A program made the translations under genes and the position numbers. Positions 1 to 64,000 of a DNA stretch of 64,000 nucleotides are shown one piece after another. Under the pieces are notes generated by a model. It searched no databases, had not been told where the DNA came from, and saw nothing but the letters and a program-made list of their open reading frames with translations. The stretch comes from a virus. Where the stretch lies: positions 118,847-182,846 of the IMG/VR virus record IMGVR_UViG_3300008117_000025, one strand, 5' to 3'. How positions within the stretch are numbered: position 1 is the first letter of the stretch; each line of letters starts with the position of its first letter.

Positions 1-328
1 CTTTAATAATTGTTGGGTATCTAGGTATAAACTGCAACAAACCAGGAACTTTATTTTTAGTTACAGCGTCTATACCAATTTCTTTAATTGATGTCTTTGC
101 ATCTCCTCTACCAATATATTTTATTTTAAGTAAAGAATATTCGTATTTGTCAGTTGCTTTAGCATTTAAAAAGTCACTTTGTTCAATAGTAACAACAACT
201 ACACCACTTAATGCTCTAATCTCATTATAAACTTCTACTTTATTTTGATCAGCAGCTGTTTTAATAAGTACATCACATCTAAAAATTGTGATACCTTCGT
301 TTAATAATATTTTACCTAATAATCCCAT
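1..328 (-). CDS. Hypothetical protein, 3' end runs off the window (MGLLGKILLNEGITIFRCDVLIKT...)
   Basis: Hand-translated, not in the ORF track. ATG at 328 overlaps the TAA of the upstream gene (TAATG); the frame is open to position 1; N-terminus ends in LLNE like other tagged proteins. Confidence 0.8.
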   Translation of the reverse strand, partial: MGLLGKILLNEGITIFRCDVLIKTAADQNKVEVYNEIRALSGVVVVTIEQSDFLNAKATDKYEYSLLKIKYIGRGDAKTSIKEIGIDAVTKNKVPGLLQFIPRYPTIIK

Positions 329-939
329 TAGCTATATTGAATTAAGTTAAGTCTTGTTGTTCTTGTTAAATGAGCACTTAAAGTAAATAATACAATTTGT
401 CCTGGGGTTCCTAAGGAAGATCCTGCTCCTGTTCCTCCAGGTATTGTTATAAATGATCTATCTACAGTAAATACTTCATAATATTTTTCTTGATCAGTTA
501 TTATATCACCTACTTCAGGAATAAAATCTAACTCTACTAATGCTATTTTTGATATAGTAACTTTTATAGTTTGGTTTACATCAGGACCAAATTCAGTATC
601 AGTATAAGCAAATTCACCTCTATCAATTAAACACCTTACTTCAACAGGAGGGTAATACCATTTTTCTGTTGATTCACCATACATATTTACTTTAGTCTTA
701 TATAAATCAATTTTAAAATATCCAACTTTTTGGTTTGAATATTTTATAGCAGCATCCGCTGCTTCATCAGGATATGTGTTAGGTCCACCACCTAATCCTG
801 CACTTCCAGTTGGTGGTTGTGGAGGTGTAGTCGGTGCCCCTGGTTTGGTTGCTGAGGCAGTTGGAGCAGAATTTGGGAAATCTGCTAAATCACAGTCTCC
901 TAGATTTATATATCGTTGTACTCCTCTAAACTGCTTCAT
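328..939 (-). CDS. Putative neck/head-closure protein (T4 gp14-like by position)
   Basis: Directly follows the adaptor-like gene. The C-terminal ...FIPEVGDII...KYYEV pattern is typical of head-closure proteins; Pro/Gly-rich N-terminal insert. Confidence 0.5.
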   Translation of the reverse strand: MKQFRGVQRYINLGDCDLADFPNSAPTASATKPGAPTTPPQPPTGSAGLGGGPNTYPDEAADAAIKYSNQKVGYFKIDLYKTKVNMYGESTEKWYYPPVEVRCLIDRGEFAYTDTEFGPDVNQTIKVTISKIALVELDFIPEVGDIITDQEKYYEVFTVDRSFITIPGGTGAGSSLGTPGQIVLFTLSAHLTRTTRLNLIQYS

Positions 940-2561
940 TAGAAAACATATATTGGTAAAGGAATTTGTTGTAATGTATCACGCTGGAATTGAGATTCTT
1001 GTTGCTTGCGCTCTAATTGTCCTTTACGTGACGTTTCATTTAACATTTCCTTTAACTCAGTTATTAATTGTTCTTTTTCTGTTCTAGAATCAGCTACTAA
1101 TTCAGATCCTTGAAGTGAACCTACACCTTGAACATTTACATTTGCAAATTGAATACGAATGTGTGCTTCAATTTCACGACACAATGCTAAGGTATATTTA
1201 AAAATCCAAGTTCTACCTACAGTATTAATTTTAGCATAAATTGGATTACGATAAGGAACATTCATAATGTCTGTTACAACATTGTTTCTAGTATCCTTGA
1301 TAACACTAAATTTATCACTTATAGTAACATATTCAAAAAATAAATTCTTATCCATTGTAGGGATAGGAAATATTTTTAATTTATTATTTACTAAATTAAA
1401 TGAATAAGCTGATTTTCTTATTTGATCATTAAATTCAATTGCTTGGATTTTTTGTACATCAAAATGAATTGGCATTAATAGGAAATTAACACCAGGAGAA
1501 AATTGACCAAATCCAAAAGTCTCAAGTAATGATTGTATACCAGTACCTGTACCTGCATATGGATCAAAGTAACGAACGATTGCAGGGGGTTCTTCATAAA
1601 ATATTCTTCTAATTTCAATTCTATCACCAGGATCTAATGATGCTGAAGCTGCAGCCCATACATTTAAATCGTAATCTTGAACTCCCATAGACATTGAAAC
1701 AGAACCAGTTAATACAGTGTATTTTCCTCCTACTCCTGTTTCTGATGCATAATCTTCAGCAATAGTAGTTGTTAATGTAGCAAGATTATTGCTTAATATT
1801 TTATTATTTAATTCTGGTTCTAGGCTATCTTGAATATAAATTGTTGGAATTGTATTTCCTCCAAATATAGGGGATCCACCTGCTATATTATAGTCTGAGG
1901 TGAAAACATATACATAACTTTCCCCAGGAGTAATAACTCCATCTACTGTTGGTCCTCCCAATCTATTTAATTGATTATAGACAAAAGCACTTAAATCAAT
2001 AATATTCCCTGAAACAGAGTCAGTGTATTCAGTTGCAAATGTAATTGATTTTACATAGTCTTTATTGGGTAAAACAAAATCAGAAACAGATGCAGAAATA
2101 ATATACACATTACCATCATCAACTGATTGAGAGAAAGTTGCATTATATTCAATATCGGCTTGAGTGGCCCATCTAGGTCCTGACCAATTTACAGGTGAGT
2201 TTATATCAATGCTATCAACATAAGTAACAGTAGCGTTATTAAGTTGAGCTGATGGAGATCCCTCCATGTTAAGGTACTGGTCTCTAATTTTATATTGGTA
2301 AACTAGATTACCATAAGTAGTAACTGCTTCTTCAAAAGCAGCATATACTGTTAAGTCAGAAATATTAAGTTGTGTATTACCTAATCCACTAGCGCCTAAA
2401 CGTTGTGCAACAAAACGTGCACAGTTTTTAGCATCACGAACAAACTCAGGATCGTTATCGTAATATTCAAATGGTGTATTACATTTAACAGGATTTAAAT
2501 ACGATGTATCACCGTAATATTCATCCCACAGTCTTTTTAGATTGATTGCTTTTGCGGCCAT
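939..2561 (-). CDS. Putative neck/head-tail adaptor protein (T4 gp13-like), with internal insertion
   Basis: 540 aa downstream of the capsid genes. AFEEAVTTY N-terminal and WIFKYTLALCRE...EKEQLITELKE C-terminal helices resemble adaptor proteins. Confidence 0.5.
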   Translation of the reverse strand: MAAKAINLKRLWDEYYGDTSYLNPVKCNTPFEYYDNDPEFVRDAKNCARFVAQRLGASGLGNTQLNISDLTVYAAFEEAVTTYGNLVYQYKIRDQYLNMEGSPSAQLNNATVTYVDSIDINSPVNWSGPRWATQADIEYNATFSQSVDDGNVYIISASVSDFVLPNKDYVKSITFATEYTDSVSGNIIDLSAFVYNQLNRLGGPTVDGVITPGESYVYVFTSDYNIAGGSPIFGGNTIPTIYIQDSLEPELNNKILSNNLATLTTTIAEDYASETGVGGKYTVLTGSVSMSMGVQDYDLNVWAAASASLDPGDRIEIRRIFYEEPPAIVRYFDPYAGTGTGIQSLLETFGFGQFSPGVNFLLMPIHFDVQKIQAIEFNDQIRKSAYSFNLVNNKLKIFPIPTMDKNLFFEYVTISDKFSVIKDTRNNVVTDIMNVPYRNPIYAKINTVGRTWIFKYTLALCREIEAHIRIQFANVNVQGVGSLQGSELVADSRTEKEQLITELKEMLNETSRKGQLERKQQESQFQRDTLQQIPLPIYVF

Positions 2562-3135
2562 TATTTAAGTAGTATTTAACACGTATAAATATACTTAATC
2601 TATCTTTCAAGTCAATTTGTGCAGTATCACCACATATGAGCATTTTACTACCTTCACATATTCTTCCTAATAATAATTCCATTTGTCTGTGGGTGATGTT
2701 TTGACCTTCGTCAACTACTACAGCGCAGTTAGTAAGGTTACGACCACGCATAAATGCTAATGGAATAACTTCAATGTGCCCTTCCATTATTTCTTTATCG
2801 ATTTTTTCTTTATTGTATAATCGATACATGTTGTCATAAATGGCTGCTGTGTATGGAGCTAATTTAGCATCTTTATCGCCAGGAAGATATCCAATTTCTT
2901 CTCCTGATGTTACAGCAGGGCGAGTAAGTATTACTTTCTCTACTTCATGGCGAAATAATAAGTCAAGAGCAACTTGCGCTGCTAACATTGATTTACCACT
3001 ACCAGCACTACCTTTTAATACTGTAATTTTATTTTGGAGGACAATTGCTTTAGCTTCTTTCTGCTCTTCGTTGAGAGTAACCGCAAATTTAATCGGATTT
3101 TTGAAGCTCTTCTTTTTGGGAAGGTGATCAGTCAT
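2521..3135 (-). pseudogene. phoH: PhoH-family ATPase, C-terminally truncated
   Basis: Walker A GSAGSGKS, TRPAV, GYLPGD, PLAFMRGR, VVVDEGQN and CGDTAQIDL are present. The sequence then departs from PhoH at about 2600 and reads into the next gene. Confidence 0.85.
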
Positions 3136-3157
3136 GTAACACGTTTGCTATAAATAT

Positions 3158-3190
3158 AAAAAAAAAGCCCAACCTTACGGGGTTGGGCTT
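3158..3190 (-). terminator. Rho-independent terminator after the major capsid gene
   Basis: Stem AAGCCCAACC/GGTTGGGCTT (3165-3190) followed by a long T tract on the minus strand. Confidence 0.85.
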
Positions 3191-3227
3191 AATTTACTAA
3201 CCTTACGGGGTTAGATTATATGTTGGA

Positions 3228-4847
3228 TTAGAGGGTATTTAAACCAGCAACATATACTTTACCATAGTAGTCAGGACGGATCATCTTCTTAGCGTAACGA
3301 GTCATCAAACCTTTTCTAGGAGTGAAGGTTGTTGGATCGTAAAGAAGTGGAGTCATGATCAATGGAACGTATGGAGCGAATACAGCACCGCACTCAAGGA
3401 ACTGAGCACCTTTGTAACCCATGAGGATTACGTTCTCAGTCATGTATGGGTTCTTGTATACTTTGTAGCGGCTGTTCAAAGAACCAACTTTCTGAATACC
3501 GAAGTTGAATTCCATTTTCTCGCCGTCACCATCAGAAGCAAATCCAGGAATAGATTCAAGGATAGTAGCTACAGAAGGAGAAGTAATAAGGAAATTAGCA
3601 CCACCACGTAAAGTTAACTGATGGATTGTGTTGGAAACTTTCTGTAATTTAGTACCTAAAGTTTGGAACCAACCGCCTTGAGTGTTGTAGTAGCCAAGAT
3701 CAGTAGCAGCACCAGTAGAATCTAAAGACTTGTTATTAACAGCAGTCCAACGATCAACAGTATAAGCATTCTGGATTAACATGTCAAGGATTTCGAGGTC
3801 GATTTCCATAGAGATGTACTGAGAAAGGATACCAGTTAATTCAGCTTCAGCATCAATGCTATGATAAGCATTCAAATCCTGAGCGAATTCTGGAGTCCAT
3901 TGTGCTTTTAACTTACGAGTTTTAGCAACGATAGCTTCAGATTTCAACTGAACGTCAATAGAAGGGATGTCGATAGTAGCAGGAGCATTTGTAGCACCAA
4001 CTTTGGTTTTTCCGTCTTCAAAATCACCACGGCTGTCAGGAGTGTTTTGGATGTCATAATACAATGTTACGCCACCAACTAAAACACCAGCAGCAATGTT
4101 GGTAACTTTAGAAGTAGGAACAATAAAGGAAGCGGTAGTGTTAGCAGCATTGATAGTAGTGAAAGCCTGTAATACATCAGTAACACCAAGGGTAGAACCA
4201 GAAGCGATTACGAAAGCACGAACACCATTTACATCAATGTTTGAAGGAAGAGCAACGTTAACTTTGTAGTAGCTAGTCACAGAAGCTGAGTAGTTAGAAT
4301 CAAAGTTAAAGTCAGACCAACCGATAGAGCTAGTAACAGCAGCTACACCAGAAGCGGTGTATTGGTTAATAGAGTAACCAAAGCGACCAGCACCATACAA
4401 AGAAGCGGTGTTAGCGAAATCAGTTACATTGTTAGTTGGAGCAGCGCTATAGAGAGAATCACCAACACGAAAAGGTTTAATACCGTTAGCATATTTGAAA
4501 TCAAGATAGAATACAAGACCAGAAGGTAAGTTCATTGGTTGTACACTAACGAATTCTTTAGCTGCGATTTCACCAAATACGCGGCGAACTAAAGGCAAAG
4601 CAACACCAGCCCAGTTCTCACTGTTGTATCCACCACCAGACATGCTGTTAGTTCCACCAGTTACGTTAGCTTCGGTTACTAATTGTTTTGCTTGGTTTTC
4701 AAGCAACATTGCCATTGTGTTTTTGTCAGTAGTAGAGCTAATACCTTCTAAAAGGCCAGATTTAGCCCACTTGCTTGACAACTTTTTTGCATCATCCATC
4801 ACCACTTTATATTGGTTAGATGATTCGAGGAGTTGTTGTACGTTCAT
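3228..4847 (-). CDS. gp23: Major capsid protein (T4 gp23-like)
   Basis: Motifs LPLVRRVF, VSVQPMNLPSGLVFYLDFKY, TRKLKAQWTPEFAQDLNAYHSIDAEAEL, YAPYVPL and FTPRKGLMTRYAK. Confidence 0.97.
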   Translation of the reverse strand: MNVQQLLESSNQYKVVMDDAKKLSSKWAKSGLLEGISSTTDKNTMAMLLENQAKQLVTEANVTGGTNSMSGGGYNSENWAGVALPLVRRVFGEIAAKEFVSVQPMNLPSGLVFYLDFKYANGIKPFRVGDSLYSAAPTNNVTDFANTASLYGAGRFGYSINQYTASGVAAVTSSIGWSDFNFDSNYSASVTSYYKVNVALPSNIDVNGVRAFVIASGSTLGVTDVLQAFTTINAANTTASFIVPTSKVTNIAAGVLVGGVTLYYDIQNTPDSRGDFEDGKTKVGATNAPATIDIPSIDVQLKSEAIVAKTRKLKAQWTPEFAQDLNAYHSIDAEAELTGILSQYISMEIDLEILDMLIQNAYTVDRWTAVNNKSLDSTGAATDLGYYNTQGGWFQTLGTKLQKVSNTIHQLTLRGGANFLITSPSVATILESIPGFASDGDGEKMEFNFGIQKVGSLNSRYKVYKNPYMTENVILMGYKGAQFLECGAVFAPYVPLIMTPLLYDPTTFTPRKGLMTRYAKKMIRPDYYGKVYVAGLNTL

Positions 4848-4878
4848 TTTTAAACGATTTAAAATTGGGTTTTGTTAA

Positions 4879-5997
4879 TTAAAATTTATTAATACCTGCT
4901 AACATTTGCCATCTAGCAACAGTATCGTTTACTTCAACGATTTGTTTTTTAGGGGCTACACCAGCAGCTTTAGAAGCAAATCCTAATGATTCTTTGATTG
5001 TGCTTTTCTTAGATTTTGCAATAGCACCATTCATTGATTCAAAAATAGCTTTAGCTTCTTTTGTAGTAGTTGCTTTATCGAATTGAGCAATTACTTTGAG
5101 TTTTTGTGATTCGTTCAAATTCTTAGCTTTGAAGATTTTGTTAACGTAAAGTAACTTAGCATTGAGTAAGTTAGTTTCGTTTAATTCGTTACGAAGAGCA
5201 TTGATAGTTTCAATTGCTTCTTTCATTTCTTTTTCATCTTCTTTTTTCTTCTTGTCGTCTTTTTTCTTAGCTTCGTACATATCATCTTTATCGTCGTCAG
5301 CTTCGTCTAAGGCATCAAGTTCAGCTAATAATTCTTCTAAATCGAAATCTTCTTCGATTTCTTCATCACCAGCTTCAGCGTCAACGTTTACAGCCACTTC
5401 ATCTTCACCACCCATGTTACCCATGTCAGCGCTCATATCACCCATTTCTGGGGCTTCGCCACTACCCATTTCGGCAGAGATAATGTCTTTGATAATGTCT
5501 TTCAATTCGTCAACTGTTAAGTCGGTAATTTTGTCGGCTTCTTCAGCTTCTTCTTCTTCGGATTCCTCTTCTTCAGATTCTTCCTCTTCAGATTCTTCTT
5601 CTTCGCCTTCTTCAGCTTCATCAAGATCTTCTTTATCTTCTTTTTTACCTTCTTCAAGTTCATCTTCTTTACTTAATTCAGCTAAAATTTCAGATAAATC
5701 GAAATCTTCTTCAAGCTCATCGTCGCCTTCTTCTAATGAGGCGTGTAATTTTCTAGCATTAACGCGTTGAATGTCATCGGTAGCATAGTTGTCTGTTCCG
5801 AGTTCCATTTCATCAAGCTCTTCCTTGTCTTTAGCTTCGTCTAAATCTTCATCCATTTCTTGTAACTTTGCAGCTAACATGGATTGAAGTTTTGGAGCAA
5901 GAGCTTCTTCAAGGGCAGCTTTAGCGTTTGCTAAGGCAGCTTCGCGAACGGCTTTAGCGTCGGCGATAGCCTCTTTGAATAAGTCTTTGTTTGACAT
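4879..5997 (-). CDS. Prohead core/scaffold protein; start revised to 5997 (MSNKDLF)
   Basis: Very acidic and coiled-coil, directly upstream of the capsid gene, with many LxE sites. AAGGAG lies 8 nt before the ATG at 5997. Confidence 0.75.
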   Translation of the reverse strand: MSNKDLFKEAIADAKAVREAALANAKAALEEALAPKLQSMLAAKLQEMDEDLDEAKDKEELDEMELGTDNYATDDIQRVNARKLHASLEEGDDELEEDFDLSEILAELSKEDELEEGKKEDKEDLDEAEEGEEEESEEEESEEEESEEEEAEEADKITDLTVDELKDIIKDIISAEMGSGEAPEMGDMSADMGNMGGEDEVAVNVDAEAGDEEIEEDFDLEELLAELDALDEADDDKDDMYEAKKKDDKKKKEDEKEMKEAIETINALRNELNETNLLNAKLLYVNKIFKAKNLNESQKLKVIAQFDKATTTKEAKAIFESMNGAIAKSKKSTIKESLGFASKAAGVAPKKQIVEVNDTVARWQMLAGINKF

Positions 5998-6147
5998 AAA
6001 ATTGTTCTCCTTAAATTTAATTGAGGAAATAAGATTATTAGGAAATCTTAATAGGGGGTTTGTAATATACCCAGGTTGCATAAAGAATGGGCAACCTATT
6101 TAGGATGCCCATAAATATATGTAGATATGTAAAAACGCAAACTGTTT

Positions 6148-6744
6148 TTAAACAGCTGCTATCTTTTGTGCTAGTGCTATTACCTCAGATGTTTTAAAAG
6201 CGGATAAACCACCTTCTAAGCCTTTAACTATGGCAGTATGTGCATCTACTGCTCCCATTCCACTTGATATAGCAGCAGCTGCTAATATAGCAGCATATAC
6301 ACCATGAGCAGCATCATATAATTGTGATGATTTATCTTGTACTTCTTGTCCTTTAAATTTTTTAGGAAAAGATTTTTGTAAAATAACACCGATGGCATCT
6401 ACGTATGCTTCTTCTAATTGATGACCCCAATGTTTAAGAGCATTACCTACTGCTGTTCCTTGTTTTTTATCTTTTTGAAAAATAGAAGCAATACCATTTA
6501 CAGCTTTACCAGCTAAATTTATTAATCCAGGAGCACCAGCAATTAGGCCTAAAGCTAAACCAGCGGCTTCATCAATTTCACCATCATTTGGAGATAATTG
6601 AACTGAGTTTGCTCCTGATTTAAGCATATTTAGTGCTAATTTTAGTCCTTGTTCAGCATCTTTATCAGCTACAGGATCAACTTGTTCGGCTTCAGTAATA
6701 ATACCGGCTAATTGTTGCCAACGTTTTGCTTCTTGTATTAACAT
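6148..6744 (-). CDS. Hypothetical head-associated protein; start revised to 6744 (MLIQEAKRWQQLAGI)
   Basis: Carries the RWQQLAGI motif and Ala/Gly-rich hydrophobic helices; lies between protease and scaffold. Confidence 0.7.
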   Translation of the reverse strand: MLIQEAKRWQQLAGIITEAEQVDPVADKDAEQGLKLALNMLKSGANSVQLSPNDGEIDEAAGLALGLIAGAPGLINLAGKAVNGIASIFQKDKKQGTAVGNALKHWGHQLEEAYVDAIGVILQKSFPKKFKGQEVQDKSSQLYDAAHGVYAAILAAAAISSGMGAVDAHTAIVKGLEGGLSAFKTSEVIALAQKIAAV

Positions 6745-7355
6745 AGTGGACATACTCCTGTTGCGTTACAAATAATTTCAGTTATTAAGCTATTTACTTT
6801 GCTATAATCTTTTATAGAACCAAATTTCTTTGACTCAGCTAATTGCATATATGCTTGTGGAGTTGAAGGTACTGATACTAGATCCCAACACAATAGTTCG
6901 AAATCATCTTGTACTTCAACTGTTTCGCCTAATTGCTTAACAGAGCCCATACCACGAGATGAAATACCAAGTGGAATACCAGACATTACTAATGCTTTAG
7001 CGATATTGCCTGAAGGTGTAGGTAATAATTGTAATTTACCCATTAAATCATTTCCTTTCCACCATACCTCAGTAATAACGTGGGAAGTATTTGCAAGGTT
7101 TACAACAGATGCTTCAGGATGATCGAGTTCTCCTAAGGCAGTACGTGTTTTTACTGGTCCATCTGTGTATTTTTTTACTTCTCTTTCAAGAATTTCGCGA
7201 GGATATACACGACCATTGCCATTCTTTTGCTCAGCTTCTTGTAATTTACCAACAAGGGTAACAAGGTTTTTACCTTCACCTAATTGTTTATTTTCAACAA
7301 TGGTTAGGTTTGCTGTTTGGAATGGAGTGTGATCTATTAATAATGATTTATTCAT
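6738..7355 (-). CDS. gp21: Prohead protease (T4 gp21-like)
   Basis: Motifs NGNGRVYPREIL, ALGELDHP, GISSRGMGSV and DFELLCWDLVSVPSTPQA. Confidence 0.95.
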   Translation of the reverse strand: MNKSLLIDHTPFQTANLTIVENKQLGEGKNLVTLVGKLQEAEQKNGNGRVYPREILEREVKKYTDGPVKTRTALGELDHPEASVVNLANTSHVITEVWWKGNDLMGKLQLLPTPSGNIAKALVMSGIPLGISSRGMGSVKQLGETVEVQDDFELLCWDLVSVPSTPQAYMQLAESKKFGSIKDYSKVNSLITEIICNATGVCPLC

Positions 7356-7356
7356 A

Positions 7357-9243
7357 TTAGTATTCGTTTTCAGCGTCTAAATTATCTCTACCATCATAAT
7401 ATTCAGCAATTACTTCACGTACAACTTCTTCTAATGATGATTTAAATTTATCAAATGAAGCACCTAAATCTTTTTTATCACCAACAGAGGGTAATTGTCC
7501 CATAGCCTGTTTAACAGCGTGTCTTAATGATTTTTCATTATATACGGGGTGTGATATAACTGTTTTATAGGTATCTTCTAATTCTTCTTCTTCAATTTCA
7601 ACACCAGGAATAATTTTTTTTAATTCTTCTGCTTCTACATTATTCAAAGTACCACTAAACATAAATTCACCACCAGCCTCATTTAACTTTTTTTTTGAAT
7701 CTTTAACTTTAACCATTTGATTAGCTTTATCAACTAATTCAACTGCTTCTTTTTTCTTTCTAGCCTTTTTCTCTTCAGGTGCTTTAACTTTAGGAGCTGA
7801 AGGTGATTCAACGCCAGCTAATTTTAATGCTGTGTAGTAGAATGGATTTTCTCTTAAATGATCCAAAGCAATTTTCTTTGCTTTATCTAAATCATCTGTA
7901 TGTTCCAATTCAACTTTAATACCCATTCTTACTTCTTGTGGATGGAATTGATTGGGATGATCTGCTACTGCTTCTTTTTTCTTTTTAGCTTCATTAATTT
8001 TTCCTTCTGTAGGAGCAGACATTTCATCACCCATATTTCCTGGGTATAAGTCAACACTTTCACCACGATTTCTAACAAACTTATCTAATATATGATCAAT
8101 AAGTCCTTCAGAATTATCAAAGTAATAACTTTTATCTTTTTTAAATTCAGGAGTACGGAAATAAGCATCAATTTCTTCAAAAGATTCGTATGGTATTTCT
8201 TCTCCACTTTCTTTTTCGTATCTTTGGTTTATATAATCGTGTAATCTTTCAAGATCATAAGATGTTTTATCACTAGGATCATCCCATCCATAATAACCTT
8301 CATCCATATTTTTTAAACTTTCACTTGCATCCATACCATAGGCATCAAACATATCAGGATCTTCATAGTCTTCATCTTCAGGATAAAATTGATCATCAAC
8401 GACTTGAATTGATTTAGGATCAACATATATAAATCCTTCTCTATCTATTGAAGAAATAGTAGCAGTATATCTAGTATCATCTTCATCATATAAATCTACT
8501 GTTCCTCCAGGAGCATCAGGTTCACCACTTTGATTATCAACATACAATGTTTTACCATTATACTCATAAGTAGGTTCATCAGTATATTCTTCACTAAGTC
8601 CACCTTCAAAATCTTGGAATTTAGTATATTTGCCTGCTTCTTCTTCTTCACCTCTAGAGATCATGTCTTCGATATCAGCATCTTCATTACCACTGAACAT
8701 TGCTACAATTTGTTTAGCAGCATCTAATGGATTTTCAAATTTATCTTTTAAATTACGTTCAGTAGTATTATCCATATAATCCTTAATATCCTCAAATACT
8801 TCTGCTGAAATATCAGGATATTCGTTTTCAATTACACCCCATATACGTCCTTTGTAAGAAGCAGCATATTTTTCTTCTGGGTCGTAATACTCAGTTAAAT
8901 CACCTTCATGTCCTTCAACATCAACAGCATCTTGTGGGAACATAGATTCTAATTCATCTGGGTCCATGCCTGTATTTTGGGCTAGGAGTTCTAAAGCTTC
9001 AGAATATGAGTATCCTTTAGCAAGAAGATTTTTAAAATCATTTTCAACACCACCTAATTCAGCGTTGCGGTTAAGATCACCTTCAGTTAAAATAGCCTTG
9101 TTTTTAAGGATTTTAACAGCATCTTTAAATGAAGTTACATTAGTAATGTATTGAGGCATCATCATACGAACATTTCTCATAAAGTTCGATTGTGACATTT
9201 TGCCTTCTTTCAAATCGCGATATTGGTTTGCTATACTTTTCAT
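7357..9243 (-). CDS. Acidic multi-segment hypothetical protein containing a GIKVELEHT...ALDHLRENPFYY module
   Basis: 628-aa ORF. The module resembles DUF5661 from memory (needs an HMM check). Many (L/I)xE sites. Confidence 0.7.
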   Translation of the reverse strand: MKSIANQYRDLKEGKMSQSNFMRNVRMMMPQYITNVTSFKDAVKILKNKAILTEGDLNRNAELGGVENDFKNLLAKGYSYSEALELLAQNTGMDPDELESMFPQDAVDVEGHEGDLTEYYDPEEKYAASYKGRIWGVIENEYPDISAEVFEDIKDYMDNTTERNLKDKFENPLDAAKQIVAMFSGNEDADIEDMISRGEEEEAGKYTKFQDFEGGLSEEYTDEPTYEYNGKTLYVDNQSGEPDAPGGTVDLYDEDDTRYTATISSIDREGFIYVDPKSIQVVDDQFYPEDEDYEDPDMFDAYGMDASESLKNMDEGYYGWDDPSDKTSYDLERLHDYINQRYEKESGEEIPYESFEEIDAYFRTPEFKKDKSYYFDNSEGLIDHILDKFVRNRGESVDLYPGNMGDEMSAPTEGKINEAKKKKEAVADHPNQFHPQEVRMGIKVELEHTDDLDKAKKIALDHLRENPFYYTALKLAGVESPSAPKVKAPEEKKARKKKEAVELVDKANQMVKVKDSKKKLNEAGGEFMFSGTLNNVEAEELKKIIPGVEIEEEELEDTYKTVISHPVYNEKSLRHAVKQAMGQLPSVGDKKDLGASFDKFKSSLEEVVREVIAEYYDGRDNLDAENEY

Positions 9244-9245
9244 AG

Positions 9246-9380
9246 TTATCTTCCTTGGCCACGATAGTTTTTTTCGCTTCTATCGTGTTTGTTAAATGAT
9301 TTTTTTGCTTTACCTAATTTACGTTTACCAAAGGTGATCTTACGGGATTCACCCATTTTGGAACCTTTTGCTTTAGCCAT
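9246..9380 (-). CDS. 44-aa highly basic peptide ending YRGQGR
   Basis: Hand-translated MAKAKGSKMGESRKITFGKRKLGKAKKSFNKHDRSEKNYRGQGR; fills the gap between flanking genes. Confidence 0.75.
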   Translation of the reverse strand: MAKAKGSKMGESRKITFGKRKLGKAKKSFNKHDRSEKNYRGQGR

Positions 9381-9429
9381 TATTGGTACAAGTTTTTAAT
9401 TTTGTTATTTATTTTAAATTTAGATAGAT

Positions 9430-9789
9430 TTACATCTGTTCCTGATTGTAATCTTCTTTATAGTATCTAATATTATCAGCAATATCATCAAGTTCTCCTA
9501 CACGTTTATTGAATAAAAGTCTTTTTAGTTTAGGATATGGAGTATCTTCTATTTCATCATCAAAACTTTCAATGGCCTGTAATAGATTGTTATATTCACT
9601 GGATTTTTTGCCGGTTTCAGTCCATTGCATAACATCATCGTAATGTTTTAATAATATATCTCTATTGACAACAATATATTTGACAAATTCTTCTTTATTA
9701 TCATCAATATCAAAACTCATACCTTCATTTATTTTTAAAATACCAGCTAATTGCTGCATTCTTTTTATTTCGTTGATTTGCTGTTTCAT
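9430..9789 (-). CDS. Hypothetical protein with INEIKRMQQLAGI N-terminal tag
   Basis: ORF track; the motif is shared with other head-region ORFs. Confidence 0.7.
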   Translation of the reverse strand: MKQQINEIKRMQQLAGILKINEGMSFDIDDNKEEFVKYIVVNRDILLKHYDDVMQWTETGKKSSEYNNLLQAIESFDDEIEDTPYPKLKRLLFNKRVGELDDIADNIRYYKEDYNQEQM

Positions 9790-10319
9790 TATTGATGCAA
9801 ATTTTTAATTTTGTTATTTAAATGATTTACCATTTCGGAAATTTTACCAATGTTATTTTGGGTAGCTTTCCAATATTTTATTCCTTCTTCACCTTCACTT
9901 AATTCTTGCTTCATGCGAGAAGTATATTCTACAATACGATCAATTTCAGCTAATTTACGTTTTACTTCACGAATTGCTTTATGTAATTGTTCAGATTTGG
10001 TTCTGAATTTTACATCTTTTTTAAACTTAGAATATGTTACTTCGTTAAGTAATTCTTGCTCGATAATTTTTAATAGTGATTCGTTCATAGCAGATTTTTT
10101 ACCTTTCCATAATTCTTTATAATCAAGCACTTTAGAATTTTTAGGCATTCCTGGTGCTAATTTCCATCCTGATCTTTGTGCTTGTTTAGTAGCGGCGTTT
10201 GGGCCTTGCCCTTTTTTAGCAAATGCTAGTGGAGTAGAATATGCTTCTCCACTACCAGTAGTAGACATTTCTTCTAGCTGTTGACGTATTAGGGATTTTA
10301 TGTATTCTTTTAAATTCAT
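9789..10319 (-). CDS. Hypothetical head-region protein
   Basis: ORF track, stop/start coupled; N-terminal MNLKEYIKSLIRQQLEE. Confidence 0.7.
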   Translation of the reverse strand: MNLKEYIKSLIRQQLEEMSTTGSGEAYSTPLAFAKKGQGPNAATKQAQRSGWKLAPGMPKNSKVLDYKELWKGKKSAMNESLLKIIEQELLNEVTYSKFKKDVKFRTKSEQLHKAIREVKRKLAEIDRIVEYTSRMKQELSEGEEGIKYWKATQNNIGKISEMVNHLNNKIKNLHQ

Positions 10320-10654
10320 TATTTTAAAGTAACTTCAAATATTATTCCACTTATAGGGCTTGTTATTTTTTTAGTTTTAGGATCCTCTACGTGACCAAAC
10401 TGATGATTAAAAGCAGAAACAGAACATTCAATCACAAATGTTCCTGCTACTTTACTAAAATCACTAAGTCTAGATATTTTATGTACATTTATACTATAAT
10501 CATTGTTAATTTTAATTGGACCCATTTCTCCAACAAAATTATTCATTATATCACATATTTTACTCTTAGGAAGATTTATTTTATATTTTTTCCCAGACTC
10601 AAAATTAATTGGAGCTCCTTCTTTTATCCCAGCTAATTCTTGTAGTCTATTCAT
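10319..10654 (-). CDS. Hypothetical protein with MNRLQELAGIKE tag
   Basis: ORF track, coupled to its neighbours. Confidence 0.65.
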   Translation of the reverse strand: MNRLQELAGIKEGAPINFESGKKYKINLPKSKICDIMNNFVGEMGPIKINNDYSINVHKISRLSDFSKVAGTFVIECSVSAFNHQFGHVEDPKTKKITSPISGIIFEVTLK

Positions 10655-10655
10655 T

Positions 10656-11510
10656 TTATTTAGCGCTTTTTAATTCTTCTATTAATTGATAATATTGCAA
10701 AAGAGAAACAATATTTTCATCTTTTACATTTTGTGTTTTGTCTAATGGATGTAATAAGGTAACCACTTCAGCCAATTTAATCTGAGTGGTTTTATCGGCT
10801 ACTGAAGGTATTAATTTTTTAATTTCTTCAGTAATAGTATTGAAATTAGTATTAACAAAATCACGTAATTTAGTTGTATTACTAATATTATTAATAAATT
10901 CTTTCAATATGAGTTTTTGGCGATCTGATAAAGTAGCATATTTGCTGTTGAATTTCTCCAACAACATGCGATAAGCAAGTATACGAGAACCCTTATCCAT
11001 ATTAGCATATTCTTCCATTACACGATCTTTAACACCTTCCTTATTTACTTCTTTACGTGTAATGTGCTCTAATAATGTAATCTTATTATCAATGATTTGC
11101 TGTGGGTCAGTAAATTCAAGTGAATTGTGTACCTCGATTAAATTATATACAGCAGCATACTGTGAGTAGTTATTGATTTTGGCTTTGAAGAATTCTTCAA
11201 TGTCGTATGTTTCACGTATTTCCTTAATCAAATTGTATTTTTCCTTACGTAAAGCCGTTTTGTTTAAACGCAAAGAAGCATCCAACGTTGCGTTGATGAA
11301 TGTTTCAGCTTTAGCTTCACTTAATGATTTAGGAGATACTAAGGTTTGATATAATTTATATTCTTTAGCTAATTCGGATTTGCCAAAATATTTTCTAACC
11401 AATCCAACAGCCGCAGAATCTTTATTAGAAATGGTATCTGAGGCTATTTGGCGAACCAATAGCTCGAATAAGATACCAGTATTCTTGAACTTGCTGTGTT
11501 TAATTTTCAT
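10656..11510 (-). CDS. Portal-adjacent helical hypothetical protein
   Basis: 284-aa ORF directly downstream of the portal, preceded by the ATATTTATA motif. Confidence 0.7.
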   Translation of the reverse strand: MKIKHSKFKNTGILFELLVRQIASDTISNKDSAAVGLVRKYFGKSELAKEYKLYQTLVSPKSLSEAKAETFINATLDASLRLNKTALRKEKYNLIKEIRETYDIEEFFKAKINNYSQYAAVYNLIEVHNSLEFTDPQQIIDNKITLLEHITRKEVNKEGVKDRVMEEYANMDKGSRILAYRMLLEKFNSKYATLSDRQKLILKEFINNISNTTKLRDFVNTNFNTITEEIKKLIPSVADKTTQIKLAEVVTLLHPLDKTQNVKDENIVSLLQYYQLIEELKSAK

Positions 11511-11543
11511 AATGAATAGTATGCACTATCTATAAATATTTAA

Positions 11544-13430
11544 TTATTGTACGCCCTTGATATTTTTTTCATCTAATAGTGATGGTTCTTGTTCAGGTTT
11601 GAACACTAATTCTTTGCGAACTATATTCATACCTTCAAACAAATGCTTATTTCTTTTCAATTCATTTAATGCTAATGGTGAACCACCTTTTGGTGTTCCT
11701 TCACCAGTTTCATTAGGAGTTGATAAAGTATTATTAGCTATCTTACCTGTTCTGTCCTTACCTAATGGATCTTGTTGTGTTCCAACTATAGATGCTCTTT
11801 CTTTAGGACGACCAGGTTTTTTCTCATCATATCCAGCAGGTACAGGACCATTATCGTTCATTCCTGATCTGCCTTTACCATATAATGATGCTAAATCGTG
11901 TGGTGTACCAAATGATCTACCTGTTTTAGCTGGGTCGTTGCCTTCATTTTCAATTTGAGCTAAACGGAATACGCGTTTTTTATCTTCAATCATTAAATCA
12001 CGGTATTCATCAAATTCATCTTCACTAAATTGGAATATTTTATCATAAATCCAATCTGAAGGGAGTAAATTGGTATCCTGGATTGATTTAGCTAGGTCAA
12101 CTTTTTCCTTCCATAATGCTATTTTTTCTTGTTCGTAGATTATAGATGGAACTGTTAAAGATAATTCAAAGTTTGACAATGCTTCACCATCATATCCTTG
12201 AACATATAAATGCACTAATGCAATTTTATACAATTCAGATAATGCAATACGTTGAATACGTTCTACTGTGCGAGCGAAGCGAATATCTTCAGCAGCTAAT
12301 GTAGCTTTACCTTCAAGATCTTTTTCAAATCCAAAGAATGCTTTAGGCACTTTTAACGCAGCTAACATTTCATCACGTAAGAAATTTACGTCTTCAATTG
12401 CATTATATTCAAGACCTTTAATGGTATCAATCTTAGTTGCTGTATCATTACCACGAGTTGGAAGATAAAAGTCTTCCATCATGTTTTGTACATTATATTT
12501 TAAATTATATTCACCAGTTTGTTGATCAACATATGGAGTTTTCTTCATCTTCTGCATTATTTTCTGCATGAATCCGTCAACTTCATGTGGTGGAATATTA
12601 CCAACATTAACAGTGAATACGCGTTTTTCTGGGGCGCGAGTAATACGATGCAACAACATTGCATCTTTCATTAGCACATATTGCTTATATGTTTTACGAG
12701 CAGGCTCAATGTACGATCTACCATAAGGTAAATAGTTAGCATCAGTTAATAATCTAAAGTGAGCTACTTCGTAGTTTTCAAGTATAATTTTACCCTCTTT
12801 ATCTTTAGGACGATCAATCATACTACCACCCATAGCAATAACCATAGGATCGATTCTAAAACGTACTAAAGATGGATTGTGAGGGTCTAATCCTTCCTCA
12901 CGAATCATATCATAAACAGATAATGGTGTTACATTGTATACACCAAATTGATCTGCTATTTCAAGGTGTAAATAGAAATCACCATATTTACACATGTTTC
13001 TAATCCACAACCATAAGTTAAATTCGATGTTTAAAACATCGTAAAATAAATTATAAAGAATACGCTGGATATTATCGTCAGCGCTTCTAATTTGTAATAT
13101 TTCACCTACTTCGTTTTTTAAAGTAGATTCATCAGAAATAATGTCAAGAGTAGATGCAATGATTGATTCTGTATCCATAGCTTCATAGTCAGTATACAAC
13201 TGAATACGAAGTGTTTGGTAATTCATTGTAGGGTTGTATGGCATATTAGCGCCATAGCGGTGTAGCTTAGTAAATCTATCAATAAGAGCGTTGGTCTTTA
13301 CATTACCATATGCTTGAATTTTATCAACATCTATGGTTTTTAATTGATTGCCACCAACATTTCTTATAATAACGTCTGTGCTGAAGAGACGTCTTAATCT
13401 ATCGAATAAGCCTATTTGATTTTCAGCCAT
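11544..13430 (-). CDS. gp20: Portal protein (T4 gp20-like)
   Basis: Motifs YGRSYIEPARK, MLLHRITRAPEKRVFTVNVGNIP, MEDFYLPTRG, IDTIKG and ALKVPKAF. Confidence 0.95.
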   Translation of the reverse strand: MAENQIGLFDRLRRLFSTDVIIRNVGGNQLKTIDVDKIQAYGNVKTNALIDRFTKLHRYGANMPYNPTMNYQTLRIQLYTDYEAMDTESIIASTLDIISDESTLKNEVGEILQIRSADDNIQRILYNLFYDVLNIEFNLWLWIRNMCKYGDFYLHLEIADQFGVYNVTPLSVYDMIREEGLDPHNPSLVRFRIDPMVIAMGGSMIDRPKDKEGKIILENYEVAHFRLLTDANYLPYGRSYIEPARKTYKQYVLMKDAMLLHRITRAPEKRVFTVNVGNIPPHEVDGFMQKIMQKMKKTPYVDQQTGEYNLKYNVQNMMEDFYLPTRGNDTATKIDTIKGLEYNAIEDVNFLRDEMLAALKVPKAFFGFEKDLEGKATLAAEDIRFARTVERIQRIALSELYKIALVHLYVQGYDGEALSNFELSLTVPSIIYEQEKIALWKEKVDLAKSIQDTNLLPSDWIYDKIFQFSEDEFDEYRDLMIEDKKRVFRLAQIENEGNDPAKTGRSFGTPHDLASLYGKGRSGMNDNGPVPAGYDEKKPGRPKERASIVGTQQDPLGKDRTGKIANNTLSTPNETGEGTPKGGSPLALNELKRNKHLFEGMNIVRKELVFKPEQEPSLLDEKNIKGVQ

Positions 13431-13464
13431 GTTTTGTATTTAATAATATACCAATAAATATTTA

Positions 13465-15045
13465 TTAACCAAGTACCCATGAAATATCTTCGAATCCCCC
13501 ACGACCATCATTAATCATGAATGGGTTTTGATATCCACTAGGTACTGTTGGTCCTCCTATATAACCTGTTTTAGTAATACTAGATACCATAGCCCTGTTT
13601 AAATCCATACCCTGCTCATAAAATTTCATTGCAGTATCTCTTGTAAACAAACCTATACCTAAAGACATTACTAAATCATCGTTATAACCGTTTTGTGCTT
13701 GAGCTTTACCATTTTGCCAAATAAACACACGTAATTCTTCTAATAAACGTTTTGATCTAAACACAAAGACCTTCTCTCGAATGTACGACTCCATTTTTGA
13801 AACAACAAGGGGTCTTGTTTTGGATGACATTGTAAAACCAGGAACCGTTTGTTCTTTATCCATTTTATCTAGCCATTTATCTATATGCATTTCACCATAA
13901 GCACGAGGTGAATAATATAATTTTTGATATCCTTTTTCTATAATAGTATTAATAACGTCCCATCCAACATTCGCATTCTCCACCACGAGCAAAGCATTAT
14001 TATACTCAGTAGCAACAGAAACAAGCATGTTTCCAAAAGTACGAGTGTCAATTTGCGATTTATATTCAGCCACTTGCTCACAAGTCGTCGCATCAATGAC
14101 ATGGAAAGCAGAAAAGTCGCTACCATCTCCGCGAGCAACATCAGCACATACAAGATACTGCTTACTATAATCAGGATACTGCCAAATCCAATAGTCGCCA
14201 CCCATAAACCTGCGTTCCACAGGATCTTGTAAATATGTTTCTTCATAAAATGATAATAAATCAGGTTCAACTACTGAATTACCAGAACCTAAAAAGTCAC
14301 ATTCATATTCCTGAGCAAATTCTCTAGGTGACATGTTTGTTCTTTCTCTTTGTTCCCAAGCTTCATCTCTATCTGGATGTAGGCTCCAAGGTAGTTTAAT
14401 TGCTTTAAAGTCGTTTTTACCTATTTCAGCCTCAGCATACATTCTATGAAACCAGTTACCTACACCATTTGGAGAAGATAAAGCAATAATTCCTCCACCT
14501 GTTGCAATTGTAGGTTTAATACTTGTATAAATTCTATCAATACCCTCAATAAACGCAGCCTCATCCACTAATAATAAAGACACGGCGTAGGATCGACCTG
14601 CATCTGATGCTGCTGATGTAGCTACAATTTGAGAGTTATTAGCTAATTTAAGTGATAATTTATTGTCTGAAACTGGTTTTTGATTGCCTTTTAGCCAGCT
14701 AGGTAGGTTATTATACATAAACTGTACCTTTTCAACCATGCCTTTAGCTGTTTCTTGTTTTGTTGCTATACAAAGTACTGTTTTGTCTTTTTGAAATAAC
14801 ATCATCCACAAAGAAAAACCAGCAACTAATGTTGATATACCTAACTGTCTTGATTTATTAATGATACAGAAACGATTATTTCTAAAATCATTTAGTGTTT
14901 GTTCCTGGAATGGGTAAAGGTGAAATAAAATTCTGCCTTTGATTGGGTGTGTAATATAACAGTATTTACGGAAGAAATGTACAGGATCAGTAGCACACTT
15001 AACATATTCCTGTTTAATTATTTCTTTAATATTGGCTTGACTCAT
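13465..15045 (-). CDS. gp17: Terminase large subunit (T4 gp17-like); start revised to 15045 (MSQANIKE)
   Basis: KSRQLGIST (Walker A), LLLVDEAAF (Walker B), SSPNG, FAQEYECDF, ADVARGDGSDFS and NDDLVMS nuclease motifs. Confidence 0.96.
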   Translation of the reverse strand: MSQANIKEIIKQEYVKCATDPVHFFRKYCYITHPIKGRILFHLYPFQEQTLNDFRNNRFCIINKSRQLGISTLVAGFSLWMMLFQKDKTVLCIATKQETAKGMVEKVQFMYNNLPSWLKGNQKPVSDNKLSLKLANNSQIVATSAASDAGRSYAVSLLLVDEAAFIEGIDRIYTSIKPTIATGGGIIALSSPNGVGNWFHRMYAEAEIGKNDFKAIKLPWSLHPDRDEAWEQRERTNMSPREFAQEYECDFLGSGNSVVEPDLLSFYEETYLQDPVERRFMGGDYWIWQYPDYSKQYLVCADVARGDGSDFSAFHVIDATTCEQVAEYKSQIDTRTFGNMLVSVATEYNNALLVVENANVGWDVINTIIEKGYQKLYYSPRAYGEMHIDKWLDKMDKEQTVPGFTMSSKTRPLVVSKMESYIREKVFVFRSKRLLEELRVFIWQNGKAQAQNGYNDDLVMSLGIGLFTRDTAMKFYEQGMDLNRAMVSSITKTGYIGGPTVPSGYQNPFMINDGRGGFEDISWVLG

Positions 15046-15065
15046 ATATATAAATATATAAGGGA

Positions 15066-15088
15066 AGCCCAATCTTATCGATTGGGCT
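15066..15088 (-). terminator. Hairpin / likely terminator upstream of terminase
   Basis: 9-bp stem AGCCCAATC/GATTGGGCT followed by a pyrimidine-rich tract on the minus strand. Confidence 0.6.
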
Positions 15089-15109
15089 CGCGTATGGGCA
15101 TGCAAGAGT

Positions 15110-15784
15110 TTACTTAGCTAACAACGTATAAACTAATCCACCAATAACAACACCAGTTCCTATCTTAACAAATTTATTTTGGATTTTGAGTTTCTTATTT
15201 TGTAATTGAATTTGTTTATATTGGTCTTTCCAATCAGCAATTTGTGTATCTTTGATAGTAATGATACCTTTGTAGTTATTTTCTTTGCCTTTAAATTCAT
15301 CAATAATTTTATCTCTAAGGATAACTTTATCTTCAGTTAAAGCAATAACACTATCTTTAACAACTATAATTTGTTTAGCACCATCTAATTCAACTAAATC
15401 TTTAGCGGCACTAACTAATACTGGTTGTGCTACTGGGAGTGGATTAGTAACTGTATCTTCTGGGTAGCGTTGATTGAATGAGGAGATAAGTTCTGCTTCA
15501 GAATAAGTGTCAATTTTCTTTTTAGATGAATCAACCCATTTAGTAACAGTAATTACTTTTTCTTTTTGATTACTTAATTGATAATCCAATTCTAAGCTTT
15601 GAACATATAATTCATCAATAACAGAATCTCTTTTATCAATATCTACTTCTAAAGAATCAACAACATGAGTTAAACTATCTTGTTTTGCTACAAATTCTTT
15701 TGATAATCCATCAAATTGGCATTTATCAACAAATACCCAAAACAATAAAGCTACAACTGCAAGAGGGAAAACTAATTTTTTCAT
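15110..15784 (-). CDS. Membrane-anchored coiled-coil protein (possible spanin-like lysis protein)
   Basis: Hydrophobic N- and C-termini flank a long heptad-rich region. Confidence 0.45.
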   Translation of the reverse strand: MKKLVFPLAVVALLFWVFVDKCQFDGLSKEFVAKQDSLTHVVDSLEVDIDKRDSVIDELYVQSLELDYQLSNQKEKVITVTKWVDSSKKKIDTYSEAELISSFNQRYPEDTVTNPLPVAQPVLVSAAKDLVELDGAKQIIVVKDSVIALTEDKVILRDKIIDEFKGKENNYKGIITIKDTQIADWKDQYKQIQLQNKKLKIQNKFVKIGTGVVIGGLVYTLLAK

Positions 15785-15787
15785 ATA

Positions 15788-16741
15788 TTATTTTTTAATA
15801 CCAGCGTAATATTGCATTCTACCTTTCATCCATTCATCTAATGTTTCTTCTTCTTCAGGCTCAGCTGCTGGTTTTTCAATTGGTTTACCTGTAATTTTAG
15901 ATTGGCGTCTTTGTAAATATTCAGAGTTAGCTAATAGATCATTCATTTTCTTTTGTAATCTATCTTTCAATCCACGAAGATTTTCAATTTCAGAAGATGG
16001 TTCATCTGTAATATCACTAATATCTCTTCTAGAACGTTTAGTTTTTAAAATATCGCTTTTAACTTTAGCTAAACGACCTTCAAGATCAGTATATTGCATA
16101 AATGCTTCATAATCGTCATCTGACATTGAAGCAGCAGATATATCAGCAGTTTCAATTTCACCTGCTTCAGGCTCTTCATCACCACTACCCATTGCTTTAG
16201 CAAATGATGCTTCGATTTCTTCATCACTCATATCACCTGCTAAACCACCCTCTGGTCCTTCTTCACCTGCTGGTACTTCTTCACCTGCTGGTTCAGTCGT
16301 AGGACGATTAAGGCGTGGAGCTGCTTGGGTACCTGATGGGATAATAACGCCATCAGCTACAAGTGCCATAAAATCAGCATTAATTGGATTTTGTTTATCA
16401 TATCCTAAAGCACCAGCTACATCCATTTTAGACATTGGTTCTTCAGTAGCTTGCATTGCTGATACAATTCTTGCTTTTTTACCTGCAAAATCAGCAGCAG
16501 CTGCATCCGGAGCTAGTTCATAGCGTACGGCTACGTTTGCTAATTCATCAATAGCATCTTCTGTAATTTCTTCTCTACCTGAAGATATATCACCTTTTTT
16601 AAGTTGCAATGCTTTAATTTTAGCATCAATTGCTTTCATTTCAGCATCTTTTGCTGATTTTTCAGCTGGGGAAATGTCGGCTTCATTTATTACTTCTTGT
16701 ATGGCTTTACGTACAAGTTCTTGTAAATCTTTTCTATTCAT
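15788..16741 (-). CDS. Acidic tagged protein with possible winged-helix segment; start revised to 16741 (MNRKDLQE)
   Basis: N-terminal LQELVRKAIQEVINE; central PMSKMDVAGALGYDKQNPINADFMALVADGVI; C-terminal RMQYYAGIKK. Confidence 0.6.
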   Translation of the reverse strand: MNRKDLQELVRKAIQEVINEADISPAEKSAKDAEMKAIDAKIKALQLKKGDISSGREEITEDAIDELANVAVRYELAPDAAAADFAGKKARIVSAMQATEEPMSKMDVAGALGYDKQNPINADFMALVADGVIIPSGTQAAPRLNRPTTEPAGEEVPAGEEGPEGGLAGDMSDEEIEASFAKAMGSGDEEPEAGEIETADISAASMSDDDYEAFMQYTDLEGRLAKVKSDILKTKRSRRDISDITDEPSSEIENLRGLKDRLQKKMNDLLANSEYLQRRQSKITGKPIEKPAAEPEEEETLDEWMKGRMQYYAGIKK

Positions 16742-16766
16742 GTTTTGGTCGTTATACATATAAATA

Positions 16767-17285
16767 TTAAATATTTTGTAAAATTATAGCGATACGTTCC
16801 TCAGTTGTACCCTCTACCTTAATTAACTTATTAGGTTTATATTCTTCTAATGCCATTTGAATAGCAGTATCTATTTTTGATCTATATTCTAAATTAGTTT
16901 CACGAATACCATTATCTTCTATATCAACACCATTGGGTGATACATAAATAACCATATCATAATAATCTTTAAGATGCATAGCAGCCTCAACAAATGCACG
17001 TTTTTCGAAATCACTAATTGATTTTGCTGATAGAGTAAATGAGCAGACATCCCAAATTGTTCTATCAGTAATAATATTATCGTATAGCAATTCAGTAGAA
17101 CGTTCAGCTAGAAATACAAATTGACCACGCAGTGTAGAATCAGTATTAAGTGGAATACCTAAATCACGCAAATATTTACTACGTTCAGTTTGTACACTAT
17201 GATCTTTAAATTGATCTAGTTCACCTAATGCTTTTGCTAATGTAGTTTTACCTACAGACATTGTACCAGCTAATCCTATTCTCAT
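16767..17285 (-). CDS. P-loop nucleoside/nucleotide kinase (AAA_28, NadR kinase-like)
   Basis: Motifs IGLAGTMSVGKTT, IITDRTIWD and YDMVIYVSP...EDNGIRET. Confidence 0.75.
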   Translation of the reverse strand: MRIGLAGTMSVGKTTLAKALGELDQFKDHSVQTERSKYLRDLGIPLNTDSTLRGQFVFLAERSTELLYDNIITDRTIWDVCSFTLSAKSISDFEKRAFVEAAMHLKDYYDMVIYVSPNGVDIEDNGIRETNLEYRSKIDTAIQMALEEYKPNKLIKVEGTTEERIAIILQNI

Positions 17286-17500
17286 TTTTTATTATTAATT
17301 TTTTTCATTTGACGTGCTGTCTTTTTAATTTGTTTAGCTTCCTTAGCACGTGCTTTAATCGCTTTATCTGCTCCTGCTTTATATTTAATATCTACAGAAA
17401 TAGGACCTTTGTCGAATTTATCTAAATCAAAAGTCCATGTTTCTATAGTTTCTTCATCTTCATATACACGAGTAAACTTTCTTTCCTTTACTTCTTTCAT
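17282..17500 (-). CDS. Hypothetical protein
   Basis: ORF track; TATCTTTA promoter-like element at 17505-17512. Confidence 0.65.
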   Translation of the reverse strand: MKEVKERKFTRVYEDEETIETWTFDLDKFDKGPISVDIKYKAGADKAIKARAKEAKQIKKTARQMKKINNKK

Positions 17501-17527
17501 GTTATAAAGATATAATATTAATTTTGC

Positions 17528-17764
17528 TTAAACCCTAGCACCTGCAGATTTACCAGCTGCTGTTTTATACCAAGGTTGTCCATTAACATCTTTTTTCTTT
17601 TCTTCCCATTGTTCCTTAGTATGTTTAATACCAAATAAATAATATTCAGAGGCACGTTTATTACCTTGTGGAATATAAGCAGGTCCATCCCAATTATGCA
17701 TTTTACCGTCTAGATAGTAAACAATACTACCATCTGCTGTTTTCATTTTTCTTACTTCTGACAT
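17528..17764 (-). CDS. Hypothetical protein with HNWDGPA (MORN-variant-like) motif
   Basis: Motif GKMHNWDGPAYI...EYYLFGIK. Confidence 0.65.
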   Translation of the reverse strand: MSEVRKMKTADGSIVYYLDGKMHNWDGPAYIPQGNKRASEYYLFGIKHTKEQWEEKKKDVNGQPWYKTAAGKSAGARV

Positions 17765-17771
17765 GTTTGTT

Positions 17772-19223
17772 TTATTTTAAAAGTGATTCTGCAACATAAA
17801 TACCATGTGCACCGGAAACTGTAATACCACGAGCTGATAAGGCATCGCCTACAAAGTGTACATTTGGGTATTCTGTAAGTGATAAATTATGATAATTAAC
17901 AAGTGGTTCAGGTGATAGATATTTTACCTCAGGAATATACATCCCCCAATCATTACCAAATTTAAATACTTTATTCATATCAAAAATAAAATCAGTAATA
18001 TATTTAAAGTATCCTTGGAATTCTTTTTCTACATCTTTCAATCCAATTTCATCAATTTGGGCTGTATTGATAGGTGTTCCTTCTGATGTATTGGATGGAT
18101 TGCGTGTACCTTTAGGTGAAAAATATAAACCGGTATTATTAGGTTTTGTTTGTAATTTATTTACTAGATCGCGTGACCATTTAAATGGATCTTCAATACC
18201 TTTAATTTCCATTAAGATACCAAAATTAGTCATTTTATTTTCAAATTCCTTACCTTTTTTGGCGTGACCATTATAACTTACATCCCCATATGTTTCCTCA
18301 ACTGCCACATAAGCAGCGTTATTATTCGTACAAAAAGAACGAAGGGATACATTATCGAATTTTTGATAGAGTTTAAAGTCATAGCTTACATCGATTAATT
18401 TCTGGAAGTATTTTTGTGGTGCCTCAAAACGAACTCCAATTTGTACTGATTTAGGTTCGTTAGGTAGTTTATATTGATCTGATAGTGCTTGGGCAAAATC
18501 AATACCTGATTTACCCACAGCGAATATAAGGGTATCATATTCAATATTAAACAATATTTCGGGATGTTCTGAGTAATATAATAGATTTTTATCTTCAAAA
18601 TGGATATTGCTAACAGTAGCATTCCATGTAAAATTAACACCACTATCACCTAAATATGAATACCATGCTTTAGCAATCTCATGTAAGAAATTAGATCCAA
18701 TGTGCCATACAGGAAACATTCTCAAACCAAAGTATGGTTTGATAAATTCAGGTTCCTCTTGTGGATCAGACATAAATATTTCTTCTGGTTTAGGGTGGAA
18801 ACGAGTAAAGTTATCTACTACTTGTTTCATTAATTCCATAGCTTTTTCTTCACCACAGTATTTAGATAATTGACCACCAATTGCTGTGTGGTAAGTTAAT
18901 TTACCATCAGACCAACCACCGGCACCAAGCATGCCAGTCATTACTTCTTCAGGTAAACGGCTATGTGGATCATTACCTTTATCAATAATAGTGATTAGTT
19001 CACCAGGATAGCCATTATCTACTAATTTAGTAGCAGCATTAATACCAGCTACACCGGCACCTACAATTACAATTTTCTTATATGTTAGTATTTCTTTTAC
19101 AGGTGGTGGCGTTTCTTCTATTGGAGATGGAGGAATAATAGCTGTTTTAATTCTGCTCTCAGCAGGAACAGCACTGTTAACCATATTATTCCATCCTCTA
19201 ATTGCGTTTTGATGATTTCTCAT
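17772..19223 (-). CDS. FAD/NAD(P)-dependent oxidoreductase
   Basis: Motifs IVIVGAGVAG, GMLGAGGWSDGKL, LIFAVGKSG, SFCTNN and VHFVGDALSARGITVSGAHG. Confidence 0.85.
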   Translation of the reverse strand: MRNHQNAIRGWNNMVNSAVPAESRIKTAIIPPSPIEETPPPVKEILTYKKIVIVGAGVAGINAATKLVDNGYPGELITIIDKGNDPHSRLPEEVMTGMLGAGGWSDGKLTYHTAIGGQLSKYCGEEKAMELMKQVVDNFTRFHPKPEEIFMSDPQEEPEFIKPYFGLRMFPVWHIGSNFLHEIAKAWYSYLGDSGVNFTWNATVSNIHFEDKNLLYYSEHPEILFNIEYDTLIFAVGKSGIDFAQALSDQYKLPNEPKSVQIGVRFEAPQKYFQKLIDVSYDFKLYQKFDNVSLRSFCTNNNAAYVAVEETYGDVSYNGHAKKGKEFENKMTNFGILMEIKGIEDPFKWSRDLVNKLQTKPNNTGLYFSPKGTRNPSNTSEGTPINTAQIDEIGLKDVEKEFQGYFKYITDFIFDMNKVFKFGNDWGMYIPEVKYLSPEPLVNYHNLSLTEYPNVHFVGDALSARGITVSGAHGIYVAESLLK

Positions 19224-19693
19224 ATATTAATCCAATTTGGTTTGTTGTTTAATTTGTTCCAAGATAAGTTCTTTATTTTGACTTTATCTTCTATATAAAA
19301 TTTTTTATAAGCAGAAATAGTATCTTCACCTTTAAATTGATCAGGCATACATTGTGGGGGCGGAGTAAATCCATTATCTGGAATAGAAGGTTCATTTAAT
19401 TTACACCATTCAAGTACATCTTGTGTTTTATGGCGTTTACCATAGCGTTTAATAAATTCACTACAAATTTCCAAACCATGTTCTACTAACCAACGATAAT
19501 GTTGAATTGATTCACGTACCCATTTAGTTGATGGGTGGTTGAAATGGGCTTTTTTGTATGGAGCTTCTTTACCAATAGCCCAATGTGTAGTACAACACAT
19601 TTGTGCTGATTCAATTTGCATTTTGCGGATGTGGTCATCAGCAAGCTCTTGTGCTGCTGTGATTGGATCGGTATTAATGTAAAATATATTCAT
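19220..19693 (-). CDS. Pyrimidine-dimer DNA glycosylase / endonuclease V-like protein
   Basis: Motifs MNIFY...DDHIRKMQIESAQM, YKKAHFNHPSTKWVRES and PPQCMPD...AYKKFY. Confidence 0.7.
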   Translation of the reverse strand: MNIFYINTDPITAAQELADDHIRKMQIESAQMCCTTHWAIGKEAPYKKAHFNHPSTKWVRESIQHYRWLVEHGLEICSEFIKRYGKRHKTQDVLEWCKLNEPSIPDNGFTPPPQCMPDQFKGEDTISAYKKFYIEDKVKIKNLSWNKLNNKPNWINI

Positions 19694-19697
19694 ACTA

Positions 19698-19728
19698 TAA
19701 AGGTATAAAATTTATTTTGACTTACAAA
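19698..19728 (-). promoter_or_regulatory. Bacteroidota sigma70-type promoter, near-leaderless
   Basis: TTTG (19728-19725), 19-nt spacer, TACCTTTA (19705-19698), ATG 4 nt later. Confidence 0.65.
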
Positions 19729-19735
19729 TAGAGAA

Positions 19736-19756
19736 AGCCCACCTTTAGGGTGGGCT
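19736..19756 (-). terminator. GC-rich hairpin terminator
   Basis: Stem AGCCCACC/GGTGGGCT followed by TTCTCTATTT. Confidence 0.65.
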
Positions 19757-19811
19757 ACAGCTCCAATATTTTTGTCTCTTACGAGCGAACAGGCTATAAA
19801 TCTGTTCTATC

Positions 19812-20975
19812 TTATTGTAAAGCAGGAGCATTGTTATAGTCAATGACTAGTGTTTTTCCTCCTCTTTTAGATTCAAATTTAGCTTGTTTATAAGGTATTG
19901 TTCTAAAATCTATACCATATTTTTGATTTTCATGGCGAGCTAACCATATAATTGGTTTATCTTCTTCAGTTAAATCATTTATATTATCTATATTTCTTGT
20001 AGTACTAATATTTAATATTCCATCTTGTAAATTAAAATCACCCTTAGAAAAAGAACGTTGTACTATTTTTGCATCTTCAGATCCAAAAGCAATTTGTTTT
20101 ACAATTTTTTCATCATTTAGAGGTGGATAATTTTTTATTAATACCACTCCATACCTTTTATCATCCCTAGGATCAATCATATCTAAAACGTATGATTGAA
20201 AAGGATTTTCTTTAAGTATTAGATTATCAATTTTTCCTGCTTTGCCTTGTTCAACAAATTTATTAAGCAAATCTGAAAATTGTTGTCTTTCGCTACTCCA
20301 CCAATAAATTCCATCTTTTTTAACTGAGATACTTTGGTTTTGGGATGTGCTGTATAGCATTACATCTCCTTTCATTCCTAATTTTTTACCTTTATAACCT
20401 ATATTTTCAGCCTTTTTTACACCTTCTACTATAATTTCAGGACCTTCTTTAGCTATAAACTTAATAGTAAGAGGATTATTATCATTTTGTTCAATATAGT
20501 TATTAATAACATTTACTAATTCAGTTTCATTTGATACTCCTCTTCCTCCACCTTCTTGTCCTCCTAAATCAGCCGATTTATATATAGCATTTATACTTAA
20601 TGCAGTTTCCTGTCCATTTAGTTTGCCTACTAATTTTATATCGCGAGCAGAAGCAGCATCTCTAAAAGCACCAACTAAATTGGATTTTTCTTCTTTATTT
20701 TCTGCTTTAAAAATTTCATCACCTACAGCAACATAATCAATAATAAATTCATCTTCACCTTTTACTCCTATTCTAAAAGGCTTACTATCGTAAAATTTAT
20801 TTGAAAACTGATCAGGACGTTTTTTAATTGATTTTAACGATAGCATAGCTTCTTCTAATTCATGTTCTTGAATTATTTCCTGTAAGAGAGACAGTTTAAT
20901 AGGATCGTTTAAATCAACAATCCCATCGTGGCAACGAAATGACCACTCATTTAATATTTTGTCTATAACTTCCAT
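19812..20975 (-). CDS. Putative PD-(D/E)xK restriction-endonuclease-fold protein with N-terminal tag; start revised to 20975 (MEVIDKILNEW)
   Basis: Motifs GVSNETEL...KGDVML...SISVKKD. The longer ORF-track start overlaps the preceding gene. Confidence 0.55.
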   Translation of the reverse strand: MEVIDKILNEWSFRCHDGIVDLNDPIKLSLLQEIIQEHELEEAMLSLKSIKKRPDQFSNKFYDSKPFRIGVKGEDEFIIDYVAVGDEIFKAENKEEKSNLVGAFRDAASARDIKLVGKLNGQETALSINAIYKSADLGGQEGGGRGVSNETELVNVINNYIEQNDNNPLTIKFIAKEGPEIIVEGVKKAENIGYKGKKLGMKGDVMLYSTSQNQSISVKKDGIYWWSSERQQFSDLLNKFVEQGKAGKIDNLILKENPFQSYVLDMIDPRDDKRYGVVLIKNYPPLNDEKIVKQIAFGSEDAKIVQRSFSKGDFNLQDGILNISTTRNIDNINDLTEEDKPIIWLARHENQKYGIDFRTIPYKQAKFESKRGGKTLVIDYNNAPALQ

Positions 20976-20976
20976 A

Positions 20977-21507
20977 TTATGCTTCTGCTGGTGGTGGAGT
21001 TTCTTCGGCTGGCGCTTCAGGAGCTGGTTCTTCAGCTGGAGGTGTAGTTTCTGGAGCGCCTGCGGCTGCTGTAAATGCTTCAGCACCAGCATCAGCTTTA
21101 GGTGCTTCACCGCCACCTTCTTCTTTATCACCAACAGCATAATTTAATTCTAATAAATCAGCTATTCCTTGTTGTGCTCTTTCTAATTCACCTAATTGTT
21201 GCATATTATATCTCTTACCAGCTACTTTTGCTGTGTAATTTTTCTTGCCGTCATACACAATTGTGAATTCTTGTTCGTTAATTAATTTGAGGTTGAATGT
21301 AGTTGGTTTTGGAGCAACTAAATTAACTTCAGTAATAAAACGACCAAATGATGGAGACATTAAGTCTTCTACAATCTTTTTTAAACCAGGAAAACGATAT
21401 ATTAAATACATAGATTTAGCAGCACGTTGCTCTCTTGCTTCTTGTTCTGCTAGAGCTTTACGCACTGCCACTTTAATATATTTCTCTAATAATATTTTTT
21501 TACTCAC
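20977..21507 (-). CDS. Hypothetical tagged protein with Pro/Glu-rich tail
   Basis: N-terminal [18 protein letters not shown]. Confidence 0.7.
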
Positions 21508-21871
21508 TATCTGAATTTTGGCTATATTGGATTTCTTCCTCAGTTAGATATTCAGCTATACTATGCATATAATCTGAAGCTAAGGTAATATATGCTGATA
21601 CCCATCCAGGCAATTGTTGGTTGGGTTCAATTAATTGATATATTTTAGCAGCATTATTAACCATATCTCTTAATTCACTTTTAGCCATTGTAGCTTCGTG
21701 ATCTTGAGTTGGAGGCCAACTTAAGTGGCCTTCTCTCATCTTTTTAGCTATTGCTTGACGGCGCTTTAAAAGATATTTATCTGTCTTATCCTGTTTTCCA
21801 TCATTGTTGATGTCGGCATCTTCTTTGCCCACAGGATCAAGATTTTCTAATAAATCAATGAGTTTAATCAT
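21500..21871 (-). CDS. Tagged protein with EF-hand/dockerin-like loop
   Basis: MIKLIDLLE start; [14 protein letters not shown] loop. Confidence 0.65.
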
Positions 21872-21872
21872 T

Positions 21873-22364
21873 TTATTTATCTTTTTTAGCAGGTGCTTTT
21901 TTAGCTACAGGCTTTTCTTCTTTAGGCTCTTCTTTCTTTTCGTCTTTTTTAGGCTCTTCTTTTTTATCAGCTTTTTTATCGTCTTTTTTACCAACAGCTG
22001 GTTTTTTAGCTTTTTCGATAAGACCCATCATTTCTTTAATCTTTTCAGTTTCAGAAGAAACTTTACCTTCAACTTCAGAAATTTGGTTGTCAAGCATTTC
22101 AGCTAATTTAGCATGAGCAGACTTAATCTTTTCTAATTCGTTTACAAACTTTTGCATATGAGCATATTCAGCTACGAATCCTGGTGCGGATTCGCCACCT
22201 TCAGCAATTTGGTATTGACCTAATGCTTCTCTCATACCTTTAAGGCTTTGTAATTCTTTTTTAAGGTGTACTAATTTACCACCACTTTTTGGTAATCCAC
22301 CTTTTTCTTCCATTGCTTCGGCAATTGCTTGGCGAACAACGCTACGTACTTCTGTGATATTCAT
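21873..22364 (-). CDS. Tagged coiled-coil protein with Lys-rich tail; start revised to 22364 (MNITEVRS)
   Basis: The ATATTTATA motif lies just upstream of 22364. Confidence 0.65.
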
Positions 22365-22398
22365 GATTTTGTTTTTGTTGTGTTTATGTGTATAAATA

Positions 22399-23415
22399 TT
22401 ATAAAGTTTCATCTAGATCGGCTAATCCCGTGTCGTCTTTTCTTAAGTCACGTTCAATGTCACGCATTGTATCCATTGCCCATTTACGTTGTAATGGTTT
22501 TAATTCGCCATTGATTGCGTTTTCAATGAATGGAAAAAATTCATCGTCAATCAATTTATATACTTCAGCAAAAAACAATTCACGAACGCGTGCATCATCT
22601 ATATTCGATTCATTATATAAATCAGATATAGCATCATAAATAAATTTACCATACTGTAAATCACGAGGCTCATTTGAGAGCTTGTCAACAGCCCCAACAA
22701 TGGCTTGATTTTTTTCTTTATCGGCTCCAAAGCCTTCAGTTCCAACGATTTCATATAAACCTTTTACTATTTCATGTACTAACATTGGAAAGCAAATAGC
22801 ACGAGCCTTGATTACAAATTGCTCGTTTTCTTCATCATATTCCATTTCACTTTCACCACCTTGCATTTTTTGACCTTGAGCAAGCATTGCTAACATCATT
22901 GCAATTGCATTCTCATCATCATATATACCAAATGCTAATTTTAATATTTCACTATATTTTTCAACCAATTCTGGACTGATTTGGTCAAGGTACTCTCTAA
23001 AGAGCATAAAGCCAAAAGCACCTCTAATAGAGGCACCTTGTGTAATACCGTTAATAATACGGCGTTTTGCTTTTTCAGCTTCAAGAGGCATATTATCTAA
23101 ACTTTCTTCACCACCTCCCATTCCCATGTTTAGATCTCCCATATCAACTATCTTAGCATCAATTTTGATGTTTGCATAATCAATAATTGGGTAAGCATCA
23201 GTTACCATTTGGGCAGCTACCATTTCAAGTTCATCGCGATATCCTTCTTCTGCTTGAATAATTTCACCTAATAATGCTTGTGAACGCACCATTGTTTGCA
23301 TTAGATTTTTATCACCAAGCATTTGGCGTAATGATTCACCTGATTTACCTTTTAGGGCAGTCATTGTTTTAGGTGAAAATATCTTTTCGTAATCGACTTC
23401 TAATAAGCGGCTCAT
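22399..23415 (-). CDS. Helical hypothetical protein
   Basis: 338-aa ORF containing FPMLVHEIVKG. Confidence 0.7.
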   Translation of the reverse strand: MSRLLEVDYEKIFSPKTMTALKGKSGESLRQMLGDKNLMQTMVRSQALLGEIIQAEEGYRDELEMVAAQMVTDAYPIIDYANIKIDAKIVDMGDLNMGMGGGEESLDNMPLEAEKAKRRIINGITQGASIRGAFGFMLFREYLDQISPELVEKYSEILKLAFGIYDDENAIAMMLAMLAQGQKMQGGESEMEYDEENEQFVIKARAICFPMLVHEIVKGLYEIVGTEGFGADKEKNQAIVGAVDKLSNEPRDLQYGKFIYDAISDLYNESNIDDARVRELFFAEVYKLIDDEFFPFIENAINGELKPLQRKWAMDTMRDIERDLRKDDTGLADLDETL

Positions 23416-23660
23416 TATTTTTTAGATTTAAAGCGTGCTACAATTTTTTTAAGCATTTCTTCTTCGTTCATTGCTTTAGGAGCAGGTTTAACTTCAGGAT
23501 TACCTAATGGACGACGTGGTTTTGGTTTACCTGTATCTGGTTTACCTGGTGCTACAGCTGGTCCAGGAGATGGTTTTGGTTTACTAGGTGCCGGAGCATT
23601 TTCGTTTAATACTCTATCAACGATCTCACGGATGATTTCTTTAAGTTTATTTTTGTTCAT
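23415..23660 (-). CDS. Small tagged Pro-rich protein
   Basis: MNKNKLKEIIREIVDRVLNE followed by a P/K-rich linker. Confidence 0.7.
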   Translation of the reverse strand: MNKNKLKEIIREIVDRVLNENAPAPSKPKPSPGPAVAPGKPDTGKPKPRRPLGNPEVKPAPKAMNEEEMLKKIVARFKSKK

Positions 23661-23661
23661 T

Positions 23662-26292
23662 TTATTTCTTTTTTTCGTTTATGTGTTTGCGTAGTAATTC
23701 TTTAAATTCTGTTAAGTGACTTGGATTGCGGTCAAAATATTCATTTACAATATAACGATGAATTTCTGCCAAATTACGTTGTTGTAAGGCTTGTAGTAAA
23801 TTAGCAGGTGAATCTAACCTTACTAGGGTATTCTGTATAATAAGGAAATGATTATTTCCAGGTTGGATTACAACAGATAATACATTTGTATTGTTATTTA
23901 ATCGAATATTATATATAGCACTTTGTCCACTTTCATATACTTGGTTAACCCTACCTCTTCCACCTATTAGATTTTGGCGGCGAGCAACACCTCTATTACC
24001 TACTGTAATACCTGGTAACCAGTTTCTTGGCCAGTTTCTTATTATGAAGTTAGCAGTAGTGAGAGTAGCAGGGATTCCAGCATTTTGAAAAATATCTCCT
24101 ATTCCAACTTCTCCTTCTGCAGGTGCAGCGGCTTGTTGAGGACGAGGAGCATTTGGTTGTCCTGCTGGTCTACCTCTTCTTGCAATACCACCTACTTGAG
24201 CAGCTATTTGACCAGCTGCTGGTTGTCCTTGTCCTAGTAATTGTCTTGCTAATGCGCTAGGTACATTTGCTTTAACTAATTTACCTGATTGATCAGATAC
24301 TTTAAAGCTATTTCTTGGATCTGCTGTGTTGATAAGTAAAGCAGTATTACCATTCATAGCTGGTTTGTATCTGTTAGTATCTGATACTGGTGGGTTGCTA
24401 GATATAAAGTCTTTTTTAGAGTTACCAATCATACTAAATCCTTGATTTCCTAATAGTGTAGTTAAATCATTATCATTGAATGTTTGATTTGTTGCTCTTA
24501 AATAAGCAAAATAGGATCTCCATTCATTAGCATCTAGACTAGTTGAGGTATTTCTGCTTCTCCAATTATTACCACTATAATCAGCAATTGATCTTTGTTG
24601 GCGTGGATTAATAGTAGCAGGCATTAATAAAAATGCTGATCTTTCACCAGAAGCCGTTAATACTACTGATGGGATATCCCCATATTGTACTATTCTTTGG
24701 TTATAAGGAATAGCATTAATAATCGATGTTAAAGCATCTTTATCTATAGTTGCAGGAATATTTCGTTCATCATCTCTAAATAAATTTAATGCATTTTGCT
24801 GGAATGATTCGTTATCTTTAGCATCAGTAAATGCTTGTTGTACTTCTTCATTATCAAAGGGAACTGATGTTATTTTTCCGTCTTCACCTACTTTATATGA
24901 AGAGAATGAGTTAGAATCTAATACAATTTCTCCACCTTCTACTGGTTTAACTATTAAGGCAGAATTTTCATCCTTTTTAGCATTGTCTAATATTTTTGTA
25001 ATTAAACTTCTATCAATAATTTCATCTTGAGCTAATTTCAATAGATTTCTTATAGGGATTTTATCTAGTTCTGGGTAGTCAATAAGATATTTTGATGTAC
25101 GTTTGTTTAATTTGATGTTGGGGAAATCATCTTCGGCTTGGTATAATCCTATTTTAATATCATCTCCCAATTCTAATTTAACTATAGTATCACCTTCTTT
25201 ATTAATATATACTCTTTCATCAGACTCTAAATACCATTTATTTAATTGAGTTATAAGTTTTTTAACATCAAATGGAATCTTTTCTTGCGAAAGGTATTTT
25301 AAAGGAATTTCATTTTGGAGATTTGCTGTTATTGATCTTCTAATTTGATTTGGGAACTTATCTAAATTTTTCAATAAAGTAACAGAATCAATAACACCAG
25401 GGGATTCAGCTATAAATTTAGCTAATTCAGGATATTTAGGTAAATATTTTTCTACAAATTCTTCATCACTAATATCAGAAAACAATTCATTACTTCTATT
25501 ATTTTTTCTAACTACTAAGTATTGTTGTTTTGCTGAAAAGGGGAATTTAGTCCATTCTCTATAACCTACAGATTGATTTCTGTATTGTTGGGTCATTTTT
25601 TCAGTTGAAGAAATAGGGATATACTTTAAAATAGATTTAATATTTGGTATATCTCTTAACCAAGGAACTTCACTTAACAACCCATCAAAATCCATTGGAT
25701 TTGATTCGTGAGGAGAATTTTTTCTATTTGTATAAACGTATCTTTCATTTTCATTAGTTGTTTTAGGATCTCTAACTTGAATAGCAACAAAACTTAATTT
25801 ATCGCCATCTGAAAGATTATTATTTTTTGCTAGATAAAATGTTGGATAAGATCTGTATGCACTATAACGATAGCTAGGGAATGAGGATCTAGTTATACAC
25901 CATTTTTCTCCATCACCGTATCTAATACAGTTATCTTGTTTACTACCATTATATATAACAATAGTATTATCGTCATTATGATATACAACATCTGGGGTGA
26001 TATCTAGTTCTTCAACACCTTCTTCACCTTTAGTTGCAGTAACTAATCTAATGAATTTAGCTATAGACCATTTATTTAAATCTCTTTGATCGCTAGGTAA
26101 TTTTTCCTTAATACGATCAAAAGTATTGATATATGCTCTTAATTGGTCATCTGTGATTTGAATATTAAGATCATCAGCTTCTTCTTGGAATCTTTTAATA
26201 AAACCTTTTATAGCGTTTTCGCCATAAGCTTCATTAAGCTCATTTTTCCAATTGTGTACAACGTGTAATATAAATCTATCTATATTTCTCAT
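23662..26292 (-). CDS. 876-aa multidomain protein; N-terminal module homologous to the repeats of 28814-32890
   Basis: LNEAYGENAI...YINTFDRIK...NCIRYGDGEKWCI aligns by eye with LKEYSEK...YIKRFDQIK...SCIKYGNGYSFCI. One RRGRP motif. Confidence 0.75.
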   Translation of the reverse strand: MRNIDRFILHVVHNWKNELNEAYGENAIKGFIKRFQEEADDLNIQITDDQLRAYINTFDRIKEKLPSDQRDLNKWSIAKFIRLVTATKGEEGVEELDITPDVVYHNDDNTIVIYNGSKQDNCIRYGDGEKWCITRSSFPSYRYSAYRSYPTFYLAKNNNLSDGDKLSFVAIQVRDPKTTNENERYVYTNRKNSPHESNPMDFDGLLSEVPWLRDIPNIKSILKYIPISSTEKMTQQYRNQSVGYREWTKFPFSAKQQYLVVRKNNRSNELFSDISDEEFVEKYLPKYPELAKFIAESPGVIDSVTLLKNLDKFPNQIRRSITANLQNEIPLKYLSQEKIPFDVKKLITQLNKWYLESDERVYINKEGDTIVKLELGDDIKIGLYQAEDDFPNIKLNKRTSKYLIDYPELDKIPIRNLLKLAQDEIIDRSLITKILDNAKKDENSALIVKPVEGGEIVLDSNSFSSYKVGEDGKITSVPFDNEEVQQAFTDAKDNESFQQNALNLFRDDERNIPATIDKDALTSIINAIPYNQRIVQYGDIPSVVLTASGERSAFLLMPATINPRQQRSIADYSGNNWRSRNTSTSLDANEWRSYFAYLRATNQTFNDNDLTTLLGNQGFSMIGNSKKDFISSNPPVSDTNRYKPAMNGNTALLINTADPRNSFKVSDQSGKLVKANVPSALARQLLGQGQPAAGQIAAQVGGIARRGRPAGQPNAPRPQQAAAPAEGEVGIGDIFQNAGIPATLTTANFIIRNWPRNWLPGITVGNRGVARRQNLIGGRGRVNQVYESGQSAIYNIRLNNNTNVLSVVIQPGNNHFLIIQNTLVRLDSPANLLQALQQRNLAEIHRYIVNEYFDRNPSHLTEFKELLRKHINEKKK

Positions 26293-26690
26293 TACTTTGT
26301 TTTACCCCATTTTTTACCCTTACCAGGATCTGAACATTGTGAAGGTGTTGGGCGGCAGGAAGGGTATTTTGCTCGCGTTTCACCTTTTTTACGGCCACAA
26401 GGTTTACATTTTTTCTTACCGTCTACCTCGCGACATGTATTACAATCAACCCAACCTCCTGTTTTACCAGGTGCACCTTTGCGTTTAAACCAAGTGCGAA
26501 GGGTTTCTTTTTTTTTCTCGTCTAATTGATCAATAAGTTCTTCTTTTAATCCTTTCCAAATATTACCTTTACGGCAACGTACAATAGCACCTGACTTATA
26601 GGCAGATGGCTTATCATATTTGCGATCGGCAATTCGTTTGCAACGATCTTCGTTAAGAATTTCTTTCGCTATGTCGGTTAATTTGATCAC
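26292..26690 (-). CDS. Tagged basic Cys-rich protein
   Basis: MIKLTDIAKEILNE start; 8 Cys; motifs SAYKSG, LRTWF and WVDC. Confidence 0.7.
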   Translation of the reverse strand: MIKLTDIAKEILNEDRCKRIADRKYDKPSAYKSGAIVRCRKGNIWKGLKEELIDQLDEKKKETLRTWFKRKGAPGKTGGWVDCNTCREVDGKKKCKPCGRKKGETRAKYPSCRPTPSQCSDPGKGKKWGKTK

Positions 26691-26693
26691 TTT

Positions 26694-27164
26694 TTATATA
26701 TTAAAAAAATATAATAATTGATTTTTCCCATTAATTTTGACCATCTCTAAATTATCTGTTGTTCCTGTATATCCTGCATTCATCATTGTATTGATGTTGT
26801 TCATGTTTCCTTTATATGCATCCTGTACACCTCTTATAAAATAGGATTCAACAAAATTATCTTGAAAATCTTCATGTTTAGGATGCCAATCTATAGCATC
26901 TTTATATAATTCATGAAGTATTTTAGGATTATTATCTAAAAAAACTATATATTCTACATCATTAGTTAATACCTTGTATGGTTTATTATCCCAATTCCAC
27001 TCAGAAATCCATTCATCTTCATTTTCATCTTCATCATACCCTATTAGATGTCCTAAATCTTGAACAATTAATTGTTTTAATATAGAAGATACCTCTGAAT
27101 TTTGTTGAAGTTGTCCTGTGGGGGATATTTCAAGTTCTTTTAATATGTCTAATAATTTAATCAT
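26694..27164 (-). CDS. Tagged hypothetical protein; start revised to 27164 (MIKLLDILKE)
   Basis: The tag begins 1 nt after the upstream stop. Confidence 0.7.
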   Translation of the reverse strand: MIKLLDILKELEISPTGQLQQNSEVSSILKQLIVQDLGHLIGYDEDENEDEWISEWNWDNKPYKVLTNDVEYIVFLDNNPKILHELYKDAIDWHPKHEDFQDNFVESYFIRGVQDAYKGNMNNINTMMNAGYTGTTDNLEMVKINGKNQLLYFFNI

Positions 27165-27165
27165 A

Positions 27166-27543
27166 TTACCATTTTCTGCAAGACCAATATCTTGCTTTTG
27201 TACGTGGTCCTGGGTTGGCACAGTTATGTCTTGCTCTAAAGGCAGCGCGGCGTTTAGGATTATTTTTCTTAATGTTCATTCCCTTAGCACCAAAGTTTAC
27301 TTTTACAACTTTACCTGTTTTAGGGTTTTTAACATATACCTTAAACTTTTTAGAATCACCACGCATTGGTTTACCTAATGGTACAGTACGACCTTGATAC
27401 TTAGCTTCTAACATGCAATCGCAATCAGCTTCGTTAAGTTCGTTTTGATATTCTTCCATGAATTGAACAAATTCTAAAATGTCTTGTTCATTTTCAACGT
27501 CGTACTCTTCTACTTCGTCTATTATTTCTAATAACTTAATCAT
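27166..27543 (-). CDS. Tagged basic protein with FRARHNC...RYWSC motif
   Basis: MIKLLEIIDE start; KVNFG...RRAAFRARHNC...KARYWSCRKW. Confidence 0.75.
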   Translation of the reverse strand: MIKLLEIIDEVEEYDVENEQDILEFVQFMEEYQNELNEADCDCMLEAKYQGRTVPLGKPMRGDSKKFKVYVKNPKTGKVVKVNFGAKGMNIKKNNPKRRAAFRARHNCANPGPRTKARYWSCRKW

Positions 27544-27647
27544 TTGAATTGATTTAATATCTTGTTATTTTGATCGATTCTTTTTTTATGTTTAAGACCG
27601 TTTTTTCTTGATTTCATTGGTCTTTTTTTAGGTGCTGCGTTTGCCAT
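27540..27647 (-). CDS. 35-aa basic peptide
   Basis: Hand-translated MANAAPKKRPMKSRKNGLKHKKRIDQNNKILNQFK; ATGA overlap with the next gene. Confidence 0.65.
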   Translation of the reverse strand: MANAAPKKRPMKSRKNGLKHKKRIDQNNKILNQFK

Positions 27648-27652
27648 AGTTT

Positions 27653-27886
27653 TTATTTTGAATGCCACCAATTACAACAATATTCGTCGGCAGCGACAGG
27701 TATTTTAGCATTACCATCACGCCACTGTAACCAATATTTGTTATTGCATAAATTGCCCTTTTCAACCCAATATTCACAGTTACCACACATTGAACCACCT
27801 TTAGTTACTTTCATACCGGGTTTATGATCTGAAGGGTATTCAATTTTACCTTCTTGGAGTTTAAGTAATTCAAGTAGGCTATGCAT
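27653..27886 (-). CDS. Tagged mini-protein with C-x2-C-x9-C-x22-CC metal-binding pattern
   Basis: MHSLLELLKLQE start; CGNCEYW...LC...YCCNWW. Confidence 0.65.
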   Translation of the reverse strand: MHSLLELLKLQEGKIEYPSDHKPGMKVTKGGSMCGNCEYWVEKGNLCNNKYWLQWRDGNAKIPVAADEYCCNWWHSK

Positions 27887-28179
27887 TATTTTACTTTTTT
27901 AAGTTTATCATTTTCTTGAGTGAGAAAATCAACCTTAATGCGCAACTCAGCTACTTCGGAAGTCAATTTAAGGATCAAATTGCGTAAATCATCTTTTTCA
28001 GATGCTGATTCTTCAAGCAATGCTTCTAATTTGGCAATGCGTTCTTTGCAATCATGGCGAATAAAATCTTCGTCTTTTTCCTTGTGAATTGCCCTTCTTT
28101 CATAATAGCGAAAAGCTGATGTACTTCCCAAAACCGTAATTGCAGTGATTAACACTGTCCACAGATTGCTATTTTCCAT
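27886..28179 (-). CDS. Single-TM coiled-coil protein (holin-like candidate)
   Basis: N-terminal hydrophobic helix followed by heptad repeats. Confidence 0.45.
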   Translation of the reverse strand: MENSNLWTVLITAITVLGSTSAFRYYERRAIHKEKDEDFIRHDCKERIAKLEALLEESASEKDDLRNLILKLTSEVAELRIKVDFLTQENDKLKKVK

Positions 28180-28225
28180 CGTAATTTATAAGTTGATTTT
28201 ATTAGTAAATCATTACCTATAAATA

Positions 28226-28810
28226 TTAAGATCCGATGTGTTCTTTAAGTTTTTGGATATATTCCTGTAATTCTGCGGTTATTTTTTGCTTGTCTATACC
28301 TTTACCTGCCCATTTCTCAACGTCACCCTGTTCAGTTACGAAACCTTCATTACTATCTTCTAATGCTATTTCTAGTACAAATTGTTCTAATTCGTCAATG
28401 TGTGTTTTAATACCTCGTGTTGTTAAACTACGAGCATATTCTTCGAATTGTCCTGTGCGTTTTAATTCAGTTTCCATTTCAACAACACAATTAAAACACA
28501 TTTTGTGTAAAGGCCACATTTTTTTATTTAAGGTGTGGTTTTTCATTGCTTTGTCACATTTAGGACAAGTTAGTGGTATATTGAGTGCTTCTTTTAATTT
28601 ATCAAAGCGAGTAACGGTTTGTTTGATACCGTTTTTAATAGTCCATTGTTTACCCTTTTCTTCCCATACATCACCTTCCTTATGTTCTACTTGTGATTTA
28701 GTATAACCAACTTGAGTAACTGTTTTAGCAGTATAATCTTTAGTAATAATATTGCGCATGCGCTGTACATCGCGATCTTTAAACTCGCGTTTCAACATGT
28801 TGTCACTCAT
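28226..28810 (-). CDS. Hypothetical protein with Zn-ribbon motif
   Basis: Motif CPKC...CFNC. Confidence 0.65.
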   Translation of the reverse strand: MSDNMLKREFKDRDVQRMRNIITKDYTAKTVTQVGYTKSQVEHKEGDVWEEKGKQWTIKNGIKQTVTRFDKLKEALNIPLTCPKCDKAMKNHTLNKKMWPLHKMCFNCVVEMETELKRTGQFEEYARSLTTRGIKTHIDELEQFVLEIALEDSNEGFVTEQGDVEKWAGKGIDKQKITAELQEYIQKLKEHIGS

Positions 28811-28813
28811 AAC

Positions 28814-31800
28814 TTATTGATATATCTCGTTGTTTTGTTTGCCAAAATCTCTTAATAATATTCCTGCTTTAGCGTTTGCTTCGTTTTCAATTTCACTACC
28901 TGTTTTTCCACTTTCATAACTAATTCGTCCGTCTAAATTTTGTTTATGATGAACTAATTCATGTGCTAATGTTCTTAATATATCAGCCATGTTTCTATTC
29001 TTCACATAAACCCATATTTTATTATCATTCGGATCAAAATAACCAAAACTGCGTCTGTCTTTTACTTGATTAGTATCGTAGGAGAGGGTTAAGCTACGAG
29101 GAGGATTCTGGATTGCCAAATTTTTGCATGCATATTTTATAAATTCTCCAATAGTACCTGTTTCACTTTCGTCTAAACGTTGTAATTTAGATTTTAAACC
29201 TTCATTCATTAATTTTATTTTAGCTAATTCTTTTCTATATTCGTCTACTAATTGTTTAACTTCTTCCATATATTCTTTTAAAAGGCCTAATTCTTCAGAA
29301 TTTATATTCCAATCATTAAGAACATCTTTTAATGTAATTCCAGGAGGAGCAAGACTCATTAAAATATTATCAGCAAATTTTTTATATTCATCTTTTATAT
29401 CGCTTCCTGCTTTTACAATTCGGTTTTGTGATATATAAGAGGTTGCATATCTGTCCTCTTTTTTTACATATTTAAGTGTAGCTATAATTTTGTAAGATTT
29501 TATTTTACCACTTAAAATATCATCAATTTTATTATCAGCAGTTTTAATATATCTAAAAACATATTGTTTATCCCGAAATCCTTCTTGATAATTTTTACCA
29601 TTCTTATAATCGTAACTATCATTAAGATTACCTAATAAACTATTGTATTTTTTATCTAATTCATATTCTGCTTTTTCTTTAGGATCTACTTCTACATCTT
29701 TAAATATATTTTTTAAACCTTTAAGTCTAGGATACTTATCTTCTATATTCTTAAAGAAAGAATAGAAATCTTCCCCCGGATTATCAGCTGTTGTTACAGT
29801 GTAATGGTCTATCCCATTATCTGAATACATATTATAGTTAGCATCAACGAATTCCCCATTTGGGTCAGGATGGACAAATATTACTAATAGATGTGTTATA
29901 TCTACAAAATTTCCATTTTTATCTTGTTCAGATGATTTTGTATCATCAAATACAAAGTATGGTGTGCCACTTTCTTCATATCTATAATCATAATATAAAT
30001 TATCATCACCACGAGCTGAAATACAAAATGAATAGCCATTGCCATATTTAATACAGGCATTTTTAGTTTTACCTACATATATTCTTAATCCGTTTTGGTT
30101 ATAAACTAGATTAGCATCTTTACTAGGTTCACCATCATTTATTTTACCTGCCTTAATACGCTTTGGTTGATTAGCATCAACTGTAGTTTCTAAATCTTTC
30201 CAGTTATATTTAGTAATATCTTTTTCAGTTACTCTAGGACTATCCTTAATTTGACTAAAGCGATTAATATATGATTGAATAATATTTACTCCTAAATTAG
30301 GTTTTTCTTGTTGAAATTTAGCAGTTAAATCATTAACTAATTTGTTAGAATATTCATTGATAGAAGTTTCATTTATTAATTTTAACTTAAGTATTTCTCT
30401 ATCATATTTGTTTGATATTTCAATATAGGTTGATAAAATTTCTTCATGTTCATCATCGAGGGGTACCAATTTATATTCTAACTTTGGTGTTAGGTTTAAT
30501 TTTTTTACATTATCAATCCAACCACTTATATTTTTTTCAAATTCTTTTTCATTTTTAGCAACTGCATAATTTTTTTGAATAGTCATATATGGATTTAGTT
30601 GTCCGTTTTTTTTATCATAAGCTAATAATCGGTAAAAATATAATTGTAGTTCTCCTTTTAATAATTTAGTTGCTGTAGATTTACCACTCTTAGTATCTTT
30701 ACCACTTATAATACTCAATGCTGGGTATTCATCAAGAAGATTATCTAGTTTTTTTTCTTTTTGTCGTTCAAGATTATATATTTTAACATCAATATCACTA
30801 TCCCCTATAGGTTTATATTGTAATATATTTTTTAATCCATTAAGTTGGGGATATACTTCTGCCATTTCTTCAAAAGTACTAAAAAGCTCTTCACCAGCAT
30901 TGTTTGCTTCTGTAACAGAAAATGCTTCTCCTTCCTCAACCAATATTACCAATAAATGAGTAGGATCTATAAAACCATTTTTACCTTTATCACTAGATCT
31001 ACTATCATCAAATACAAAATATATAGATGCTGGGCCTGACTCTTCATATGATCCTTCTTCTGATCCTACTCTGTATCGAGCATATAAATTTCTTGAACCA
31101 CGAGCTGAAATGCAGAAACTATATCCATTACCATACTTTATACAGGATTTTTTAGATCCACCTTCATATACCCTAATATTATTTTGATTATATAGTAACT
31201 CAGCGTTAGTAACATCTCCATCATTTAATTTACCTGCTTTAATACGTTTTGATTGTAGATTATCTTTTATTGTATCTTCTAAATCACTCCATGAATATTG
31301 AAAAATATCACGTTTATTTGCAGATAAATTATTTTTAATCTGATCAAAACGTTTAATATATTCTTTTACCTGTTCAGTCGATAGTTCAGGATTTTCTTGT
31401 GTGAATTTGTCTGTTAGTTGGCTAATAACCTTTTCAGAATATTCTTTTAATGGTTCAGCAGGTGGTTGTTCAGCAGGAGCCGGTTCTGGTTTGGGTTCTT
31501 CTTTAGATTCTTTACCCATTGCTAATAGGAAATCAGCTACTTCAACACCATCAGGTAAGAATTTTTTAATTTCTTCCTCATTACCATCGCGTATTGCTTT
31601 TCTAAGATCAGTAGCATTTAAACCACCAAAATTACCAGCATCGAATATTTTTGCGTTAGAATATTTACTTAAATTTTTATATCTATCTTCTTCACCTTTA
31701 CCATAAGCAGCATATACTGTTACCTCAGGATTATTTTCTACAAAATCATATACATCTTTAACAGGTGTAACAGCTGATACTCTTATTTCTACTTTATCAC

Positions 31801-32890
31801 CGTCTACTAATTGGTCTTTGTATAATTCCCAAGCAGCAACACTCTCATCAGGTGAAATACCATCATGTATTTTAGGTGAAACTAATACTACTACTTGATC
31901 TGCTTTATTAAGTAATTGTTTTACTACACTAAAGTGACCTTTATGTGGTGGTTTGAATTTGCCTGGAAATAGTGCTATTGTTGTTTCACTTTGTTCAAGT
32001 AGCAATGATGCAATGTATCTACCTAGGTTAGTTTCACTTAGCATTGAATTTACTTTATCTAATGATTTTTGTTTATTATCGCCTTTTGGCGTATTTACTT
32101 CACCACTTTTAATAGATACCATCGAGTTAAAAACGCCTTTAATGCGGTTTTTAGAGCGTGGATTTTGTACCTTAGATGATATATTATTTAACAGTTCCTC
32201 GAAGCTACCGTCTATTTTGTAGTTGGTAAATAGCTTTTTGATATTAGACCAATTGCTAGTTTTCCATACTTCGGTACGATCAGTTTCTTTAAAATTATCT
32301 AACGTTACGATACGTAATGTTAAACCGGCGCTTGATAAGTTAAATTCATATTCTTGATTTGCTTCTAGTACAGGTACATTTTTTATACCCATACGAGCAA
32401 ATATTGATTTAGGATCTTCCTCTAGACATATTACCTTAGCTAATCCTAATAATAGTCCTTGTATTTCAGCAGGATAATCTAAAAATTCTTTCTTGAATTC
32501 AGCTTCATCATCACTAACAGAAACAATATTATCTATTTGAACGTATTGATCTGGTTGGTCTTCTATAGGATATAGTATGGTAATAATTTCACCTGTGTTG
32601 AGGTATTTTTTACCTTTATATTTTTCACTTTTAAAGGGAATAATAACGTCGTCTGGTAGTGCTGATAGGAATTTAGCTAGCTCTACTTTAATATTTTTCT
32701 TGTCTGTTGCTTCTAAATTAACAATTAAGTCAATATCACCAAAATCTTCTTTAGCGCTTGTATTATATGAACCTGAAATTTTAGCACTTTTAAAAGCAGG
32801 AAATTTCTTTAATATCCTGTTGATATAATTATCTGTTGTTTTAGCAACAGAAGCTCTAGTAATCCTATTTCCACCGGCTGATCCTGACAT
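28814..32890 (-). CDS. Polyvalent protein: Pol-beta-like NTase + HxGH nucleotidyltransferase + two repeats + HExxH metallopeptidase
   Basis: SGSYN...FGDIDL...VQID; ALFPGKFKPPHKGH; two YGNGYSFCISARG repeats; TLAHELVH...ENEANAKAG. Confidence 0.8.
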   Translation of the reverse strand: MSGSAGGNRITRASVAKTTDNYINRILKKFPAFKSAKISGSYNTSAKEDFGDIDLIVNLEATDKKNIKVELAKFLSALPDDVIIPFKSEKYKGKKYLNTGEIITILYPIEDQPDQYVQIDNIVSVSDDEAEFKKEFLDYPAEIQGLLLGLAKVICLEEDPKSIFARMGIKNVPVLEANQEYEFNLSSAGLTLRIVTLDNFKETDRTEVWKTSNWSNIKKLFTNYKIDGSFEELLNNISSKVQNPRSKNRIKGVFNSMVSIKSGEVNTPKGDNKQKSLDKVNSMLSETNLGRYIASLLLEQSETTIALFPGKFKPPHKGHFSVVKQLLNKADQVVVLVSPKIHDGISPDESVAAWELYKDQLVDGDKVEIRVSAVTPVKDVYDFVENNPEVTVYAAYGKGEEDRYKNLSKYSNAKIFDAGNFGGLNATDLRKAIRDGNEEEIKKFLPDGVEVADFLLAMGKESKEEPKPEPAPAEQPPAEPLKEYSEKVISQLTDKFTQENPELSTEQVKEYIKRFDQIKNNLSANKRDIFQYSWSDLEDTIKDNLQSKRIKAGKLNDGDVTNAELLYNQNNIRVYEGGSKKSCIKYGNGYSFCISARGSRNLYARYRVGSEEGSYEESGPASIYFVFDDSRSSDKGKNGFIDPTHLLVILVEEGEAFSVTEANNAGEELFSTFEEMAEVYPQLNGLKNILQYKPIGDSDIDVKIYNLERQKEKKLDNLLDEYPALSIISGKDTKSGKSTATKLLKGELQLYFYRLLAYDKKNGQLNPYMTIQKNYAVAKNEKEFEKNISGWIDNVKKLNLTPKLEYKLVPLDDEHEEILSTYIEISNKYDREILKLKLINETSINEYSNKLVNDLTAKFQQEKPNLGVNIIQSYINRFSQIKDSPRVTEKDITKYNWKDLETTVDANQPKRIKAGKINDGEPSKDANLVYNQNGLRIYVGKTKNACIKYGNGYSFCISARGDDNLYYDYRYEESGTPYFVFDDTKSSEQDKNGNFVDITHLLVIFVHPDPNGEFVDANYNMYSDNGIDHYTVTTADNPGEDFYSFFKNIEDKYPRLKGLKNIFKDVEVDPKEKAEYELDKKYNSLLGNLNDSYDYKNGKNYQEGFRDKQYVFRYIKTADNKIDDILSGKIKSYKIIATLKYVKKEDRYATSYISQNRIVKAGSDIKDEYKKFADNILMSLAPPGITLKDVLNDWNINSEELGLLKEYMEEVKQLVDEYRKELAKIKLMNEGLKSKLQRLDESETGTIGEFIKYACKNLAIQNPPRSLTLSYDTNQVKDRRSFGYFDPNDNKIWVYVKNRNMADILRTLAHELVHHKQNLDGRISYESGKTGSEIENEANAKAGILLRDFGKQNNEIYQ

Positions 32891-33861
32891 TATGCTTTTT
32901 CTTTTTGGTAAGGAATTAATTTAGAATTATCAGGTAAGAATTTACCTTTTAATCCTAGTCTATCTTGGTTATCAATCCAATATTTTTGTAAATTATCAGG
33001 TATATCTGCTCTAGTTGAGTCAAGTATTTTAAGATATCTATCCATAATAGAATTATATTCTTCTTTGGATATATTTTTTCTTATATAATCTTCTAATTTG
33101 AAATAATCATCAAGAATATCTTGAGTTAAATTAAAACCGTATAATTTATTTAATAGAGCGATTGCTTCTTTAGGATTAGATGCTTCCTGCTTACCTGTTT
33201 CCTTATCTAAAACACCAGTAGTATGACCAAATGTTTTACCTTTATTAGCAAATAAAGCTAACATTAATTGTGTACGATGTAATCCTTTAACATTGCCCTC
33301 ATATGATTGAGAATAATAACTAAAACGTAACCATTCAGGATTACCTACATTAATATCGGTTTGAACTGCTTTACCTACTTTTTCACCGTCAGGTCCGTAT
33401 TGAGGTATAGCACAAAATATAGAGCCGGCACCTGATGCTTTAAGATCAACTTCAACGTCAGGTAAAGCATCGTTAATTTTATCTCCAATCAATACAATCA
33501 TAGCACGTAATTGGAGTTTTTCAGGAGTAGCGGTTCTAGCTTTTTTAGTAAATTGAGCTAAAAGTTCATTATATTTGTTTTCATCTACACCCCAGCCTTT
33601 AAAGTCAGGTTTTCCACCAGGAAATATATTTTGAATATCATATGATAAATCAATATCACCTGACACGGCTTTTTTACCAGCAGATCCTAATTTTTCAAAT
33701 GCTTTAAACGTTGATGCCTTTGCAGGAAATATTTTAGATAATTGATCTACAAATTTTTCAATTGTAGGTTCAATATTGTCTTTTTCAATTGAATCGGTAG
33801 TACCAAATACATTACCACCTTCTAACAATATTTGTTTAGCTATTTTTAATAATTGGATCAT
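32890..33861 (-). CDS. Tagged Pol-beta-superfamily nucleotidyltransferase
   Basis: MIQLLKIAKQILLEG start; LGSAGKK..SGDIDL...VQTD. Confidence 0.75.
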   Translation of the reverse strand: MIQLLKIAKQILLEGGNVFGTTDSIEKDNIEPTIEKFVDQLSKIFPAKASTFKAFEKLGSAGKKAVSGDIDLSYDIQNIFPGGKPDFKGWGVDENKYNELLAQFTKKARTATPEKLQLRAMIVLIGDKINDALPDVEVDLKASGAGSIFCAIPQYGPDGEKVGKAVQTDINVGNPEWLRFSYYSQSYEGNVKGLHRTQLMLALFANKGKTFGHTTGVLDKETGKQEASNPKEAIALLNKLYGFNLTQDILDDYFKLEDYIRKNISKEEYNSIMDRYLKILDSTRADIPDNLQKYWIDNQDRLGLKGKFLPDNSKLIPYQKEKA

Positions 33862-33873
33862 AATTAAACATAA

Positions 33874-33904
33874 ATAGGCAGCTTGGACAGCCCAAGCTAC
33901 CTAT
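33874..33904 (-). terminator. 13-bp hairpin closing the TonB receptor/lipoprotein pair
   Basis: ATAGGTAGCTTGG/CCAAGCTGCCTAT (one G-U pair) followed by TTATGTTT. Confidence 0.65.
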
Positions 33905-33923
33905 AAATATTTGTTATTTTTGA

Positions 33924-35126
33924 TTATTGACCTTTAGCTGGGAAGCGTGTCCATCCATTTATCCATGATGGTCTAGCCAGAGCTTCCATCTCTAATTTAG
34001 TGTAATTTTTTTCAATATTACCTTCACCTAATGCTTTTGTTTTCATTTGAGATGCAGTAAATAATGTTGAAGTTGATTTAAAGTTTAATAATGGATCATA
34101 TGCTTGAATTTCATTATTTTCAAATTTACTAACACCATCTTTATAAGAGGTTGCTGTTTCATTTGATTCAATTGAAAATGCACCTTTTTGATATCCTAAT
34201 ATTTTAGAATTAGTAATCGTAAATTGTGTAGCACGTCTCCATCTTAAACCTAAGTTGTGATTAGCTAAAGCAGCAGCATCAAATGGACCAATTAATGTCA
34301 TTCCTACTAATTTAGGATGAGTAAATGGTTGAGCGGAAGATCCAACACCATCATTATCACATTCTACACCATTACCTGCATCTCCATTATCTACGAATTG
34401 AGGGTCACGCTTTGATACTCCATTTGTTACAGTTCCTGTATAACCAAAATCAAAATCATAATCATCATCTGCTGTTGCAAATGCATATAGGTTTTTAGGG
34501 GATACAGTACCACCAAAGAATTCAAATGCATCGTCGTTAGCATATACTGTTTGAACGTTTTCAATTATAGTACCTGAACCTACTCCACCTAATGTTAAAG
34601 CGTTAATTTCAGAGTTAGGTAAAGCAGCAACACCAGCATATTCAATACGAACATACTTTAATACACCACTATTGTCAGCATCATTAGTACCACCAAATGC
34701 TCTACCAATGCCGCCTTCAATAGTTGGTTCTGATGAGCGATTAGTTTTAGCGCGACCTAAAATTACAATACCACCCCAATCGCCAGGAGATCTCTCGCCA
34801 GCGTTTTTACCTGAGGTGAATATAATCGGTTTTGTAGATGTTCCTTCAGCAATGATTTGGGCTCCTCTTTCAATACACAAAGCACCTTTTTCAGCAATAT
34901 CGCTTACAATAGTGGTGCCAGGTTGAATAATAATTTTAGCTCCATCAGTTACATACACATATCCTTTTAAAGTCCATACCTTGTCTGATGTTAAGGTAAT
35001 AGTTGTGTTAATATTGCCATTAAGTACAGTGTTTGATGGTACATTGATAGGTCCATCTTCACCACCTAATTCTTTAGTGCAGGAAAATATCCCTACTAAT
35101 GCTAATAATGTTAATAGCTTTTTCAT
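33924..35126 (-). CDS. Bacteroidota-type surface lipoprotein, beta-helix-like, TonB-receptor associated
   Basis: Signal peptide and lipobox GIFSC; motifs GDWGGIVILG, DNSGVLKYVRIEYAG, NDDAFEFFGG and DDDYDFDFGY. Confidence 0.85.
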   Translation of the reverse strand: MKKLLTLLALVGIFSCTKELGGEDGPINVPSNTVLNGNINTTITLTSDKVWTLKGYVYVTDGAKIIIQPGTTIVSDIAEKGALCIERGAQIIAEGTSTKPIIFTSGKNAGERSPGDWGGIVILGRAKTNRSSEPTIEGGIGRAFGGTNDADNSGVLKYVRIEYAGVAALPNSEINALTLGGVGSGTIIENVQTVYANDDAFEFFGGTVSPKNLYAFATADDDYDFDFGYTGTVTNGVSKRDPQFVDNGDAGNGVECDNDGVGSSAQPFTHPKLVGMTLIGPFDAAALANHNLGLRWRRATQFTITNSKILGYQKGAFSIESNETATSYKDGVSKFENNEIQAYDPLLNFKSTSTLFTASQMKTKALGEGNIEKNYTKLEMEALARPSWINGWTRFPAKGQ

Positions 35127-37277
35127 AAATTAAGATTGATTGTTAATGAGATTGATTGTTCGTTGTTTGTTTTGATTAAATTACCTCTTGTTTTTTGGTA
35201 GTAGATAGATGGTTGCGCAAGTACATCACCTATTGCCAATTTGATTTCACCTTTATTTATCTTACGTAAGTAAACTAAGTCGATTATATCTCTAGAATTT
35301 TCAAATATATCAGCATACCCTTGGAATCCAACTGCTGATATTCTGTCTCCTACTCTATTATATGATACGTTTAATGTATTTTTATTTTTATGGAAATTTA
35401 AACCACTGTTAATAACGTATTTTGATTGGCCTTGTAATTGGCGTTTTATACCATTTACTTTAACTTCAGAATTAGTTAAAGCTGTATTTGTGTAAAAATC
35501 TAACCACTCATTTACTTTTTTACGAATTTCAAATTCAACACCATAAATTATAGCTGATTTGGGGTTGGTGAATTTCACCTGATTTAGGATAAAATTCATA
35601 TTTAAGATCTAAATTATAGATATCTGATTTTTCTAGATTAGGATTACCTAATAATTGGGCGTTTCTAACAAAATCATAATAAGCAAAGTTAGCTACTTCT
35701 CTAAATTCAGGACGAGATAATGTTTTGCTAGCTGATATGCGGTATTTGGTTTTATCTAAATTATAAGATAAATTTAATGATGGTAAAACATCTAAATATT
35801 TTCTATTTACATTTACTTTAGTACCGCTAAAATCAGCTGTATTGACATTAAATAGATTATATTCAGTTCTTAAACCAGTATTTAATTTCCATTTCCCAAA
35901 TTCATTATCGTACATTGCATATCCATTTGCTAAATCAAAATCAGCTACATACTTATCTGTATTGTTTGTGATTTCATTTAGCATATCTGCTGCTTCATAT
36001 CTGAATATTCTGGCTTTAAAGTTTCTTGTTCTTTTAAGGTATCCACCACCAACTTTAACTTTATTAAATGATTTATTTAAATTACCATTAAAGCTATTTT
36101 CATCCATTACACTCCAAAAACGGTATGTATCTCTCCAGGCTACAGCATAAGGTTCATTTATACTTAATGATTTTGTAATTGGATTTACTCTATAGTCAGG
36201 TTGATCACGTAACATTAAATTATAACCTAAGTTAAAATCTAATGTTTTAATTTTACCTTCAAATTGAGAATTTACAACAGTTTTAATAATGTGATTAGAA
36301 GCATTACTTCTTACATTTTGAACATTATCATAATTTTCACCATTACGAGTTAAATATGATTGTTCAATTTGATGATTAAATAATGTCTTTAAGCTATATT
36401 TATTTTTACCTGTATAAGTAATATTAGCTAAACCATTTAATAGTGTTGTTTTAGTAAATAGTGTATCTTTATACTTATATGCTAATTCGGTTGATGATTG
36501 ATAATCTTGTCTATCAATATAATTTAAAGAGTAAGTATTTCTAGCTGTGGAGCTAAATAAGAAATTCCAATTATTTTTCTTTAAACCAAAAGACAAAGAT
36601 CCATTTGTATTAGGAATAGATGTAAATTGTTTAGCCTGAGGAGAATTAATTAACTTAGTATATGCTCTTTTATCTCCATTACTGCTTATGCGGTATTTGT
36701 AAGTGGAAGGGAACATTGAAGGGAACTGAATAGATTCCACCAAGTTGAATTTTTGAGATGTAGACACCACTCCATAACTTGACCCCAGGCTTAAAGAAAA
36801 AAAATTGCTAGAAACATCTTTAGTAGCAATTTGAATAACACCACCAGCAAAATCTCCAGGCAAATTAGCAGTAGCCGATTTGGCTACAATTATATTGTCT
36901 ATTAATCCTGAAGGTATAATATCGAATGAGAATGCTCTGCGATCAGGTTCAGTTGATGGTAGGTAGGTTTTATTTAGTAAAGCTAAATTATATCTATCAG
37001 CTAAACCACGTACTAATACGAATTTATCGTTTTGAATTGTAACACCATTTACTCTTTTAAGAGCATCACCTACTGTACGATCTGGTGTTTTTTTAATAAA
37101 TTCAACTGATAGGCCATCAGAAATAACGGAGCTGTTCCTAATTGTGTTAAGAACAGCTACGTTGGTTTCTTTTTTAGTTACGGAACGAACCGTAATATTG
37201 TCTAATTTTTTGTTAAATAGTGTGTCTTGAGAAAATAAAAATACAGGACACAATAACAAGAATAATAAATGTTTCAA
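35123..37277 (-). pseudogene. TonB-dependent receptor split at about 35573/35572 into ORFs 35535-37277 and 35123-35599
   Basis: TTG start and signal peptide; plug motifs GDALKRVNGVT, VRGLADRYN and LPGDFAGGVIQI; barrel motifs LPSLNLSY, SRPEFRE and GNPNLEKS. The barrel resumes in another frame at FTNPKSA. Confidence 0.88.
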
Positions 37278-37305
37278 ACGAGAAATTTTGTTTCACTTAT
37301 AATTA

Positions 37306-38091
37306 TTAGGCATTTAATTTAATACTCGTGGGTAATAACTCCGTCATAGGCTTAAAGTCTGGGTTTTCAAGCTTATAGATTTCATATATGTTTTTAAACA
37401 TGCTGAAATTAGTAGCAATGCCATCTGATGGTTTTAATTGCCATCCTTTACCTTGAATTGCATCTTTTTTACCCTCACCACGAGTAGATGCTTTTAACCA
37501 CAAAATACCTGTGCGTTCAATAAGAGTATCGTGTGTTTCATTCCAAGCAACAGCATACGCTGCTAATTGTAAATCATATGAAGTATGGAGTGAATTTGAT
37601 GTTTTAATATCAAGTAACCAAACTTGATCATTTAATCTAACAATCAAGTCAGCTGTACCTGCATATTCATGAGCGTCTGAAAATAAATGATATTCTGTAG
37701 CAATTAGTTCTGGTTTATGTGTATTCCAAAATTCGGCAAATTTAAGAATCATCTTCCAAACTTCTAAACTATATTCTGCTCTTCCGTTTTCATCTAACCA
37801 ATTAATTTCTTCACCATTCAAGAAACGATCAATAGCAGTGTGTACTTGTGTACCTTCAGATGCTGCTCTAGAAGCAATGATATCAGCATTGTGACCTACA
37901 TCTTTAAGCCACTCATGGAAAAATTTATTTTTAGGAAAATAATTTAATACTGATGTTACTGAAGGATAGTATTTGTCGTTGCGTCTATAGAATCGGGAGT
38001 CTAAAACATTAATTTGCTTGTCTCCTTGGCTGTACTCAACGATGCGCTTAATTTTAGGGTCTTTTATGACGTTAACGTGTCTGTCAATCAT
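37306..38091 (-). CDS. PD-(D/E)xK exonuclease (Cas4/RecB-like)
   Basis: Motifs YPSVTSVL, GTQVH, YAGTADLI, LDIKTS and LQLAAYA. Confidence 0.85.
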   Translation of the reverse strand: MIDRHVNVIKDPKIKRIVEYSQGDKQINVLDSRFYRRNDKYYPSVTSVLNYFPKNKFFHEWLKDVGHNADIIASRAASEGTQVHTAIDRFLNGEEINWLDENGRAEYSLEVWKMILKFAEFWNTHKPELIATEYHLFSDAHEYAGTADLIVRLNDQVWLLDIKTSNSLHTSYDLQLAAYAVAWNETHDTLIERTGILWLKASTRGEGKKDAIQGKGWQLKPSDGIATNFSMFKNIYEIYKLENPDFKPMTELLPTSIKLNA

Positions 38092-39029
38092 ATTAGTTGT
38101 AGTTTTTTCTCAAGCAAGCTCTGTAAATTCAGAGGTTTTGTTTGCTCAAGAGTGTTAAGGAATTGTTCAAAACCAATTTCATTAGCGTCTTTACCTTCCA
38201 TTTCTACAAGATATACTTCTTTACCGTATGACATAAGCATTTCAGCTTGTTTCAAAGCATCGCGCCTAGCGTCAGCATCTAAAGCAATATAAATTCTATC
38301 AACAGAGGCTTTAACTAATTTTTCCATTAGTTTTCCGTGTATTATTTTTCCAAATAAAGGAATAACATTTCGTTTAATGGTGAGAGCATCAAATATCCCT
38401 TCTACAAGGATAATTGGTGCATCCCAATTTATAAATAATTCCCACCCAATAACATCTTTAGCGGATGCAGGTGGGTTCTTATATTTTTGTAATGATGTTT
38501 CTTTATAGTCACGTGCTATAAAGTAATTTAATTTAGTATCAGCATCGTATGAAGGTATAATAACGCGACCTTCATATTTGCCTTCTTTACAAAAACCAAT
38601 ATTATATTTTATAATGTCATTTTGTGTAAGACCACGTTTTTTAAGGAACTTTAAAGCATGTTTCGCTTCAATTTGTATAATTCTATCTTCAGTTATATTT
38701 GAAAAAGATATAAATTCTTTAGGAAGTTCAAGTATATCTGAAGATACACTAATTTCTTTCTTGTTAGGGACTATTAGAATATTTAATTCAGCAATTTTAT
38801 TTTGTGGTGCTTTAATTTTCTTAAATAGTGAAAGCAACGATTTACCCTTAGCACCACACACCCAACAATGCCAAAAATTCTCACGTTTAGCTGTTGTGCG
38901 CAAGTTAATTTCCATTTTGTTTTTATGGTGTGTGCAAAATGGACACTTAAAGGCATAGTTACCTTTACTTGTAGATTGCCCTTTGCCTAGTACGGATTCC
39001 ACTAAAAATAGAAGCGCTGTATTATCCAT
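38088..39029 (-). CDS. DNA primase (Zn finger + TOPRIM)
   Basis: Motifs CPFCTH...WHCWVC, GRVIIPSY, LVEGIFDA and ALDADA. Confidence 0.9.
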   Translation of the reverse strand: MDNTALLFLVESVLGKGQSTSKGNYAFKCPFCTHHKNKMEINLRTTAKRENFWHCWVCGAKGKSLLSLFKKIKAPQNKIAELNILIVPNKKEISVSSDILELPKEFISFSNITEDRIIQIEAKHALKFLKKRGLTQNDIIKYNIGFCKEGKYEGRVIIPSYDADTKLNYFIARDYKETSLQKYKNPPASAKDVIGWELFINWDAPIILVEGIFDALTIKRNVIPLFGKIIHGKLMEKLVKASVDRIYIALDADARRDALKQAEMLMSYGKEVYLVEMEGKDANEIGFEQFLNTLEQTKPLNLQSLLEKKLQLI

Positions 39030-39034
39030 AACCT

Positions 39035-39042
39035 CAAATATA
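39035..39042 (-). promoter_or_regulatory. Bacteroidota -7 promoter element for the primase gene
   Basis: TATATTTG matches the TAnnTTTG consensus, 5 nt before the ATG. Confidence 0.6.
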
Positions 39043-39056
39043 CGAAATAACTTTGC

Positions 39057-39488
39057 CTACAACAAGTCTTTAGTAAAGAATTTACCTAGTATATTATCAT
39101 TGTATGATCTGTCCTTTCCAATCAGAACTTCTTCTTTACACTGGAAATGCATTTCGTAATATGTTAATGCTTTTTTAGTTTTGCATTGTATTAGGATCCA
39201 ACGATCAAAATTTTCCTCGCCATATTCCTTAATATCAGTAAGTAATTGTTTATTAGACCCCCAATATTTTTGCCAATCGCTTTCAGTACGAATTATTTCG
39301 TGAGTTGGTTTGCGACCTGGGCCAGTTTGTTCAGCAAGTTGTTTTTTAGTGAGTTTGTGTTTTTTATTATTCCAAAACACTTTTTTACCAATATAAAATT
39401 TACCTGTTTTTAAATTGGTAATTTTATAAACAAAACCATAATATTTTTCGGGATTAGGTATATCCCAACTTTTCCACTTGTGTATCAT
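39057..39488 (-). CDS. GIY-YIG endonuclease (Seg-like)
   Basis: Motifs GFVYKITNLKTGKFYIGKK, YWGSN and YNDNI. Confidence 0.8.
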   Translation of the reverse strand: MIHKWKSWDIPNPEKYYGFVYKITNLKTGKFYIGKKVFWNNKKHKLTKKQLAEQTGPGRKPTHEIIRTESDWQKYWGSNKQLLTDIKEYGEENFDRWILIQCKTKKALTYYEMHFQCKEEVLIGKDRSYNDNILGKFFTKDLL

Positions 39489-39859
39489 ATTTCAACTATC
39501 CAAATAGATGGATCTATTCCTTTATTTATTAATCCTGACAGTCTGGTATTTCCAGCTAACAGATCATAGTCTTGATCATTAAATTTTACTGCTATAGGTA
39601 TTTCTACTTTATTTTGATAAAATGATTTATTAAATCTATCTTTTTTAGGTTCTTCTAATTTGTTAAAATTTAAATCTATATTACCTAATACATCTTTAAT
39701 TTTAGAATATTTTATAATGTATCCTTGATTAGCTATTTTTTTCCATTCCTCCTTTCCCATTTTTTTAAGTTCTGGATATCTGATAGCTTCTTCCCACTCA
39801 ATGTCGAAATTGGGTTTAGTGTATTTTATTTCTTTTAAAAGATTTAATAGCTTAATCAT
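39485..39859 (-). CDS. Tagged ParB/Srx-like domain protein
   Basis: MIKLLNLLKE start; IPIAV...DLLAGNTRL. Confidence 0.55.
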   Translation of the reverse strand: MIKLLNLLKEIKYTKPNFDIEWEEAIRYPELKKMGKEEWKKIANQGYIIKYSKIKDVLGNIDLNFNKLEEPKKDRFNKSFYQNKVEIPIAVKFNDQDYDLLAGNTRLSGLINKGIDPSIWIVEI

Positions 39860-40791
39860 TAGGTGTCATATTTCACAACAAAAGTCATATCAGTATCAGG
39901 AGACATTAACATGGGTTTACCAAATTTAGCTACAGCTAATAATTCATTATTGTCATTGTATAGTCCTAAAGTAGTAGCGTAGGTGTAAAAATCAGAGCCA
40001 GTAGCAAAATTTCTTAAAATACTACCTGTATAACTACCAGTTATGAGTGATGGGTTATAAGATAAGTTATAATCACTTTCTTTTACTAAACAACGAACTT
40101 CATTTTCATAAATGATATGTTCATTTTTAAAAGATATTTGCCAATTATCTGTTTCAGGGGCTGTTGATAGATCTTGATTTGTTATAACAGCTATTCCTTG
40201 AGCATAAAATATATTTCCTATATAATTTTCAGGGGTTATTACGTTTTCTGCAAAGTAACCTTCGTAATCAAAATAGTTAATATTAATATATCTATCTGTT
40301 TCTCCTTGTAAGTCTATAAGATTACCATATCCATCATCAACAATAAAGTAAACAGAAGAAGACATAATAAAGGTAGTAGGTAATATTTTACTACCGTATA
40401 CATCTTGATTAACAGATATTACTTGAATAGTTTCATTTATTCCTGTTGGATAATTCCTAATTAATTCTTTTTTATCATTATATATAAAATAAGAAGCAGT
40501 CGGGCGTTGTTGAGAAGCAGACTCGTAATATATTGAATTTGCTAATGAAGATGTATTTAGAGAAGAAGTATAAGTTTGATAATATAACTGATTTATCTGG
40601 GAGTATATTAGTCTTTGATATTGGTCATCAGTAGTAGTGGCTTCACCTGTTGAAAAGGTTCCAACAATGTTAGCACCTTGATATATTTTTAAATAACTAG
40701 AAAAAGAAGAAGAAGGAACAGCCCACTGCTTATTAGCAGAATATTGTACAACTGAAACGTCTGATTTGCTTAACTTTTTGAATGAAGACAT
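39859..40791 (-). CDS. Baseplate/tail structural protein
   Basis: C-terminal TLGLYNDNNELLAVAKFGKP, shared with the neighbouring gene. Confidence 0.6.
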   Translation of the reverse strand: MSSFKKLSKSDVSVVQYSANKQWAVPSSSFSSYLKIYQGANIVGTFSTGEATTTDDQYQRLIYSQINQLYYQTYTSSLNTSSLANSIYYESASQQRPTASYFIYNDKKELIRNYPTGINETIQVISVNQDVYGSKILPTTFIMSSSVYFIVDDGYGNLIDLQGETDRYININYFDYEGYFAENVITPENYIGNIFYAQGIAVITNQDLSTAPETDNWQISFKNEHIIYENEVRCLVKESDYNLSYNPSLITGSYTGSILRNFATGSDFYTYATTLGLYNDNNELLAVAKFGKPMLMSPDTDMTFVVKYDT

Positions 40792-40794
40792 GCA

Positions 40795-41790
40795 TTAATA
40801 ATCTAATTTGATTCTAATTAAAGCTTCTTTTGTAAAGTCTTTTGTTAATGGTCTACTTAATTTTGCTACCGCTAATAATTCATTATTATCATTATACATA
40901 CCTACTGATGTAACATATGTTTGTGGATTATTAATTAAAGTAGTATATAACAAATTACCATTATCATCTATAATAGATGGATTTGTAGTATAGTTATATT
41001 CACTATTTTTTACACGTGTAAAGAAATAAGTTGAAGATACTGTTTCTTCTGATTGTAGTTTGAATAAGGAACCACTAACTATAGATTTATATAATACTAA
41101 GCCGTTATTAGCAGCAGAAGCTGTTATTTGACTTACATTTACAGAAGAGGTAAGATATGGGAGGAGAGAAGTTGATGATCCGGAGGTTGCATTTAATATA
41201 ATTATATTAAGATCAGGAAACATCATTCCATAATAAGAAGAAGTAGCAGAAGATAAAGGTACACCAGCTGTACTTCCACTTATAATATAAAATACTCTGT
41301 TTTCTCCTATGTAACGAGTTAAGTTTGTAGTAGTACTATCATCTACTAATGTAATAGTATTAATAACACTAGCACTAGGAACAGATAAACTCAAAACAAA
41401 AGACCCAGGTAATAAAGATTCTTTATAACGAGCACGAGCTACATTAAGTATGTAAATTTGATTTGCTGTTGTACTGCCGTCAAAGCTAAAATTAGTTACC
41501 TCAGTTCCATAAACCAAATTTCTATATTCGCCATATACAACACGAGAAGGTGTAAGTCCAGGAACATTAGGGTTAATTAACGCAGACCCAGATCCTTGTA
41601 AATTACCATATTGAATAGCAAATTGAAGAGAAGAAGTAGCAGTAGTATCGTATACATCTAGGTAATATTCTGTATAGGTACTAGATGTATAAAAAGAAGA
41701 CAATTGATTATTATCTCCTCCCCATAACCCACGTACTACTGTTTCAGAGCTTACTACTTGATCGTCTGTATTATATCTTGAAAATGACAT
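40795..41790 (-). CDS. Baseplate/tail structural protein, paralog of 39859-40791
   Basis: C-terminal SVGMYNDNNELLAVAKLSRP; Ser/Thr-rich. Confidence 0.6.
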   Translation of the reverse strand: MSFSRYNTDDQVVSSETVVRGLWGGDNNQLSSFYTSSTYTEYYLDVYDTTATSSLQFAIQYGNLQGSGSALINPNVPGLTPSRVVYGEYRNLVYGTEVTNFSFDGSTTANQIYILNVARARYKESLLPGSFVLSLSVPSASVINTITLVDDSTTTNLTRYIGENRVFYIISGSTAGVPLSSATSSYYGMMFPDLNIIILNATSGSSTSLLPYLTSSVNVSQITASAANNGLVLYKSIVSGSLFKLQSEETVSSTYFFTRVKNSEYNYTTNPSIIDDNGNLLYTTLINNPQTYVTSVGMYNDNNELLAVAKLSRPLTKDFTKEALIRIKLDY

Positions 41791-41803
41791 AGTTTATATT
41801 ATA

Positions 41804-42466
41804 TTAGTTTGTTGATACCTTTAAGATACTAAGAGGAATAGTAATTCTTGCTCCACTATCTCTACCAATTACTGTAATTGTAGTAGCTAATTGGGTTAAA
41901 CTAGATCCAAATAAAGTATTAATTGTAGTACCTGTAATTGTAAACGAAGTACCAACTTGAGTTACTGATAGTACAGTTCCTGTAGTTGTATTTAAACCTT
42001 GAATAGGAGTTGTAGTTGTAATGCCAGTTCCAGTAAATGTAGATACTAAGCGAGAATCAGCAATAGTAGCAACGTATCCATTGGCTTCAAATGTACTTGT
42101 AGCACCTAAATAGTTAAGTGTTTGTGGAGTAATTGTAAGTGAAGCACCTTGTTTAAGTGAAATACTGTTGTATCCAAGATTAATTACTGGTAGTTTAGAA
42201 GTTCCACGGGGTAAAGTTACAAGTTTGTAACGCATAATTTGTGAATCATCAGGAAAAGCTTCTAATACCGGTGTGTTTTCGATTGCTTCACCATAAAATG
42301 CAGATCCAGATGGATGGGTTGGGTTATATAAGGTATAATCGATTTCATCATCAGCTAATGCAAATTGTGTAATTTTGAATGAACCATCGTTACGAGCCAA
42401 TAATTCACGCCCTTTTTTAGTTAGTATTGCATCTACAGTAATTGTTGTAGGATTTAAAATTGCCAT
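41804..42466 (-). CDS. Baseplate/tail structural protein
   Basis: LTKKGRELLA...ITQFALADDEIDY resembles tail-collar-like N-termini; Thr-rich. Confidence 0.55.
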   Translation of the reverse strand: MAILNPTTITVDAILTKKGRELLARNDGSFKITQFALADDEIDYTLYNPTHPSGSAFYGEAIENTPVLEAFPDDSQIMRYKLVTLPRGTSKLPVINLGYNSISLKQGASLTITPQTLNYLGATSTFEANGYVATIADSRLVSTFTGTGITTTTPIQGLNTTTGTVLSVTQVGTSFTITGTTINTLFGSSLTQLATTITVIGRDSGARITIPLSILKVSTN

Positions 42467-42509
42467 ATTCGTTTATTGTATATATTATAAATATATTAAA
42501 AATTTAAGT

Positions 42510-45500
42510 TTATGCTGTAGTTCCTTGTTGATCAGCTAATAACTTTTGTTTTACTTCTTTAGTAATTGTATCAATATTATCTAAAAAATCAGTAGCTATA
42601 TTTGAAGGTATTGTAAAACCATAAGATGTTTTTCCTGGTCTTTTTCTAAATACTAAGTGAGCATTTGTTTCGTCTTCAACACGTTTTAATATTAAAAAAC
42701 GCTGATATGATCCTGATTGTAAATTTGAAATATATAAATTAGACATCTGGGTATTTATATGTAGCTGTAAAAAACTAGATGAATAGGATGAACTTAATAT
42801 TCTAGATTCAACATAAGTATTGTCTGATAGAAATGTAATTATAATATCATAAGGTTTAATCGAAAAGGGATAATCAACATCTCCATAATTAGCACTTCCA
42901 CTATATAGGCTATTTATAGACCCAGTTAATGGATTAGGAATAAATTGATAATTTCTATCATAAAAATTACTTATACCTGAATTAAAAGTAATTATGTTTC
43001 TGCTGCCAGTAGCTACAGATGCAGATATTGATGAAGAATTAAAATACTGACAGGTTGTTGATGCATATCCTGTAGAAACTGATAATGAACTTATAATTAG
43101 ATTTCCTGCTGTTAATGAAGCAGTAAAGTTAGCATTACTAGAAGAAATATTAAATATAAAAGATAATTTATCTCCTGCTGTTAATCCACTTATAGGGAAG
43201 GTAATAGGTCTATTTATATCAAATACTGTAGAATCAGAATTAAGAAGTGATGATTCAGGGCTGAATATATAGTATAATCCATCAGTATTAATATTATATT
43301 GCCATATTTGTGTAGGGTCAGTACATGTTGTATACGTTGATCCGTAACTAGAAACAAGAGAATAGTATTCATTAGGATATCTACCATCTACTGTACAAGT
43401 AGGATCACCTATAGATGAACTATATATTGCCTGGTTATATTTATAGATTGTTTCTCCGGCAAGTTTAGTGGTTCCTCCTATAAGAATATCTCTTCCTAAA
43501 ACTATTGGTGTTGATGTTAAAGTAGGGGGACTACCTCCCTGGTTAAAGCCCGGATAGCTATAAGCAGCAGGGCCTAAAATAGAAGCTGTATTGAGAGTAG
43601 GATCTGTTATTAAATCAAGATTATGAGTATCTCGAAGTATTTCAGTTCCATTTTTAAAAAGTATTAAAGATCCAGTTAAGTAAGTAGTTCCTCCTACTAC
43701 ACTTGCAGACACAGCAAATGAAGCTTGTACCCTATAATCACCAGATTCTTGTACAGAATAAGTAGGAGGAGCAGATATAGTTCCGGGAGTAAATATATTA
43801 CTATCATCTGTAATTTCTGTATTGAATATATTTAGTATATTATTACTAGTAATTGGATATCCAGGACTAGTCGATCCACTAATTGTTAGGGGAAGAGTAC
43901 CATTAAAGGCATCTATTTGATAACTATTAGCTCCTTCTAAATTTTCAAAATATATTTTAGGATCAACACTACAACTACTAAAATATAAAATTGGATAATA
44001 GGAATATCCACTATCGAATATTAATTTATCTCCATCTGTTGTTTTTTGATTACCATATTTTTGATTATCAAATTGGGATATGTTTAAATAACCCCCAGCA
44101 ATAAAAATTCTTTGAACCTCTTCCCAGTGTTTGTTACGTTGATTTAACTCTGTTAATCCACCCTTATCATCTACAAGATACTTTAAAGATATTCTATTAC
44201 GTCCTGGGAGAAAAGATGAAGATACTATTTCAGTAAATAGTCCAAGCTTTCTTGTGTTTTTATTTATAGTAGGTTCTTTACCAAATGATATATCTCCGGC
44301 GTAAGTTGAAGAAGCACTACTATAATTATTATATTTTAAGCTAGATATTTTTACTCCTTCATAGCGTGAAAGTTGATGTGATTTTAAAGACTCGTATGAA
44401 TCCTGTAATTCGGCATAATAACTAGCTGAATATCCTGCTAATCTAAGGGGGCTATTTTTTATATAGATTGCTTCTAATGATTTGCGATTAGTCGATAATC
44501 TGCTAGAAGAAACATTATTAAATAATACATTAAAATCTGAATGAGCAAATATATTTAGGTCTATACTAGATGTAGGAAGTAAATATGGATTAAAATTAAC
44601 CTCATCAAAAATATCACTATAATCAACAACATCACCTTCAAATTCACCTGTATAGTAGGCTGCTCTACTTCCTGTTAAGTGTTGGTATATGTCTGTATAT
44701 TCGGTTCCAATAGTTGGTCCTTCAATAGTACCTTCATTTACTTCTATTTTAGAAGTAGAAGATGGATTAGCATATGCAAATTTATTTCTTTCTAAAACAG
44801 GAGAGTTAATAGTAATACCAGTTGAAAGATTTGCTCTTACAGGAACAAAATCTTTTAGCATTTTAAATAATGAATTATCAAAAAACTGGATTAGACGGAT
44901 AAACCCAGCATAATCCATATATGATGGATTAAAATTGTAGTATGTGTTTCTATCTATATCTAATTCATTATAAGATCCACTATACAAATAACCAGGATCT
45001 CCAATAATATTATCTAAACTCCAATTAGGTTCTGCTATAGCTATTGAAGCAGAAGCATAAGTATCAATTTGAGTTTCGGGAGAAAATGAAACATCAACGT
45101 AGTGATAATCTGTGTTTCTAGGTTGAGATATAGTAGGGTTTGATTGTAAATTAACAAAAGGAGATAAAATACTACCCGATGCTATACTATTAGTAACTAT
45201 TCTTATTTTATCATTATTATACTCATCCAGCATGTTTGCTTTGAGATCACCACCATATTCTTTAACATTTAATATGCTACTAGTAATACCAAAAGTAGAT
45301 ATCAATGTTTGTAAGCCATAAGTTGTACCTTTAGTTTTTAATAATAAAGGTAAATTATGATAAATACGTTTATAAGTTTCTGCGAGTAAATCTTTACGTG
45401 GTATATTATTTAAATAAGAACCTGTAGGGGTAAAATTATTATCAAAATTAACACTACCACTATCTTGTCCAACTAAAAATAAATCAGTTTCGGAATCACC

Positions 45501-46976
45501 ATATTTGTTATATAATTTAGTTCCTAATGATTGTAAAACAGTATAAACTAAATCCTTAGAAATTCCTTGCTCTAAATTATTATTAGCTAAATTAATATCA
45601 GTAATAGCATCTAAGTAAATCCAAATATTATCAAAATAATGACCAACCATATTAACAAAAGTAAAATATGGTGTGTTGCTATCATCATCTTTTATAAAAG
45701 TAGGAAGAGTATATATTAAATTATTTTGATTAAAATCATCATAATCATCAGCACTCGCTGTTAAATAATTAAACCAAAGAGAAGATGAAGTTGACCCAGT
45801 TGAATATAAAACAAAGGGTTTTAAAGAACCAGATTTAGGATAAGGAACAACTCCAAATTCAATAGAAGAAGTAAGAGACGAACCACTTTCAAAATATAAA
45901 TAATATTCAAATCCATCAAAATTACCAATAATATTGTTTATACTAGCAGTAGCTACATTAATATCATTAATTAAATTGGGTCTACTAGAAGTTAAAGGAG
46001 TATAAATAGATATATTGTTTGTATAATCTTCTATTTCTTTTACTTTATTATAAAAATTTATTACTCTTTGCTTTGCAGAACTAAAAAATACAAACCTAGT
46101 AAAATTAGTATAATCTGTATTAATGTCAATACTCTGAGAGGTGACTAGACTTAGAAGTTGACGGTATGAAGAGGATACATTTTGAAGATTACCTATCAAA
46201 CCACTATATGTTTGATATGAAGTGGCTATGTTATTTTGATTAGGAATATCAATATCAAAATTAGGACCCCTTAATTGAGGACCAGGAGCAGTAATAATTA
46301 ATTTATCTAAATTAATATCAAAAACATATGGGTTAACTTTTTCTTTTACAACCCATAAAGTTGATTTATCTTCAATTGTGTCAGGGAGAGGTTGATATAA
46401 TTTAAATAAAATCTCATAACCAGAATCTATTTTATTAAGAGCAACATTTACTGCTACTACCTGTTCATTATTACCAAAATTGATAAGATAATCAACAAAA
46501 TAAGCAGAACCAGTATAAGCATTTATAAGAGATAGAGCGGCAGTTTCAATCTCTTTATTTGTTAGTACAGTAGATCCTACTCTTATCTCAGTTCTATCTG
46601 ATGATATTTCTTTTAAAAATAGTTCTGCGTTTGGATCTGAAACCTGATTGTTAAAAAAATTATATTGGACTATAAATTCTCCTGATGAATAGCCTAGATT
46701 TTGTAAATCTTTAACAGGGTCTATTTCAATAATAGGTAAAGTTCCACCTATGGGGTTAACATATGATGTAGAAGGGGATTTAAAATCTTTATAACTATAA
46801 TTAATATTTAAAAGATTATTTCCTGCATCATAAACAAAATATTCAATATAATCATTTTGTTGGCCAAAATCTTCTTTTAATAACTGAGGAGAAAGTAAAT
46901 TAATATCAGCGTCATCATAGCGAGACACCTGTTGTGTATTTAAAATTTCACCTACTATTTTAATATTATCTGCCAT
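42510..46976 (-). CDS. Large baseplate wedge-like structural protein
   Basis: 1488 aa; LPLLLKTKGTTYGLQTLISTFG resembles the P2 gpI / T4 gp7-type motif; baseplate context. Confidence 0.6.
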   Translation of the reverse strand: MADNIKIVGEILNTQQVSRYDDADINLLSPQLLKEDFGQQNDYIEYFVYDAGNNLLNINYSYKDFKSPSTSYVNPIGGTLPIIEIDPVKDLQNLGYSSGEFIVQYNFFNNQVSDPNAELFLKEISSDRTEIRVGSTVLTNKEIETAALSLINAYTGSAYFVDYLINFGNNEQVVAVNVALNKIDSGYEILFKLYQPLPDTIEDKSTLWVVKEKVNPYVFDINLDKLIITAPGPQLRGPNFDIDIPNQNNIATSYQTYSGLIGNLQNVSSSYRQLLSLVTSQSIDINTDYTNFTRFVFFSSAKQRVINFYNKVKEIEDYTNNISIYTPLTSSRPNLINDINVATASINNIIGNFDGFEYYLYFESGSSLTSSIEFGVVPYPKSGSLKPFVLYSTGSTSSSLWFNYLTASADDYDDFNQNNLIYTLPTFIKDDDSNTPYFTFVNMVGHYFDNIWIYLDAITDINLANNNLEQGISKDLVYTVLQSLGTKLYNKYGDSETDLFLVGQDSGSVNFDNNFTPTGSYLNNIPRKDLLAETYKRIYHNLPLLLKTKGTTYGLQTLISTFGITSSILNVKEYGGDLKANMLDEYNNDKIRIVTNSIASGSILSPFVNLQSNPTISQPRNTDYHYVDVSFSPETQIDTYASASIAIAEPNWSLDNIIGDPGYLYSGSYNELDIDRNTYYNFNPSYMDYAGFIRLIQFFDNSLFKMLKDFVPVRANLSTGITINSPVLERNKFAYANPSSTSKIEVNEGTIEGPTIGTEYTDIYQHLTGSRAAYYTGEFEGDVVDYSDIFDEVNFNPYLLPTSSIDLNIFAHSDFNVLFNNVSSSRLSTNRKSLEAIYIKNSPLRLAGYSASYYAELQDSYESLKSHQLSRYEGVKISSLKYNNYSSASSTYAGDISFGKEPTINKNTRKLGLFTEIVSSSFLPGRNRISLKYLVDDKGGLTELNQRNKHWEEVQRIFIAGGYLNISQFDNQKYGNQKTTDGDKLIFDSGYSYYPILYFSSCSVDPKIYFENLEGANSYQIDAFNGTLPLTISGSTSPGYPITSNNILNIFNTEITDDSNIFTPGTISAPPTYSVQESGDYRVQASFAVSASVVGGTTYLTGSLILFKNGTEILRDTHNLDLITDPTLNTASILGPAAYSYPGFNQGGSPPTLTSTPIVLGRDILIGGTTKLAGETIYKYNQAIYSSSIGDPTCTVDGRYPNEYYSLVSSYGSTYTTCTDPTQIWQYNINTDGLYYIFSPESSLLNSDSTVFDINRPITFPISGLTAGDKLSFIFNISSSNANFTASLTAGNLIISSLSVSTGYASTTCQYFNSSSISASVATGSRNIITFNSGISNFYDRNYQFIPNPLTGSINSLYSGSANYGDVDYPFSIKPYDIIITFLSDNTYVESRILSSSYSSSFLQLHINTQMSNLYISNLQSGSYQRFLILKRVEDETNAHLVFRKRPGKTSYGFTIPSNIATDFLDNIDTITKEVKQKLLADQQGTTA

Positions 46977-46978
46977 TA

Positions 46979-47308
46979 TTATTTAGTCAAATCGTTTATT
47001 GTAGTTTGAGCATCTAATATTTGTTGTCTTAATGATGTAATCTCATCTAATAATGCTTGTACATCATCTTGACTAATACTAATACCTAAGTAATCTGCTT
47101 CTCTTTGTAAAATATATCGATGCGAATTTGTATCTCCTTCTCTAGGAATTTGATAAAATAATTGATCATAAAGTTCAAAAAAATCATCAACAGTAAAAGA
47201 TAATTGTTCTTCTCCATCTTGAGTAATCAATTGACGAAATTGAGTATCAATTACTCTTCCATAGGTATCCTTACTAAATACAGTTTTTTGTATTGGAATT
47301 TGGGACAT
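46979..47308 (-). CDS. Hypothetical baseplate-region protein
   Basis: ORF track, tightly packed with neighbours. Confidence 0.65.
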   Translation of the reverse strand: MSQIPIQKTVFSKDTYGRVIDTQFRQLITQDGEEQLSFTVDDFFELYDQLFYQIPREGDTNSHRYILQREADYLGISISQDDVQALLDEITSLRQQILDAQTTINDLTK

Positions 47309-48411
47309 TATCTTATAACTTTAAAAATATAATCTTTATCAGATATTACTATTTCTTTACCTGCTACTACTGTTTTAATTAATAATTTATAATAACGTTC
47401 CGGTTCTAATCCATTCATATAAACATCAAAATAATTACCATTTGGATCACAACTTATTTTAGTGTAGCTTGTATCGTAATCTACGACAATTTCTTCAGTA
47501 TCCAAATCTTTTATTGACCAGTATGAAGAAGAAGGTAATGCTTTTGAATTAGCATAACTAATAGATGTTCTAAATGCTACAGAAGGATATTGATCTCTAA
47601 CATTTACTCTAAAACGTTGAACTGAGTCTTGTTGAAATTCTGCTTTATTGTTGCCTAAAGTAAGAGCAAATACACTTGAGGTTATTGCGGTTAAAGAACC
47701 TGTATTATATACTGAATCATCCCATCTAAATTCAAGAGAAGGAGGGTATATAGTGTGGGTGGTTCCTGAAAAATATTTTAATTCAAGTTTAGGGGCATCT
47801 GTAAATTCTAAAGAGGAAGAATGTTTAAGTATAAGGCCATAGTTTTCAAAAGTATTATCACTATACCATATATCTACAATATCCGTTACTTTAATTTCAA
47901 TATCTTTTGATGATATGTTATTAAATGATTGGCTAGATTGAAGGAAGGAATAATCCCACCATGTTCCTCCTCCTACGGCTCCATCGGGACTATATGACCC
48001 CGTTTGGGCAGACTCAAATGTAGTATCTGTCCAAACATTACCATTTAATTGGTCGGTATAAATCCAACTTACTCCATCAGTTGTAATAGGACTATTTCCT
48101 AATCTTCCGGATCCTACATTCCAATCTTGTGTTAAAGTATAACAAAATAAAGTATAATCTAAAGGTAGTTCAGAAGCTTGTGCTAAATATAATTTTAAAT
48201 AGGCATCATATGTAGCTCCAACTATCTTATTATCTATAATATCATTTATTTGATCTAATGAAAATTTAATAAGAGGGCGAGAAACTTCATTAGTGCCTGT
48301 TATAGATTTATATGTACTTAAATCTAATATTTCATCCTGCCCTGAATTGAGGGTGGAATAATACGAGTAAATAGTGGCACTCTTTTCAGGAAATAATTTA
48401 TAAACAGCCAT
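47308..48411 (-). CDS. Structural beta-rich protein of the baseplate region
   Basis: 367-aa ORF; motifs NYGLILK and TIYPPSLEFRWDD. Confidence 0.55.
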   Translation of the reverse strand: MAVYKLFPEKSATIYSYYSTLNSGQDEILDLSTYKSITGTNEVSRPLIKFSLDQINDIIDNKIVGATYDAYLKLYLAQASELPLDYTLFCYTLTQDWNVGSGRLGNSPITTDGVSWIYTDQLNGNVWTDTTFESAQTGSYSPDGAVGGGTWWDYSFLQSSQSFNNISSKDIEIKVTDIVDIWYSDNTFENYGLILKHSSSLEFTDAPKLELKYFSGTTHTIYPPSLEFRWDDSVYNTGSLTAITSSVFALTLGNNKAEFQQDSVQRFRVNVRDQYPSVAFRTSISYANSKALPSSSYWSIKDLDTEEIVVDYDTSYTKISCDPNGNYFDVYMNGLEPERYYKLLIKTVVAGKEIVISDKDYIFKVIR

Positions 48412-48455
48412 AATTAGTAATTACTACATATAAATATAGTAACTATCAAGCTGTG

Positions 48456-49055
48456 CTATGTAAGCAATGCGTAGTATTCTTTAAAATGTTTAAGGCGGTC
48501 AGGTAAACCAATAGTACCGCCATTAACACGTTTAGTAACTTCAGTTACAACAGCATCAGTAGCACCCTTATCAGCAATTTTATGTAAGTTATTTTTATGA
48601 AAAAACCAGGCAGCAGATAATAATGGATATTTAGCAGCAACTAAATCAGGATTAGCTATAATATCTTCGTTAATAGCTTTACCAAATGCTGTATAATTAT
48701 CTTTACCGGTCAATTGAATATACCCACGACCACGGAATTTATACCCTTCACCAGAGGCTTCAGGACCATTACCCATTCTCCCACCATAAACTAAATTAGC
48801 TATTTTTTCTGGTTTGCGTTCGTATAAGGCGGCTTTATCGGGAGTTGGGAAATATTTTTTAAATATACTTAATAAACCTTTAGCTCCGTAATTTAAATTT
48901 TCATTTACTAATTTAAAACCACCAGATTCATGTCCAGCTTGAGCTAAAAAATGGGCTAAGCGCAATGGAGTATTTAATTCAAATTTTGCAATTGTAGATG
49001 GTAGCTGCTCAATTACAGCATCAGGAATGTGTCCTTTTAGTTTGTCTAGGTTCAT
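48456..49055 (-). CDS. Glycoside hydrolase family 19 endolysin
   Basis: Motifs LAHFLAQAGHESGGF, FRGRGYIQLTGKDNY, SAAWFF and VTKRVNGG. Confidence 0.92.
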   Translation of the reverse strand: MNLDKLKGHIPDAVIEQLPSTIAKFELNTPLRLAHFLAQAGHESGGFKLVNENLNYGAKGLLSIFKKYFPTPDKAALYERKPEKIANLVYGGRMGNGPEASGEGYKFRGRGYIQLTGKDNYTAFGKAINEDIIANPDLVAAKYPLLSAAWFFHKNNLHKIADKGATDAVVTEVTKRVNGGTIGLPDRLKHFKEYYALLT

Positions 49056-49077
49056 AATTAGTGGTTTTTAATAAATA

Positions 49078-50925
49078 TTATTGAACAACAACTCTACCTT
49101 GTATATCTGTGTTAGGATATCTAACTTCAAATATTGCTGGGTCTAGGGAAGGATATATGTTTCCTTGTTTAGTAGCTCCTGCTATGTCATATCCGTATTG
49201 TGAGTAGGTTGTTCCTGTATTATCTTGTTTATTTGTTATTTCTAGCTTAACAATAGATTTTACCCCCCTTATTTGTAAAAGTTCAGATTGAATATCAGAT
49301 AATATAATAGGTTGATTAATTTGCCATTTATCTATATTAAAATAGTTTTGCAAAGATGATATACAAGCAGCTAAAACATCTTTATTTGAAAATCCACTTA
49401 ATGTAGTAATATCAAAGTTAACTCCTATGTTAATATAAAAAGCATCTTTAATGTTAATAGCATCAGTAACCATTCTATATTGATTAAGATAGGTTATTAG
49501 ATTATTTTTTAAAGTATTTGAAGCTTGAGTTAGCTGCTTATTGCTATTATAAGACAATACATACAAATCTAAAGCTAACGGATTATTAGGAGAAGTAAGA
49601 GCTACAGTTTGTTGTATACTTTTATTAAAATCTTGTGATATATAGGCTTTAGCAATATTTCCATAATTAGCAGGTAAAGAAAGAGTTCTTATTATATAGT
49701 CATCTTTAGTTACAGCTCTTAATTGAGTTGAATAAGCATTTAAAGCATTTTGTCTAATTTCATCAACAGTATCTCCATTTCTTCCTCCTATTGAAGGAAA
49801 AGGATTGGTTGAAACTATACTATTTAAAACAGTATCAACAGCTAAAGGGAAGGGAGGTGTAGTATTTTTAAAATATACCCCTGCAGTATTAATTATTGTT
49901 AAATCATTAGCAGGTACATTAGATGTAATTCCTCCACCAACTAAATAACTAATATTAAATGATCCAGAAGGAACTAAACCATATTCCTGAGTAAACATTA
50001 CTGATGCTTCATTGTAATTATTAGTTAGTAATGAAATACCAGGTACTAAACCTAATTGAATATTATCAGGGGTTGGTATAATTTGATCATCAGTTTTATT
50101 TTGAGATAAGCCTGCTCCAAATTCTAGCTGTAATGTATTATCTGAAAGTATTCTAGATACATAGCGTCTAGGAACTTTTTGTAATTGTAATAAATAAGGT
50201 GCCTGATCAGTAGTAGCGTTAGGATTAGCTATTTTTTGATAGATAGAGGATTGAGCTAAATAAGGAACCTCATACCAAATATTACCATCACTTCCAGTAA
50301 TATTTAATATTTGTAATATATTAGTGTCAACTATATTAGTTGTTACAAATTTCTGATTTCCAGAAAAAGAAACAGTAATTGATTTTTTTTCAGCTGAGAT
50401 AACGGGTACTGATTTTTTAATAAGAAAAAAATTACTATCAACAAAAGTAATTTCAGCATCTGTCGTATCAGTAAAATCTACCTGTTGTGTAGTTAGGAAT
50501 TTAGTTCCTGTAGAATTAGAAGTTATAGAAGTATTAGCTGGTATTATTAGGCCATAATTAGTAGTATCTGGTATTATAGTGCCCGGAATTGGGTTAATTA
50601 TAGGAGGAACTAATTGGTATATATCAACATTAGTAGTAGAAGCATAAGATGCCTTAGGACGATACCCCATTACATAAGATAAAGCATATAAATTTTCCTT
50701 TTCCTTAGCATATAAAAGAAAATTTTCTTGTGTTTGAGTATCTAAATAAAATGACATTACATCACCAACATATGAAGCCATTTCAATAAATAAATTTCCA
50801 GGAGTAGCTTCTGAAAAGTCATTATATGTTGTTGGAAAATAGGTTTTAGCATACTGTTGTAAAGCAGTTTTAAAACTAGTAAAGTCTTTATTTAAATAGG
50901 ATATGTTTTTATCTCCGTTAGCCAT
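49078..50925 (-). CDS. Baseplate wedge protein (T4 gp6 / baseplate J-like)
   Basis: Motifs YNDFSEATPGNLFIEMASYVGDV, YRPK, GGRNGDTVDEIR and RAVTKDDY. Confidence 0.85.
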   Translation of the reverse strand: MANGDKNISYLNKDFTSFKTALQQYAKTYFPTTYNDFSEATPGNLFIEMASYVGDVMSFYLDTQTQENFLLYAKEKENLYALSYVMGYRPKASYASTTNVDIYQLVPPIINPIPGTIIPDTTNYGLIIPANTSITSNSTGTKFLTTQQVDFTDTTDAEITFVDSNFFLIKKSVPVISAEKKSITVSFSGNQKFVTTNIVDTNILQILNITGSDGNIWYEVPYLAQSSIYQKIANPNATTDQAPYLLQLQKVPRRYVSRILSDNTLQLEFGAGLSQNKTDDQIIPTPDNIQLGLVPGISLLTNNYNEASVMFTQEYGLVPSGSFNISYLVGGGITSNVPANDLTIINTAGVYFKNTTPPFPLAVDTVLNSIVSTNPFPSIGGRNGDTVDEIRQNALNAYSTQLRAVTKDDYIIRTLSLPANYGNIAKAYISQDFNKSIQQTVALTSPNNPLALDLYVLSYNSNKQLTQASNTLKNNLITYLNQYRMVTDAINIKDAFYINIGVNFDITTLSGFSNKDVLAACISSLQNYFNIDKWQINQPIILSDIQSELLQIRGVKSIVKLEITNKQDNTGTTYSQYGYDIAGATKQGNIYPSLDPAIFEVRYPNTDIQGRVVVQ

Positions 50926-50927
50926 TA

Positions 50928-51332
50928 TTATTGGAATTGTACTGTTATTTGGTCAGGTGTATTAGAAATTTTTAATACATAATTTATAGTTAGTTCTACT
51001 AAATTATAATCAGCATTAGGTGATATAATTAATTCCAAAACTGCTACTTCAGGAACATATATAGCAATACTATTTAATACACTTTCTTTTAAAGATTCTA
51101 TATTACTATCCGTAATTCCTTCAAATAAAAATCTTCTTAAAAGAGTACCAAAATTAGGATTCATTAATCTTTCCCCAGTATCAGTTAATAATAAATTAAC
51201 TAAATTAGATTTAATTTGGTCTTTAGTAGTATAAGTACTAGTGAAGGGTTTATCAAACGGAAGAGATACCCCAATAGCAATATTCTTTTGTAAATCAAGT
51301 GGATTTACTCGTATCGTTTGAGGTATTGGCAT
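50928..51332 (-). CDS. gp25: Baseplate wedge subunit (T4 gp25-like)
   Basis: Motif IKSNLVNLLLTDTGERLMNPNFGTLL. Confidence 0.88.
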   Translation of the reverse strand: MPIPQTIRVNPLDLQKNIAIGVSLPFDKPFTSTYTTKDQIKSNLVNLLLTDTGERLMNPNFGTLLRRFLFEGITDSNIESLKESVLNSIAIYVPEVAVLELIISPNADYNLVELTINYVLKISNTPDQITVQFQ

Positions 51333-51333
51333 A

Positions 51334-51657
51334 TTATCCTAAATTTCTTAATCCAGATAAATCCTGGGCAGTCATATTAGCTCCAGCATCAGCAATAAAA
51401 GCAGCAAAGGGATTATCAGAAGCAGTATCAACTTTTAGATGTGATTGTGGTTGTTCATATCCAAACATAGATCCCATTTTACTGCGTAAAGCTGCTTTAG
51501 CTTCGCCATTAGCAGGTACATCACTACTAGTAAAACTAAATGTTTTATTTTCGTTTAATTCTTGTTTTTTCTGTTCTAATAAAAGAACACCAATTTCTTC
51601 ACGAACGGCTTCGCGAACTGCTTCTTTAATCAAATTTTTAAATACTTTAGCATTCAT
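51334..51657 (-). CDS. Tagged hypothetical protein; start revised to 51657 (MNAKVFKNLIKEAVRE)
   Basis: The ATATTTATA motif lies immediately upstream. Confidence 0.65.
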   Translation of the reverse strand: MNAKVFKNLIKEAVREAVREEIGVLLLEQKKQELNENKTFSFTSSDVPANGEAKAALRSKMGSMFGYEQPQSHLKVDTASDNPFAAFIADAGANMTAQDLSGLRNLG

Positions 51658-51670
51658 AATTATAAATATT

Positions 51671-52894
51671 TTATCCTTGTAAATTTTGTTGATCAATAAT
51701 TAATTTTAATTGTTCAATTAAGTCATTTGGATCTTGTGTAAATGAAAAGTCACTTTTAATTGCTTCTACACCATTACGATTAATTGCTACGGCATAGCGA
51801 CGTTTGTTACCTTTAACAACAAATCGTTGATCTTGTTCTTCTTTAATAGCAAATTTAAATCCTTTATATGAACCATAATTACCCCCTGTAGGTAGAAATT
51901 CATTAGACAAAGCATTTAAATCACCAAAATTTAATGTTTTTCCATCTAATTTTAAACTAGCCTCTTTTAATCGATCTCTTAATTCGTTTAATTTTAATAT
52001 TTCGTTTGATAATAATAAAGTAACTACAGCTAATAAAGCACTTAAACCTGAAATTAGTTTATTTGCTTTTTCTAGTGTAATTACTACTTTAGGTGGAACT
52101 GGGGTTGGGATTAAAGATAAGGCCCTGAGAACTAAAGAAAATATGGTAATGACTGCTGTTATAGTTTTTAGTGTTTTTTCTAATGATTGTAACTTTTTAA
52201 TATTATTATTAATTAAAGTAATAGCATTATTTCTTAAATTAGTAGCTATAGTAACTGTAGATTGGTCTTTAACTTGTGTATCTATATAGTTATTTACTTG
52301 ATCAACTAAATCTTCTAGTTTTTTTCTTTGTGATATAACAACTGAGAAGTTATTGGATAGTTGTAGAGCAATAATAGGTACTAGTGTTTTTACTGTGTTT
52401 GATGCTATTTGTTTTGTTAAATCTTTTTTAGATTTATTTTCTTCATTTTGAGTATCTTTTTTTGTTTTTTTAACCTCAGCACTTGATTTTTTCTGGTTGT
52501 TTTCTAATACAGTGTAAGGGTTATTTTCTATAATTTCTTTATCTTGTTCTAGTTTTTTTCTTTGTACTTCAATAGCATCCATTTCAACCAAATAAGATAC
52601 TTCAGCTTGTTCATATATTTTATTATATTGGTCTTGAGTAATTTGGTTTGTATTAAGGTTATACTGGGCTATTTGTATAGTATTGTTTTTATTTAATCCT
52701 GCTTGTTTTTCTTTCTGAGTTAATATATCTGATTCATTGCTTAATTCAGCTGTTTTAGTTTGGTCTCCTATAATTGTAGTTTCTTTATTTTTATCTTTTG
52801 TTTGAGCTCCAAAAGTTTTAATAGCAGTAGATGTAGATATTACTTTTAGAATATCAGGAGATACTACGGGTGATATATTAGTAGTATTAGACAT
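51671..52894 (-). CDS. Coiled-coil protein with hydrophobic helices, tail/baseplate region
   Basis: 407-aa ORF with two hydrophobic segments. Confidence 0.55.
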   Translation of the reverse strand: MSNTTNISPVVSPDILKVISTSTAIKTFGAQTKDKNKETTIIGDQTKTAELSNESDILTQKEKQAGLNKNNTIQIAQYNLNTNQITQDQYNKIYEQAEVSYLVEMDAIEVQRKKLEQDKEIIENNPYTVLENNQKKSSAEVKKTKKDTQNEENKSKKDLTKQIASNTVKTLVPIIALQLSNNFSVVISQRKKLEDLVDQVNNYIDTQVKDQSTVTIATNLRNNAITLINNNIKKLQSLEKTLKTITAVITIFSLVLRALSLIPTPVPPKVVITLEKANKLISGLSALLAVVTLLLSNEILKLNELRDRLKEASLKLDGKTLNFGDLNALSNEFLPTGGNYGSYKGFKFAIKEEQDQRFVVKGNKRRYAVAINRNGVEAIKSDFSFTQDPNDLIEQLKLIIDQQNLQG

Positions 52895-54066
52895 TATGAC
52901 GTAAATACTTTTTTAGAGGTAATTTTACTTAATAAATCACTTGTTTTTTTCATATCGTTAAATAATTCTTTTCCTGCAGAGTTTAAAGTAACTATAGGAG
53001 CCCCTTCAGATGTACTTACTGCCTGAGATAAATAGGAGGCTAATCTAGTTAATGTTTTTTGTAAATGAATAAAAAGATTTAATGTTTCATTTCCTAGCAA
53101 TACAGGCTGGAGTATATTATTTTTATCATATGGGCCTAAAAATACAGAATTAGAATTTAAATGTACTCTAGTATCAGCATTTAAATTAATAATATTTTTA
53201 GTATTTAATTCAATATTTGTTTTCGCAAATAACATTACCTCGTCACGCTTAGAATTTATTACAACTCTATCACTATTAATAATAGTTTGAGCATTAAAAT
53301 AATCAGGTACATTTAATGGATTAGTTAAATTATTTAATACACCTGTTTTATCTGTTTGTAAAGGTATTTTTTGAGCTGAGGTGAGATAAATAGAAGATAA
53401 ATCTTGGTTTATTTTTTCAACATGATATTTTTCATTTGGATCATATGCAAATCCATTACTTAATATAGTAATAGGATCTGTATCGTTACCTATAGAACTC
53501 CATTCATTTAAATTGCTATATAATTTAGTAGTGGAACCAAATCTTAAACCTGCGCCTTGTCTGCCTTGTAATAAATGATCTCCTTCAAATGAAAGTAAAG
53601 TTTTAATATTAGGATTTTCTACAAATGTAACTCCTAAAATAGCATTGTCATTTGCTGGTTGGGAATTTTGTTGTTGGTTATTCCATAGATTAATTATACT
53701 ATTGTAATATTTTTGAGAGGCTGTATTTGATAATTGAGATGAGGGGGATGGGAGTTCTTCTAATGATACTAGTTCTCCTAAAATAGGATAATATTGGTAT
53801 TGGGGATTTAAAGGTTTAGCTGTTTTACAAGTATCTAGAAAATTTTCATCTATACTACCTGTAGTATTTTTTGCCTGTTCATAATCAAGATAAAATATAG
53901 TTCCCACTCCACTATAACCACCCGCTTTTTTAAACATAGCCGGTGTAGGAGTATCTTCAGTAGTAACTACACCATATACTCTTCCTACCTGAGTTTTTTT
54001 AGGAGAGGAAAAACTATTTTTACCTATAGAGGAAACAACCGATGATAGATTTTCTTTTACTCTCAT
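52894..54066 (-). CDS. Baseplate hub/spike-like protein (gp5/VgrG-like N-terminus)
   Basis: Motifs YYPILGELV, EGDHLLQGRQG.GLRFGST and INSDRVVINSK...INLNAD repeats. Confidence 0.6.
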   Translation of the reverse strand: MRVKENLSSVVSSIGKNSFSSPKKTQVGRVYGVVTTEDTPTPAMFKKAGGYSGVGTIFYLDYEQAKNTTGSIDENFLDTCKTAKPLNPQYQYYPILGELVSLEELPSPSSQLSNTASQKYYNSIINLWNNQQQNSQPANDNAILGVTFVENPNIKTLLSFEGDHLLQGRQGAGLRFGSTTKLYSNLNEWSSIGNDTDPITILSNGFAYDPNEKYHVEKINQDLSSIYLTSAQKIPLQTDKTGVLNNLTNPLNVPDYFNAQTIINSDRVVINSKRDEVMLFAKTNIELNTKNIINLNADTRVHLNSNSVFLGPYDKNNILQPVLLGNETLNLFIHLQKTLTRLASYLSQAVSTSEGAPIVTLNSAGKELFNDMKKTSDLLSKITSKKVFTS

Positions 54067-54449
54067 TTAGATTCAAGTTGTATTACAGGAGCTTGTTCTA
54101 GTAATTTTTTACCTTGTTCTTGTACTGCTTTTTGTTCTTCAAGCAATGCATTAATTTCATCCATATCAATTAATTCTTGACCAGCATTAGCGTTAACGGT
54201 TGCAGCACGTTGTGCTATACCTGCCATTTTAATTAGTTGTTCGTTATTTTTAACGTTAACATCAATTAAATCCTTGACAGTAGGCATTAACATTACTGCG
54301 GAACCTGCATTAGATGTGGCAATAGGTTTAAGAGTATCGATTAATTCGTTGATTTGTTTATCAACATCTTTATTATTCCTATGGATCTGCTTGAACAGGT
54401 CTGCTAAAGATGTGTTGCCAAATATTGTAACATCATCAAAATTAGACAT
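54063..54449 (-). CDS. Helical hypothetical protein
   Basis: ORF track. Confidence 0.65.
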   Translation of the reverse strand: MSNFDDVTIFGNTSLADLFKQIHRNNKDVDKQINELIDTLKPIATSNAGSAVMLMPTVKDLIDVNVKNNEQLIKMAGIAQRAATVNANAGQELIDMDEINALLEEQKAVQEQGKKLLEQAPVIQLESK

Positions 54450-54460
54450 AAATTGTATTA

Positions 54461-55291
54461 TTATAATTTATTAAACATTTGTTGTAATTTAGCAGGTGCT
54501 ACTTTTGCATCTCTTGATTTTTGATCTACATTTATAAGTACGGTTTTATTTGGATCTATATTCTTTGCTTTAATATAATAATTGCCATCTCCTGTAATAC
54601 CTAATTTTTTAATAAAATCATCAATATACTTTTGATCAGTTGTATGTTGAGATAATAATTCTTCCAATCCACTTTTTGTTAAAATAGTGTTTGGATCTCC
54701 AACATTTTCGGAAGGTTTAGAGGTAGTAGCTTCATACTTTTCAAGATACTGCTTTAAAACCATTGTTAGATCCCTTGGATCTCTTTCTTTTCTTCCTTTA
54801 ATATTTGAAAATAATATAGTAAGCGGAGCATGTAAAAGTACATGTTTTACGTTAGGAACATATTTTAAAATATCATCATTTACACTATCAAAAACAACTT
54901 TTTTCCAAGGTCCTTTTTTATACTCCTGAGCCATATACCATGCTCTTGCATCCTTTGTATCTTCAATATACGTGTCTTCATATGGATTTTCAGGAACATT
55001 TTCACCTGCTTTACGATATAAACCTGAGACTATTCCCGGTTCTTCATTTTCTATTGACCATTTTCTAATATTGGGGTGATCATGTTTTAATCTTCTTTTT
55101 TCTTCTTCTTTTCCTTTACCAAACATATCACTATCTATTTGAACCCATTGGTTAGGGTTAGTTGCTTTATAAAAAGGAACAGCTTTTAATATTTGAGCAG
55201 CCATTGATTTACCTGCTGATGATGTTCCATCAATTAATATAGCAATTTTATTTTCTGCTATTTCTTTTAATATATCAATCAACTTAAGCAT
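54461..55291 (-). CDS. Tagged P-loop small-molecule kinase (chloramphenicol-phosphotransferase-like); start revised to 55291
   Basis: MLKLIDILKEIAE start; ILIDGTSSAGKS; WVQIDSD; lid-like KGRKERD. Confidence 0.6.
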   Translation of the reverse strand: MLKLIDILKEIAENKIAILIDGTSSAGKSMAAQILKAVPFYKATNPNQWVQIDSDMFGKGKEEEKRRLKHDHPNIRKWSIENEEPGIVSGLYRKAGENVPENPYEDTYIEDTKDARAWYMAQEYKKGPWKKVVFDSVNDDILKYVPNVKHVLLHAPLTILFSNIKGRKERDPRDLTMVLKQYLEKYEATTSKPSENVGDPNTILTKSGLEELLSQHTTDQKYIDDFIKKLGITGDGNYYIKAKNIDPNKTVLINVDQKSRDAKVAPAKLQQMFNKL

Positions 55292-55309
55292 ATCAATAAA
55301 TATAAACAA

Positions 55310-56083
55310 TTAAATTTTTATATATCCATGATTGTAATATTCATTATACAATTGAACATATAATAATTTGAGTTTTTTAATTATCTTAGTAATTTGAGGA
55401 GTTGACACATCAGTAATCTCACGAATATAAATGTATAGTGCCTTTTTATTAAATATTTCTAATGTTTCACGTTTGCGAAATAATTCTACAATTGCGTCGG
55501 CCGTTTGAGCATCTTGCTTTTTAGGAAATAATTTGTATATATGAGTATCAACATACTTAATATATTGATCCATAAAATTATTTTCATTGAATAGATTTTC
55601 TATACTTTTATCATTTTCGTATAGTTGCATTTGATCGTCATCCGATTCATCTACATCAGCTCGTTCCTGGAGTTTCTTGTAGTTGTTTTCGTTATAAACG
55701 ATTAAATAACGTTTTGCAATAGTGCCAAAGTAAGAAAATGCTTTACCTTTTTCTGGTTTATATAGGTGAAGTTTTTCAAGAAGAAAAGTAATAACCTCGT
55801 GTTTGAGCTCTTCAATTGTATCAGTATCGGTATAGTAAAACTTAAACGTATGAATAATATTTTCGGCTAATTTGTAAAAACCATATTCAATACGATCATT
55901 ATAAATACGATTACGTTCAGCTGTATCTACTGTTACAAGATATTCAACAATAGCATCCTCAGTATCCTGAGTGAAATAAATGCGGGGTTCTTTTGGTTTG
56001 CGTTTGCGTGGCTTACCTCGTTTAGTTAATGCTAACGTATCATCAGCAAATATATCGGAGCCGTAGTTATCAAAATATGACAT
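55310..56083 (-). CDS. Phage sigma factor (T4 gp55-like late sigma)
   Basis: YFTQDTEDAI...FLLEKLHLYKPEKGKAFSYFGTIAKRY resembles region 2. Preceded by TTTG-N20-TATATTGA (56108-56139). Confidence 0.7.
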   Translation of the reverse strand: MSYFDNYGSDIFADDTLALTKRGKPRKRKPKEPRIYFTQDTEDAIVEYLVTVDTAERNRIYNDRIEYGFYKLAENIIHTFKFYYTDTDTIEELKHEVITFLLEKLHLYKPEKGKAFSYFGTIAKRYLIVYNENNYKKLQERADVDESDDDQMQLYENDKSIENLFNENNFMDQYIKYVDTHIYKLFPKKQDAQTADAIVELFRKRETLEIFNKKALYIYIREITDVSTPQITKIIKKLKLLYVQLYNEYYNHGYIKI

Positions 56084-56140
56084 AGTATGATTTCCTAATT
56101 TTTAATCTCAATATAATGAGAAAAAATTACATAACCAAAC

Positions 56141-56410
56141 TTATTTCTTATTATTGAATTGGTTAAGTACTTCTTGAATTTCTCTTAAATTGGTAAAGAA
56201 AGTACCTACTTCATCGTCTGTTTGAAATGCACCTAATGTATCTAATTCTTTTAATTTAGCATTAGAATTAGCAATTATAATACTAATAGCATCAATGTAT
56301 TGTTGTTGTTCATTAACTGCTTTTTCAAGTATATTATTACGTCTAATTAGAAAGAATATACCTATTCCAATTATTTCAATTAAATGAATTATTATTAACC
56401 AAGTCAACAT
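56141..56410 (-). CDS. Single-TM coiled-coil protein
   Basis: Hydrophobic N-terminus; motif GAFQTDDEVG. Confidence 0.65.
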   Translation of the reverse strand: MLTWLIIIHLIEIIGIGIFFLIRRNNILEKAVNEQQQYIDAISIIIANSNAKLKELDTLGAFQTDDEVGTFFTNLREIQEVLNQFNNKK

Positions 56411-56412
56411 GA

Positions 56413-56613
56413 TTATCTATTTGCAAATTGTTGAGCAAATTCATCTGCTTCCAAAGAAATAATTTCACGGGTTTTTTCAACATGCTCTTTTAACAAATCA
56501 ATAGATTCTAAAATTTGATCTTGATCCATGTTGCGATTAACTTGAAATTGTACTTTATTAGCAAGTGCTTCTAGTTGAGTCAATTTGTCTAAAACGTTGT
56601 TTTTATAACGCAT
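56413..56613 (-). CDS. Small helical hypothetical protein
   Basis: ORF track; ATATTTATA motif upstream. Confidence 0.65.
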   Translation of the reverse strand: MRYKNNVLDKLTQLEALANKVQFQVNRNMDQDQILESIDLLKEHVEKTREIISLEADEFAQQFANR

Positions 56614-56705
56614 AATATATGTTTATATATAAATATATGATAATTTCCGTTCCCCACCACCCCTGTTACCTTACTCGTTTCCTTATTTTCAAACCTCTCG
56701 TAGGT

Positions 56706-56737
56706 TAAATATACCAAAGAAATTTTATACTTCCAAA
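56706..56737 (-). promoter_or_regulatory. Bacteroidota-type promoter
   Basis: TTTG-N20-TATATTTA. Confidence 0.6.
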
Positions 56738-56741
56738 GAAG

Positions 56742-56767
56742 AAGGGCATCTTTTTCAAGACGCCCTT
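56742..56767 (-). terminator. Terminator hairpin with GAAA loop
   Basis: AAGGGCGTCTT-GAAA-AAGATGCCCTT followed by CTTCTTT. Confidence 0.7.
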
Positions 56768-56788
56768 ATAATAAAATTAAATATAAAA

Positions 56789-57289
56789 TTACATACCTCC
56801 ACCCATTTTTCTTTCAATGGCATCTGTTCCTCTTTTAAATACTGCTTGTTTTTCTTCTGGTGTTTTAGCTTTTCTTAAATCATTAATTAAAGCAGCAACT
56901 AAAGTACCGCCTACACCAAGTAAAGTAGCTAAACCAGCAACAAGTACATCTGCTATTTCATTTAATTGATTTTCATCTAATTGTTTTTTCTTATCTTCAT
57001 CCTTCATTTTTTTCTTTTCTGCTAATACGGCATGTAATTCTTGGCGAACCATTTCAGCTAATTCTTTTTTGGTAAGTTTTTTCTTTTCCATTTCTGATAG
57101 TGTGTTTATTTTTGGGGATTGTTTTAAAATTGCTTTTGCTATTTCTAATTGTTTTGGATCGTCAATATTGACTTCAAAATAACCTTCAAGTTTATTATTT
57201 TGAATTTGTTCGCTACCTATCGCTTCGCTTTGTTTTTCCATGCGATTGAGAAAAGCAGCTTTATCCTCAAGTTTTATCTTAAATGTCAT
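56789..57289 (-). CDS. Hypothetical protein with internal tag and hydrophobic helix
   Basis: Segments TKKELAEMVRQELHAVLAE and VLVAGLATLLGVGGTLVAALI. Confidence 0.65.
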   Translation of the reverse strand: MTFKIKLEDKAAFLNRMEKQSEAIGSEQIQNNKLEGYFEVNIDDPKQLEIAKAILKQSPKINTLSEMEKKKLTKKELAEMVRQELHAVLAEKKKMKDEDKKKQLDENQLNEIADVLVAGLATLLGVGGTLVAALINDLRKAKTPEEKQAVFKRGTDAIERKMGGGM

Positions 57290-57346
57290 TTACAATAAAT
57301 ATAATAAAAATATAACCCCCACATAGCATTGCTGCCACTTACCTAA

Positions 57347-57511
57347 CTACTTCAATCCGTATATACGATTTATCATTAGATCGTGCCATACATAATGTAC
57401 AACAGCAAATGAAATAAATTGAAACCCTGTCATTCCCTTAGTATTAATTAAGTGTAAATGTAAGGTAGCAATAGCAATATGACCTATAAGTGCAATAATA
57501 TGTTTTTTCAT
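57347..57511 (-). CDS. 54-aa His-rich hydrophobic peptide
   Basis: Hand-translated MKKHIIALIGHIAIATLHLHLINTKGMTGFQFISFAVVHYVWHDLMINRIYGLK; has its own promoter. Confidence 0.6.
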   Translation of the reverse strand: MKKHIIALIGHIAIATLHLHLINTKGMTGFQFISFAVVHYVWHDLMINRIYGLK

Positions 57512-57515
57512 AAAT

Positions 57516-57565
57516 TAAATATATTTTAAATTATTTTGACAGTCAAAATTTTCAATTTATATTTT
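57516..57565. promoter_or_regulatory. Overlapping divergent promoters sharing a 15-bp palindrome
   Basis: Palindrome TTTTGAC-A-GTCAAAA (57534-57548). Plus strand TTTG-N19-TATATTTT; minus strand TTTG-N20-TATATTTA. Confidence 0.65.
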
Positions 57566-57570
57566 ATATT

Positions 57571-58107
57571 ATGAGTAAAGAAGATTTCACCCGCGTTAAT
57601 GCGGACGATATACAATATTATATTCGTTTAAAGCCTGGTGAGTATGGAATGGCAACTCACTATGCTCTTATTCCTACTACTGATCCTGGCTTTAAAGAGG
57701 GATGGGAAGATGTAATTTATTTAAAAGAACCGGTAATAGATTCATCGGGTGGAATAAGACCGATGGAATATGTGTATGTGTTAGTGAATAGATCGATGCC
57801 TGGAATGGTAAAGATTGGTATGACGACAAGTACTCCAGCGAAACGAGCAAGTGATATTAATAAAGCAACTGGAGTTCCAACGCCGTGGATACCGGTTTGG
57901 TCGCTGAAGTGCTATGCTTCGCTTATATTGGAGCAACGAGTACATGAATATCTGAGTCAATATAGAGTAGCCGATAATAGAGAAATGTTTGCTATTGATT
58001 CTGTTACGGCGCAACGTGTAATTGAGGAGTTGGGTAAGGATTTTACAAACTGCCTGTTGGTTGAGAAGATTGAGCAAGTTCACTTACAACAATCCCCTTC
58101 TCAATAG
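57571..58107 (+). CDS. T5orf172-type GIY-YIG domain protein
   Basis: Motifs YVYVLVNRSMPGMVKIGMTT, ATGVPTPW, LEQRVHEYL and NREMF. The only clearly genuine plus-strand gene. Confidence 0.85.
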   Translation: MSKEDFTRVNADDIQYYIRLKPGEYGMATHYALIPTTDPGFKEGWEDVIYLKEPVIDSSGGIRPMEYVYVLVNRSMPGMVKIGMTTSTPAKRASDINKATGVPTPWIPVWSLKCYASLILEQRVHEYLSQYRVADNREMFAIDSVTAQRVIEELGKDFTNCLLVEKIEQVHLQQSPSQ

Positions 58108-58228
58108 CGTTCATATACTGTTCCAACGTGAGGCCATAGCGCGCTGCTTGTTCTGCACGTTGTCTTAATATATAATCTGCAAGCGCTTCTTTAGTTAATA
58201 AAATATTATCTTGTATATATTTTTTCAT
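58043..58228 (-). CDS. Small hypothetical protein
   Basis: ORF track; convergent overlap with the plus-strand gene. Confidence 0.55.
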   Translation of the reverse strand: MKKYIQDNILLTKEALADYILRQRAEQAARYGLTLEQYMNAIEKGIVVSELAQSSQPTGSL

Positions 58229-58443
58229 AGCAAAAAGAGGTGTTTAAAAGAGATCTTTGAAATATTGCAAAGGATTTTAAAAATGGTTTAAATGGAAATC
58301 GACAATAAATATTGCGGATGGTATATTTGTATATATTGTCGGTGGTTAGAGATTGTGTGTGAGTCGTGAATACATATACTTTTTTTTACACCGCCCCCGC
58401 CCCGTCGATGGACCGCGGTTATCATGGGAGCACTTCGCTATTA

Positions 58444-58490
58444 AACCGCTATCGGACCGCTATCAACCGATAACGACCCGATATCAACGG
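58444..58490. repeat. Four degenerate 10/11-bp tandem repeats
   Basis: AACCGCTATC, GGACCGCTATC, AACCGATAAC, GACCCGATATC. Confidence 0.7.
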
Positions 58491-58503
58491 TTTTTTATTG
58501 AGC

Positions 58504-58725
58504 CTACCTGGTGCCATCTATCTCATCGACCCAACACTCATGATCGGCATCTATGCTGTCGTGTGCTACTCTATCGTCGTATGCCTGGTTATCCAGCTCC
58601 TTTATCCAGCACTCGTACTGTTCCTCGAACGTAAGGTCTGATTGCCACATACCCTTAATAATAGTCCACTTAGCGAATTCGATTGCCACCTGTTTACTTG
58701 CCTCGTTGTTGATCATATAATTCAT
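58504..58725 (-). CDS. Small acidic early-type protein
   Basis: ORF track; has its own promoter and A-rich leader. Confidence 0.65.
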   Translation of the reverse strand: MNYMINNEASKQVAIEFAKWTIIKGMWQSDLTFEEQYECWIKELDNQAYDDRVAHDSIDADHECWVDEIDGTR

Positions 58726-58802
58726 AATTATTAATTTTATAACGTGAATATAGGGACGGGGCTTTACCCCGTCACCTGAATTATTCGATATGGTGTTTAT
58801 TA

Positions 58803-59039
58803 TTAGTAGTGAATGTGAACGTATTTATCGAGCCACTGATCTGCATCTTCCATTTCATAAACGGGATCAACCGGTTCCATAGCTACAGTTACACTCATTA
58901 CCTCTTCAACTGCCCATCCATTTTCGTCTGCTATAACGTAAAATGAGGCTTCAGCGTCAACATGGTCTTCACCTGTAACATTAATTACTCCGATTTCATT
59001 GTCTGATGTCTTGTAAACGATAACGTAATTGTTGTTCAT
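58803..59039 (-). CDS. Small acidic early-type protein
   Basis: ORF track; has its own promoter. Confidence 0.7.
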   Translation of the reverse strand: MNNNYVIVYKTSDNEIGVINVTGEDHVDAEASFYVIADENGWAVEEVMSVTVAMEPVDPVYEMEDADQWLDKYVHIHY

Positions 59040-59093
59040 ATGTTTAATTTTAATTGTGTAATGAATATATGAGTGGGGCTTTGCCCCACCCGT

Positions 59094-59306
59094 TTATACT
59101 ATACCTTTCATCTTTAATATCGTACGTCTTAATTGACTTATTTCTTCATTACGTTCTTCTACTATCATGAACATGAGGAATAATGCTGCCATTATTAATA
59201 CTAGGAACCCACAGACGAAGTCCATATCGGTTTTAGCCCAGATGAATATTAAATACATTGATACTAGACCTAATAATACACTCATAATGCCGTTAAATAC
59301 TTTCAT
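59094..59306 (-). CDS. Two-TM small membrane protein
   Basis: Two hydrophobic helices and a basic C-terminus. Confidence 0.7.
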   Translation of the reverse strand: MKVFNGIMSVLLGLVSMYLIFIWAKTDMDFVCGFLVLIMAALFLMFMIVEERNEEISQLRRTILKMKGIV

Positions 59307-59342
59307 ATTGTAATTTTTAATTATGTGATGAATATACGTTGT

Positions 59343-59537
59343 TTATTTTGACCGTCCCTGTCTCATTATTAATAATAATATCATTACAGTTGTACTTACT
59401 GCTACTACACTTACCATTAATAATACCATTAATTCAGATACCTCCATAGGACCATCATTACCAGCAGCTAGTAATACTAATAATACTAATACGCTTACTA
59501 ATGACCAATATACAGTTGATAATGTTTGTTTATTCAT
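59343..59537 (-). CDS. Two-TM small membrane protein
   Basis: Two Val/Leu-rich helices. Confidence 0.65.
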   Translation of the reverse strand: MNKQTLSTVYWSLVSVLVLLVLLAAGNDGPMEVSELMVLLMVSVVAVSTTVMILLLIMRQGRSK

Positions 59538-59580
59538 ATGTTTTAATTTTATAACGTGAATGTATGTGTTTAATTCTGCC

Positions 59581-59694
59581 CTACACTAACATTATTATTA
59601 TATAAGTGGAATCAAGGAGTAAACATATGGTTGCTGCTTTAATCCATTCGGTTGTTGTGCCTTTAAAATTAGATAATACACTAATTGTAATCAT
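59581..59694 (-). CDS. 37-aa hydrophobic peptide
   Basis: Hand-translated MITISVLSNFKGTTTEWIKAATICLLLDSTYIIIMLV; follows the 19-bp repeat. Confidence 0.55.
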   Translation of the reverse strand: MITISVLSNFKGTTTEWIKAATICLLLDSTYIIIMLV

Positions 59695-59746
59695 ACGTTT
59701 TAATTTTATAACGTGAATGTAGGAACAGGGCTTCGCCCCGTACCGT

Positions 59747-59884
59747 TTACCTTACACGTGTAATAATCTTAGAACGGCCATGGTAACCGTATCCGTTAAC
59801 TACACAGCTGGAGGCAGCCAGGATGATGAATAATAGGAGTGCCACTACTGGGATGGTAAAATCTAATTCGCGTTGTTGCTTCAT
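59747..59884 (-). CDS. 45-aa micro-lipoprotein
   Basis: Hand-translated MKQQRELDFTIPVVALLLFIILAASSCVVNGYGYHGRSKIITRVR; lipobox ASSC. Confidence 0.7.
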   Translation of the reverse strand: MKQQRELDFTIPVVALLLFIILAASSCVVNGYGYHGRSKIITRVR

Positions 59885-59910
59885 AACCTTAATTTTAATG
59901 AATGTAATAA

Positions 59911-60024
59911 TTAACCCTTAACCCTGGAATATATGTCTTTAGATATAATAAATGCGGCTCCAATAAGCACAATAATAAAGCCTACGAATTGGGTTTTAAT
60001 AACGATTTGATCTAAGAGGTTCAT
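59911..60024 (-). CDS. 37-aa single-TM peptide
   Basis: Hand-translated MNLLDQIVIKTQFVGFIIVLIGAAFIISKDIYSRVKG. Confidence 0.6.
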   Translation of the reverse strand: MNLLDQIVIKTQFVGFIIVLIGAAFIISKDIYSRVKG

Positions 60025-60077
60025 GTTAACGGTTTTGTTTACAATAAATATAAGTGGTCATTTCTGACCACCCACAT

Positions 60078-60167
60078 TTAATTTAAACCACTTCTATAAT
60101 AATATTCAATAAAATCTTCAACACTAATAATTTCATAAACAATACCTTTAATAACAAATTTATTCAT
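60078..60167 (-). CDS. 29-aa peptide
   Basis: Hand-translated MNKFVIKGIVYEIISVEDFIEYYYRSGLN; promoter TTTG-N20-TATATTTA (60183-60214). Confidence 0.55.
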   Translation of the reverse strand: MNKFVIKGIVYEIISVEDFIEYYYRSGLN

Positions 60168-60218
60168 AATTTTTAATTTAAATAAATATAATAATAAAAT
60201 TCTGACATAACAAAACAA

Positions 60219-60242
60219 GGCCCCGGGTAGAAACCCAGGGCC
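60219..60242 (-). terminator. Terminator hairpin
   Basis: GGCCCTGGGT-TTCT-ACCCGGGGCC followed by TTGTTTTG. Confidence 0.7.
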
Positions 60243-60276
60243 GTTAACCATTAAAAATTAAAAGTATGAACCGCGT

Positions 60277-60687
60277 TTAATTCGTTTTTTCCATTTTATA
60301 TAATTTATATAATTCAGTCATTGCTGGATCCCATGTACTAAAACACTCCCAATAGTCACCATCAAAAATATAAACATAATCTACGTTTTGATCATGAATT
60401 AACTCATCATAATCTCCATTCTTGGCGTTCACATTCTTCTCACCCCTATCTCTACCATATGCACGGCACCATCCCTTTACTGGCTTGTTGAAGTCATGTT
60501 GCTCACCTATTTCCTCCCCCAACACACTCAAATCACCCAACTTCAATAGTGCGTTTACTTTATCCATATCAGCATAATGCTTGATTAGGGTTGTACCTAC
60601 ACCCTCTGGGTAGCCATCAAAGTGGCAGTAAATGTAATCAACTGAGGCATCTAAATTTCTAACTCCAATGTAAGATCTTGTGGACAT
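60277..60687 (-). CDS. Phage early-type protein with YCHFDGYP motif
   Basis: Motif MSTRSYIG...YIYCHFDGYPEGVG...GDLSVLG. Confidence 0.75.
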   Translation of the reverse strand: MSTRSYIGVRNLDASVDYIYCHFDGYPEGVGTTLIKHYADMDKVNALLKLGDLSVLGEEIGEQHDFNKPVKGWCRAYGRDRGEKNVNAKNGDYDELIHDQNVDYVYIFDGDYWECFSTWDPAMTELYKLYKMEKTN

Positions 60688-60732
60688 AATTTTTAATTTT
60701 TTGTTTGAATAAATGTATACACAAAACTCTGA

Positions 60733-60951
60733 CTATTCACTGATAAAAAAATCCCAGGCGTTAGTAAAGGGAATATTTAATCTGGTTGCTCTAGATTCTA
60801 GATTAAGAACATTATCATACCTCAATTCCATTACCCAAAATGTTTCACTCAAATCCTTTTTTAGGCGCTCATAAGAAAGTGGGTACAATTCTTTTTCTGA
60901 CTCAATATCGTTTCTTAATTCTGATTTTAATCGCTCAAATAGGTTAAACAT
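60733..60951 (-). CDS. Small hypothetical protein
   Basis: ORF track; has its own promoter. Confidence 0.65.
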   Translation of the reverse strand: MFNLFERLKSELRNDIESEKELYPLSYERLKKDLSETFWVMELRYDNVLNLESRATRLNIPFTNAWDFFISE

Positions 60952-60969
60952 ACTTTTTTAATTTTTATT

Positions 60970-61182
60970 TCACTGAATATATGACATTAATTTGGACCTA
61001 CGAATAAACAATTTAGAAAAATCATAATCGGCATTCATCTCCCTAGCGCGTAAAACAGGCTCTCTATCCTTATAAACAACACTCACACCAATTTCCTTCA
61101 TCCAGCTCTGGAACGAGGGATCACTCATCGTTTGCTCCCTTTCGCTCTCAATTTCAACTAAACGTTCGATTGCTATATTCAT
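60970..61182 (-). CDS. Small hypothetical protein
   Basis: ORF track; has its own promoter. Confidence 0.65.
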   Translation of the reverse strand: MNIAIERLVEIESEREQTMSDPSFQSWMKEIGVSVVYKDREPVLRAREMNADYDFSKLFIRRSKLMSYIQ

Positions 61183-61206
61183 AATTTTTAATTTAGATTA
61201 ATATAC

Positions 61207-61244
61207 AAAAAAATCCCCGCCCACCTCCAACAGTGGGACGGGGA
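61207..61244 (-). terminator. Rho-independent terminator after the AT-hook gene
   Basis: TCCCCGTCCCAC/GTGGGCGGGGA followed by T7. Confidence 0.8.
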
Positions 61245-61260
61245 GAGATTCTGGGTGCTA

Positions 61261-61512
61261 TTAGGCGGCTACCTCAGTAGCTGCTTTGGGGCGACCCCTC
61301 TTGATTGCTTCACCGGCAGCAATCTTTGCGGCCTGAGCGGCCAATTTAGCTTGACGAGCACTGGTTGCTACGGCTGGTCTACCACGCTTTACTTCTCCAC
61401 CTGCTGCTACACGAGCTGCTCTGGCGGCAAGACGGGCTTGACGAGCACTTGTTTCTACTACTGGACGACCTTTTGAACCCTTAACTGTGTTTTCTGTTTT
61501 TGTTTTTGACAT
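61261..61512 (-). CDS. AT-hook repeat protein (3 GRP motifs, 29-aa repeat)
   Basis: KGRP, KRGRP and KRGRP separated by duplicated TSARQAxLAA helices; promoter TTTG-N19-TACATTCA. Confidence 0.8.
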   Translation of the reverse strand: MSKTKTENTVKGSKGRPVVETSARQARLAARAARVAAGGEVKRGRPAVATSARQAKLAAQAAKIAAGEAIKRGRPKAATEVAA

Positions 61513-61578
61513 AACCTTTTGTTTTATTTATTTATAATTGTGATATGAATGTATTAAAAAACTTGGACCGAACAAAAC

Positions 61579-61836
61579 TTATCTTACACTTGCCATCATA
61601 CGGTTTACCTCCTCGGGGCTTTCATCCCCGTAACCACCTACTGGGGCAAACATCTGTCTCATTCCGTTAATAAAATATCTCCATTCACTTTTACCCATAC
61701 TATCTTCTAGCTGGGAGGTAAGTTCATGATAACGGTTAAGTAAAGCTGTTTTAACGGTTGGGTTGTAATCGCCGTGATTCATTTCCCAATTTACTTCTAA
61801 CAATTCATTGAACATTTTTGCTTCGTAATTCGTCAT
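61579..61836 (-). CDS. Small hypothetical protein
   Basis: ORF track. Confidence 0.65.
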   Translation of the reverse strand: MTNYEAKMFNELLEVNWEMNHGDYNPTVKTALLNRYHELTSQLEDSMGKSEWRYFINGMRQMFAPVGGYGDESPEEVNRMMASVR

Positions 61837-61847
61837 AATTGTAATTT

Positions 61848-62069
61848 TTATTTGGTTAAAAATATGCTTCTTGTCCAGCCCAACCTAATCCACTCATTAA
61901 TACTGTTAATCATATCTTCTGAGCTGTGCATATCACCTTCATCAAGTAAATCAACCAGGTGGGAAAAAACATTTTCTACTGCCCCGGACGGTATTTCCTC
62001 TAATGTATACTGAGGTAAAACCAATTGGTAAAACGTTTCATGGAGATCATCGTACGATTCTATATTCAT
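61848..62069 (-). CDS. Small acidic protein; start revised to 62069 (MNIESYDD)
   Basis: TAGATTCA and the AAATTAAAAATT leader precede this ATG. Confidence 0.6.
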   Translation of the reverse strand: MNIESYDDLHETFYQLVLPQYTLEEIPSGAVENVFSHLVDLLDEGDMHSSEDMINSINEWIRLGWTRSIFLTK

Positions 62070-62111
62070 AATTTTTAATTTAGATGAATCTACGGAAAAC
62101 AACTATGACAA

Positions 62112-62744
62112 TCAACGTTTTGACTTAGGTCTGCCGCGCTTACCCCCCGAACGTTTCTGTAAAGCTGCTTTAGCTGATGCTCGCTGAGCGAGTGCTTCTG
62201 GCGTGAGGGCTGGGCGCCCACGCCTTCCCCCTCCCACGGATGTGGAAACGGTTTTTGGGGCTGCCGTTCCAGCTGGGCGCCCCCTCTTACCCCCAGAGCG
62301 AACTTTCGCCTGAGCCTTTAAGGCATCCCTCTGAGCCTTCAGAGCGGGATCTAGAGCTGGGCGCCCACGCCTACCGTGCTTTACTTTATTATCCTTAGCT
62401 ATCTTTTTCATTTTGCGCTCGCGCTGTTTAGCCTGCTTTTCGGCTCGACGAGCCATCTTATCCAACATTTTCTTGTGCTTGAGGACGGCGGGGTGAATGA
62501 TCACTTGATCCAGATCGAACGAGCGGATGCCTCCACTCACGTCGACAACCTCATACCCTCCATTGGGGAATGTTGGTTTATCCCCTGGCTCGTAGCGCTT
62601 CCAAAGCTCGAAATATAATTTCTTGTCGTAAAAAAACGGTGCTGGAAGTACACGTACACCCTTCTCTGTTGCAACAAATTGTTCCTCTACCTCATCGTAG
62701 GCGAGGTATGTTCCGTATTGCCATGGTTTCTCTATAACTTTCAT
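62112..62744 (-). CDS. Protein with N-terminal globular domain and four C-terminal AT-hooks
   Basis: RRGRP, KRGRP, RRGRP and KRGRP arranged in a duplicated unit. Confidence 0.8.
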   Translation of the reverse strand: MKVIEKPWQYGTYLAYDEVEEQFVATEKGVRVLPAPFFYDKKLYFELWKRYEPGDKPTFPNGGYEVVDVSGGIRSFDLDQVIIHPAVLKHKKMLDKMARRAEKQAKQRERKMKKIAKDNKVKHGRRGRPALDPALKAQRDALKAQAKVRSGGKRGRPAGTAAPKTVSTSVGGGRRGRPALTPEALAQRASAKAALQKRSGGKRGRPKSKR

Positions 62745-62760
62745 AACCTTTGATTTGAAT

Positions 62761-63013
62761 TAAATCTAAGAAAAAACCCCGCCCCAACAAACCCTATTTC
62801 AAAAAATCTTTAAATTTTCCTTTGATGTTATTAAAAAACAACGTACCAAAAAATACTATGAGGAATATTGAAAAATATTTCCATATGATGGTGAATGGAA
62901 AAATTTTCCTAAACACCACGAGAAAAAAACCCATTAAGAAAAAAATTATTTCAGTAAATAAACTAAATTCCGTCATGGGATAAATCTAAGAAAAAAACCC
63001 CGCCCCAAACAAA
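62761..63013 (-). repeat. Duplicated ~31-bp promoter element (62761-62791, 62981-63013)
   Basis: TTTG-TTGGGGCGGGGTTTTTTCT-TAGATTTA precedes two consecutive ATGs. Confidence 0.8.
62794..62976 (-). CDS. Phe-rich two-TM small membrane protein
   Basis: ORF track; has its own promoter copy. Confidence 0.55.
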   Translation of the reverse strand: MTEFSLFTEIIFFLMGFFLVVFRKIFPFTIIWKYFSIFLIVFFGTLFFNNIKGKFKDFLK

Positions 63014-63400
63014 AAAATTTAAAACAAAAAAAAATTGGTCGAAAGTTAAAAAAAAACTTTAACTAAACCAAAAAAAAACTTACTAAAAAAATTAGTAGTT
63101 TACTACAAAAAATAGTATATATGTTGTAGATAAAAAAAGAGGTGGTTGAGCAGAAAAAAAACAGATCAGGTCGCAACACCACTCTACCCCCACTATAACA
63201 CCATTCCACATACTATTATACTAAAAACATTAGTTAGTAAAAACCTACGTTGTGTAGTACTACTACAGTATGTGACAAAACACCCTTGCTAAACAAAATG
63301 TTTGATAAAAAACACTGCTACTTTTAACAAAAAAGCGCAAAAAGCGATAGAAAAAAACCACATTGCTACAAAAAAACCTACATCCTCAATTACATTCAGT

Positions 63401-63613
63401 TTATTTCTCATTACTATATTTTTTATCGTTATGTTTGAATCGATACATTATTTCCCCGTCGTACGTACTCGTTATTGTTCTACTGGGTTTACCTTCATCA
63501 TAATACTTATCCAATTCACTCACCATCCTACCCAGTTTATTATTCATATCAGTCATTATTGCTTCGATACGATCTAATGTTGAATTGATGCGGTCAAATT
63601 CATATTGTGTCAT
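63401..63613 (-). CDS. Small coiled-coil protein
   Basis: ORF track. Confidence 0.6.
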   Translation of the reverse strand: MTQYEFDRINSTLDRIEAIMTDMNNKLGRMVSELDKYYDEGKPSRTITSTYDGEIMYRFKHNDKKYSNEK

Positions 63614-63614
63614 G

Positions 63615-63797
63615 TTATTGTTTGTTTAGTATTTTATCTCTCATCCATTTAGCACCTGCAATGAAAGCTGGTAATTCATGTAGGTCGTAATAGTCATGTA
63701 ATCTTACAAATCCGTCTTCATCTAACTCTACTGTACACCAATTATTTGCTTTTTTCTCTATCTCCTCATCATTTGGTAGTTCTATTGGTGTTAACAT
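63615..63797 (-). CDS. Small hypothetical protein
   Basis: ORF track; motif FIAGAKWMRD. Confidence 0.65.
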   Translation of the reverse strand: MLTPIELPNDEEIEKKANNWCTVELDEDGFVRLHDYYDLHELPAFIAGAKWMRDKILNKQ

Positions 63798-63799
63798 GG

Positions 63800-64000
63800 T
63801 TATTTGTTGTAGTTATCGTTAAAATACTCCTCTCTACTATAATGAGGTAGGGTGGGATGATTTAGGGGTGTTTCTTGTCCATCGGAAAATGCTTTTTGTA
63901 TTTGCTCCCTCTCCATTGTTTTAGCCTTGGCTATTTCCGCCAAGTAGGAGTTGATTATCCTTATAGGTAATTGCTCTACAAACCATTCCATTGCTGTTAT
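63800..64000 (-). CDS. Small hypothetical protein, start probably beyond the window edge
   Basis: The frame is open upstream of ATG 63991 (ATA ACA GCA). Confidence 0.6.
   Translation of the reverse strand: MTAMEWFVEQLPIRIINSYLAEIAKAKTMEREQIQKAFSDGQETPLNHPTLPHYSREEYFNDNYNK

Follow-up and report, generated by a model that had tools for sequence, protein, structure and literature searches.

About 20 unrelated proteins of an uncultured, Flavobacterium-like phage of the T4 superfamily carry short N-terminal tags of three classes, each ending at the cut expected of the head protease, and their sequences indicate a probable loading into the capsid in the manner of T4 internal proteins. The window, i.e., the whole stretch analyzed (64,000 nucleotides), represents the last 64 kb of the 182.8-kb phage genome; the nearest cultured relative is Flavobacterium phage immuto. 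Every gene concerned lies on the minus strand, and genes are named here by the coordinate of their start codon, as in a preliminary description of the same DNA.

The proteome (57,250 residues) was scored with tag matrices and compared with shuffled proteomes. For class A (MIKLLDILKE-like), a matrix trained exclusively on tags from other genomes and applied at a cut-off of 14 bits returned six matches, 6/6 of them at residue 1, compared with 0.2 in shuffled proteomes. None was found at this cut-off in the remaining 118 kb of the genome or among the small ORFs at 58-64 kb. In total, six clear and about five diverged genes carry the tag at residue 1, and the cargo bodies behind it share no mutual BLASTP similarity at E 1e-4. 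The earlier statement that tags occur on otherwise unrelated ORFs is borne out, with the corrections given below. The class A genes of the window are as follows, a slash here and below marking the expected cut:

1 to 328, minus strand: gene running past the window start, diverged class A-like start MGLLGKILLNE/G
19812 to 20975, minus strand: 387 aa, diverged class A-like start MEVIDKILNE/W
21500 to 21871, minus strand: 123 aa, Ca-binding-like module, MIKLIDLLE/N, 17.5 bits
26292 to 26690, minus strand: DUF5872 protein (PF19197), 132 aa, GTG start, IKLTDIAKE, IKLTDIAKEILNE/DRCKRIAD
26694 to 27164, minus strand: 156 aa, MIKLLDILKE/L, 22.2 bits
27166 to 27543, minus strand: 125 aa, Cys-containing C-terminal module (phrog_7595), MIKLLEIIDE/V
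27653 to 27886, minus strand: Cys-rich mini-protein, 77 aa, diverged class A, MHSLLELLKLQE/G
32890 to 33861, minus strand: nucleotidyltransferase of the Pol-beta superfamily, 323 aa, 14-residue class A variant MIQLLKIAKQILLE/GGNVF
39485 to 39859, minus strand: 124 aa, MIKLLNLLKE/I, 20.7 bits
54461 to 55291, minus strand: P-loop NTPase/kinase-like protein, 276 aa, MLKLIDILKE/I, 19.7 bits

An extra member (MKLIDILKEL) lies shortly before the window begins, at genome position 118827. Six of the genes previously assigned to this class (21871, 26690, 27164, 27543, 39859, and 55291) are clear members, while 33861 and 27886 qualify only as diverged ones. Among the starts that had been called related, a diverged class A tag is plausible for 328 and for 20975, whose orthologs begin with MIKLENILNE in genome G002 and MSVVDKIVIE in immuto, respectively; 26292 has no tag. 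Relatives of other members carry recognizable tags as well: the G002 ortholog of 39859 starts with MIKLFDILKE, an IMG/VR ortholog of 55291 bears the exact tag, and the family of 27886 includes a G001 homolog starting with a class A-type decapeptide as well as the exact tag in IMG/VR. The 14-residue variant of 33861 is typical for its whole family. Glu at position 10 is missing from some tags (21871, 33861, and 27886), for which a neighboring site would be needed.

With respect to cargo identity, only the nucleotidyltransferase label given earlier was confirmed, both by motif and by fold. The protein 33861 shows an invariant GS...GDIDL motif together with an invariant E14, and in its AlphaFold2 model the domain from approximately residue 20 onward (pLDDT >90) yields Pol X polymerases as Foldseek matches, the tag helix (residues 2-15) being detached and modeled at pLDDT <50. 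The kinase assignment of 55291 depends on weak, sub-threshold Pfam and PHROG matches (AAA_18 and phrog_2071), and the REase-fold and ParB-like labels were unconfirmed. The motif ATATTTAT, formerly described as late-type, is a general promoter-like box: it directly precedes five of the tagged genes that are supported, as well as 57289 (rejected, see below), and also many non-structural genes.

The class B matrix, likewise trained on other genomes, gave 10 matches at or above its cut-off of 13 bits compared with 1.1 in shuffles, and six of these 10 fall within the first 12 residues, a region comprising 5% of all residues. Class B is weaker than class A but real, with six N-terminal members and one further protein carrying a related helix at its C-terminus:

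9789 to 10319, minus strand: 176 aa, MNLKEYIKSLIRQQLEE/MSTTG
15788 to 16741, minus strand: 317 aa, MNRKDLQELVRKAIQE/V, 17.5 bits at residue 6
20977 to 21507, minus strand: 176 aa, GTG start, cut expected before Q, 12.4 bits
21873 to 22364, minus strand: 163 aa, class B tag, cut expected before A
23415 to 23660, minus strand: 81 aa, MNKNKLKEIIREIVDRVLNE/N, 16.3 bits
51334 to 51657, minus strand: 107 aa, class B-like N-terminus MNAKVFKNLIKEAVRE, 18.9 bits
7357 to 9243, minus strand: conserved head-module protein upstream of the protease, 628 aa, C-terminal class-B-like helix LEEVVREVIAE

All six N-terminal members had been listed before; the internal copy proposed for 57289 reaches 10.6 bits, which corresponds to noise level. 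The start at 22364 is favored over the alternative one at 22412, since the latter lies upstream of a promoter-like box (at 22399). The 23660 tag is kept by orthologs in G002, G003, and G004, the 16741 ortholog in G002 has MKKSELQDIIREALLE, and the immuto homolog of 10319 starts with MKKSQIVKAVQEVLEE/MSTTG. The gene 51657 has conserved orthologs in G002 and immuto; its role as head cargo is doubtful because it sits among tail and baseplate genes, and it may have no connection with the head. The C-terminal helix of the 628-aa protein scores 18.0 bits at residue 603, and the same motif is present at the C-terminus of the G002 ortholog.

Class C, defined by R-M/W-Q-x-LAGI followed by I-x-E, is found on three genes of the head module. 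It had been overlooked in the preliminary description, together with its identity to the scaffold C-terminus and the internal tags of polyproteins. The motif Q-x-LAGI occurs four times in comparison to 0.06 expected copies, with three of the copies close to the N-terminus of a protein (6753, 9789, and 10654) and one 10 residues before the C-terminus of the scaffolding protein:

6148 to 6753, minus strand: class C protein adjoining the protease, 201 aa, MSTMLIQEAKRWQQLAGIITE/AE
9430 to 9789, minus strand: class C protein, 119 aa, MKQQINEIKRMQQLAGILKINE/G
10319 to 10654, minus strand: class C protein, 111 aa, MNRLQELAGIKE/G
4879 to 6081, minus strand: scaffolding protein in the position of gp22, assigned from the gene order protease-scaffold-major capsid protein, termini conserved in six genomes

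The scaffold is acidic (29% D+E), contains 21 [LIV]xE sites, and has its probable true start at 5997 (MSNKDLFKEAIADAK). Its C-terminus, ...ARWQMLAGINKF, bears the class C motif, which holds for 6/6 genomes. In IMG/VR, 63 of 82 copies of MQKLAGI are situated at the extreme C-terminus of scaffold-like proteins, and another 14 are N-terminal and followed by I-x-E. Judged by sequence, class C is a copy of the conserved scaffold C-terminus, a relation that is new in the present analysis. The small tagged proteins of the head module may be expendable parts of the core and not cargo for delivery.

The remaining head genes are those expected of a T4-type phage:

3228 to 4847, minus strand: major capsid protein of the gp23 family, 539 aa (PF07068, 1e-78)
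6738 to 7355, minus strand: prohead maturation protease of the T4 gp21 family (Peptidase_S77), 205 aa (phrog_207, 5e-54; PF03420, 9e-34)
11544 to 13430, minus strand: portal protein of the gp20 type (phrog_213, 3e-55)

The presence of a gp21 homolog was confirmed by the GELDHP and GISSRG motifs of the protease, which align with T4 His85 and Ser140 and retain the catalytic motifs; its N-terminus MNKSLLID aligns with T4 MNEPQLLIE. Likewise, the capsid cut proposed at residues 59/60 holds as a prediction, VTE59/A60 aligning with the T4 gp23 site LTE65/A66. The N-terminus of the capsid protein, MNVQQLLES, resembles class A. An S77 protease is encoded in G000 and in 5/5 other near-complete tag-bearing genomes, and in 11 of 37 tag-bearing fragments, where approximately 8.8 are expected from completeness. 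Two tag-bearing fragments (G037 and G027) contain no head genes and neither support nor refute a link between tags and protease. As 85 of 224 proteins have [LIV]xE within their first 26 residues, a match to the cut site alone is weak, and it also follows in part from how the tags were recognized.

A more specific comparison is offered by the T4 propeptides MKTYQEFIAE (IPII/III), MELITELFDE (Alt), and MAKINELLRE (gp24), taken from the T4 record, whose common pattern M-x-x-h-x-[E/D]-h-h-x-E is fitted by class A. When this rule was slightly widened, permitting also N at position 6 and A at position 8, it picked five N-termini here compared with 0.18 expected. In the T4 tag, the determinants of targeting are residues 4 and 7, and those of processing are residues 8 and 10 (PMC9026906); class A has L4, I7, L8, and E10 at these positions. 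Over a stretch of 10 residues, such likeness cannot be demonstrated to reflect homology. Virions of the T4-like cyanophage S-SCSM1 contain the NMNAT ORF91 as well as ORF92, as found by mass spectrometry (PMC9602691). ORF91 starts with MKSFLQFLKE. The 21871 cargo has a homolog within ORF92, whose residues 73-131 share 54% identity with the module of 21871.

Tags and cargo were found in different combinations across relatives. The exact decapeptide MIKLLDILKE is present in 61 IMG/VR loci, where it starts 29 BLAST-unrelated protein families (including a zeta-toxin-like kinase, a thioesterase, and a GGACT enzyme), nearly always at the first ATG and a few codons past an in-frame stop. The DUF5872 domain, class A-tagged here, is class B-tagged in immuto and G004, and in G003 it stands behind an internal class B tag. 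In relatives, the module of 27543 is preceded by class B or by other N-terminal parts. The immuto ortholog of 33861 starts with M-GGNVF, exactly behind E14 of the tag. Internal class B and C tags mark the junctions of polyprotein modules in G002, G003, immuto, and NMNAT-NTase fusions. For example, the immuto module homologous to 21507 lies within an 841-aa polyprotein right behind the internal class B tag SKSELKEIMLEAYIEVLQE, and in G002 the homolog of 6753 stands behind an internal class C tag as the C-terminal module within a protein of 503 aa; homologs of 10319 in G002 and G001 are C-terminal modules of longer proteins as well.

We consider an expanded T4-type capsid-targeting-sequence (CTS) system, with prohead-targeting leaders of three classes on about 20 proteins, to be the likely explanation, and every in silico test run supports the core of what was first proposed for these tags, namely T4-type targeting with tag removal by a gp21-type protease behind a hydrophobic-x-Glu site. 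Each tag would form a short amphipathic helix, by which the protein co-assembles with scaffold and core as these form on the portal, ahead of closure of the gp23-type shell. Class A would be the counterpart of the 10-residue T4 propeptides, and class C would act as a copy of the scaffold's conserved C-terminal peptide. The S77 prohead protease would cut at the [L/I/V/A]-x-Glu ending every tag, as it would cut the capsid protein at VTE59/A60 and the scaffold at many sites, and tags between polyprotein modules would combine address and cut sites.

In a second reading, the tags likewise lead into the prohead core, but most of their bearers are disposable assembly parts, comparable to T4 gp67 and gp68; they would be chopped and expelled, so that no enzyme arsenal is injected. 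The segment between portal and capsid gene, where T4 has gp67, gp68, and gp22, includes five tagged genes (6753, 9789, 10319, 10654, and the one for the protein ending at 7357), and most are small and without recognizable enzyme domain. However, this reading seems rather unlikely given clear tagged enzymes without evident assembly role, for example, the Pol-beta-type nucleotidyltransferase and the zeta-toxin-like kinases, thioesterase, and GGACT enzyme of IMG/VR, and given that homologous enzymes (NMNAT) were detected in mature virions of the cyanophage. It is less probable still that the tags address another destination or partner, such as the inner membrane, the tail or baseplate, or a shared chaperone, with an incidental terminal Glu. 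Binding to membranes or partner proteins is common for amphipathic helices, the gene 51657 is located among tail genes, and the phage encodes its own GroEL and GroES; however, such a destination would not lead one to expect a class C identical to the scaffold C-terminus, the fit to the T4 CTS rule, the co-occurrence of tags with S77 proteases, or an ortholog starting exactly behind the Glu of a tag. That the conserved starts represent a nucleic-acid feature, i.e., a translation-initiation element or a recombination handle for cassette exchange, is very improbable: the ip loci of T-even phages form polymorphic cassettes whose ends are conserved (PMC3012670) and tagged genes cluster at 19.8-28.2 kb, but synonymous codons vary freely between class A copies (AAA/AAG, TTA/CTC/CTA/TTG, ATT/ATC), identifying the peptide rather than the DNA as the conserved unit, and the same peptides occur inside polyproteins and at one protein C-terminus, where translation initiation plays no part.

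Under the expanded capsid-targeting system, we infer that the tagged proteins bind the core and are cleaved, which would free their bodies inside the head. A freed body might then be lost as a core component, by degradation or expulsion, or be retained in the virion and delivered to the host together with the DNA. The tags behave as swappable modules, which fits a recruitment of genes by tag gain.

Short N-terminal tags (putative propeptides) of 10-19 residues are common to unrelated proteins of the phage investigated here, and they fall into three classes (A, B, and C). The IMG/VR record comprises 182,846 bp with direct terminal repeats, bases 118,847-182,846 forming the window; its G+C content is 34% and 222 of the 239 called genes are located on the minus strand. 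The head module within the window is of T4 type.

Genes of the T4-type head module (window coordinates)
13465-15105: large terminase
11544-13430, minus strand: portal
6738-7355, minus strand: Peptidase_S77 (gp21) protease
4879-6081, minus strand: acidic scaffold-like protein
3228-4847, minus strand: gp23-family capsid protein

Among cultured phages, Flavobacterium phage vB_FspM_immuto (immuto in the following; host Flavobacterium sp. LMO8) is the nearest, sharing 61% capsid protein identity, with Microcystis phage Mel-JY01 and Rhodothermus phage RM378 being relatives further off. The immuto record contains two class A genes (24569-24994 and 112261-112575), two class B genes (111184-111654 and 123355-123576), and one class C gene (111675-112139). 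Four large IMG/VR relatives (G001-G004) and immuto, each as full genome, served as comparison set for the genome under study (G000). The host probably belongs to the Bacteroidota. In the window, a TonB-dependent-receptor-like outer-membrane protein (Plug and OMP beta-barrel; 35123-37277), split into the overlapping ORFs 35535-37277 and 35123-35599, is followed by a predicted lipoprotein (33924-35126); these look like a phage-borne SusC/SusD-type pair, which is consistent with a Bacteroidota host. The head module also includes a very basic, untagged protein of 44 residues (9246-9380; MAKAKGSKMGESRKITFGKRKLGK...), which is conserved in G001 and may be a DNA-associated internal peptide.

Translation reproduced the class A tags (MIKLLDILKE-like) at the gene starts named in the preliminary description, which had counted about 18 unrelated tagged proteins and proposed them to be virion cargo cleaved by a gp21 homolog. 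When the first 25 residues of every protein were compared all against all without bias, the top-ranking pairs were those of class A and class C. A class A position matrix, trained solely on the tags of the other five genomes and applied with a cut-off of 14 bits, yielded six matches in the proteome of 57,250 residues versus 0.2 in shuffled proteomes, all six being located at residue 1 (genes 27164, 39859, 55291, 21871, 26690, and 27543, named by start-codon coordinate). Three diverged members are backed by homologs: 33861, showing the 14-residue variant MIKLxxIxKQ[IL]x[x]E↓GGNVF (arrows mark cut or predicted cut sites) typical across its family of 1,652 relatives; 27886, whose G001 homolog has a class A-like start; and a ninth class A gene at genome positions 118447-118827, just 5' of the window. 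The starts of 328 and 20975 resemble further diverged class A tags, the G002 ortholog of 328 beginning with MIKLENILNE; the start at 26292, formerly listed as related, carries no tag, nor do its orthologs. Codons vary synonymously among the class A copies, which argues for selection on the peptide. The cargo bodies lack BLASTP similarity to each other, and chance and paralogy as causes of the tags were ruled out by the shuffles and the all-against-all BLAST. A GIY-YIG homing-endonuclease-like gene (39057-39488) is inserted between the primase gene and the tagged gene 39485-39859.

Class B is longer and aligns as M-N-x-K-x-[LFV]-x-x-[LIV]-[IV]-[RK]-x-[AI]-[IVL]-x-E. Its matrix, likewise trained on other genomes, gave 10 matches of at least 13 bits versus 1.1 in shuffles. 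Six matches fall within the first 12 residues, a region representing 5% of all residues (51657, 16741, 23660, and 10319, as well as 21507 and 22364 at 12 bits). Gene 51657 sits among tail genes, a weak point for a reading as head cargo, and the internal copy formerly reported in the 57289 protein scored at noise level. A conserved protein of 628 aa upstream of the protease ends in a class-B-like helix. The N-terminus of the scaffold (MSNKDLFKEAIADAK) was considered as a source of class B and rejected; the class B matrix does not score this segment, so the resemblance is kept as an impression only.

The third class, R-[MW]-Q-x-L-A-G-I followed by I-x-E, was found near the N-termini of 6753, 9789, and 10654, with four occurrences of Q-x-LAGI versus 0.06 expected. 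The same peptide recurs in the scaffold: in six of six genomes, the gene immediately preceding that of the capsid protein specifies a 350-410-residue product with 23-29% acidic residues, which starts with M-[ST]-N-[KR]-D-L and ends with R-[WMF]-Q-x-LAGI-x(1-4)-stop. Among 82 copies of MQKLAGI in IMG/VR, 63 are located no more than 10 residues from the C-terminus of scaffold-like proteins, 14 near the N-terminus of diverse small proteins, and 3 between modules of longer proteins; the remaining two (loci L151 and L183) resemble chance hits. Copies at the N-terminus or between modules continue with I-x-E or something close to it, and those at the C-terminus with the stop codon. The LAGI motif is absent from the C-terminus of T4 gp22, making the link between class C and scaffold specific to the wider environmental clade. 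In G003 (30952-52353) and G004 (118958-135505), class A and class C tags precede a common linker E-M-[RK]-V-N-x-P, suggesting a conserved context beyond the cut site in these relatives.

A gp21 homolog, as previously noted, is indeed encoded: it matches PF03420 at 9e-34, and its GELDHP and GISSRG motifs align with T4 His85 and Ser140, being kept as GEL(D/N)HP and G(I/V)SSRG. Its N-terminus, M-x-K-x-LLI(D/E), aligns with T4 MNEPQLLIE; the N-terminus of T4 gp21 (LIE-9) is a possible self-cleaved targeting peptide (PMC9026906). The S77 protease is present in G000 and in all five other tag-bearing genomes of at least 93% completeness (6/6 near-complete), as well as in 11 of 37 fragments, with approximately 8.8 expected from summed completeness. 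Two fragments (G027 and G037) carry a tag and no protease; as they give no capsid or terminase match either, they are uninformative on the link between tag and protease. Three other fragments are close relatives according to primase similarity. The proposed capsid site holds as well, VTE59↓A60 aligning with T4 gp23 LTE65↓A66 and V-x-E being found in 6/6 genomes; cleavage there is predicted by alignment. The tags comprise 9-20 residues with L, I, or V, rarely A, at P3. [LIV]xE occurs within the first 26 residues of 85 out of 224 proteins, and this frequency is a weak point.

A degenerate DNA pattern for MIKLLDILKE matched 61 IMG/VR loci, and in nearly all of them the Met of the tag is the first ATG, few codons past an in-frame stop. 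The proteins behind this tag represent 29 BLAST-unrelated families. Pfam assigns an identity to some, among them a zeta-toxin-like P-loop kinase, a thioesterase (alpha/beta hydrolase), and a gamma-glutamyl cyclotransferase-like enzyme; an Acb1-like 2H phosphoesterase is found with a Pfam match below threshold. Most cargo bodies gave no match in Pfam or PHROGs, a phmmer search of the 55291 protein against the PDB returned nothing useful, and the earlier labels of a REase-fold nuclease and a ParB-like protein found no confirmation. Comparison of the cargo island DNA with known phages revealed a single match, a 90-bp stretch in the Ca-binding-like module of 21871. The island also encodes two very large proteins (28814-32890, 1358 aa; 23662-26292, 876 aa) with repeated modules in common, the longer one containing a cytidylyltransferase-like segment and a metallopeptidase-like C-terminus. 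Neither has a clear tag, and they may be multi-module head proteins.

Comparison of orthologs depicts the tags as exchangeable modules. The DUF5872 domain follows a class A tag in G000 and G002 and a class B tag in immuto and G004; in G003, it is found behind an internal class B tag in a protein with class A at its own start. In immuto, the ortholog of the 33861 nucleotidyltransferase is 50% identical and begins M-GGNVF, directly past the invariant E14 of the tag. This natural tag swap and the tagless nucleotidyltransferase show modularity only. Tags also occur inside polyproteins: in a 503-aa protein of G002 adjoining the protease, a class A tag and a 300-residue module are followed by an internal class C tag (RMQQLAGIITE↓V) and a homolog of 6753, and an 841-aa protein of immuto carries a class B tag internally, where the G000 gene boundary 21871/21507 would fall. 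In part of the nucleotidyltransferase family, a cytidylyltransferase-like domain is fused in front, with ...LIRKLILE↓GGNVF at the joint. In the AlphaFold2 model of 33861, the tag forms a helix (residues 2-15) with pLDDT below 50, followed by a confident domain that contains a GS...DIDL motif and weakly matches Pol X polymerases in Foldseek.

The upstream regions contain a further recurrent element. The T4 late promoter TATAAATA showed no enrichment upstream of genes. The box ATATTTAT(A) is located 15-30 nt upstream of approximately 45 genes of all functional classes, is 15-fold enriched in intergenic DNA, and occurs genome-wide (e.g., window 13461, 11539, 48437, 42494, and 55303), with a resemblance to the -7 promoter box of Bacteroidota. 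The "late-type motif" formerly described before tagged genes is a general promoter-like box, and its presence before non-structural genes means that it is no evidence for late expression. Separately, AATCAAAGGTTATG overlies the start codon in six genes, most of them small (window 62752; genome 1333, 2636, 2986, 5812, and 75285), and may serve ribosome binding or regulation in early genes.

The capsid-targeting sequence (CTS) of T4 is the textbook route for loading proteins into a phage head and has already been used in engineering T4 for delivery; to our knowledge, it is known from only a handful of T-even proteins. It is carried by IPI/II/III, Alt, and gp24 and removed by gp21 (Mullaney and Black 1996; reviewed in PMC9026906, PMC3012670), and it was suggested earlier as a means for T4-like phages to recruit varied proteins (PMC9026906). 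The propeptides in the T4 record (gp24, MAKINELLRE↓S; IPII and IPIII, MKTYQEFIAE; Alt, MELITELFDE) have the pattern M-x-x-h-x-[E/D]-h-h-x-E in common, and mutational work on IPIII assigned residues 4 and 7 to targeting and residues 8 and 10 to processing (PMC9026906). MIKLLDILKE carries L4, D6, I7, L8, and E10, corresponding to this arrangement position by position. With the T4-derived rule slightly widened (position 6 may also be N, position 8 also A), five N-termini in the proteome agree versus 0.18 expected, and 3-8 per relative; classes B and C are longer and satisfy only its terminal [LIV]-x-E part. Both systems share leaders of about 10 residues on unrelated proteins with a hydrophobic-x-Glu end, an S77 protease, an aligning capsid cut site, and variable, dispersed cargo genes. 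They differ in that T4 has about five tagged genes and the present system, known from sequence alone, about 20; in the three tag classes, one copying the scaffold C-terminus; in the tags between polyprotein modules; in a cargo including enzymes, e.g., a nucleotidyltransferase and a P-loop kinase-like protein; in the probable Bacteroidota host; and in the capsid protein, which is approximately 30% identical to T4 gp23 over the conserved part.

Other systems are less similar. Encapsulin cargo-loading peptides, which are C-terminal and uncleaved, and the coat-binding C-terminus of P22 gp8 illustrate that a short terminal peptide suffices for placement inside an HK97-fold shell. Class C would resemble them in reusing the scaffold's own terminal peptide, although the encapsulin peptides differ in position and lack of cleavage. 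In phiKZ, 201phi2-1, and SPN3US, a diverged homolog of gp21 cleaves many inner-body or ejection proteins C-terminal to Glu, their propeptides are inferred to be prohead-targeting, and certain N-termini are common to paralogs (PMC5694885, PMC7411985), in contrast to the unrelated proteins here. Most of those propeptides exceed 100 residues, and their cut motif is A/S/G-x-E, a description which the present tags do not match (PMC5694885).

A closer parallel is offered by the NMNAT-like virion proteins of the T4-like cyanophages S-SCSM1 and S-CBWM1, which recur in cyanophage virion proteomes and for which the authors offer no loading mechanism (PMC9602691). In CsCl-purified S-SCSM1 virions, ORF92 and the neighboring NMNAT ORF91 were detected by mass spectrometry (PMC9602691). 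Residues 73-131 of ORF92 are the counterpart of the Ca-binding-like module of 21871 (54% identity), and ORF91, located in MK867354.2 88819-91623 (locus L113), begins with MKSFLQFLKE, which matches the T4 CTS pattern. In this T4-type phage, purified virions contain a metabolic enzyme whose N-terminus obeys the tag rule, and an internal tag joins cytidylyltransferase-like modules to the nucleotidyltransferase cargo family; the cyanophages differ in belonging to another lineage, with a single such enzyme noted. Judged by its sequence, the MKSFLQFLKE start may explain the recurrence of NMNAT-like enzymes in cyanophage virions.

Taken together, these peptide patterns make it likely that the tags constitute a capsid-targeting system of T4 type in expanded form. 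On this reading, proteins would be anchored in the scaffold core by their tags, which the S77 protease would remove by cutting at the terminal [LIVA]-x-E; the bodies may be either retained and injected or, particularly in the case of small head-module proteins, disposable core parts. More tentatively, loading could proceed by scaffold mimicry, with tags copying the terminal peptides by which the phage's own assembly proteins dock in the prohead. This suggestion is drawn from class C being the scaffold C-terminus, class A resembling the N-termini of protease and gp24, and class B resembling the C-terminal helix of the core protein encoded upstream of the protease. If true, any gene or polyprotein module gaining such a peptide together with [LIV]-x-E would be packaged and probably injected, and a widespread aquatic T4-type clade would possess a set of virion-delivered enzymes that is exchangeable and open-ended, comprising no fewer than 29 families.

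The principle is already known from T4, and our literature searches found no description of expanded multi-class tag sets, scaffold-terminus tags, or tag-delimited polyproteins. The present data would extend the CTS logic to distant T4-type phages of aquatic Bacteroidota, with each genome having about 20 such genes and the cargo spanning dozens of families, enzymes among them, and they offer a simple testable rule (tag plus hydrophobic-x-Glu site) as well as a mechanistic clue, the scaffold's own C-terminal peptide being one tag class. If confirmed, this rule would account for the metabolic enzymes (NMNAT) recurring in cyanophage virion proteomes, would provide new portable loading tags for phage engineering, and would render virion-delivered, probably early-acting and anti-defence proteins predictable from sequence alone.

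Follow-up and report, generated by a model that had tools for sequence, protein, structure and literature searches.

Organisation of the open reading frame

The window, which is the whole stretch of 64,000 nucleotides that was analysed (positions 118,847 to 182,846 of IMG/VR record IMGVR_UViG_3300008117_000025), belongs to a 183-kb T4-like phage record with terminal repeats. Its minus strand carries a gene for a large multidomain protein, whose five segments had been proposed in a preliminary description and were all recovered in place, with positions 28814-32890 open for 1358 amino acids. The following features were assigned to this gene; the sites mentioned are (L/I)-x-E motifs.

28814..32890, minus strand: whole open reading frame (P0001), 1358 amino acids, putative polyvalent cargo polyprotein; 366 homologues with shuffled architectures
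32033..32890, minus strand: module 1, residues 1-286, Pol-beta-superfamily nucleotidyltransferase, ending in the site LSE (284-286)
31994..32032, minus strand: residues 287-299, TNLGRYIASLLLE, tag-like peptide flanked by two sites
31442..31993, minus strand: module 2, residues 300-483, HIGH-superfamily adenylyltransferase (PPAT/NMNAT-like)
30368..31441, minus strand: module 3, residues 484-841, first copy of the R domain, final site INE (839-841)
30353..30367, minus strand: residues 842-846 (TSINE), short spacer forming the second site of the R1/R2 joint
29168..30352, minus strand: module 4, residues 847-1241, second copy of the R domain, final site LDE (1239-1241)
28817..29167, minus strand: module 5, residues 1242-1358, minimal zincin metallopeptidase, Wss1/SprT/IrrE-like

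Module 1 has a Pol-beta fold with the G[GS] loop, the DxD motif and, on its palm sheet, a third Asp; this fold is nearest to the palm and thumb of family X polymerases. Module 2 possesses HxGH, a second motif of the ISxTxxR type and a Rossmann-like fold (PF01467 score above the Pfam cut-off), and ends in a Pro/Glu-rich linker terminating in the site LKE (481-483). The zincin of module 5 shows HELVH at residue 1310 with ENEAN downstream, and both HExxH and the downstream Glu are kept in homologues. The domain folds of the polyprotein and the integrity of its active sites are established by this analysis, which bears out the earlier view of five modules with two unrelated nucleotidyl-transfer folds (Pol-beta and HIGH). 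The polyvalent character and the zincin that had been claimed were likewise found: a Pol-beta nucleotidyltransferase, a HIGH nucleotidyltransferase, two R domains and a zincin-like metallopeptidase (MPTase), the hub domain of polyvalent proteins, occur in a single phage open reading frame.

The fold of module 2 does not tell NMNAT from PPAT. A role as NMN adenylyltransferase in NAD salvage was considered and rejected, since a PF04095 profile search of the complete genome gave no match for NadV at E ≤ 0.01 (control positive in 9 of 14 genomes), and phages carrying NadM all have NadV (PMC9503650).

A search of phage records by DNA gave no match. At the protein level, phage records yielded the immuto phages, at 45% identity in modules 1, 2 and 5, plus a small number of distant matches.

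Prohead protease, scaffold-like protein and capsid protein

It had been proposed that the domain junctions carry sites of the prohead-protease type. This was supported, and the genome encodes a protease of the T4 gp21 type together with a scaffold-like and a capsid protein.

6738..7355, minus strand: T4 gp21-type prohead protease (Peptidase_S77), the proposed cutting enzyme; PF03420 117.5 bits, E 4.8e-35; phrog_207 E 5e-54
4879..6081, minus strand: acidic scaffold-like protein, 19 (L/I)xE sites in 400 amino acids
3228..4847, minus strand: major capsid protein, phrog_138 E 1.6e-72

In the major capsid protein, three (L/I)xE motifs lie within the first 50 residues and one in the remaining 490.

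Number and position of the protease-site motifs

The 1358-aa protein contains 11 (L/I)xE motifs, compared to 17.5 ± 3.7 in shuffled sequences. Seven of them are distributed over the four joints, with motif starts at residues 284 and 297, at 481, at 839 and 844, and at 1239 and 1247. The other four start within modules (156, 650, 719 and 1204), where 15.5 were expected (Poisson P 6e-4). Of the 173 open reading frames of the genome (genome-wide observed/expected 1.22), this one is the most depleted; over the homologues as a whole the depletion is modest (observed/expected 0.89). Joint sites lie in low-confidence or coil segments (pLDDT below 50 at 294-301 and 464-480; coil at 841-848), and the interior ones sit within confidently modelled helices or strands. 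An additional site, IGE at 1247-1249, is located within the first helix of the zincin, which was modelled with confidence. The earlier statement that every junction carries (L/I)xE holds for all four joints, but not for the 'LMNE' quoted for the R2/zincin joint, which reads L-x-x-E or M-x-E; the true sites at this joint are LDE (1239-1241) and IGE.

A motif with only two fixed positions might fall near domain borders by chance in a protein rich in K, E, L and I, and about 17 copies are expected at such a length and composition. This explanation was already disfavoured and is hardly credible, because seven of the 11 sites fall within 5% of the protein (binomial P 2e-7, with zones set post hoc around the domain borders), and because, among 3,800 patterns built in the same way ([ab].c), [IL].E (7 of 11) and [DE].S (5 of 14) alone reached all four joint zones. 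The sites are, in addition, conserved among homologues.

Conservation and module shuffling in homologues

The site at 297-299 was present in 76 of 76 distinct N-terminal halves of homologues, with L, N, A, P, F, S, V, Y or T at P2. Nearly every homologue has (L/I)xE ahead of the zincin, irrespective of the upstream domain. Conservation at the joints thus resembles the signature of a protease site, in which P3 and P1 are kept across deep divergence while P2 and the flanks vary; this argues against the motifs being relics, which should decay.

Comparison of homologues for domain shuffling at the junctions, which had been proposed as a check, gave a positive result, and modules exchange exactly at these joints. 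Homologues devoid of module 1 start one residue past the first site (LSE, 284-286) with the N-terminus MNLGQYLANI(L/I)LE, a 13-residue leader that matches residues 287-299. The same leader was also found at the N-terminus of other cargo combinations. The N-terminus of the polyprotein itself (MSGSAGGNRI...) is conserved in homologues, and the zincin is kept in all 120 homologues among the matches listed, whatever the other modules.

The R domain family

The two R copies (481-840 and 841-1235) share 46% identity over 265 residues (E 3e-68). The family comprises 633 representative clusters and consists mostly of stand-alone proteins, in which a leader of 6-25 residues ending in (L/I)xE was detected in 103 of 115 cases. 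At the leader site, P3 is L or I in 107 of 116 (92%) and P1 is Glu in 114 of 116 (98%), with P2 variable. The sequence INE|YS at the R1/R2 joint of the polyprotein aligns with this predicted leader cleavage position. A third, divergent R-like domain is located N-terminally in another protein of the window, preceded by a 21-residue leader whose last residues are LNE.

23662..26292, minus strand: 876-aa protein with divergent R-like domain (profile match at 25852-26229, E 3.1e-12)

The second R copy was modelled by AlphaFold with a pLDDT of 89.5. Invariant residues are Cys946, Cys956, Phe979 and Asn1037 (numbering is alignment position plus 840); His1000 is invariant in one alignment (A4) and at least 90% conserved in another (A2). 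The invariant Cys, His and Asn in this order suggest, as a pattern of residues, that R may be a thiol enzyme. A Pfam search of 51 R members at E ≤ 0.1 gave no family, only scattered noise, and a PDB sequence search gave no relative, the top match being Cas9 (E 0.083, low-complexity helical part). Wide Foldseek searches (PDB and VIA) revealed no relative of R, and are weak for the R fold since their lists were filled by zincin matches. An atlas search by shape returned viral hypothetical clusters only, and one by features gave PBECR4 and PcfJ as weak leads (0.81-0.83, under the 0.9 level). An identity of R with PBECR4 or PcfJ was rejected, as the HMM profiles PF18813 and PF14284 had no match in the genome at E ≤ 10.

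The retention of the zincin and of its HExxH and downstream Glu would also agree with self-processing, in which the joints are cleaved by the C-terminal zincin, be it cytoplasmically, within the head or once injected, and independently of the prohead protease. Autoproteolysis by MPTase-type domains was predicted, with the processing of P1 DdrB cited, in the available part of Iyer et al. 2017 (PMC5512222). The same (L/I)xE leader, however, precedes stand-alone R and other tagged proteins that have no zincin in cis. Moreover, the motif is the known rule of T4 gp21, and in this phage it also characterises the leader of the capsid protein as well as the scaffold-like protein; it would be a coincidence if a minimal Wss1/IrrE-like zincin shared a P3/P1 rule with a serine protease of family S77. 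Self-processing is therefore considered distinctly unlikely.

Portable tags and gene setting

At least eight unrelated open reading frames of the genome have a MIKLxDILKE-like N-terminal tag, which resembles the capsid-targeting sequence of T4, and show no similarity to each other past residue 15. In another phage with a homologous gene, the neighbours of this gene bear a tag of this type, too. A second common tag, MNFYxLYQxxNE, was found on two adjacent genes elsewhere. The polyprotein gene lies within a series of tagged genes, one of which is its upstream neighbour.

32890..33861, minus strand: upstream neighbour, 323 amino acids, overlapping the polyprotein start by one base (TAATG)

The tagged N-terminus of this 323-aa protein, MIQLLKIAKQILLE|GG, holds its sole (L/I)xE. 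The protein also possesses a Pol-beta motif (GSAGKK..GDIDLS), and its similarity to module 1 is merely suggestive (E 0.12). Tagging is not universal, since its homologue in the immuto phage, gp089, begins exactly past the tag position and is thus untagged. A leader of the T4 type (about 10 residues ending in (L/I)xE) is absent from the N-terminus of the polyprotein, MSGSAGGNRITRASVAK, in which the first site occurs at residue 156; here such a leader is confined to the internal peptide 287-299, the stand-alone relatives of modules 2-4 and the upstream neighbour. The gene lies about 14 kb upstream of the terminase gene, outside the head module, and in relatives it follows directly after primase/exonuclease-type genes.

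The T4 late promoter TATAAATA gave 22 matches compared to 20.9 expected, which is no enrichment. The reverse word TATTTATA is located upstream of many minus-strand genes.

The missing N-terminal tag and the replication genes as neighbours would fit an unprocessed multi-enzyme, which acts at full length and is either packaged whole, like N4 vRNAP, or serves nucleotide metabolism in the cytoplasm early or midway in infection; the motifs would then be relics of ancestral tags or ordinary linker or helix-cap sequence. An annotated relative is named NMN adenylyltransferase, and N4 vRNAP, ArdC and TraC1 are transferred without processing according to the available text of PMC5512222. Relics, however, should decay, and yet P3 and P1 are kept; within-module sites are depleted, the gene stands in a run of tagged genes, and the NadV partner for NAD salvage is absent. 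We regard this explanation as unlikely.

Proposed processing and significance

We infer, with a probability of roughly 55%, that the 1358-aa protein is a polyvalent cargo polyprotein cut by the prohead protease, its packaging, cleavage, injection and substrates being predictions. What was observed is that the sites cluster and are conserved, that modules shuffle at them, that tags are portable and that the genome encodes the protease. The polyprotein would have arisen when head-cargo proteins, each with its own tag, were fused end to end, so that short, mostly unstructured linkers retain the (L/I)-x-E motif of the T4-type prohead protease and the first joint may preserve an entire former N-terminal tag. 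The precursor would enter the prohead core, where the gp21-like protease (6738-7355) may cut after Glu286, Glu299, Glu483, Glu841, Glu846, Glu1241 and possibly Glu1249. The released enzymes would remain in the head, enter the cell alongside the DNA and act ahead of any phage gene expression.

Several observations count against this explanation. Targeting of a precursor with an untagged N-terminus would need an internal tag or a partner, and we know of no precedent for capsid targeting by either. If cutting is done by the prohead protease, processing would not require the zincin, which is nevertheless kept in every listed homologue. Furthermore, the gene lies beside replication genes and the site 1247-1249 is in a confident helix.

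More tentatively, and with somewhat less confidence than is given to the polyprotein itself, it may be supposed that T4-like phages, probably of Bacteroidota, have a modular head cargo with portable prohead-site tags. Polyvalent proteins would then be fused tagged genes whose products are separated again by the protease, so that one gene delivers a set of enzymes at DNA entry, in this case a PolX-like transferase, an adenylyltransferase, an IrrE-like protease and R. If this is true, the capsid-targeting tag and gp21 processing of T4 would be joined with polyvalent proteins, which are treated separately in PMC9026906 and PMC5694885 on the one hand and in the available part of PMC5512222 on the other. 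The construction rule for polyvalent proteins would be to fuse tagged cargo genes and cut at (L/I)xE, and it would permit the prediction of injected proteins from sequence only in many uncultured large phages. R (633 clusters) would represent a large family of injected proteins that has had no name until now. The R family and the injected nucleotidyltransferases, including the one resembling family X polymerases, would be candidates for early counter-defence or DNA-end functions.

A cultured relative is Flavobacterium phage immuto (vB_FspM_immuto, homologue gp088; host Flavobacterium sp. LMO8), and mass spectrometry of its virions could therefore test the prediction. Virion proteomes and expression data of immuto-like phages were sought in the literature, and none were found.

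Comparison with known systems

As in the polyvalent proteins described by Iyer, Burroughs, Anand, de Souza and Aravind (2017, PMC5512222, available in part), disparate domains are joined in one polypeptide, a zincin MPTase is the recurring hub and the protein is phage-encoded; capsid packaging of the phage representatives and delivery with the DNA are predicted there. Pol-beta nucleotidyltransferase, 2H phosphoesterase and ParB-like modules occur within that family. The Pol-beta nucleotidyltransferases of PMC5512222 are, in the part available, minimal versions mainly from elements of Firmicutes, whereas module 1 is family-X-like with a thumb subdomain, and a term search of the available text gave no passage naming a HIGH-superfamily transferase. 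The joints differ as well: here they carry the motif recognised by the prohead protease that the phage itself encodes, along with what remains of N-terminal tags, while the paper, as far as available, has no account of joints of this kind and proposes autoproteolysis by the MPTase. P1 DdrB and N4 vRNAP, as covered in the same text, are likewise large packaged proteins with a zincin, and DdrB is processed prior to packaging; in contrast, N4 vRNAP stays uncut, and no prohead-protease motifs are evidenced at their domain borders in the available part.

In phiKZ-like giant phages (SPN3US, phiKZ, 201phi2-1; PMC5694885), head-internal proteins are also cut after Glu in a three-residue motif, sometimes at several sites, and paralogues have common N-terminal propeptides. 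Their motif, however, is (A/S/G)-x-E, and the cargo is mostly structural or of unknown function, with no description of enzymes linked in series with sites between them.

In T4 (IPI, IPII, IPIII and Alt; PMC9026906, PMC5694885), unrelated cargo proteins likewise bear short N-terminal (L/I)xE leaders and an S77 prohead protease is encoded as well; in T4 this enzyme, gp21, processes the cargo. The capsid-targeting sequence corresponds to residues 1-10 of IPIII, and processing is governed by residues 8 and 10 (PMC9026906). IPII and IPIII both start with MKTYQEFIAE, compared to MIKLxDILKE and MNLGQYLANILLE here, and this holds their sole (L/I)xE; the T4 internal proteins have exactly one such motif each, like the tagged upstream neighbour. 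T4 cargo is single-module with an N-terminal tag, whereas the polyprotein has five modules, internal sites and an untagged precursor N-terminus. T4 Alt, which is cleaved at ITE-6 and LTE-619 (PMC5694885), is a precedent for the packaging and injection of a large enzyme with trimming at both ends.

Genome context and module organization

The virus record is complete (182,846 bp, with direct terminal repeats), and the window forms its final 64 kb. The G+C content of the window is about 31%, and the minus strand carries nearly every gene. The polyprotein gene (28814-32890, minus strand) comprises 1358 open codons, and its start ATG shares one base (TAATG) with the stop of an upstream 323-codon ORF. 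In relatives, this gene comes after replication-type genes. The five-segment anatomy proposed in the preliminary description was borne out by Pfam, fold, repeat and zincin matches:

Residues 1-286: module 1, Pol-beta-superfamily nucleotidyltransferase (PolB)
Residues 300-462: module 2, compact HIGH-superfamily adenylyltransferase (HIGH)
Residues 481-840 and 841-1235: R1 and R2, the same domain twice (R)
Residues ~1240-1358: minimal zincin (MP), HELVH at 1310, ENEAN downstream

Module 1 gave only weak Pfam matches (Polbeta, E 0.012; DNA_pol_B_palm, E 0.034); Foldseek retrieved DNA polymerases beta and lambda (E about 5e-5, 220-240 columns; mean pLDDT of the AlphaFold model of residues 1-480, 84.4). 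G40-S41, D52, D54 and D120 are invariant in 34/34 homologues. Module 2 matched PF01467 (22.9 bits, cut-off 21) and phrog_395 (E 6e-7), and its HKGH (316-319) and second motif, (S/N)-A-T-x-x-R430, are kept in 38/38. The fold alone does not choose among NMN, NaMN, phosphopantetheine or another substrate. NadV, searched for as the partner of an NMN adenylyltransferase, was not found in the genome; a 2022 survey reported it in every NadM-carrying phage (PMC9503650). R1 and R2 share 46% identity across 265 residues (E 3e-68), and the zincin matched viral 'IrrE N-terminal-like' proteins (E 2.9e-10). With intact active sites in both transferases and an intact zincin motif, the modules probably have enzymatic activity.

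On the minus strand, the word TATTTATA occurs at 33902-33909 and in some ten further intergenic locations. It precedes many minus-strand gene starts by 14-41 nt, among them that of the operon containing the 323-aa gene and the polyprotein gene. It is promoter-like, with a total count not above that of shuffles. Between this word and the start of the 323-aa gene there is a GC-rich hairpin (AGCTTGG..CCAAGCT). A TonB-dependent-receptor-like protein (35535-37277, minus strand; Plug E 2e-8, OMP beta-barrel E 1e-18) and the product of the next gene downstream (33924-35126, minus strand), 400 aa long and bearing a lipoprotein-type signal (MKKLLTLLALVGIFSC), may form a phage-borne SusC/SusD-like outer-membrane pair.

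Prohead protease and (L/I)xE sites

A prohead protease and two neighbours rich in (L/I)xE (P3 Leu/Ile, P1 Glu), the cleavage motif of T4-type prohead proteases, are encoded in the window:

6738-7355: Peptidase_S77 (T4 gp21-type) protease, 117.5 bits
4879-6081, minus strand: acidic scaffold-like protein, 400 aa, adjoining the protease gene, 19 (L/I)xE
7357-9243, minus strand: 628-aa protein next to the protease, starting MKSIANQYRDLKE, 10 (L/I)xE

The latter two are likely prohead core proteins. In the major capsid protein, three (L/I)xE lie within residues 1-50 and a single one in the remaining 490. Given these leader sites and the 19 sites of the acidic protein, the motif fits the phage's own maturation substrates.

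The polyprotein contains 11 (L/I)xE (17.5 +/- 3.7 in shuffles) and is the most depleted of 173 ORFs (genome-wide observed/expected 1.22). Seven of the 11 fall at the four joints (284 and 297; 481; 839 and 844; 1239 and 1247), in agreement with the earlier claim of sites at every junction; only 'LMNE', then listed as a joint site, does not match, the actual sites there being LDE and IGE. Inside the modules, 15.5 would be expected and four occur (Poisson P 6e-4). Of 3,800 similarly built patterns, just [IL].E (7/11 occurrences) and [DE].S (5/14) matched all four joint zones. In predicted models, low-confidence linkers hold the joint sites (pLDDT <50 at 294-301 and 464-480; coil where R2 begins), and confident helices or strands hold the interior ones.

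Module exchange among homologues

A search of 5.8 billion proteins yielded 366 matches of 750-1540 residues. When the five modules were mapped onto the best 120 of the 366, free shuffling was found, with the zincin kept in all 120.

Architectures of the polyprotein and its homologues
PolB-HIGH-R-R-MP
PolB-HIGH-R-MP
PolB-HIGH-X-R-MP
PolB-HIGH-X-MP
PolB-HIGH-MP-Y
HIGH-X-R-MP
R-R-MP

Further fused modules are an Acb1-like 2H phosphoesterase, DUF3892, DUF6934 and DUF5661. Four lines of evidence show that the breakpoints coincide with the sites, as expected for shuffling precisely at xE junctions; the fourth, the leaders of stand-alone R proteins, is described below with the R family. The second site of joint 1 is kept in 76/76 distinct sequences, with L, N, A, P, F, S, V, Y or T as middle residue. 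Nearly every homologue has (L/I)xE 50-70 residues ahead of HExxH, whichever domain precedes; the exceptions have M or V at P3. Homologues without module 1 begin MNLGQYLANI(L/I)LE, which corresponds to residues 287-299 of the polyprotein and starts one residue past its first site; the same leader heads X-R-MP and R-R-MP proteins. A polyprotein that undergoes no processing is unlikely, as this would explain neither the conservation of P3 and P1 beside variable P2 and flanks nor the depletion of sites within modules.

Two large metagenomic proteins (P0196, P0257) have an N-terminal zincin, next an Acb1-like 2H phosphoesterase (PF13563, E 1e-6 to 2e-9; PF23474, E 1e-5) and then an R domain; R and zincin are here combined with what is likely an anti-cyclic-nucleotide enzyme.

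Portable N-terminal tags

At least eight ORFs of the genome begin with near-identical leaders of the MIKLxDILKE type ending in (L/I)xE (MKLIDILKE, MIKLIDLLE, MIKLLDILKE, MIKLLEIIDE, MIKLLNLLKE, MLKLIDILKE, MIQLLKIAKQILLE and MHSLLELLKLQE); past residue 15, no similarity is detectable among them.

Tagged ORFs, window: 21500-21871, 26694-27164, 27166-27543, 27653-27886, 32890-33861, 39485-39859, 54461-55291
Tagged ORF outside the window: genome 118447-118827

Four of these genes flank the polyprotein gene. The upstream 323-residue neighbour has a Pol-beta motif, and its sole (L/I)xE sits in the tag; its homologue in Flavobacterium phage immuto lacks the tag, and its first residue coincides with the predicted mature end. 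The polyprotein homologue of a related phage is itself tagged (MNLGQYLANIILE); the genes on either side encode a P-loop kinase headed by MIKLLDLLLE and a protein headed by MIKLIDILRE. A more distant phage has a common start, MNFY(E/K)LYQ(L/I)xNE, on a stand-alone R gene and the unrelated gene beside it. Self-processing by the zincin, in line with the autoproteolysis predicted for polyvalent proteins in general (PMC5512222), is considered less probable still than no processing; it leaves the same leaders on zincin-less proteins unexplained.

On a related 145-kb phage contig (L011; 3222-4004, 6514-6993), a tagged Zeta-toxin/AAA_33-type P-loop kinase lies directly upstream of a HIGH-X-R-MP gene, in place of the 323-aa gene and module 1. 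Its position beside the HIGH transferase recalls the NadR arrangement.

The R domain family

Profile searches with R yielded 633 representative clusters; most of these proteins are stand-alone and 350-500 residues long. In 103/115, the domain has a 6-25-residue leader in front of it, and the aligned site has L/I at P3 in 107/116, a variable P2 and Glu at P1 in 114/116. Pfam and PDB searches found no relative; weak atlas leads (PBECR4, PcfJ) failed to hold in follow-up HMM searches. Cys946, Cys956, Phe979 and Asn1037 do not vary across the 116 aligned sequences, and His1000 is invariant among 51 sequences and at least 90% conserved among the 116. The order Cys, His, Asn is reminiscent of thiol hydrolases, which is a guess. 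A divergent third copy was detected in the window:

23662-26292, minus strand: 876-aa protein, 21-residue leader ending in LNE, then R (profile E 3e-12)

The long part of this protein that follows, in which one stretch is rich in Gln, Ala, Pro and Gly, matched no family. A 132-aa protein (26292-26690, minus strand) matched DUF5872 (E 1e-7) and shares an 'IALDHLxE.P.YY'-like motif with the 628-aa protein and some R-bearing metagenomic N-termini (P0123, P0228, P0060).

Proposed processing and comparison with known systems

We consider it somewhat probable (about 0.55) that the polyprotein is head cargo: tagged cargo genes would have been joined in evolution, and the prohead protease would cut the product at the retained sites. 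Cleavage would release a PolX-like transferase (1-286), a tag peptide of 13 residues, the adenylyltransferase (300-483), R1, R2 and the zincin. Against head cargo stands the precursor's own N-terminus, which has no tag; the replication-type gene context, the ever-present zincin and the untagged immuto neighbour homologue do not fit either.

Both polyvalent proteins and the T4 route of tag plus protease are already known. In the literature consulted, the combination seen here was not found: joints composed of former tags and prohead-protease sites, gene fusion and fission right at such sites, putative cargo that includes a PolX-like module and a HIGH transferase, and the large R family. The MIKLxDILKE-type tag resembles the T4 capsid-targeting sequence: IPII and IPIII begin with MKTYQEFIAE and IPI contains ...STITE, and none of the three has another (L/I)xE. 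Capsid targeting needs no more than the first ten residues of IPIII, of which residues 8 and 10 control processing (PMC9026906), and T4 Alt is cleaved at ITE-6 and LTE-619 (PMC5694885).

Follow-up and report, generated by a model that had tools for sequence, protein, structure and literature searches.

The closest described systems are pairs of outer-membrane proteins made by bacteria under phosphate starvation. In Flavobacterium johnsoniae, Fjoh_0545 (domains pf07715, pf13715 and pf14905) and the pectin-lyase-fold protein Fjoh_0546 are encoded in the phoBR operon, cluster PUSIV, and are strongly induced by phosphate depletion, specifically and not by nitrogen or iron limitation (Lidbury et al. 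2021, PMC8115612); the study also noted polygalacturonase-like modelling. Caulobacter crescentus produces ElpS when starved of phosphate (Le Blastier et al. 2010, PMC2996285). Both ElpS/CCNA_00170 and BT4055/BT4056 of Bacteroides thetaiotaomicron likewise place a surface or secreted beta-helix lipoprotein beside a TonB-dependent transporter (TBDT), an adjacency kept in 621 genera (bioRxiv 10.1101/2023.03.17.533168). This bacterial family is widespread and strongly induced by phosphate starvation, yet its imported substrate is still unknown (10.64898/2026.09.03.749221), and researchers who study the F. johnsoniae loci continue to describe Pus3/Pus4 as unpredictable.

The DNA analyzed here is a 64,000-nt stretch (the window) of a lake phage genome that is complete, with 182,846 bp and terminal repeats, and that carries a related cassette, a TonB-dependent receptor (TBDR) gene followed by a lipoprotein gene. 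Cyanophages carry pstS and phoA for phosphorus supply under host Pho-box control; the cassette resembles these genes in bringing uptake functions of a putative host Pho regulon into a phage, and most of its copies keep a host-type repeat. The two cases differ in that a periplasmic binding protein is encoded there and an outer-membrane TonB-dependent importer with its lid here, in that the hosts belong to another phylum, and in that the control site is absent from the window. To our knowledge, phosphorus-boosting genes have been described neither for Bacteroidota phages nor in the form of a complete outer-membrane TonB-dependent importer with a lid, and our literature search found no paper describing a phage-borne importer/lid pair. 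One study notes a 'SusC' TonB-dependent receptor in the megaphages Mar_Mega_1 and LR745206, reading it as a carbohydrate SusC with no mention of a lipoprotein partner or of phosphate (PMC9723777); phage-borne TBDRs had therefore been noticed before.

The cassette shares with Fjoh_0545/0546 the succession of a non-SusC transporter with Plug and OMP_b-brl_3 domains and a pectin-lyase-fold lipoprotein, and its bacterial relatives, as in PUSIV, adjoin two-component system and Pit/PHO4 genes. In contrast to the F. johnsoniae pair, it is phage-encoded, its receptor lacks the CarboxypepD_reg domain (pf13715) of Fjoh_0545 and is broken in this genome, and the window's lineage has neither phoBR genes nor a nearby Pho-box-like site. 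The relation to ElpS/CCNA_00170 and BT4055/BT4056 is distant, and the tie to ElpS is taken from papers. Among NCBIfam models, the receptor is best matched by TIGR01782, a TBDR subfamily of Xanthomonas/Caulobacter, at 187 bits, below the cut-off of 310. On domain sets, gene context and the published work, the window's lipoprotein is a TBDT lid of the type of ElpS, F. johnsoniae 'FII' (Fjoh_0546) and BT4056. A link to ElpS and its neighbor had been suggested in an earlier sequence-only reading of this DNA, and the literature cited above bears it out.

The nearest cellular relatives are found in Aquirufa (Spirosomataceae; e.g. A. esocilacus L017), with the same gene order. Their lipoprotein is 72% identical to that of the phage and their receptor 69%, the latter value measured on an intact sibling of the window's gene. 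Downstream of the Aquirufa operon lie a gene of the alkaline phosphatase superfamily and two PHO4 genes, each preceded by the repeat also present upstream of the TBDR. Its receptor differs from that of the phage in having 845 aa, with an N-terminal extension of about 97 residues, and a 1-nt gap separates the two genes where the phage has a 4-nt overlap. Aquirufa is the nearest gene donor; the cultured relatives of the window's phage infect Flavobacterium.

The features of the locus are collected in Table 1. The pair had been described as inserted between an exonuclease gene and further genes and as closed by a terminator of its own, and both observations stand. In the related Flavobacterium phage immuto, homologs of the exonuclease and of the 323-aa gene are adjacent, with no cassette in between, and Immutovirus phages, to which the window's phage is related, lack the cassette at the corresponding site. 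In the window's lineage the cassette is placed within a block of replication genes (primase, exonuclease).

Table 1. Features of the cassette and its flanks, in coordinates of the window
Feature	Coordinates	Strand	Basis or remark
Exonuclease, PD-(D/E)XK, upstream flank	37306..38091	(-)	28 nt from receptor start
TBDR N-terminal fragment, 580 aa, TTG start	35535..37277	(-)	ORF list, Pfam
92-nt out-of-frame deletion junction	about 35573/35574	(-)	alignments to L003, L005, L007, others
TBDR C-terminal fragment, 158 aa, different frame	35123..35599	(-)	last 149 residues as in intact sibling
Surface lipoprotein, 400 aa, intact	33924..35126	(-)	PF28492, lipobox Cys16
Terminator-like hairpin, 14-bp stem and T-rich tail, closing the cassette	33904..33874	(-)	
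323-aa gene, downstream flank	32890..33861	(-)	50% identity to immuto gene 181

The signal peptide of the lipoprotein ends in the lipobox I-F-S-C16, which is followed by T-K-E-L-G-G-E-D, in agreement with the FSC lipoprotein and K-E/acidic stretch proposed from the letters, and the consensus of the alignment with its relatives retains the lipobox Cys. Precomputed annotation assigns PF28492 (Beta_helix_4) to the lipoprotein and to all 120 relatives among the matches listed, and the Atlas clusters are 100% PF28492; no family was found for it in PHROGs, in a Pfam copy lacking the PF28492 model, or in NCBIfam. An AlphaFold2 model computed from a 26-row alignment is a beta-helix with a pLDDT of 90.2 (a single-sequence run gave a pLDDT of 33). 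Superposed with VIA-align, this model matches AlgE4 with a Z of 23.2 and an rmsd of 3.7 over 277 residues, and other beta-helices match it as well. Foldseek against the PDB returned no match at E <= 0.001 and a PDB sequence search nothing relevant; by these searches, the lipoprotein has no close relative with a solved structure. Identification as a phage tailspike or depolymerase was rejected on the lipoprotein signal, the coupling of the gene to a receptor and the grouping with bacterial lid lipoproteins; only the fold is shared, at 8-17% identity.

The receptor is compact, as had been proposed: Pfam locates Plug and OMP_b-brl_3, and the signal peptide is followed directly by the Plug, with no CarboxypepD_reg extension. 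No SusC/RagA or SusD model from Pfam or NCBIfam matched the receptor or the lid, which is instead a beta-helix. The assumption that the receptor is one open gene does not hold. A 92-nt deletion splits it into two fragments, and a single ORF spanning the plug and the complete barrel is absent from the window. The longer fragment contains the signal peptide, a candidate TonB box, the Plug and most of the barrel; its residues 1-568 are identical to those of the intact sibling L007, and then follow a 12-residue out-of-frame tail and a stop. Compared with near-identical contigs, the receptor DNA of the window differs by one substitution and by the deletion, which removes codons 569-599 of a 748-aa receptor and shifts the frame. 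The 4-nt overlap between receptor and lipoprotein that had been pointed out is real, the start of the lipoprotein overlapping the upstream stop in ATGA, but the overlapping partner is only the 158-aa C-terminal fragment. A programmed frameshift was ruled out, given the loss of 31 codons and the distinct out-of-frame deletion, of 133 nt, in a second allele. In this genome the receptor is a null allele or pseudogene and only the lid gene is intact.

It is unlikely that this break is an artefact of assembly or consensus and that the real phage carries an intact 748-aa receptor. The intact gene is present in five near-identical assemblies (L007, L008, L010, L011 and L013) and in two slightly more distant contigs (L009 and L016), and the two deletion alleles come from the window's record and from L006 (JGI sample id 3300008120, among the lowest of these contigs) and are nested, with one end in common, all of which would fit an artefact. 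Yet the flanks of the deletion share no repeat long enough for a de Bruijn assembler to skip 92 nt, so collapse of this kind was rejected as its cause and junction-spanning reads probably exist. Moreover, further assemblies of this phage carry other lesions, namely the deletion of 133 nt and, independently, the nonsense codon S669* (L012), a pattern that fits real null alleles segregating in the population. Despite these alleles, the lipoprotein gene is 100% conserved in the window's phage species. Two JGI gene calls of 764 aa (L010 and L011) were set aside: they run past a TGA stop in DNA with no indel, which encodes 748 aa under table 11.

A TBDR gene lies directly upstream of the bacterial lipoprotein homologs in 77 of 80 loci, and the lipoprotein/TBDR family occurs in 197 of the 301 Bacteroidota genomes sampled. 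A PHO4 transporter is encoded within a few kb in 34 of the 80 loci; in the 38 non-redundant ones, the neighbors include PhoU_div (17), PHO4 (16), a histidine kinase (14) and an OmpR-type regulator (12), with a gene for an alkaline-phosphatase-superfamily protein nearby in four. Upstream of the TBDR, TTAAYA-N5-TAAYA repeats with an 11-bp period were detected in all 65 bacterial loci scored and in 4% of null windows, using a matrix trained partly on sites later scored with it. Both PHO4 genes of Aquirufa have these repeats in front of them as well. From its gene context, we regard this repeat as a candidate Pho box, and neighborhood and shared repeat together suggest that the bacterial orthologs are members of the Pho regulon. 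The phosphate context that the sequence-only reading had proposed to look for in bacterial homologs is apparent, in the PHO4, PhoU-like and two-component genes and in the shared repeat. The phoH gene, which it had taken as a further pointer to phosphorus, is present but provides no evidence for it, because the family is also found in 11 of 14 control genomes.

Relatives of the lipoprotein are encoded on at least 270 IMG/VR contigs. Together with the published megaphage, these show that such cargo is not rare among phages, contrary to the view that a whole outer-membrane transporter is unusual phage cargo. Wherever a viral locus includes upstream DNA, a receptor gene adjoins that of the lipoprotein; the receptor is intact in all 67 of the 67 loci with enough upstream sequence, and 75 of 78 retain the 4-nt overlap. 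Among phage copies, lipoprotein genes have a median dN/dS of 0.11 and receptor genes one of 0.13. Phylogeny confirms the suspected phage clade: a branch with support 99 separates the 85 viral lipoproteins from the rest of the tree, and their sister group is Aquirufa. The Pho-box-like repeat is kept in 49 of 67 phage copies and is absent from all seven loci with the window's gene context; upstream of the window's own receptor, the best score within 420 nt is -7.1, against a training minimum of 5.5. Without receptor extension or Pho-box-like site and positioned in the replication block, the window's lineage is the most stripped-down form of the cassette.

Taken as a phage copy of the Bacteroidota phosphate-starvation import unit, composed of a non-SusC TonB-dependent transporter and a surface-exposed beta-helix lid lipoprotein, the cassette is, in our judgment, probably an auxiliary module for phosphorus scavenging, present in this genome as a null allele. 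Where a phage has both genes intact, the two proteins, coupled in translation, would be expressed during infection and exported through the host Sec pathway, the barrel would be put into the outer membrane by the host assembly machinery, and the lipoprotein, lipidated at Cys16, would be flipped to the cell surface to cap the barrel. Host TonB would power the import of a phosphorus-containing substrate, and host periplasmic phosphatases and Pit/PHO4 transporters would complete its uptake, to the benefit of the phage in feeding the synthesis of its 183-kb genome. In the window's lineage, receptor extension and Pho-box-like repeat have been lost, and transcription probably continues into the pair from the primase-exonuclease genes. 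Since the receptor is broken and the Pho-box-like site is missing, the phosphate-responsive part of this scheme is not applicable to this genome. For the same reason of a broken receptor, the phage cannot install an outer-membrane uptake machine of its own, as had been proposed; any remaining activity is limited to the lipoprotein, perhaps in concert with a receptor of the host. For the window, the receptor must hence be corrected to a pseudogene or segregating null allele.

We consider it improbable that the pair, instead of feeding the phage, remodels the cell surface so as to exclude superinfecting phages, replace a receptor or present a decoy. Phages commonly bind to TonB-dependent receptors, and phage T5 uses the lipoprotein Llp against FhuA. 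The window's lineage, free of host-type control, carries the pair among primase and exonuclease genes, when exclusion would be useful. The host-type repeat retained by most phage copies argues against such a role, as do the identity of 69-72% to Aquirufa proteins and the strong purifying selection, which suggest that the original transport function has been kept. A complete transporter with its plug would be unnecessary for a decoy, and a PHROG search matched no exclusion family; the receptor-decoy idea put forward earlier finds no support.

There is similarly little chance that the pair imports a nutrient other than phosphorus, such as an anionic polysaccharide, with the beta-helix as a lyase-like binder. 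The best structural matches of the lipoprotein are indeed alginate epimerases, PL6 and pectate lyases and tailspike depolymerases, and the polygalacturonase-like modelling noted by Lidbury et al. points the same way. The identity to the matched enzymes, however, is 7-17%, and a common fold shows no function; the bacterial neighbors are genes for phosphate transport and regulation, not carbohydrate enzymes, and the published induction of the F. johnsoniae pair responds to phosphate alone among the limitations compared. Although both proteins are 69-72% identical to Aquirufa genes, the notion that the cassette is host DNA misjoined to a phage contig can be dismissed, as more than ten independent JGI and ENA assemblies show the same junctions to the exonuclease and 323-aa genes, G+C is flat at 0.31-0.32 over the region, and phage copies form a clade of their own and are 84-100% identical to one another, with no bacterial species representative exceeding 72% identity to them; the pair is real and phage-borne, as first read, in a complete genome with terminal repeats.

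With the cassette taken as a phosphorus-scavenging module, its phage copies are relevant to the influence of phages on the phosphorus cycle of lakes, and the hundreds of copies under purifying selection, with or without extension and control site, constitute a compact comparative set for the function of the family. More tentatively, it is possible, if rather doubtful, that phages domesticated the host phosphate-starvation importer and repeatedly streamlined it, with receptor null alleles segregating naturally in the window's species and the lid conserved. If so, the receptor would be useful only under some conditions, or costly, for example where the water is rich in phosphate or where rival phages exploit it for entry; the lid would have a function of its own with a host receptor, and the extension-free phage receptors would amount to natural experiments on the role of the N-terminal extension. 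The receptor tree implies about six state changes of the extension and about ten of the Pho-box-like site, and every bacterial copy keeps both. The extension was scored by an open-frame criterion, for which a Pfam check confirmed nine of ten calls and exposed one false call (L127), since a tblastn search with the Aquirufa extension lacked sensitivity, finding 36 of 65 bacterial loci. The megaphage LR745206 encodes a lipoprotein homolog of 37% identity beside a receptor with CarbopepD_reg_2 and Plug domains; it differs from the cassette in having the lipoprotein first in gene order, and it forms a very long branch in both trees.

The IMG/VR virus record from which the window is taken, as bases 118,847-182,846, is 182,846 bp long, carries direct terminal repeats and is rated complete, and nearly all long open-reading frames (ORF) of the window lie on its minus strand. 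Among cultured phages, its closest relatives at the DNA level are the vB_FspM_immuto phages of Flavobacterium (Immutovirus; 160 kb). Because the exonuclease gene of immuto is followed directly by a homolog (50% identity) of the window's 323-aa gene, the cassette lying between the two in the window constitutes an insertion relative to immuto; G+C content is flat over the region. The sequence-only reading of this cassette as a TonB-dependent receptor (TBDR) with a surface lipoprotein was largely right, but it overlooked a frameshift: what had been taken for a single receptor gene is in fact two ORFs, split by a 92-nt deletion.

Features of the cassette and its surroundings, with counterparts in Aquirufa esocilacus (locus L017) and in megaphage LR745206 (locus L098)
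Feature	Location	Strand	Description
Receptor N-terminal ORF	35535..37277	-	580 aa, TTG start; Plug + OMP_b-brl_3
Receptor C-terminal ORF	35123..35599	-	158 aa; matches end of OMP_b-brl_3
Lipoprotein ORF	33924..35126	-	400 aa; lipoprotein signal
Strong terminator-like hairpin	33904..33874	-	
PhoH-family gene	2521..3135	-	181 bits
SegE-like GIY-YIG endonuclease gene	39057..39488		Pfam annotation of sibling gene
A. esocilacus repeat arrays	L017:5377-5430, 10394-10423, 13756-13807		before TBDR-lipoprotein operon and both PHO4 genes
LR745206 pair	LR745206.1 75164-86048		431-aa lipoprotein, then 882-aa receptor with CarbopepD_reg_2 + Plug; NAMPT-like gene nearby

The receptor was compared across contigs from many JGI and ENA samples that encode exactly the window's lipoprotein. 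Relative to the sibling phage assembly L007, the window shows one substitution across the 2.3-kb receptor region plus the 92-nt deletion, whose junction lies at window position 35573/35574. The intact receptor spans 748 aa; the window's is identical up to residue 568, lacks residues 569-599 and then shifts frame, leaving the final 149 residues to the second ORF. Since the flanks of the deletion share no long repeat, an assembler skip appears unlikely as its cause. Among the siblings, L006 likewise carries an out-of-frame deletion, of 133 nt, that shares its right-hand end with the window's and has a different left end, and L012 carries a nonsense codon (S669*), while the receptor is intact in L007, L008, L010, L011 and L013 (all >99.8% identical) and in the more distant L009 and L016. 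Nesting of the two deletions at one shared end would be compatible with repair of a cut made at a fixed site; the endonuclease gene lies roughly 3.5 kb upstream of the deletion site. JGI gene calls for L010 and L011 give a 764-aa receptor that starts inside the exonuclease gene and extends beyond the TGA stop; compared with L007, the DNA shows no indel and, read with table 11, gives the usual 748 aa. With its receptor broken, the window's genome can make only the lipoprotein, or lid. Over the same assemblies that bear the three receptor null alleles, conservation of the lid gene is 100%, a weak hint that the lid may be of some use alone.

The lipoprotein belongs to PF28492 Beta_helix_4 (precomputed annotation; Atlas clusters), and its AlphaFold2 model, based on a 26-row alignment, is a confident right-handed beta-helix (pLDDT 90.2). 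Structurally, it comes closest to alginate epimerases, PL6 and pectate lyases, and tailspikes (Z ~23, 8-17% identity), a likeness that, as modeled, is one of fold only; Asp, Glu and Asn are abundant in the conserved columns of the alignment. Proteins of 1,000-2,400 aa (representative library matches P0121-P0135) contain Beta_helix_4 in 2 to 5 tandem copies; far bigger surface proteins therefore reuse the lid domain too. The receptor is not SusC-like, and its best NCBIfam match, TIGR01782 (TonB-Xanth-Caul), falls under the cut-off.

As judged from published descriptions, the phage pair appears to be of the same type as Fjoh_0545/Fjoh_0546, ElpS and BT4055/BT4056. The F. johnsoniae phoBR operon contains Fjoh_0545 (pf07715, pf13715, pf14905) and Fjoh_0546 ('FII', pectin-lyase fold), both induced by phosphate depletion only (PMC8115612); the pair is related to Caulobacter ElpS (PMC8115612; PMC2996285). 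BT4055/BT4056 falls within one of the lid families for non-SusC transporters, with lid and transporter genes adjacent in 621 genera (10.1101/2023.03.17.533168), and the function of such loci is considered hard to predict even in a 2026 preprint (10.64898/2026.09.03.749221). Our literature search returned no paper describing a phage-borne ElpS/FII-type pair. A distant copy, in reversed order relative to the window, is present in the 635-kb megaphage LR745206, where the receptor was published as 'SusC' (PMC9723777).

Bacterial relatives place the family in a phosphate context. A homolog was found in 197 of 301 sampled Bacteroidota genomes; searched at one genome per species, the closest relatives are those of Aquirufa and other Spirosomataceae (71-72% identity), followed by Chitinophagales and Sphingobacteriales (about 50-65%). 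The TBDR lies directly upstream of the lipoprotein in 77/80 bacterial loci, and a PHO4 transporter is nearby in 34/80. The most frequent neighbors in 38 non-redundant loci are PhoU_div (17), PHO4 (16), HisKA kinases (14) and OmpR-type regulators (12); downstream of the A. esocilacus operon come an alkaline-phosphatase-superfamily gene and two PHO4 genes. TTAAYA-N5-TAAYA arrays of 11-bp periodicity, placed some 70-100 nt ahead of the start of the receptor gene, were detected in 65/65 bacterial loci versus 4% of null windows, using a scoring matrix trained partly on the same bacterial sites. Because the same arrays precede both the receptor operon and the two PHO4 genes of Aquirufa, they may be viewed as candidate phosphate-regulon control sites (Pho boxes) in Bacteroidota such as this genus; no paper defining them as such emerged from the literature search. 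Gene context and literature support the phosphorus reading, which is unproven for any phage copy. The PhoH-family gene invoked in its favor is indeed present, but it is not specific evidence, since the family also matches 11 of 14 control genomes.

At least 270 IMG/VR contigs encode a relative, as identified with two peptide patterns only, and the best 80 of these are 73-89% identical. Each of the 67 viral loci with sufficient upstream sequence has the receptor as a single open frame, the ATGA overlap is kept in 75/78, and the median dN/dS of pairwise comparisons is 0.11 (lipoprotein) and 0.13 (receptor). In the lipoprotein tree, a branch with support 99 sets all 85 viral rows apart, with Aquirufa as their sister, so that they form the phage clade that had been asked about; in the receptor tree, Aquirufa clusters with eight viral rows within a joint clade whose stem is long. 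Given that both trees, built with FastTree only, tie the phage copies to Aquirufa, the simplest reading is transfer, once or a few times, from a lineage resembling Aquirufa, with direction not proven. Neither a receptor decoy nor a chimeric host insert, both raised from sequence alone, gained much, if any, support.

Viral loci occupy at least eight flank contexts, and the exonuclease context of the window accounts for only eight loci. Several other contexts show, as read by eye, a moron-like layout of hairpin and T-run terminator, repeat and cassette. No Pho-box-like site was found before the window's receptor (best score -7.1), nor in 7/7 loci of the exonuclease context. Since this site is absent and only 28 nt separate receptor and exonuclease, expression of the window's cassette probably follows the replication-gene block, and not host PhoB. 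The N-terminal CarboxypepD_reg extension is kept by 65/65 bacterial receptors and by about half of phage receptors, the rest having lost it (Pfam confirmed 9/10 phage extension calls tested). The window's receptor is of the compact form, which looks as if the extension had been cleanly excised, leaving a host-like signal peptide in place. Approximate parsimony on the tree gives ~6 changes of extension state and ~10 of the repeat. Among viral loci L099-L178, the contrast in extension may be seen, for example, in L109, L119 and L134 versus L102, L135 and L140.
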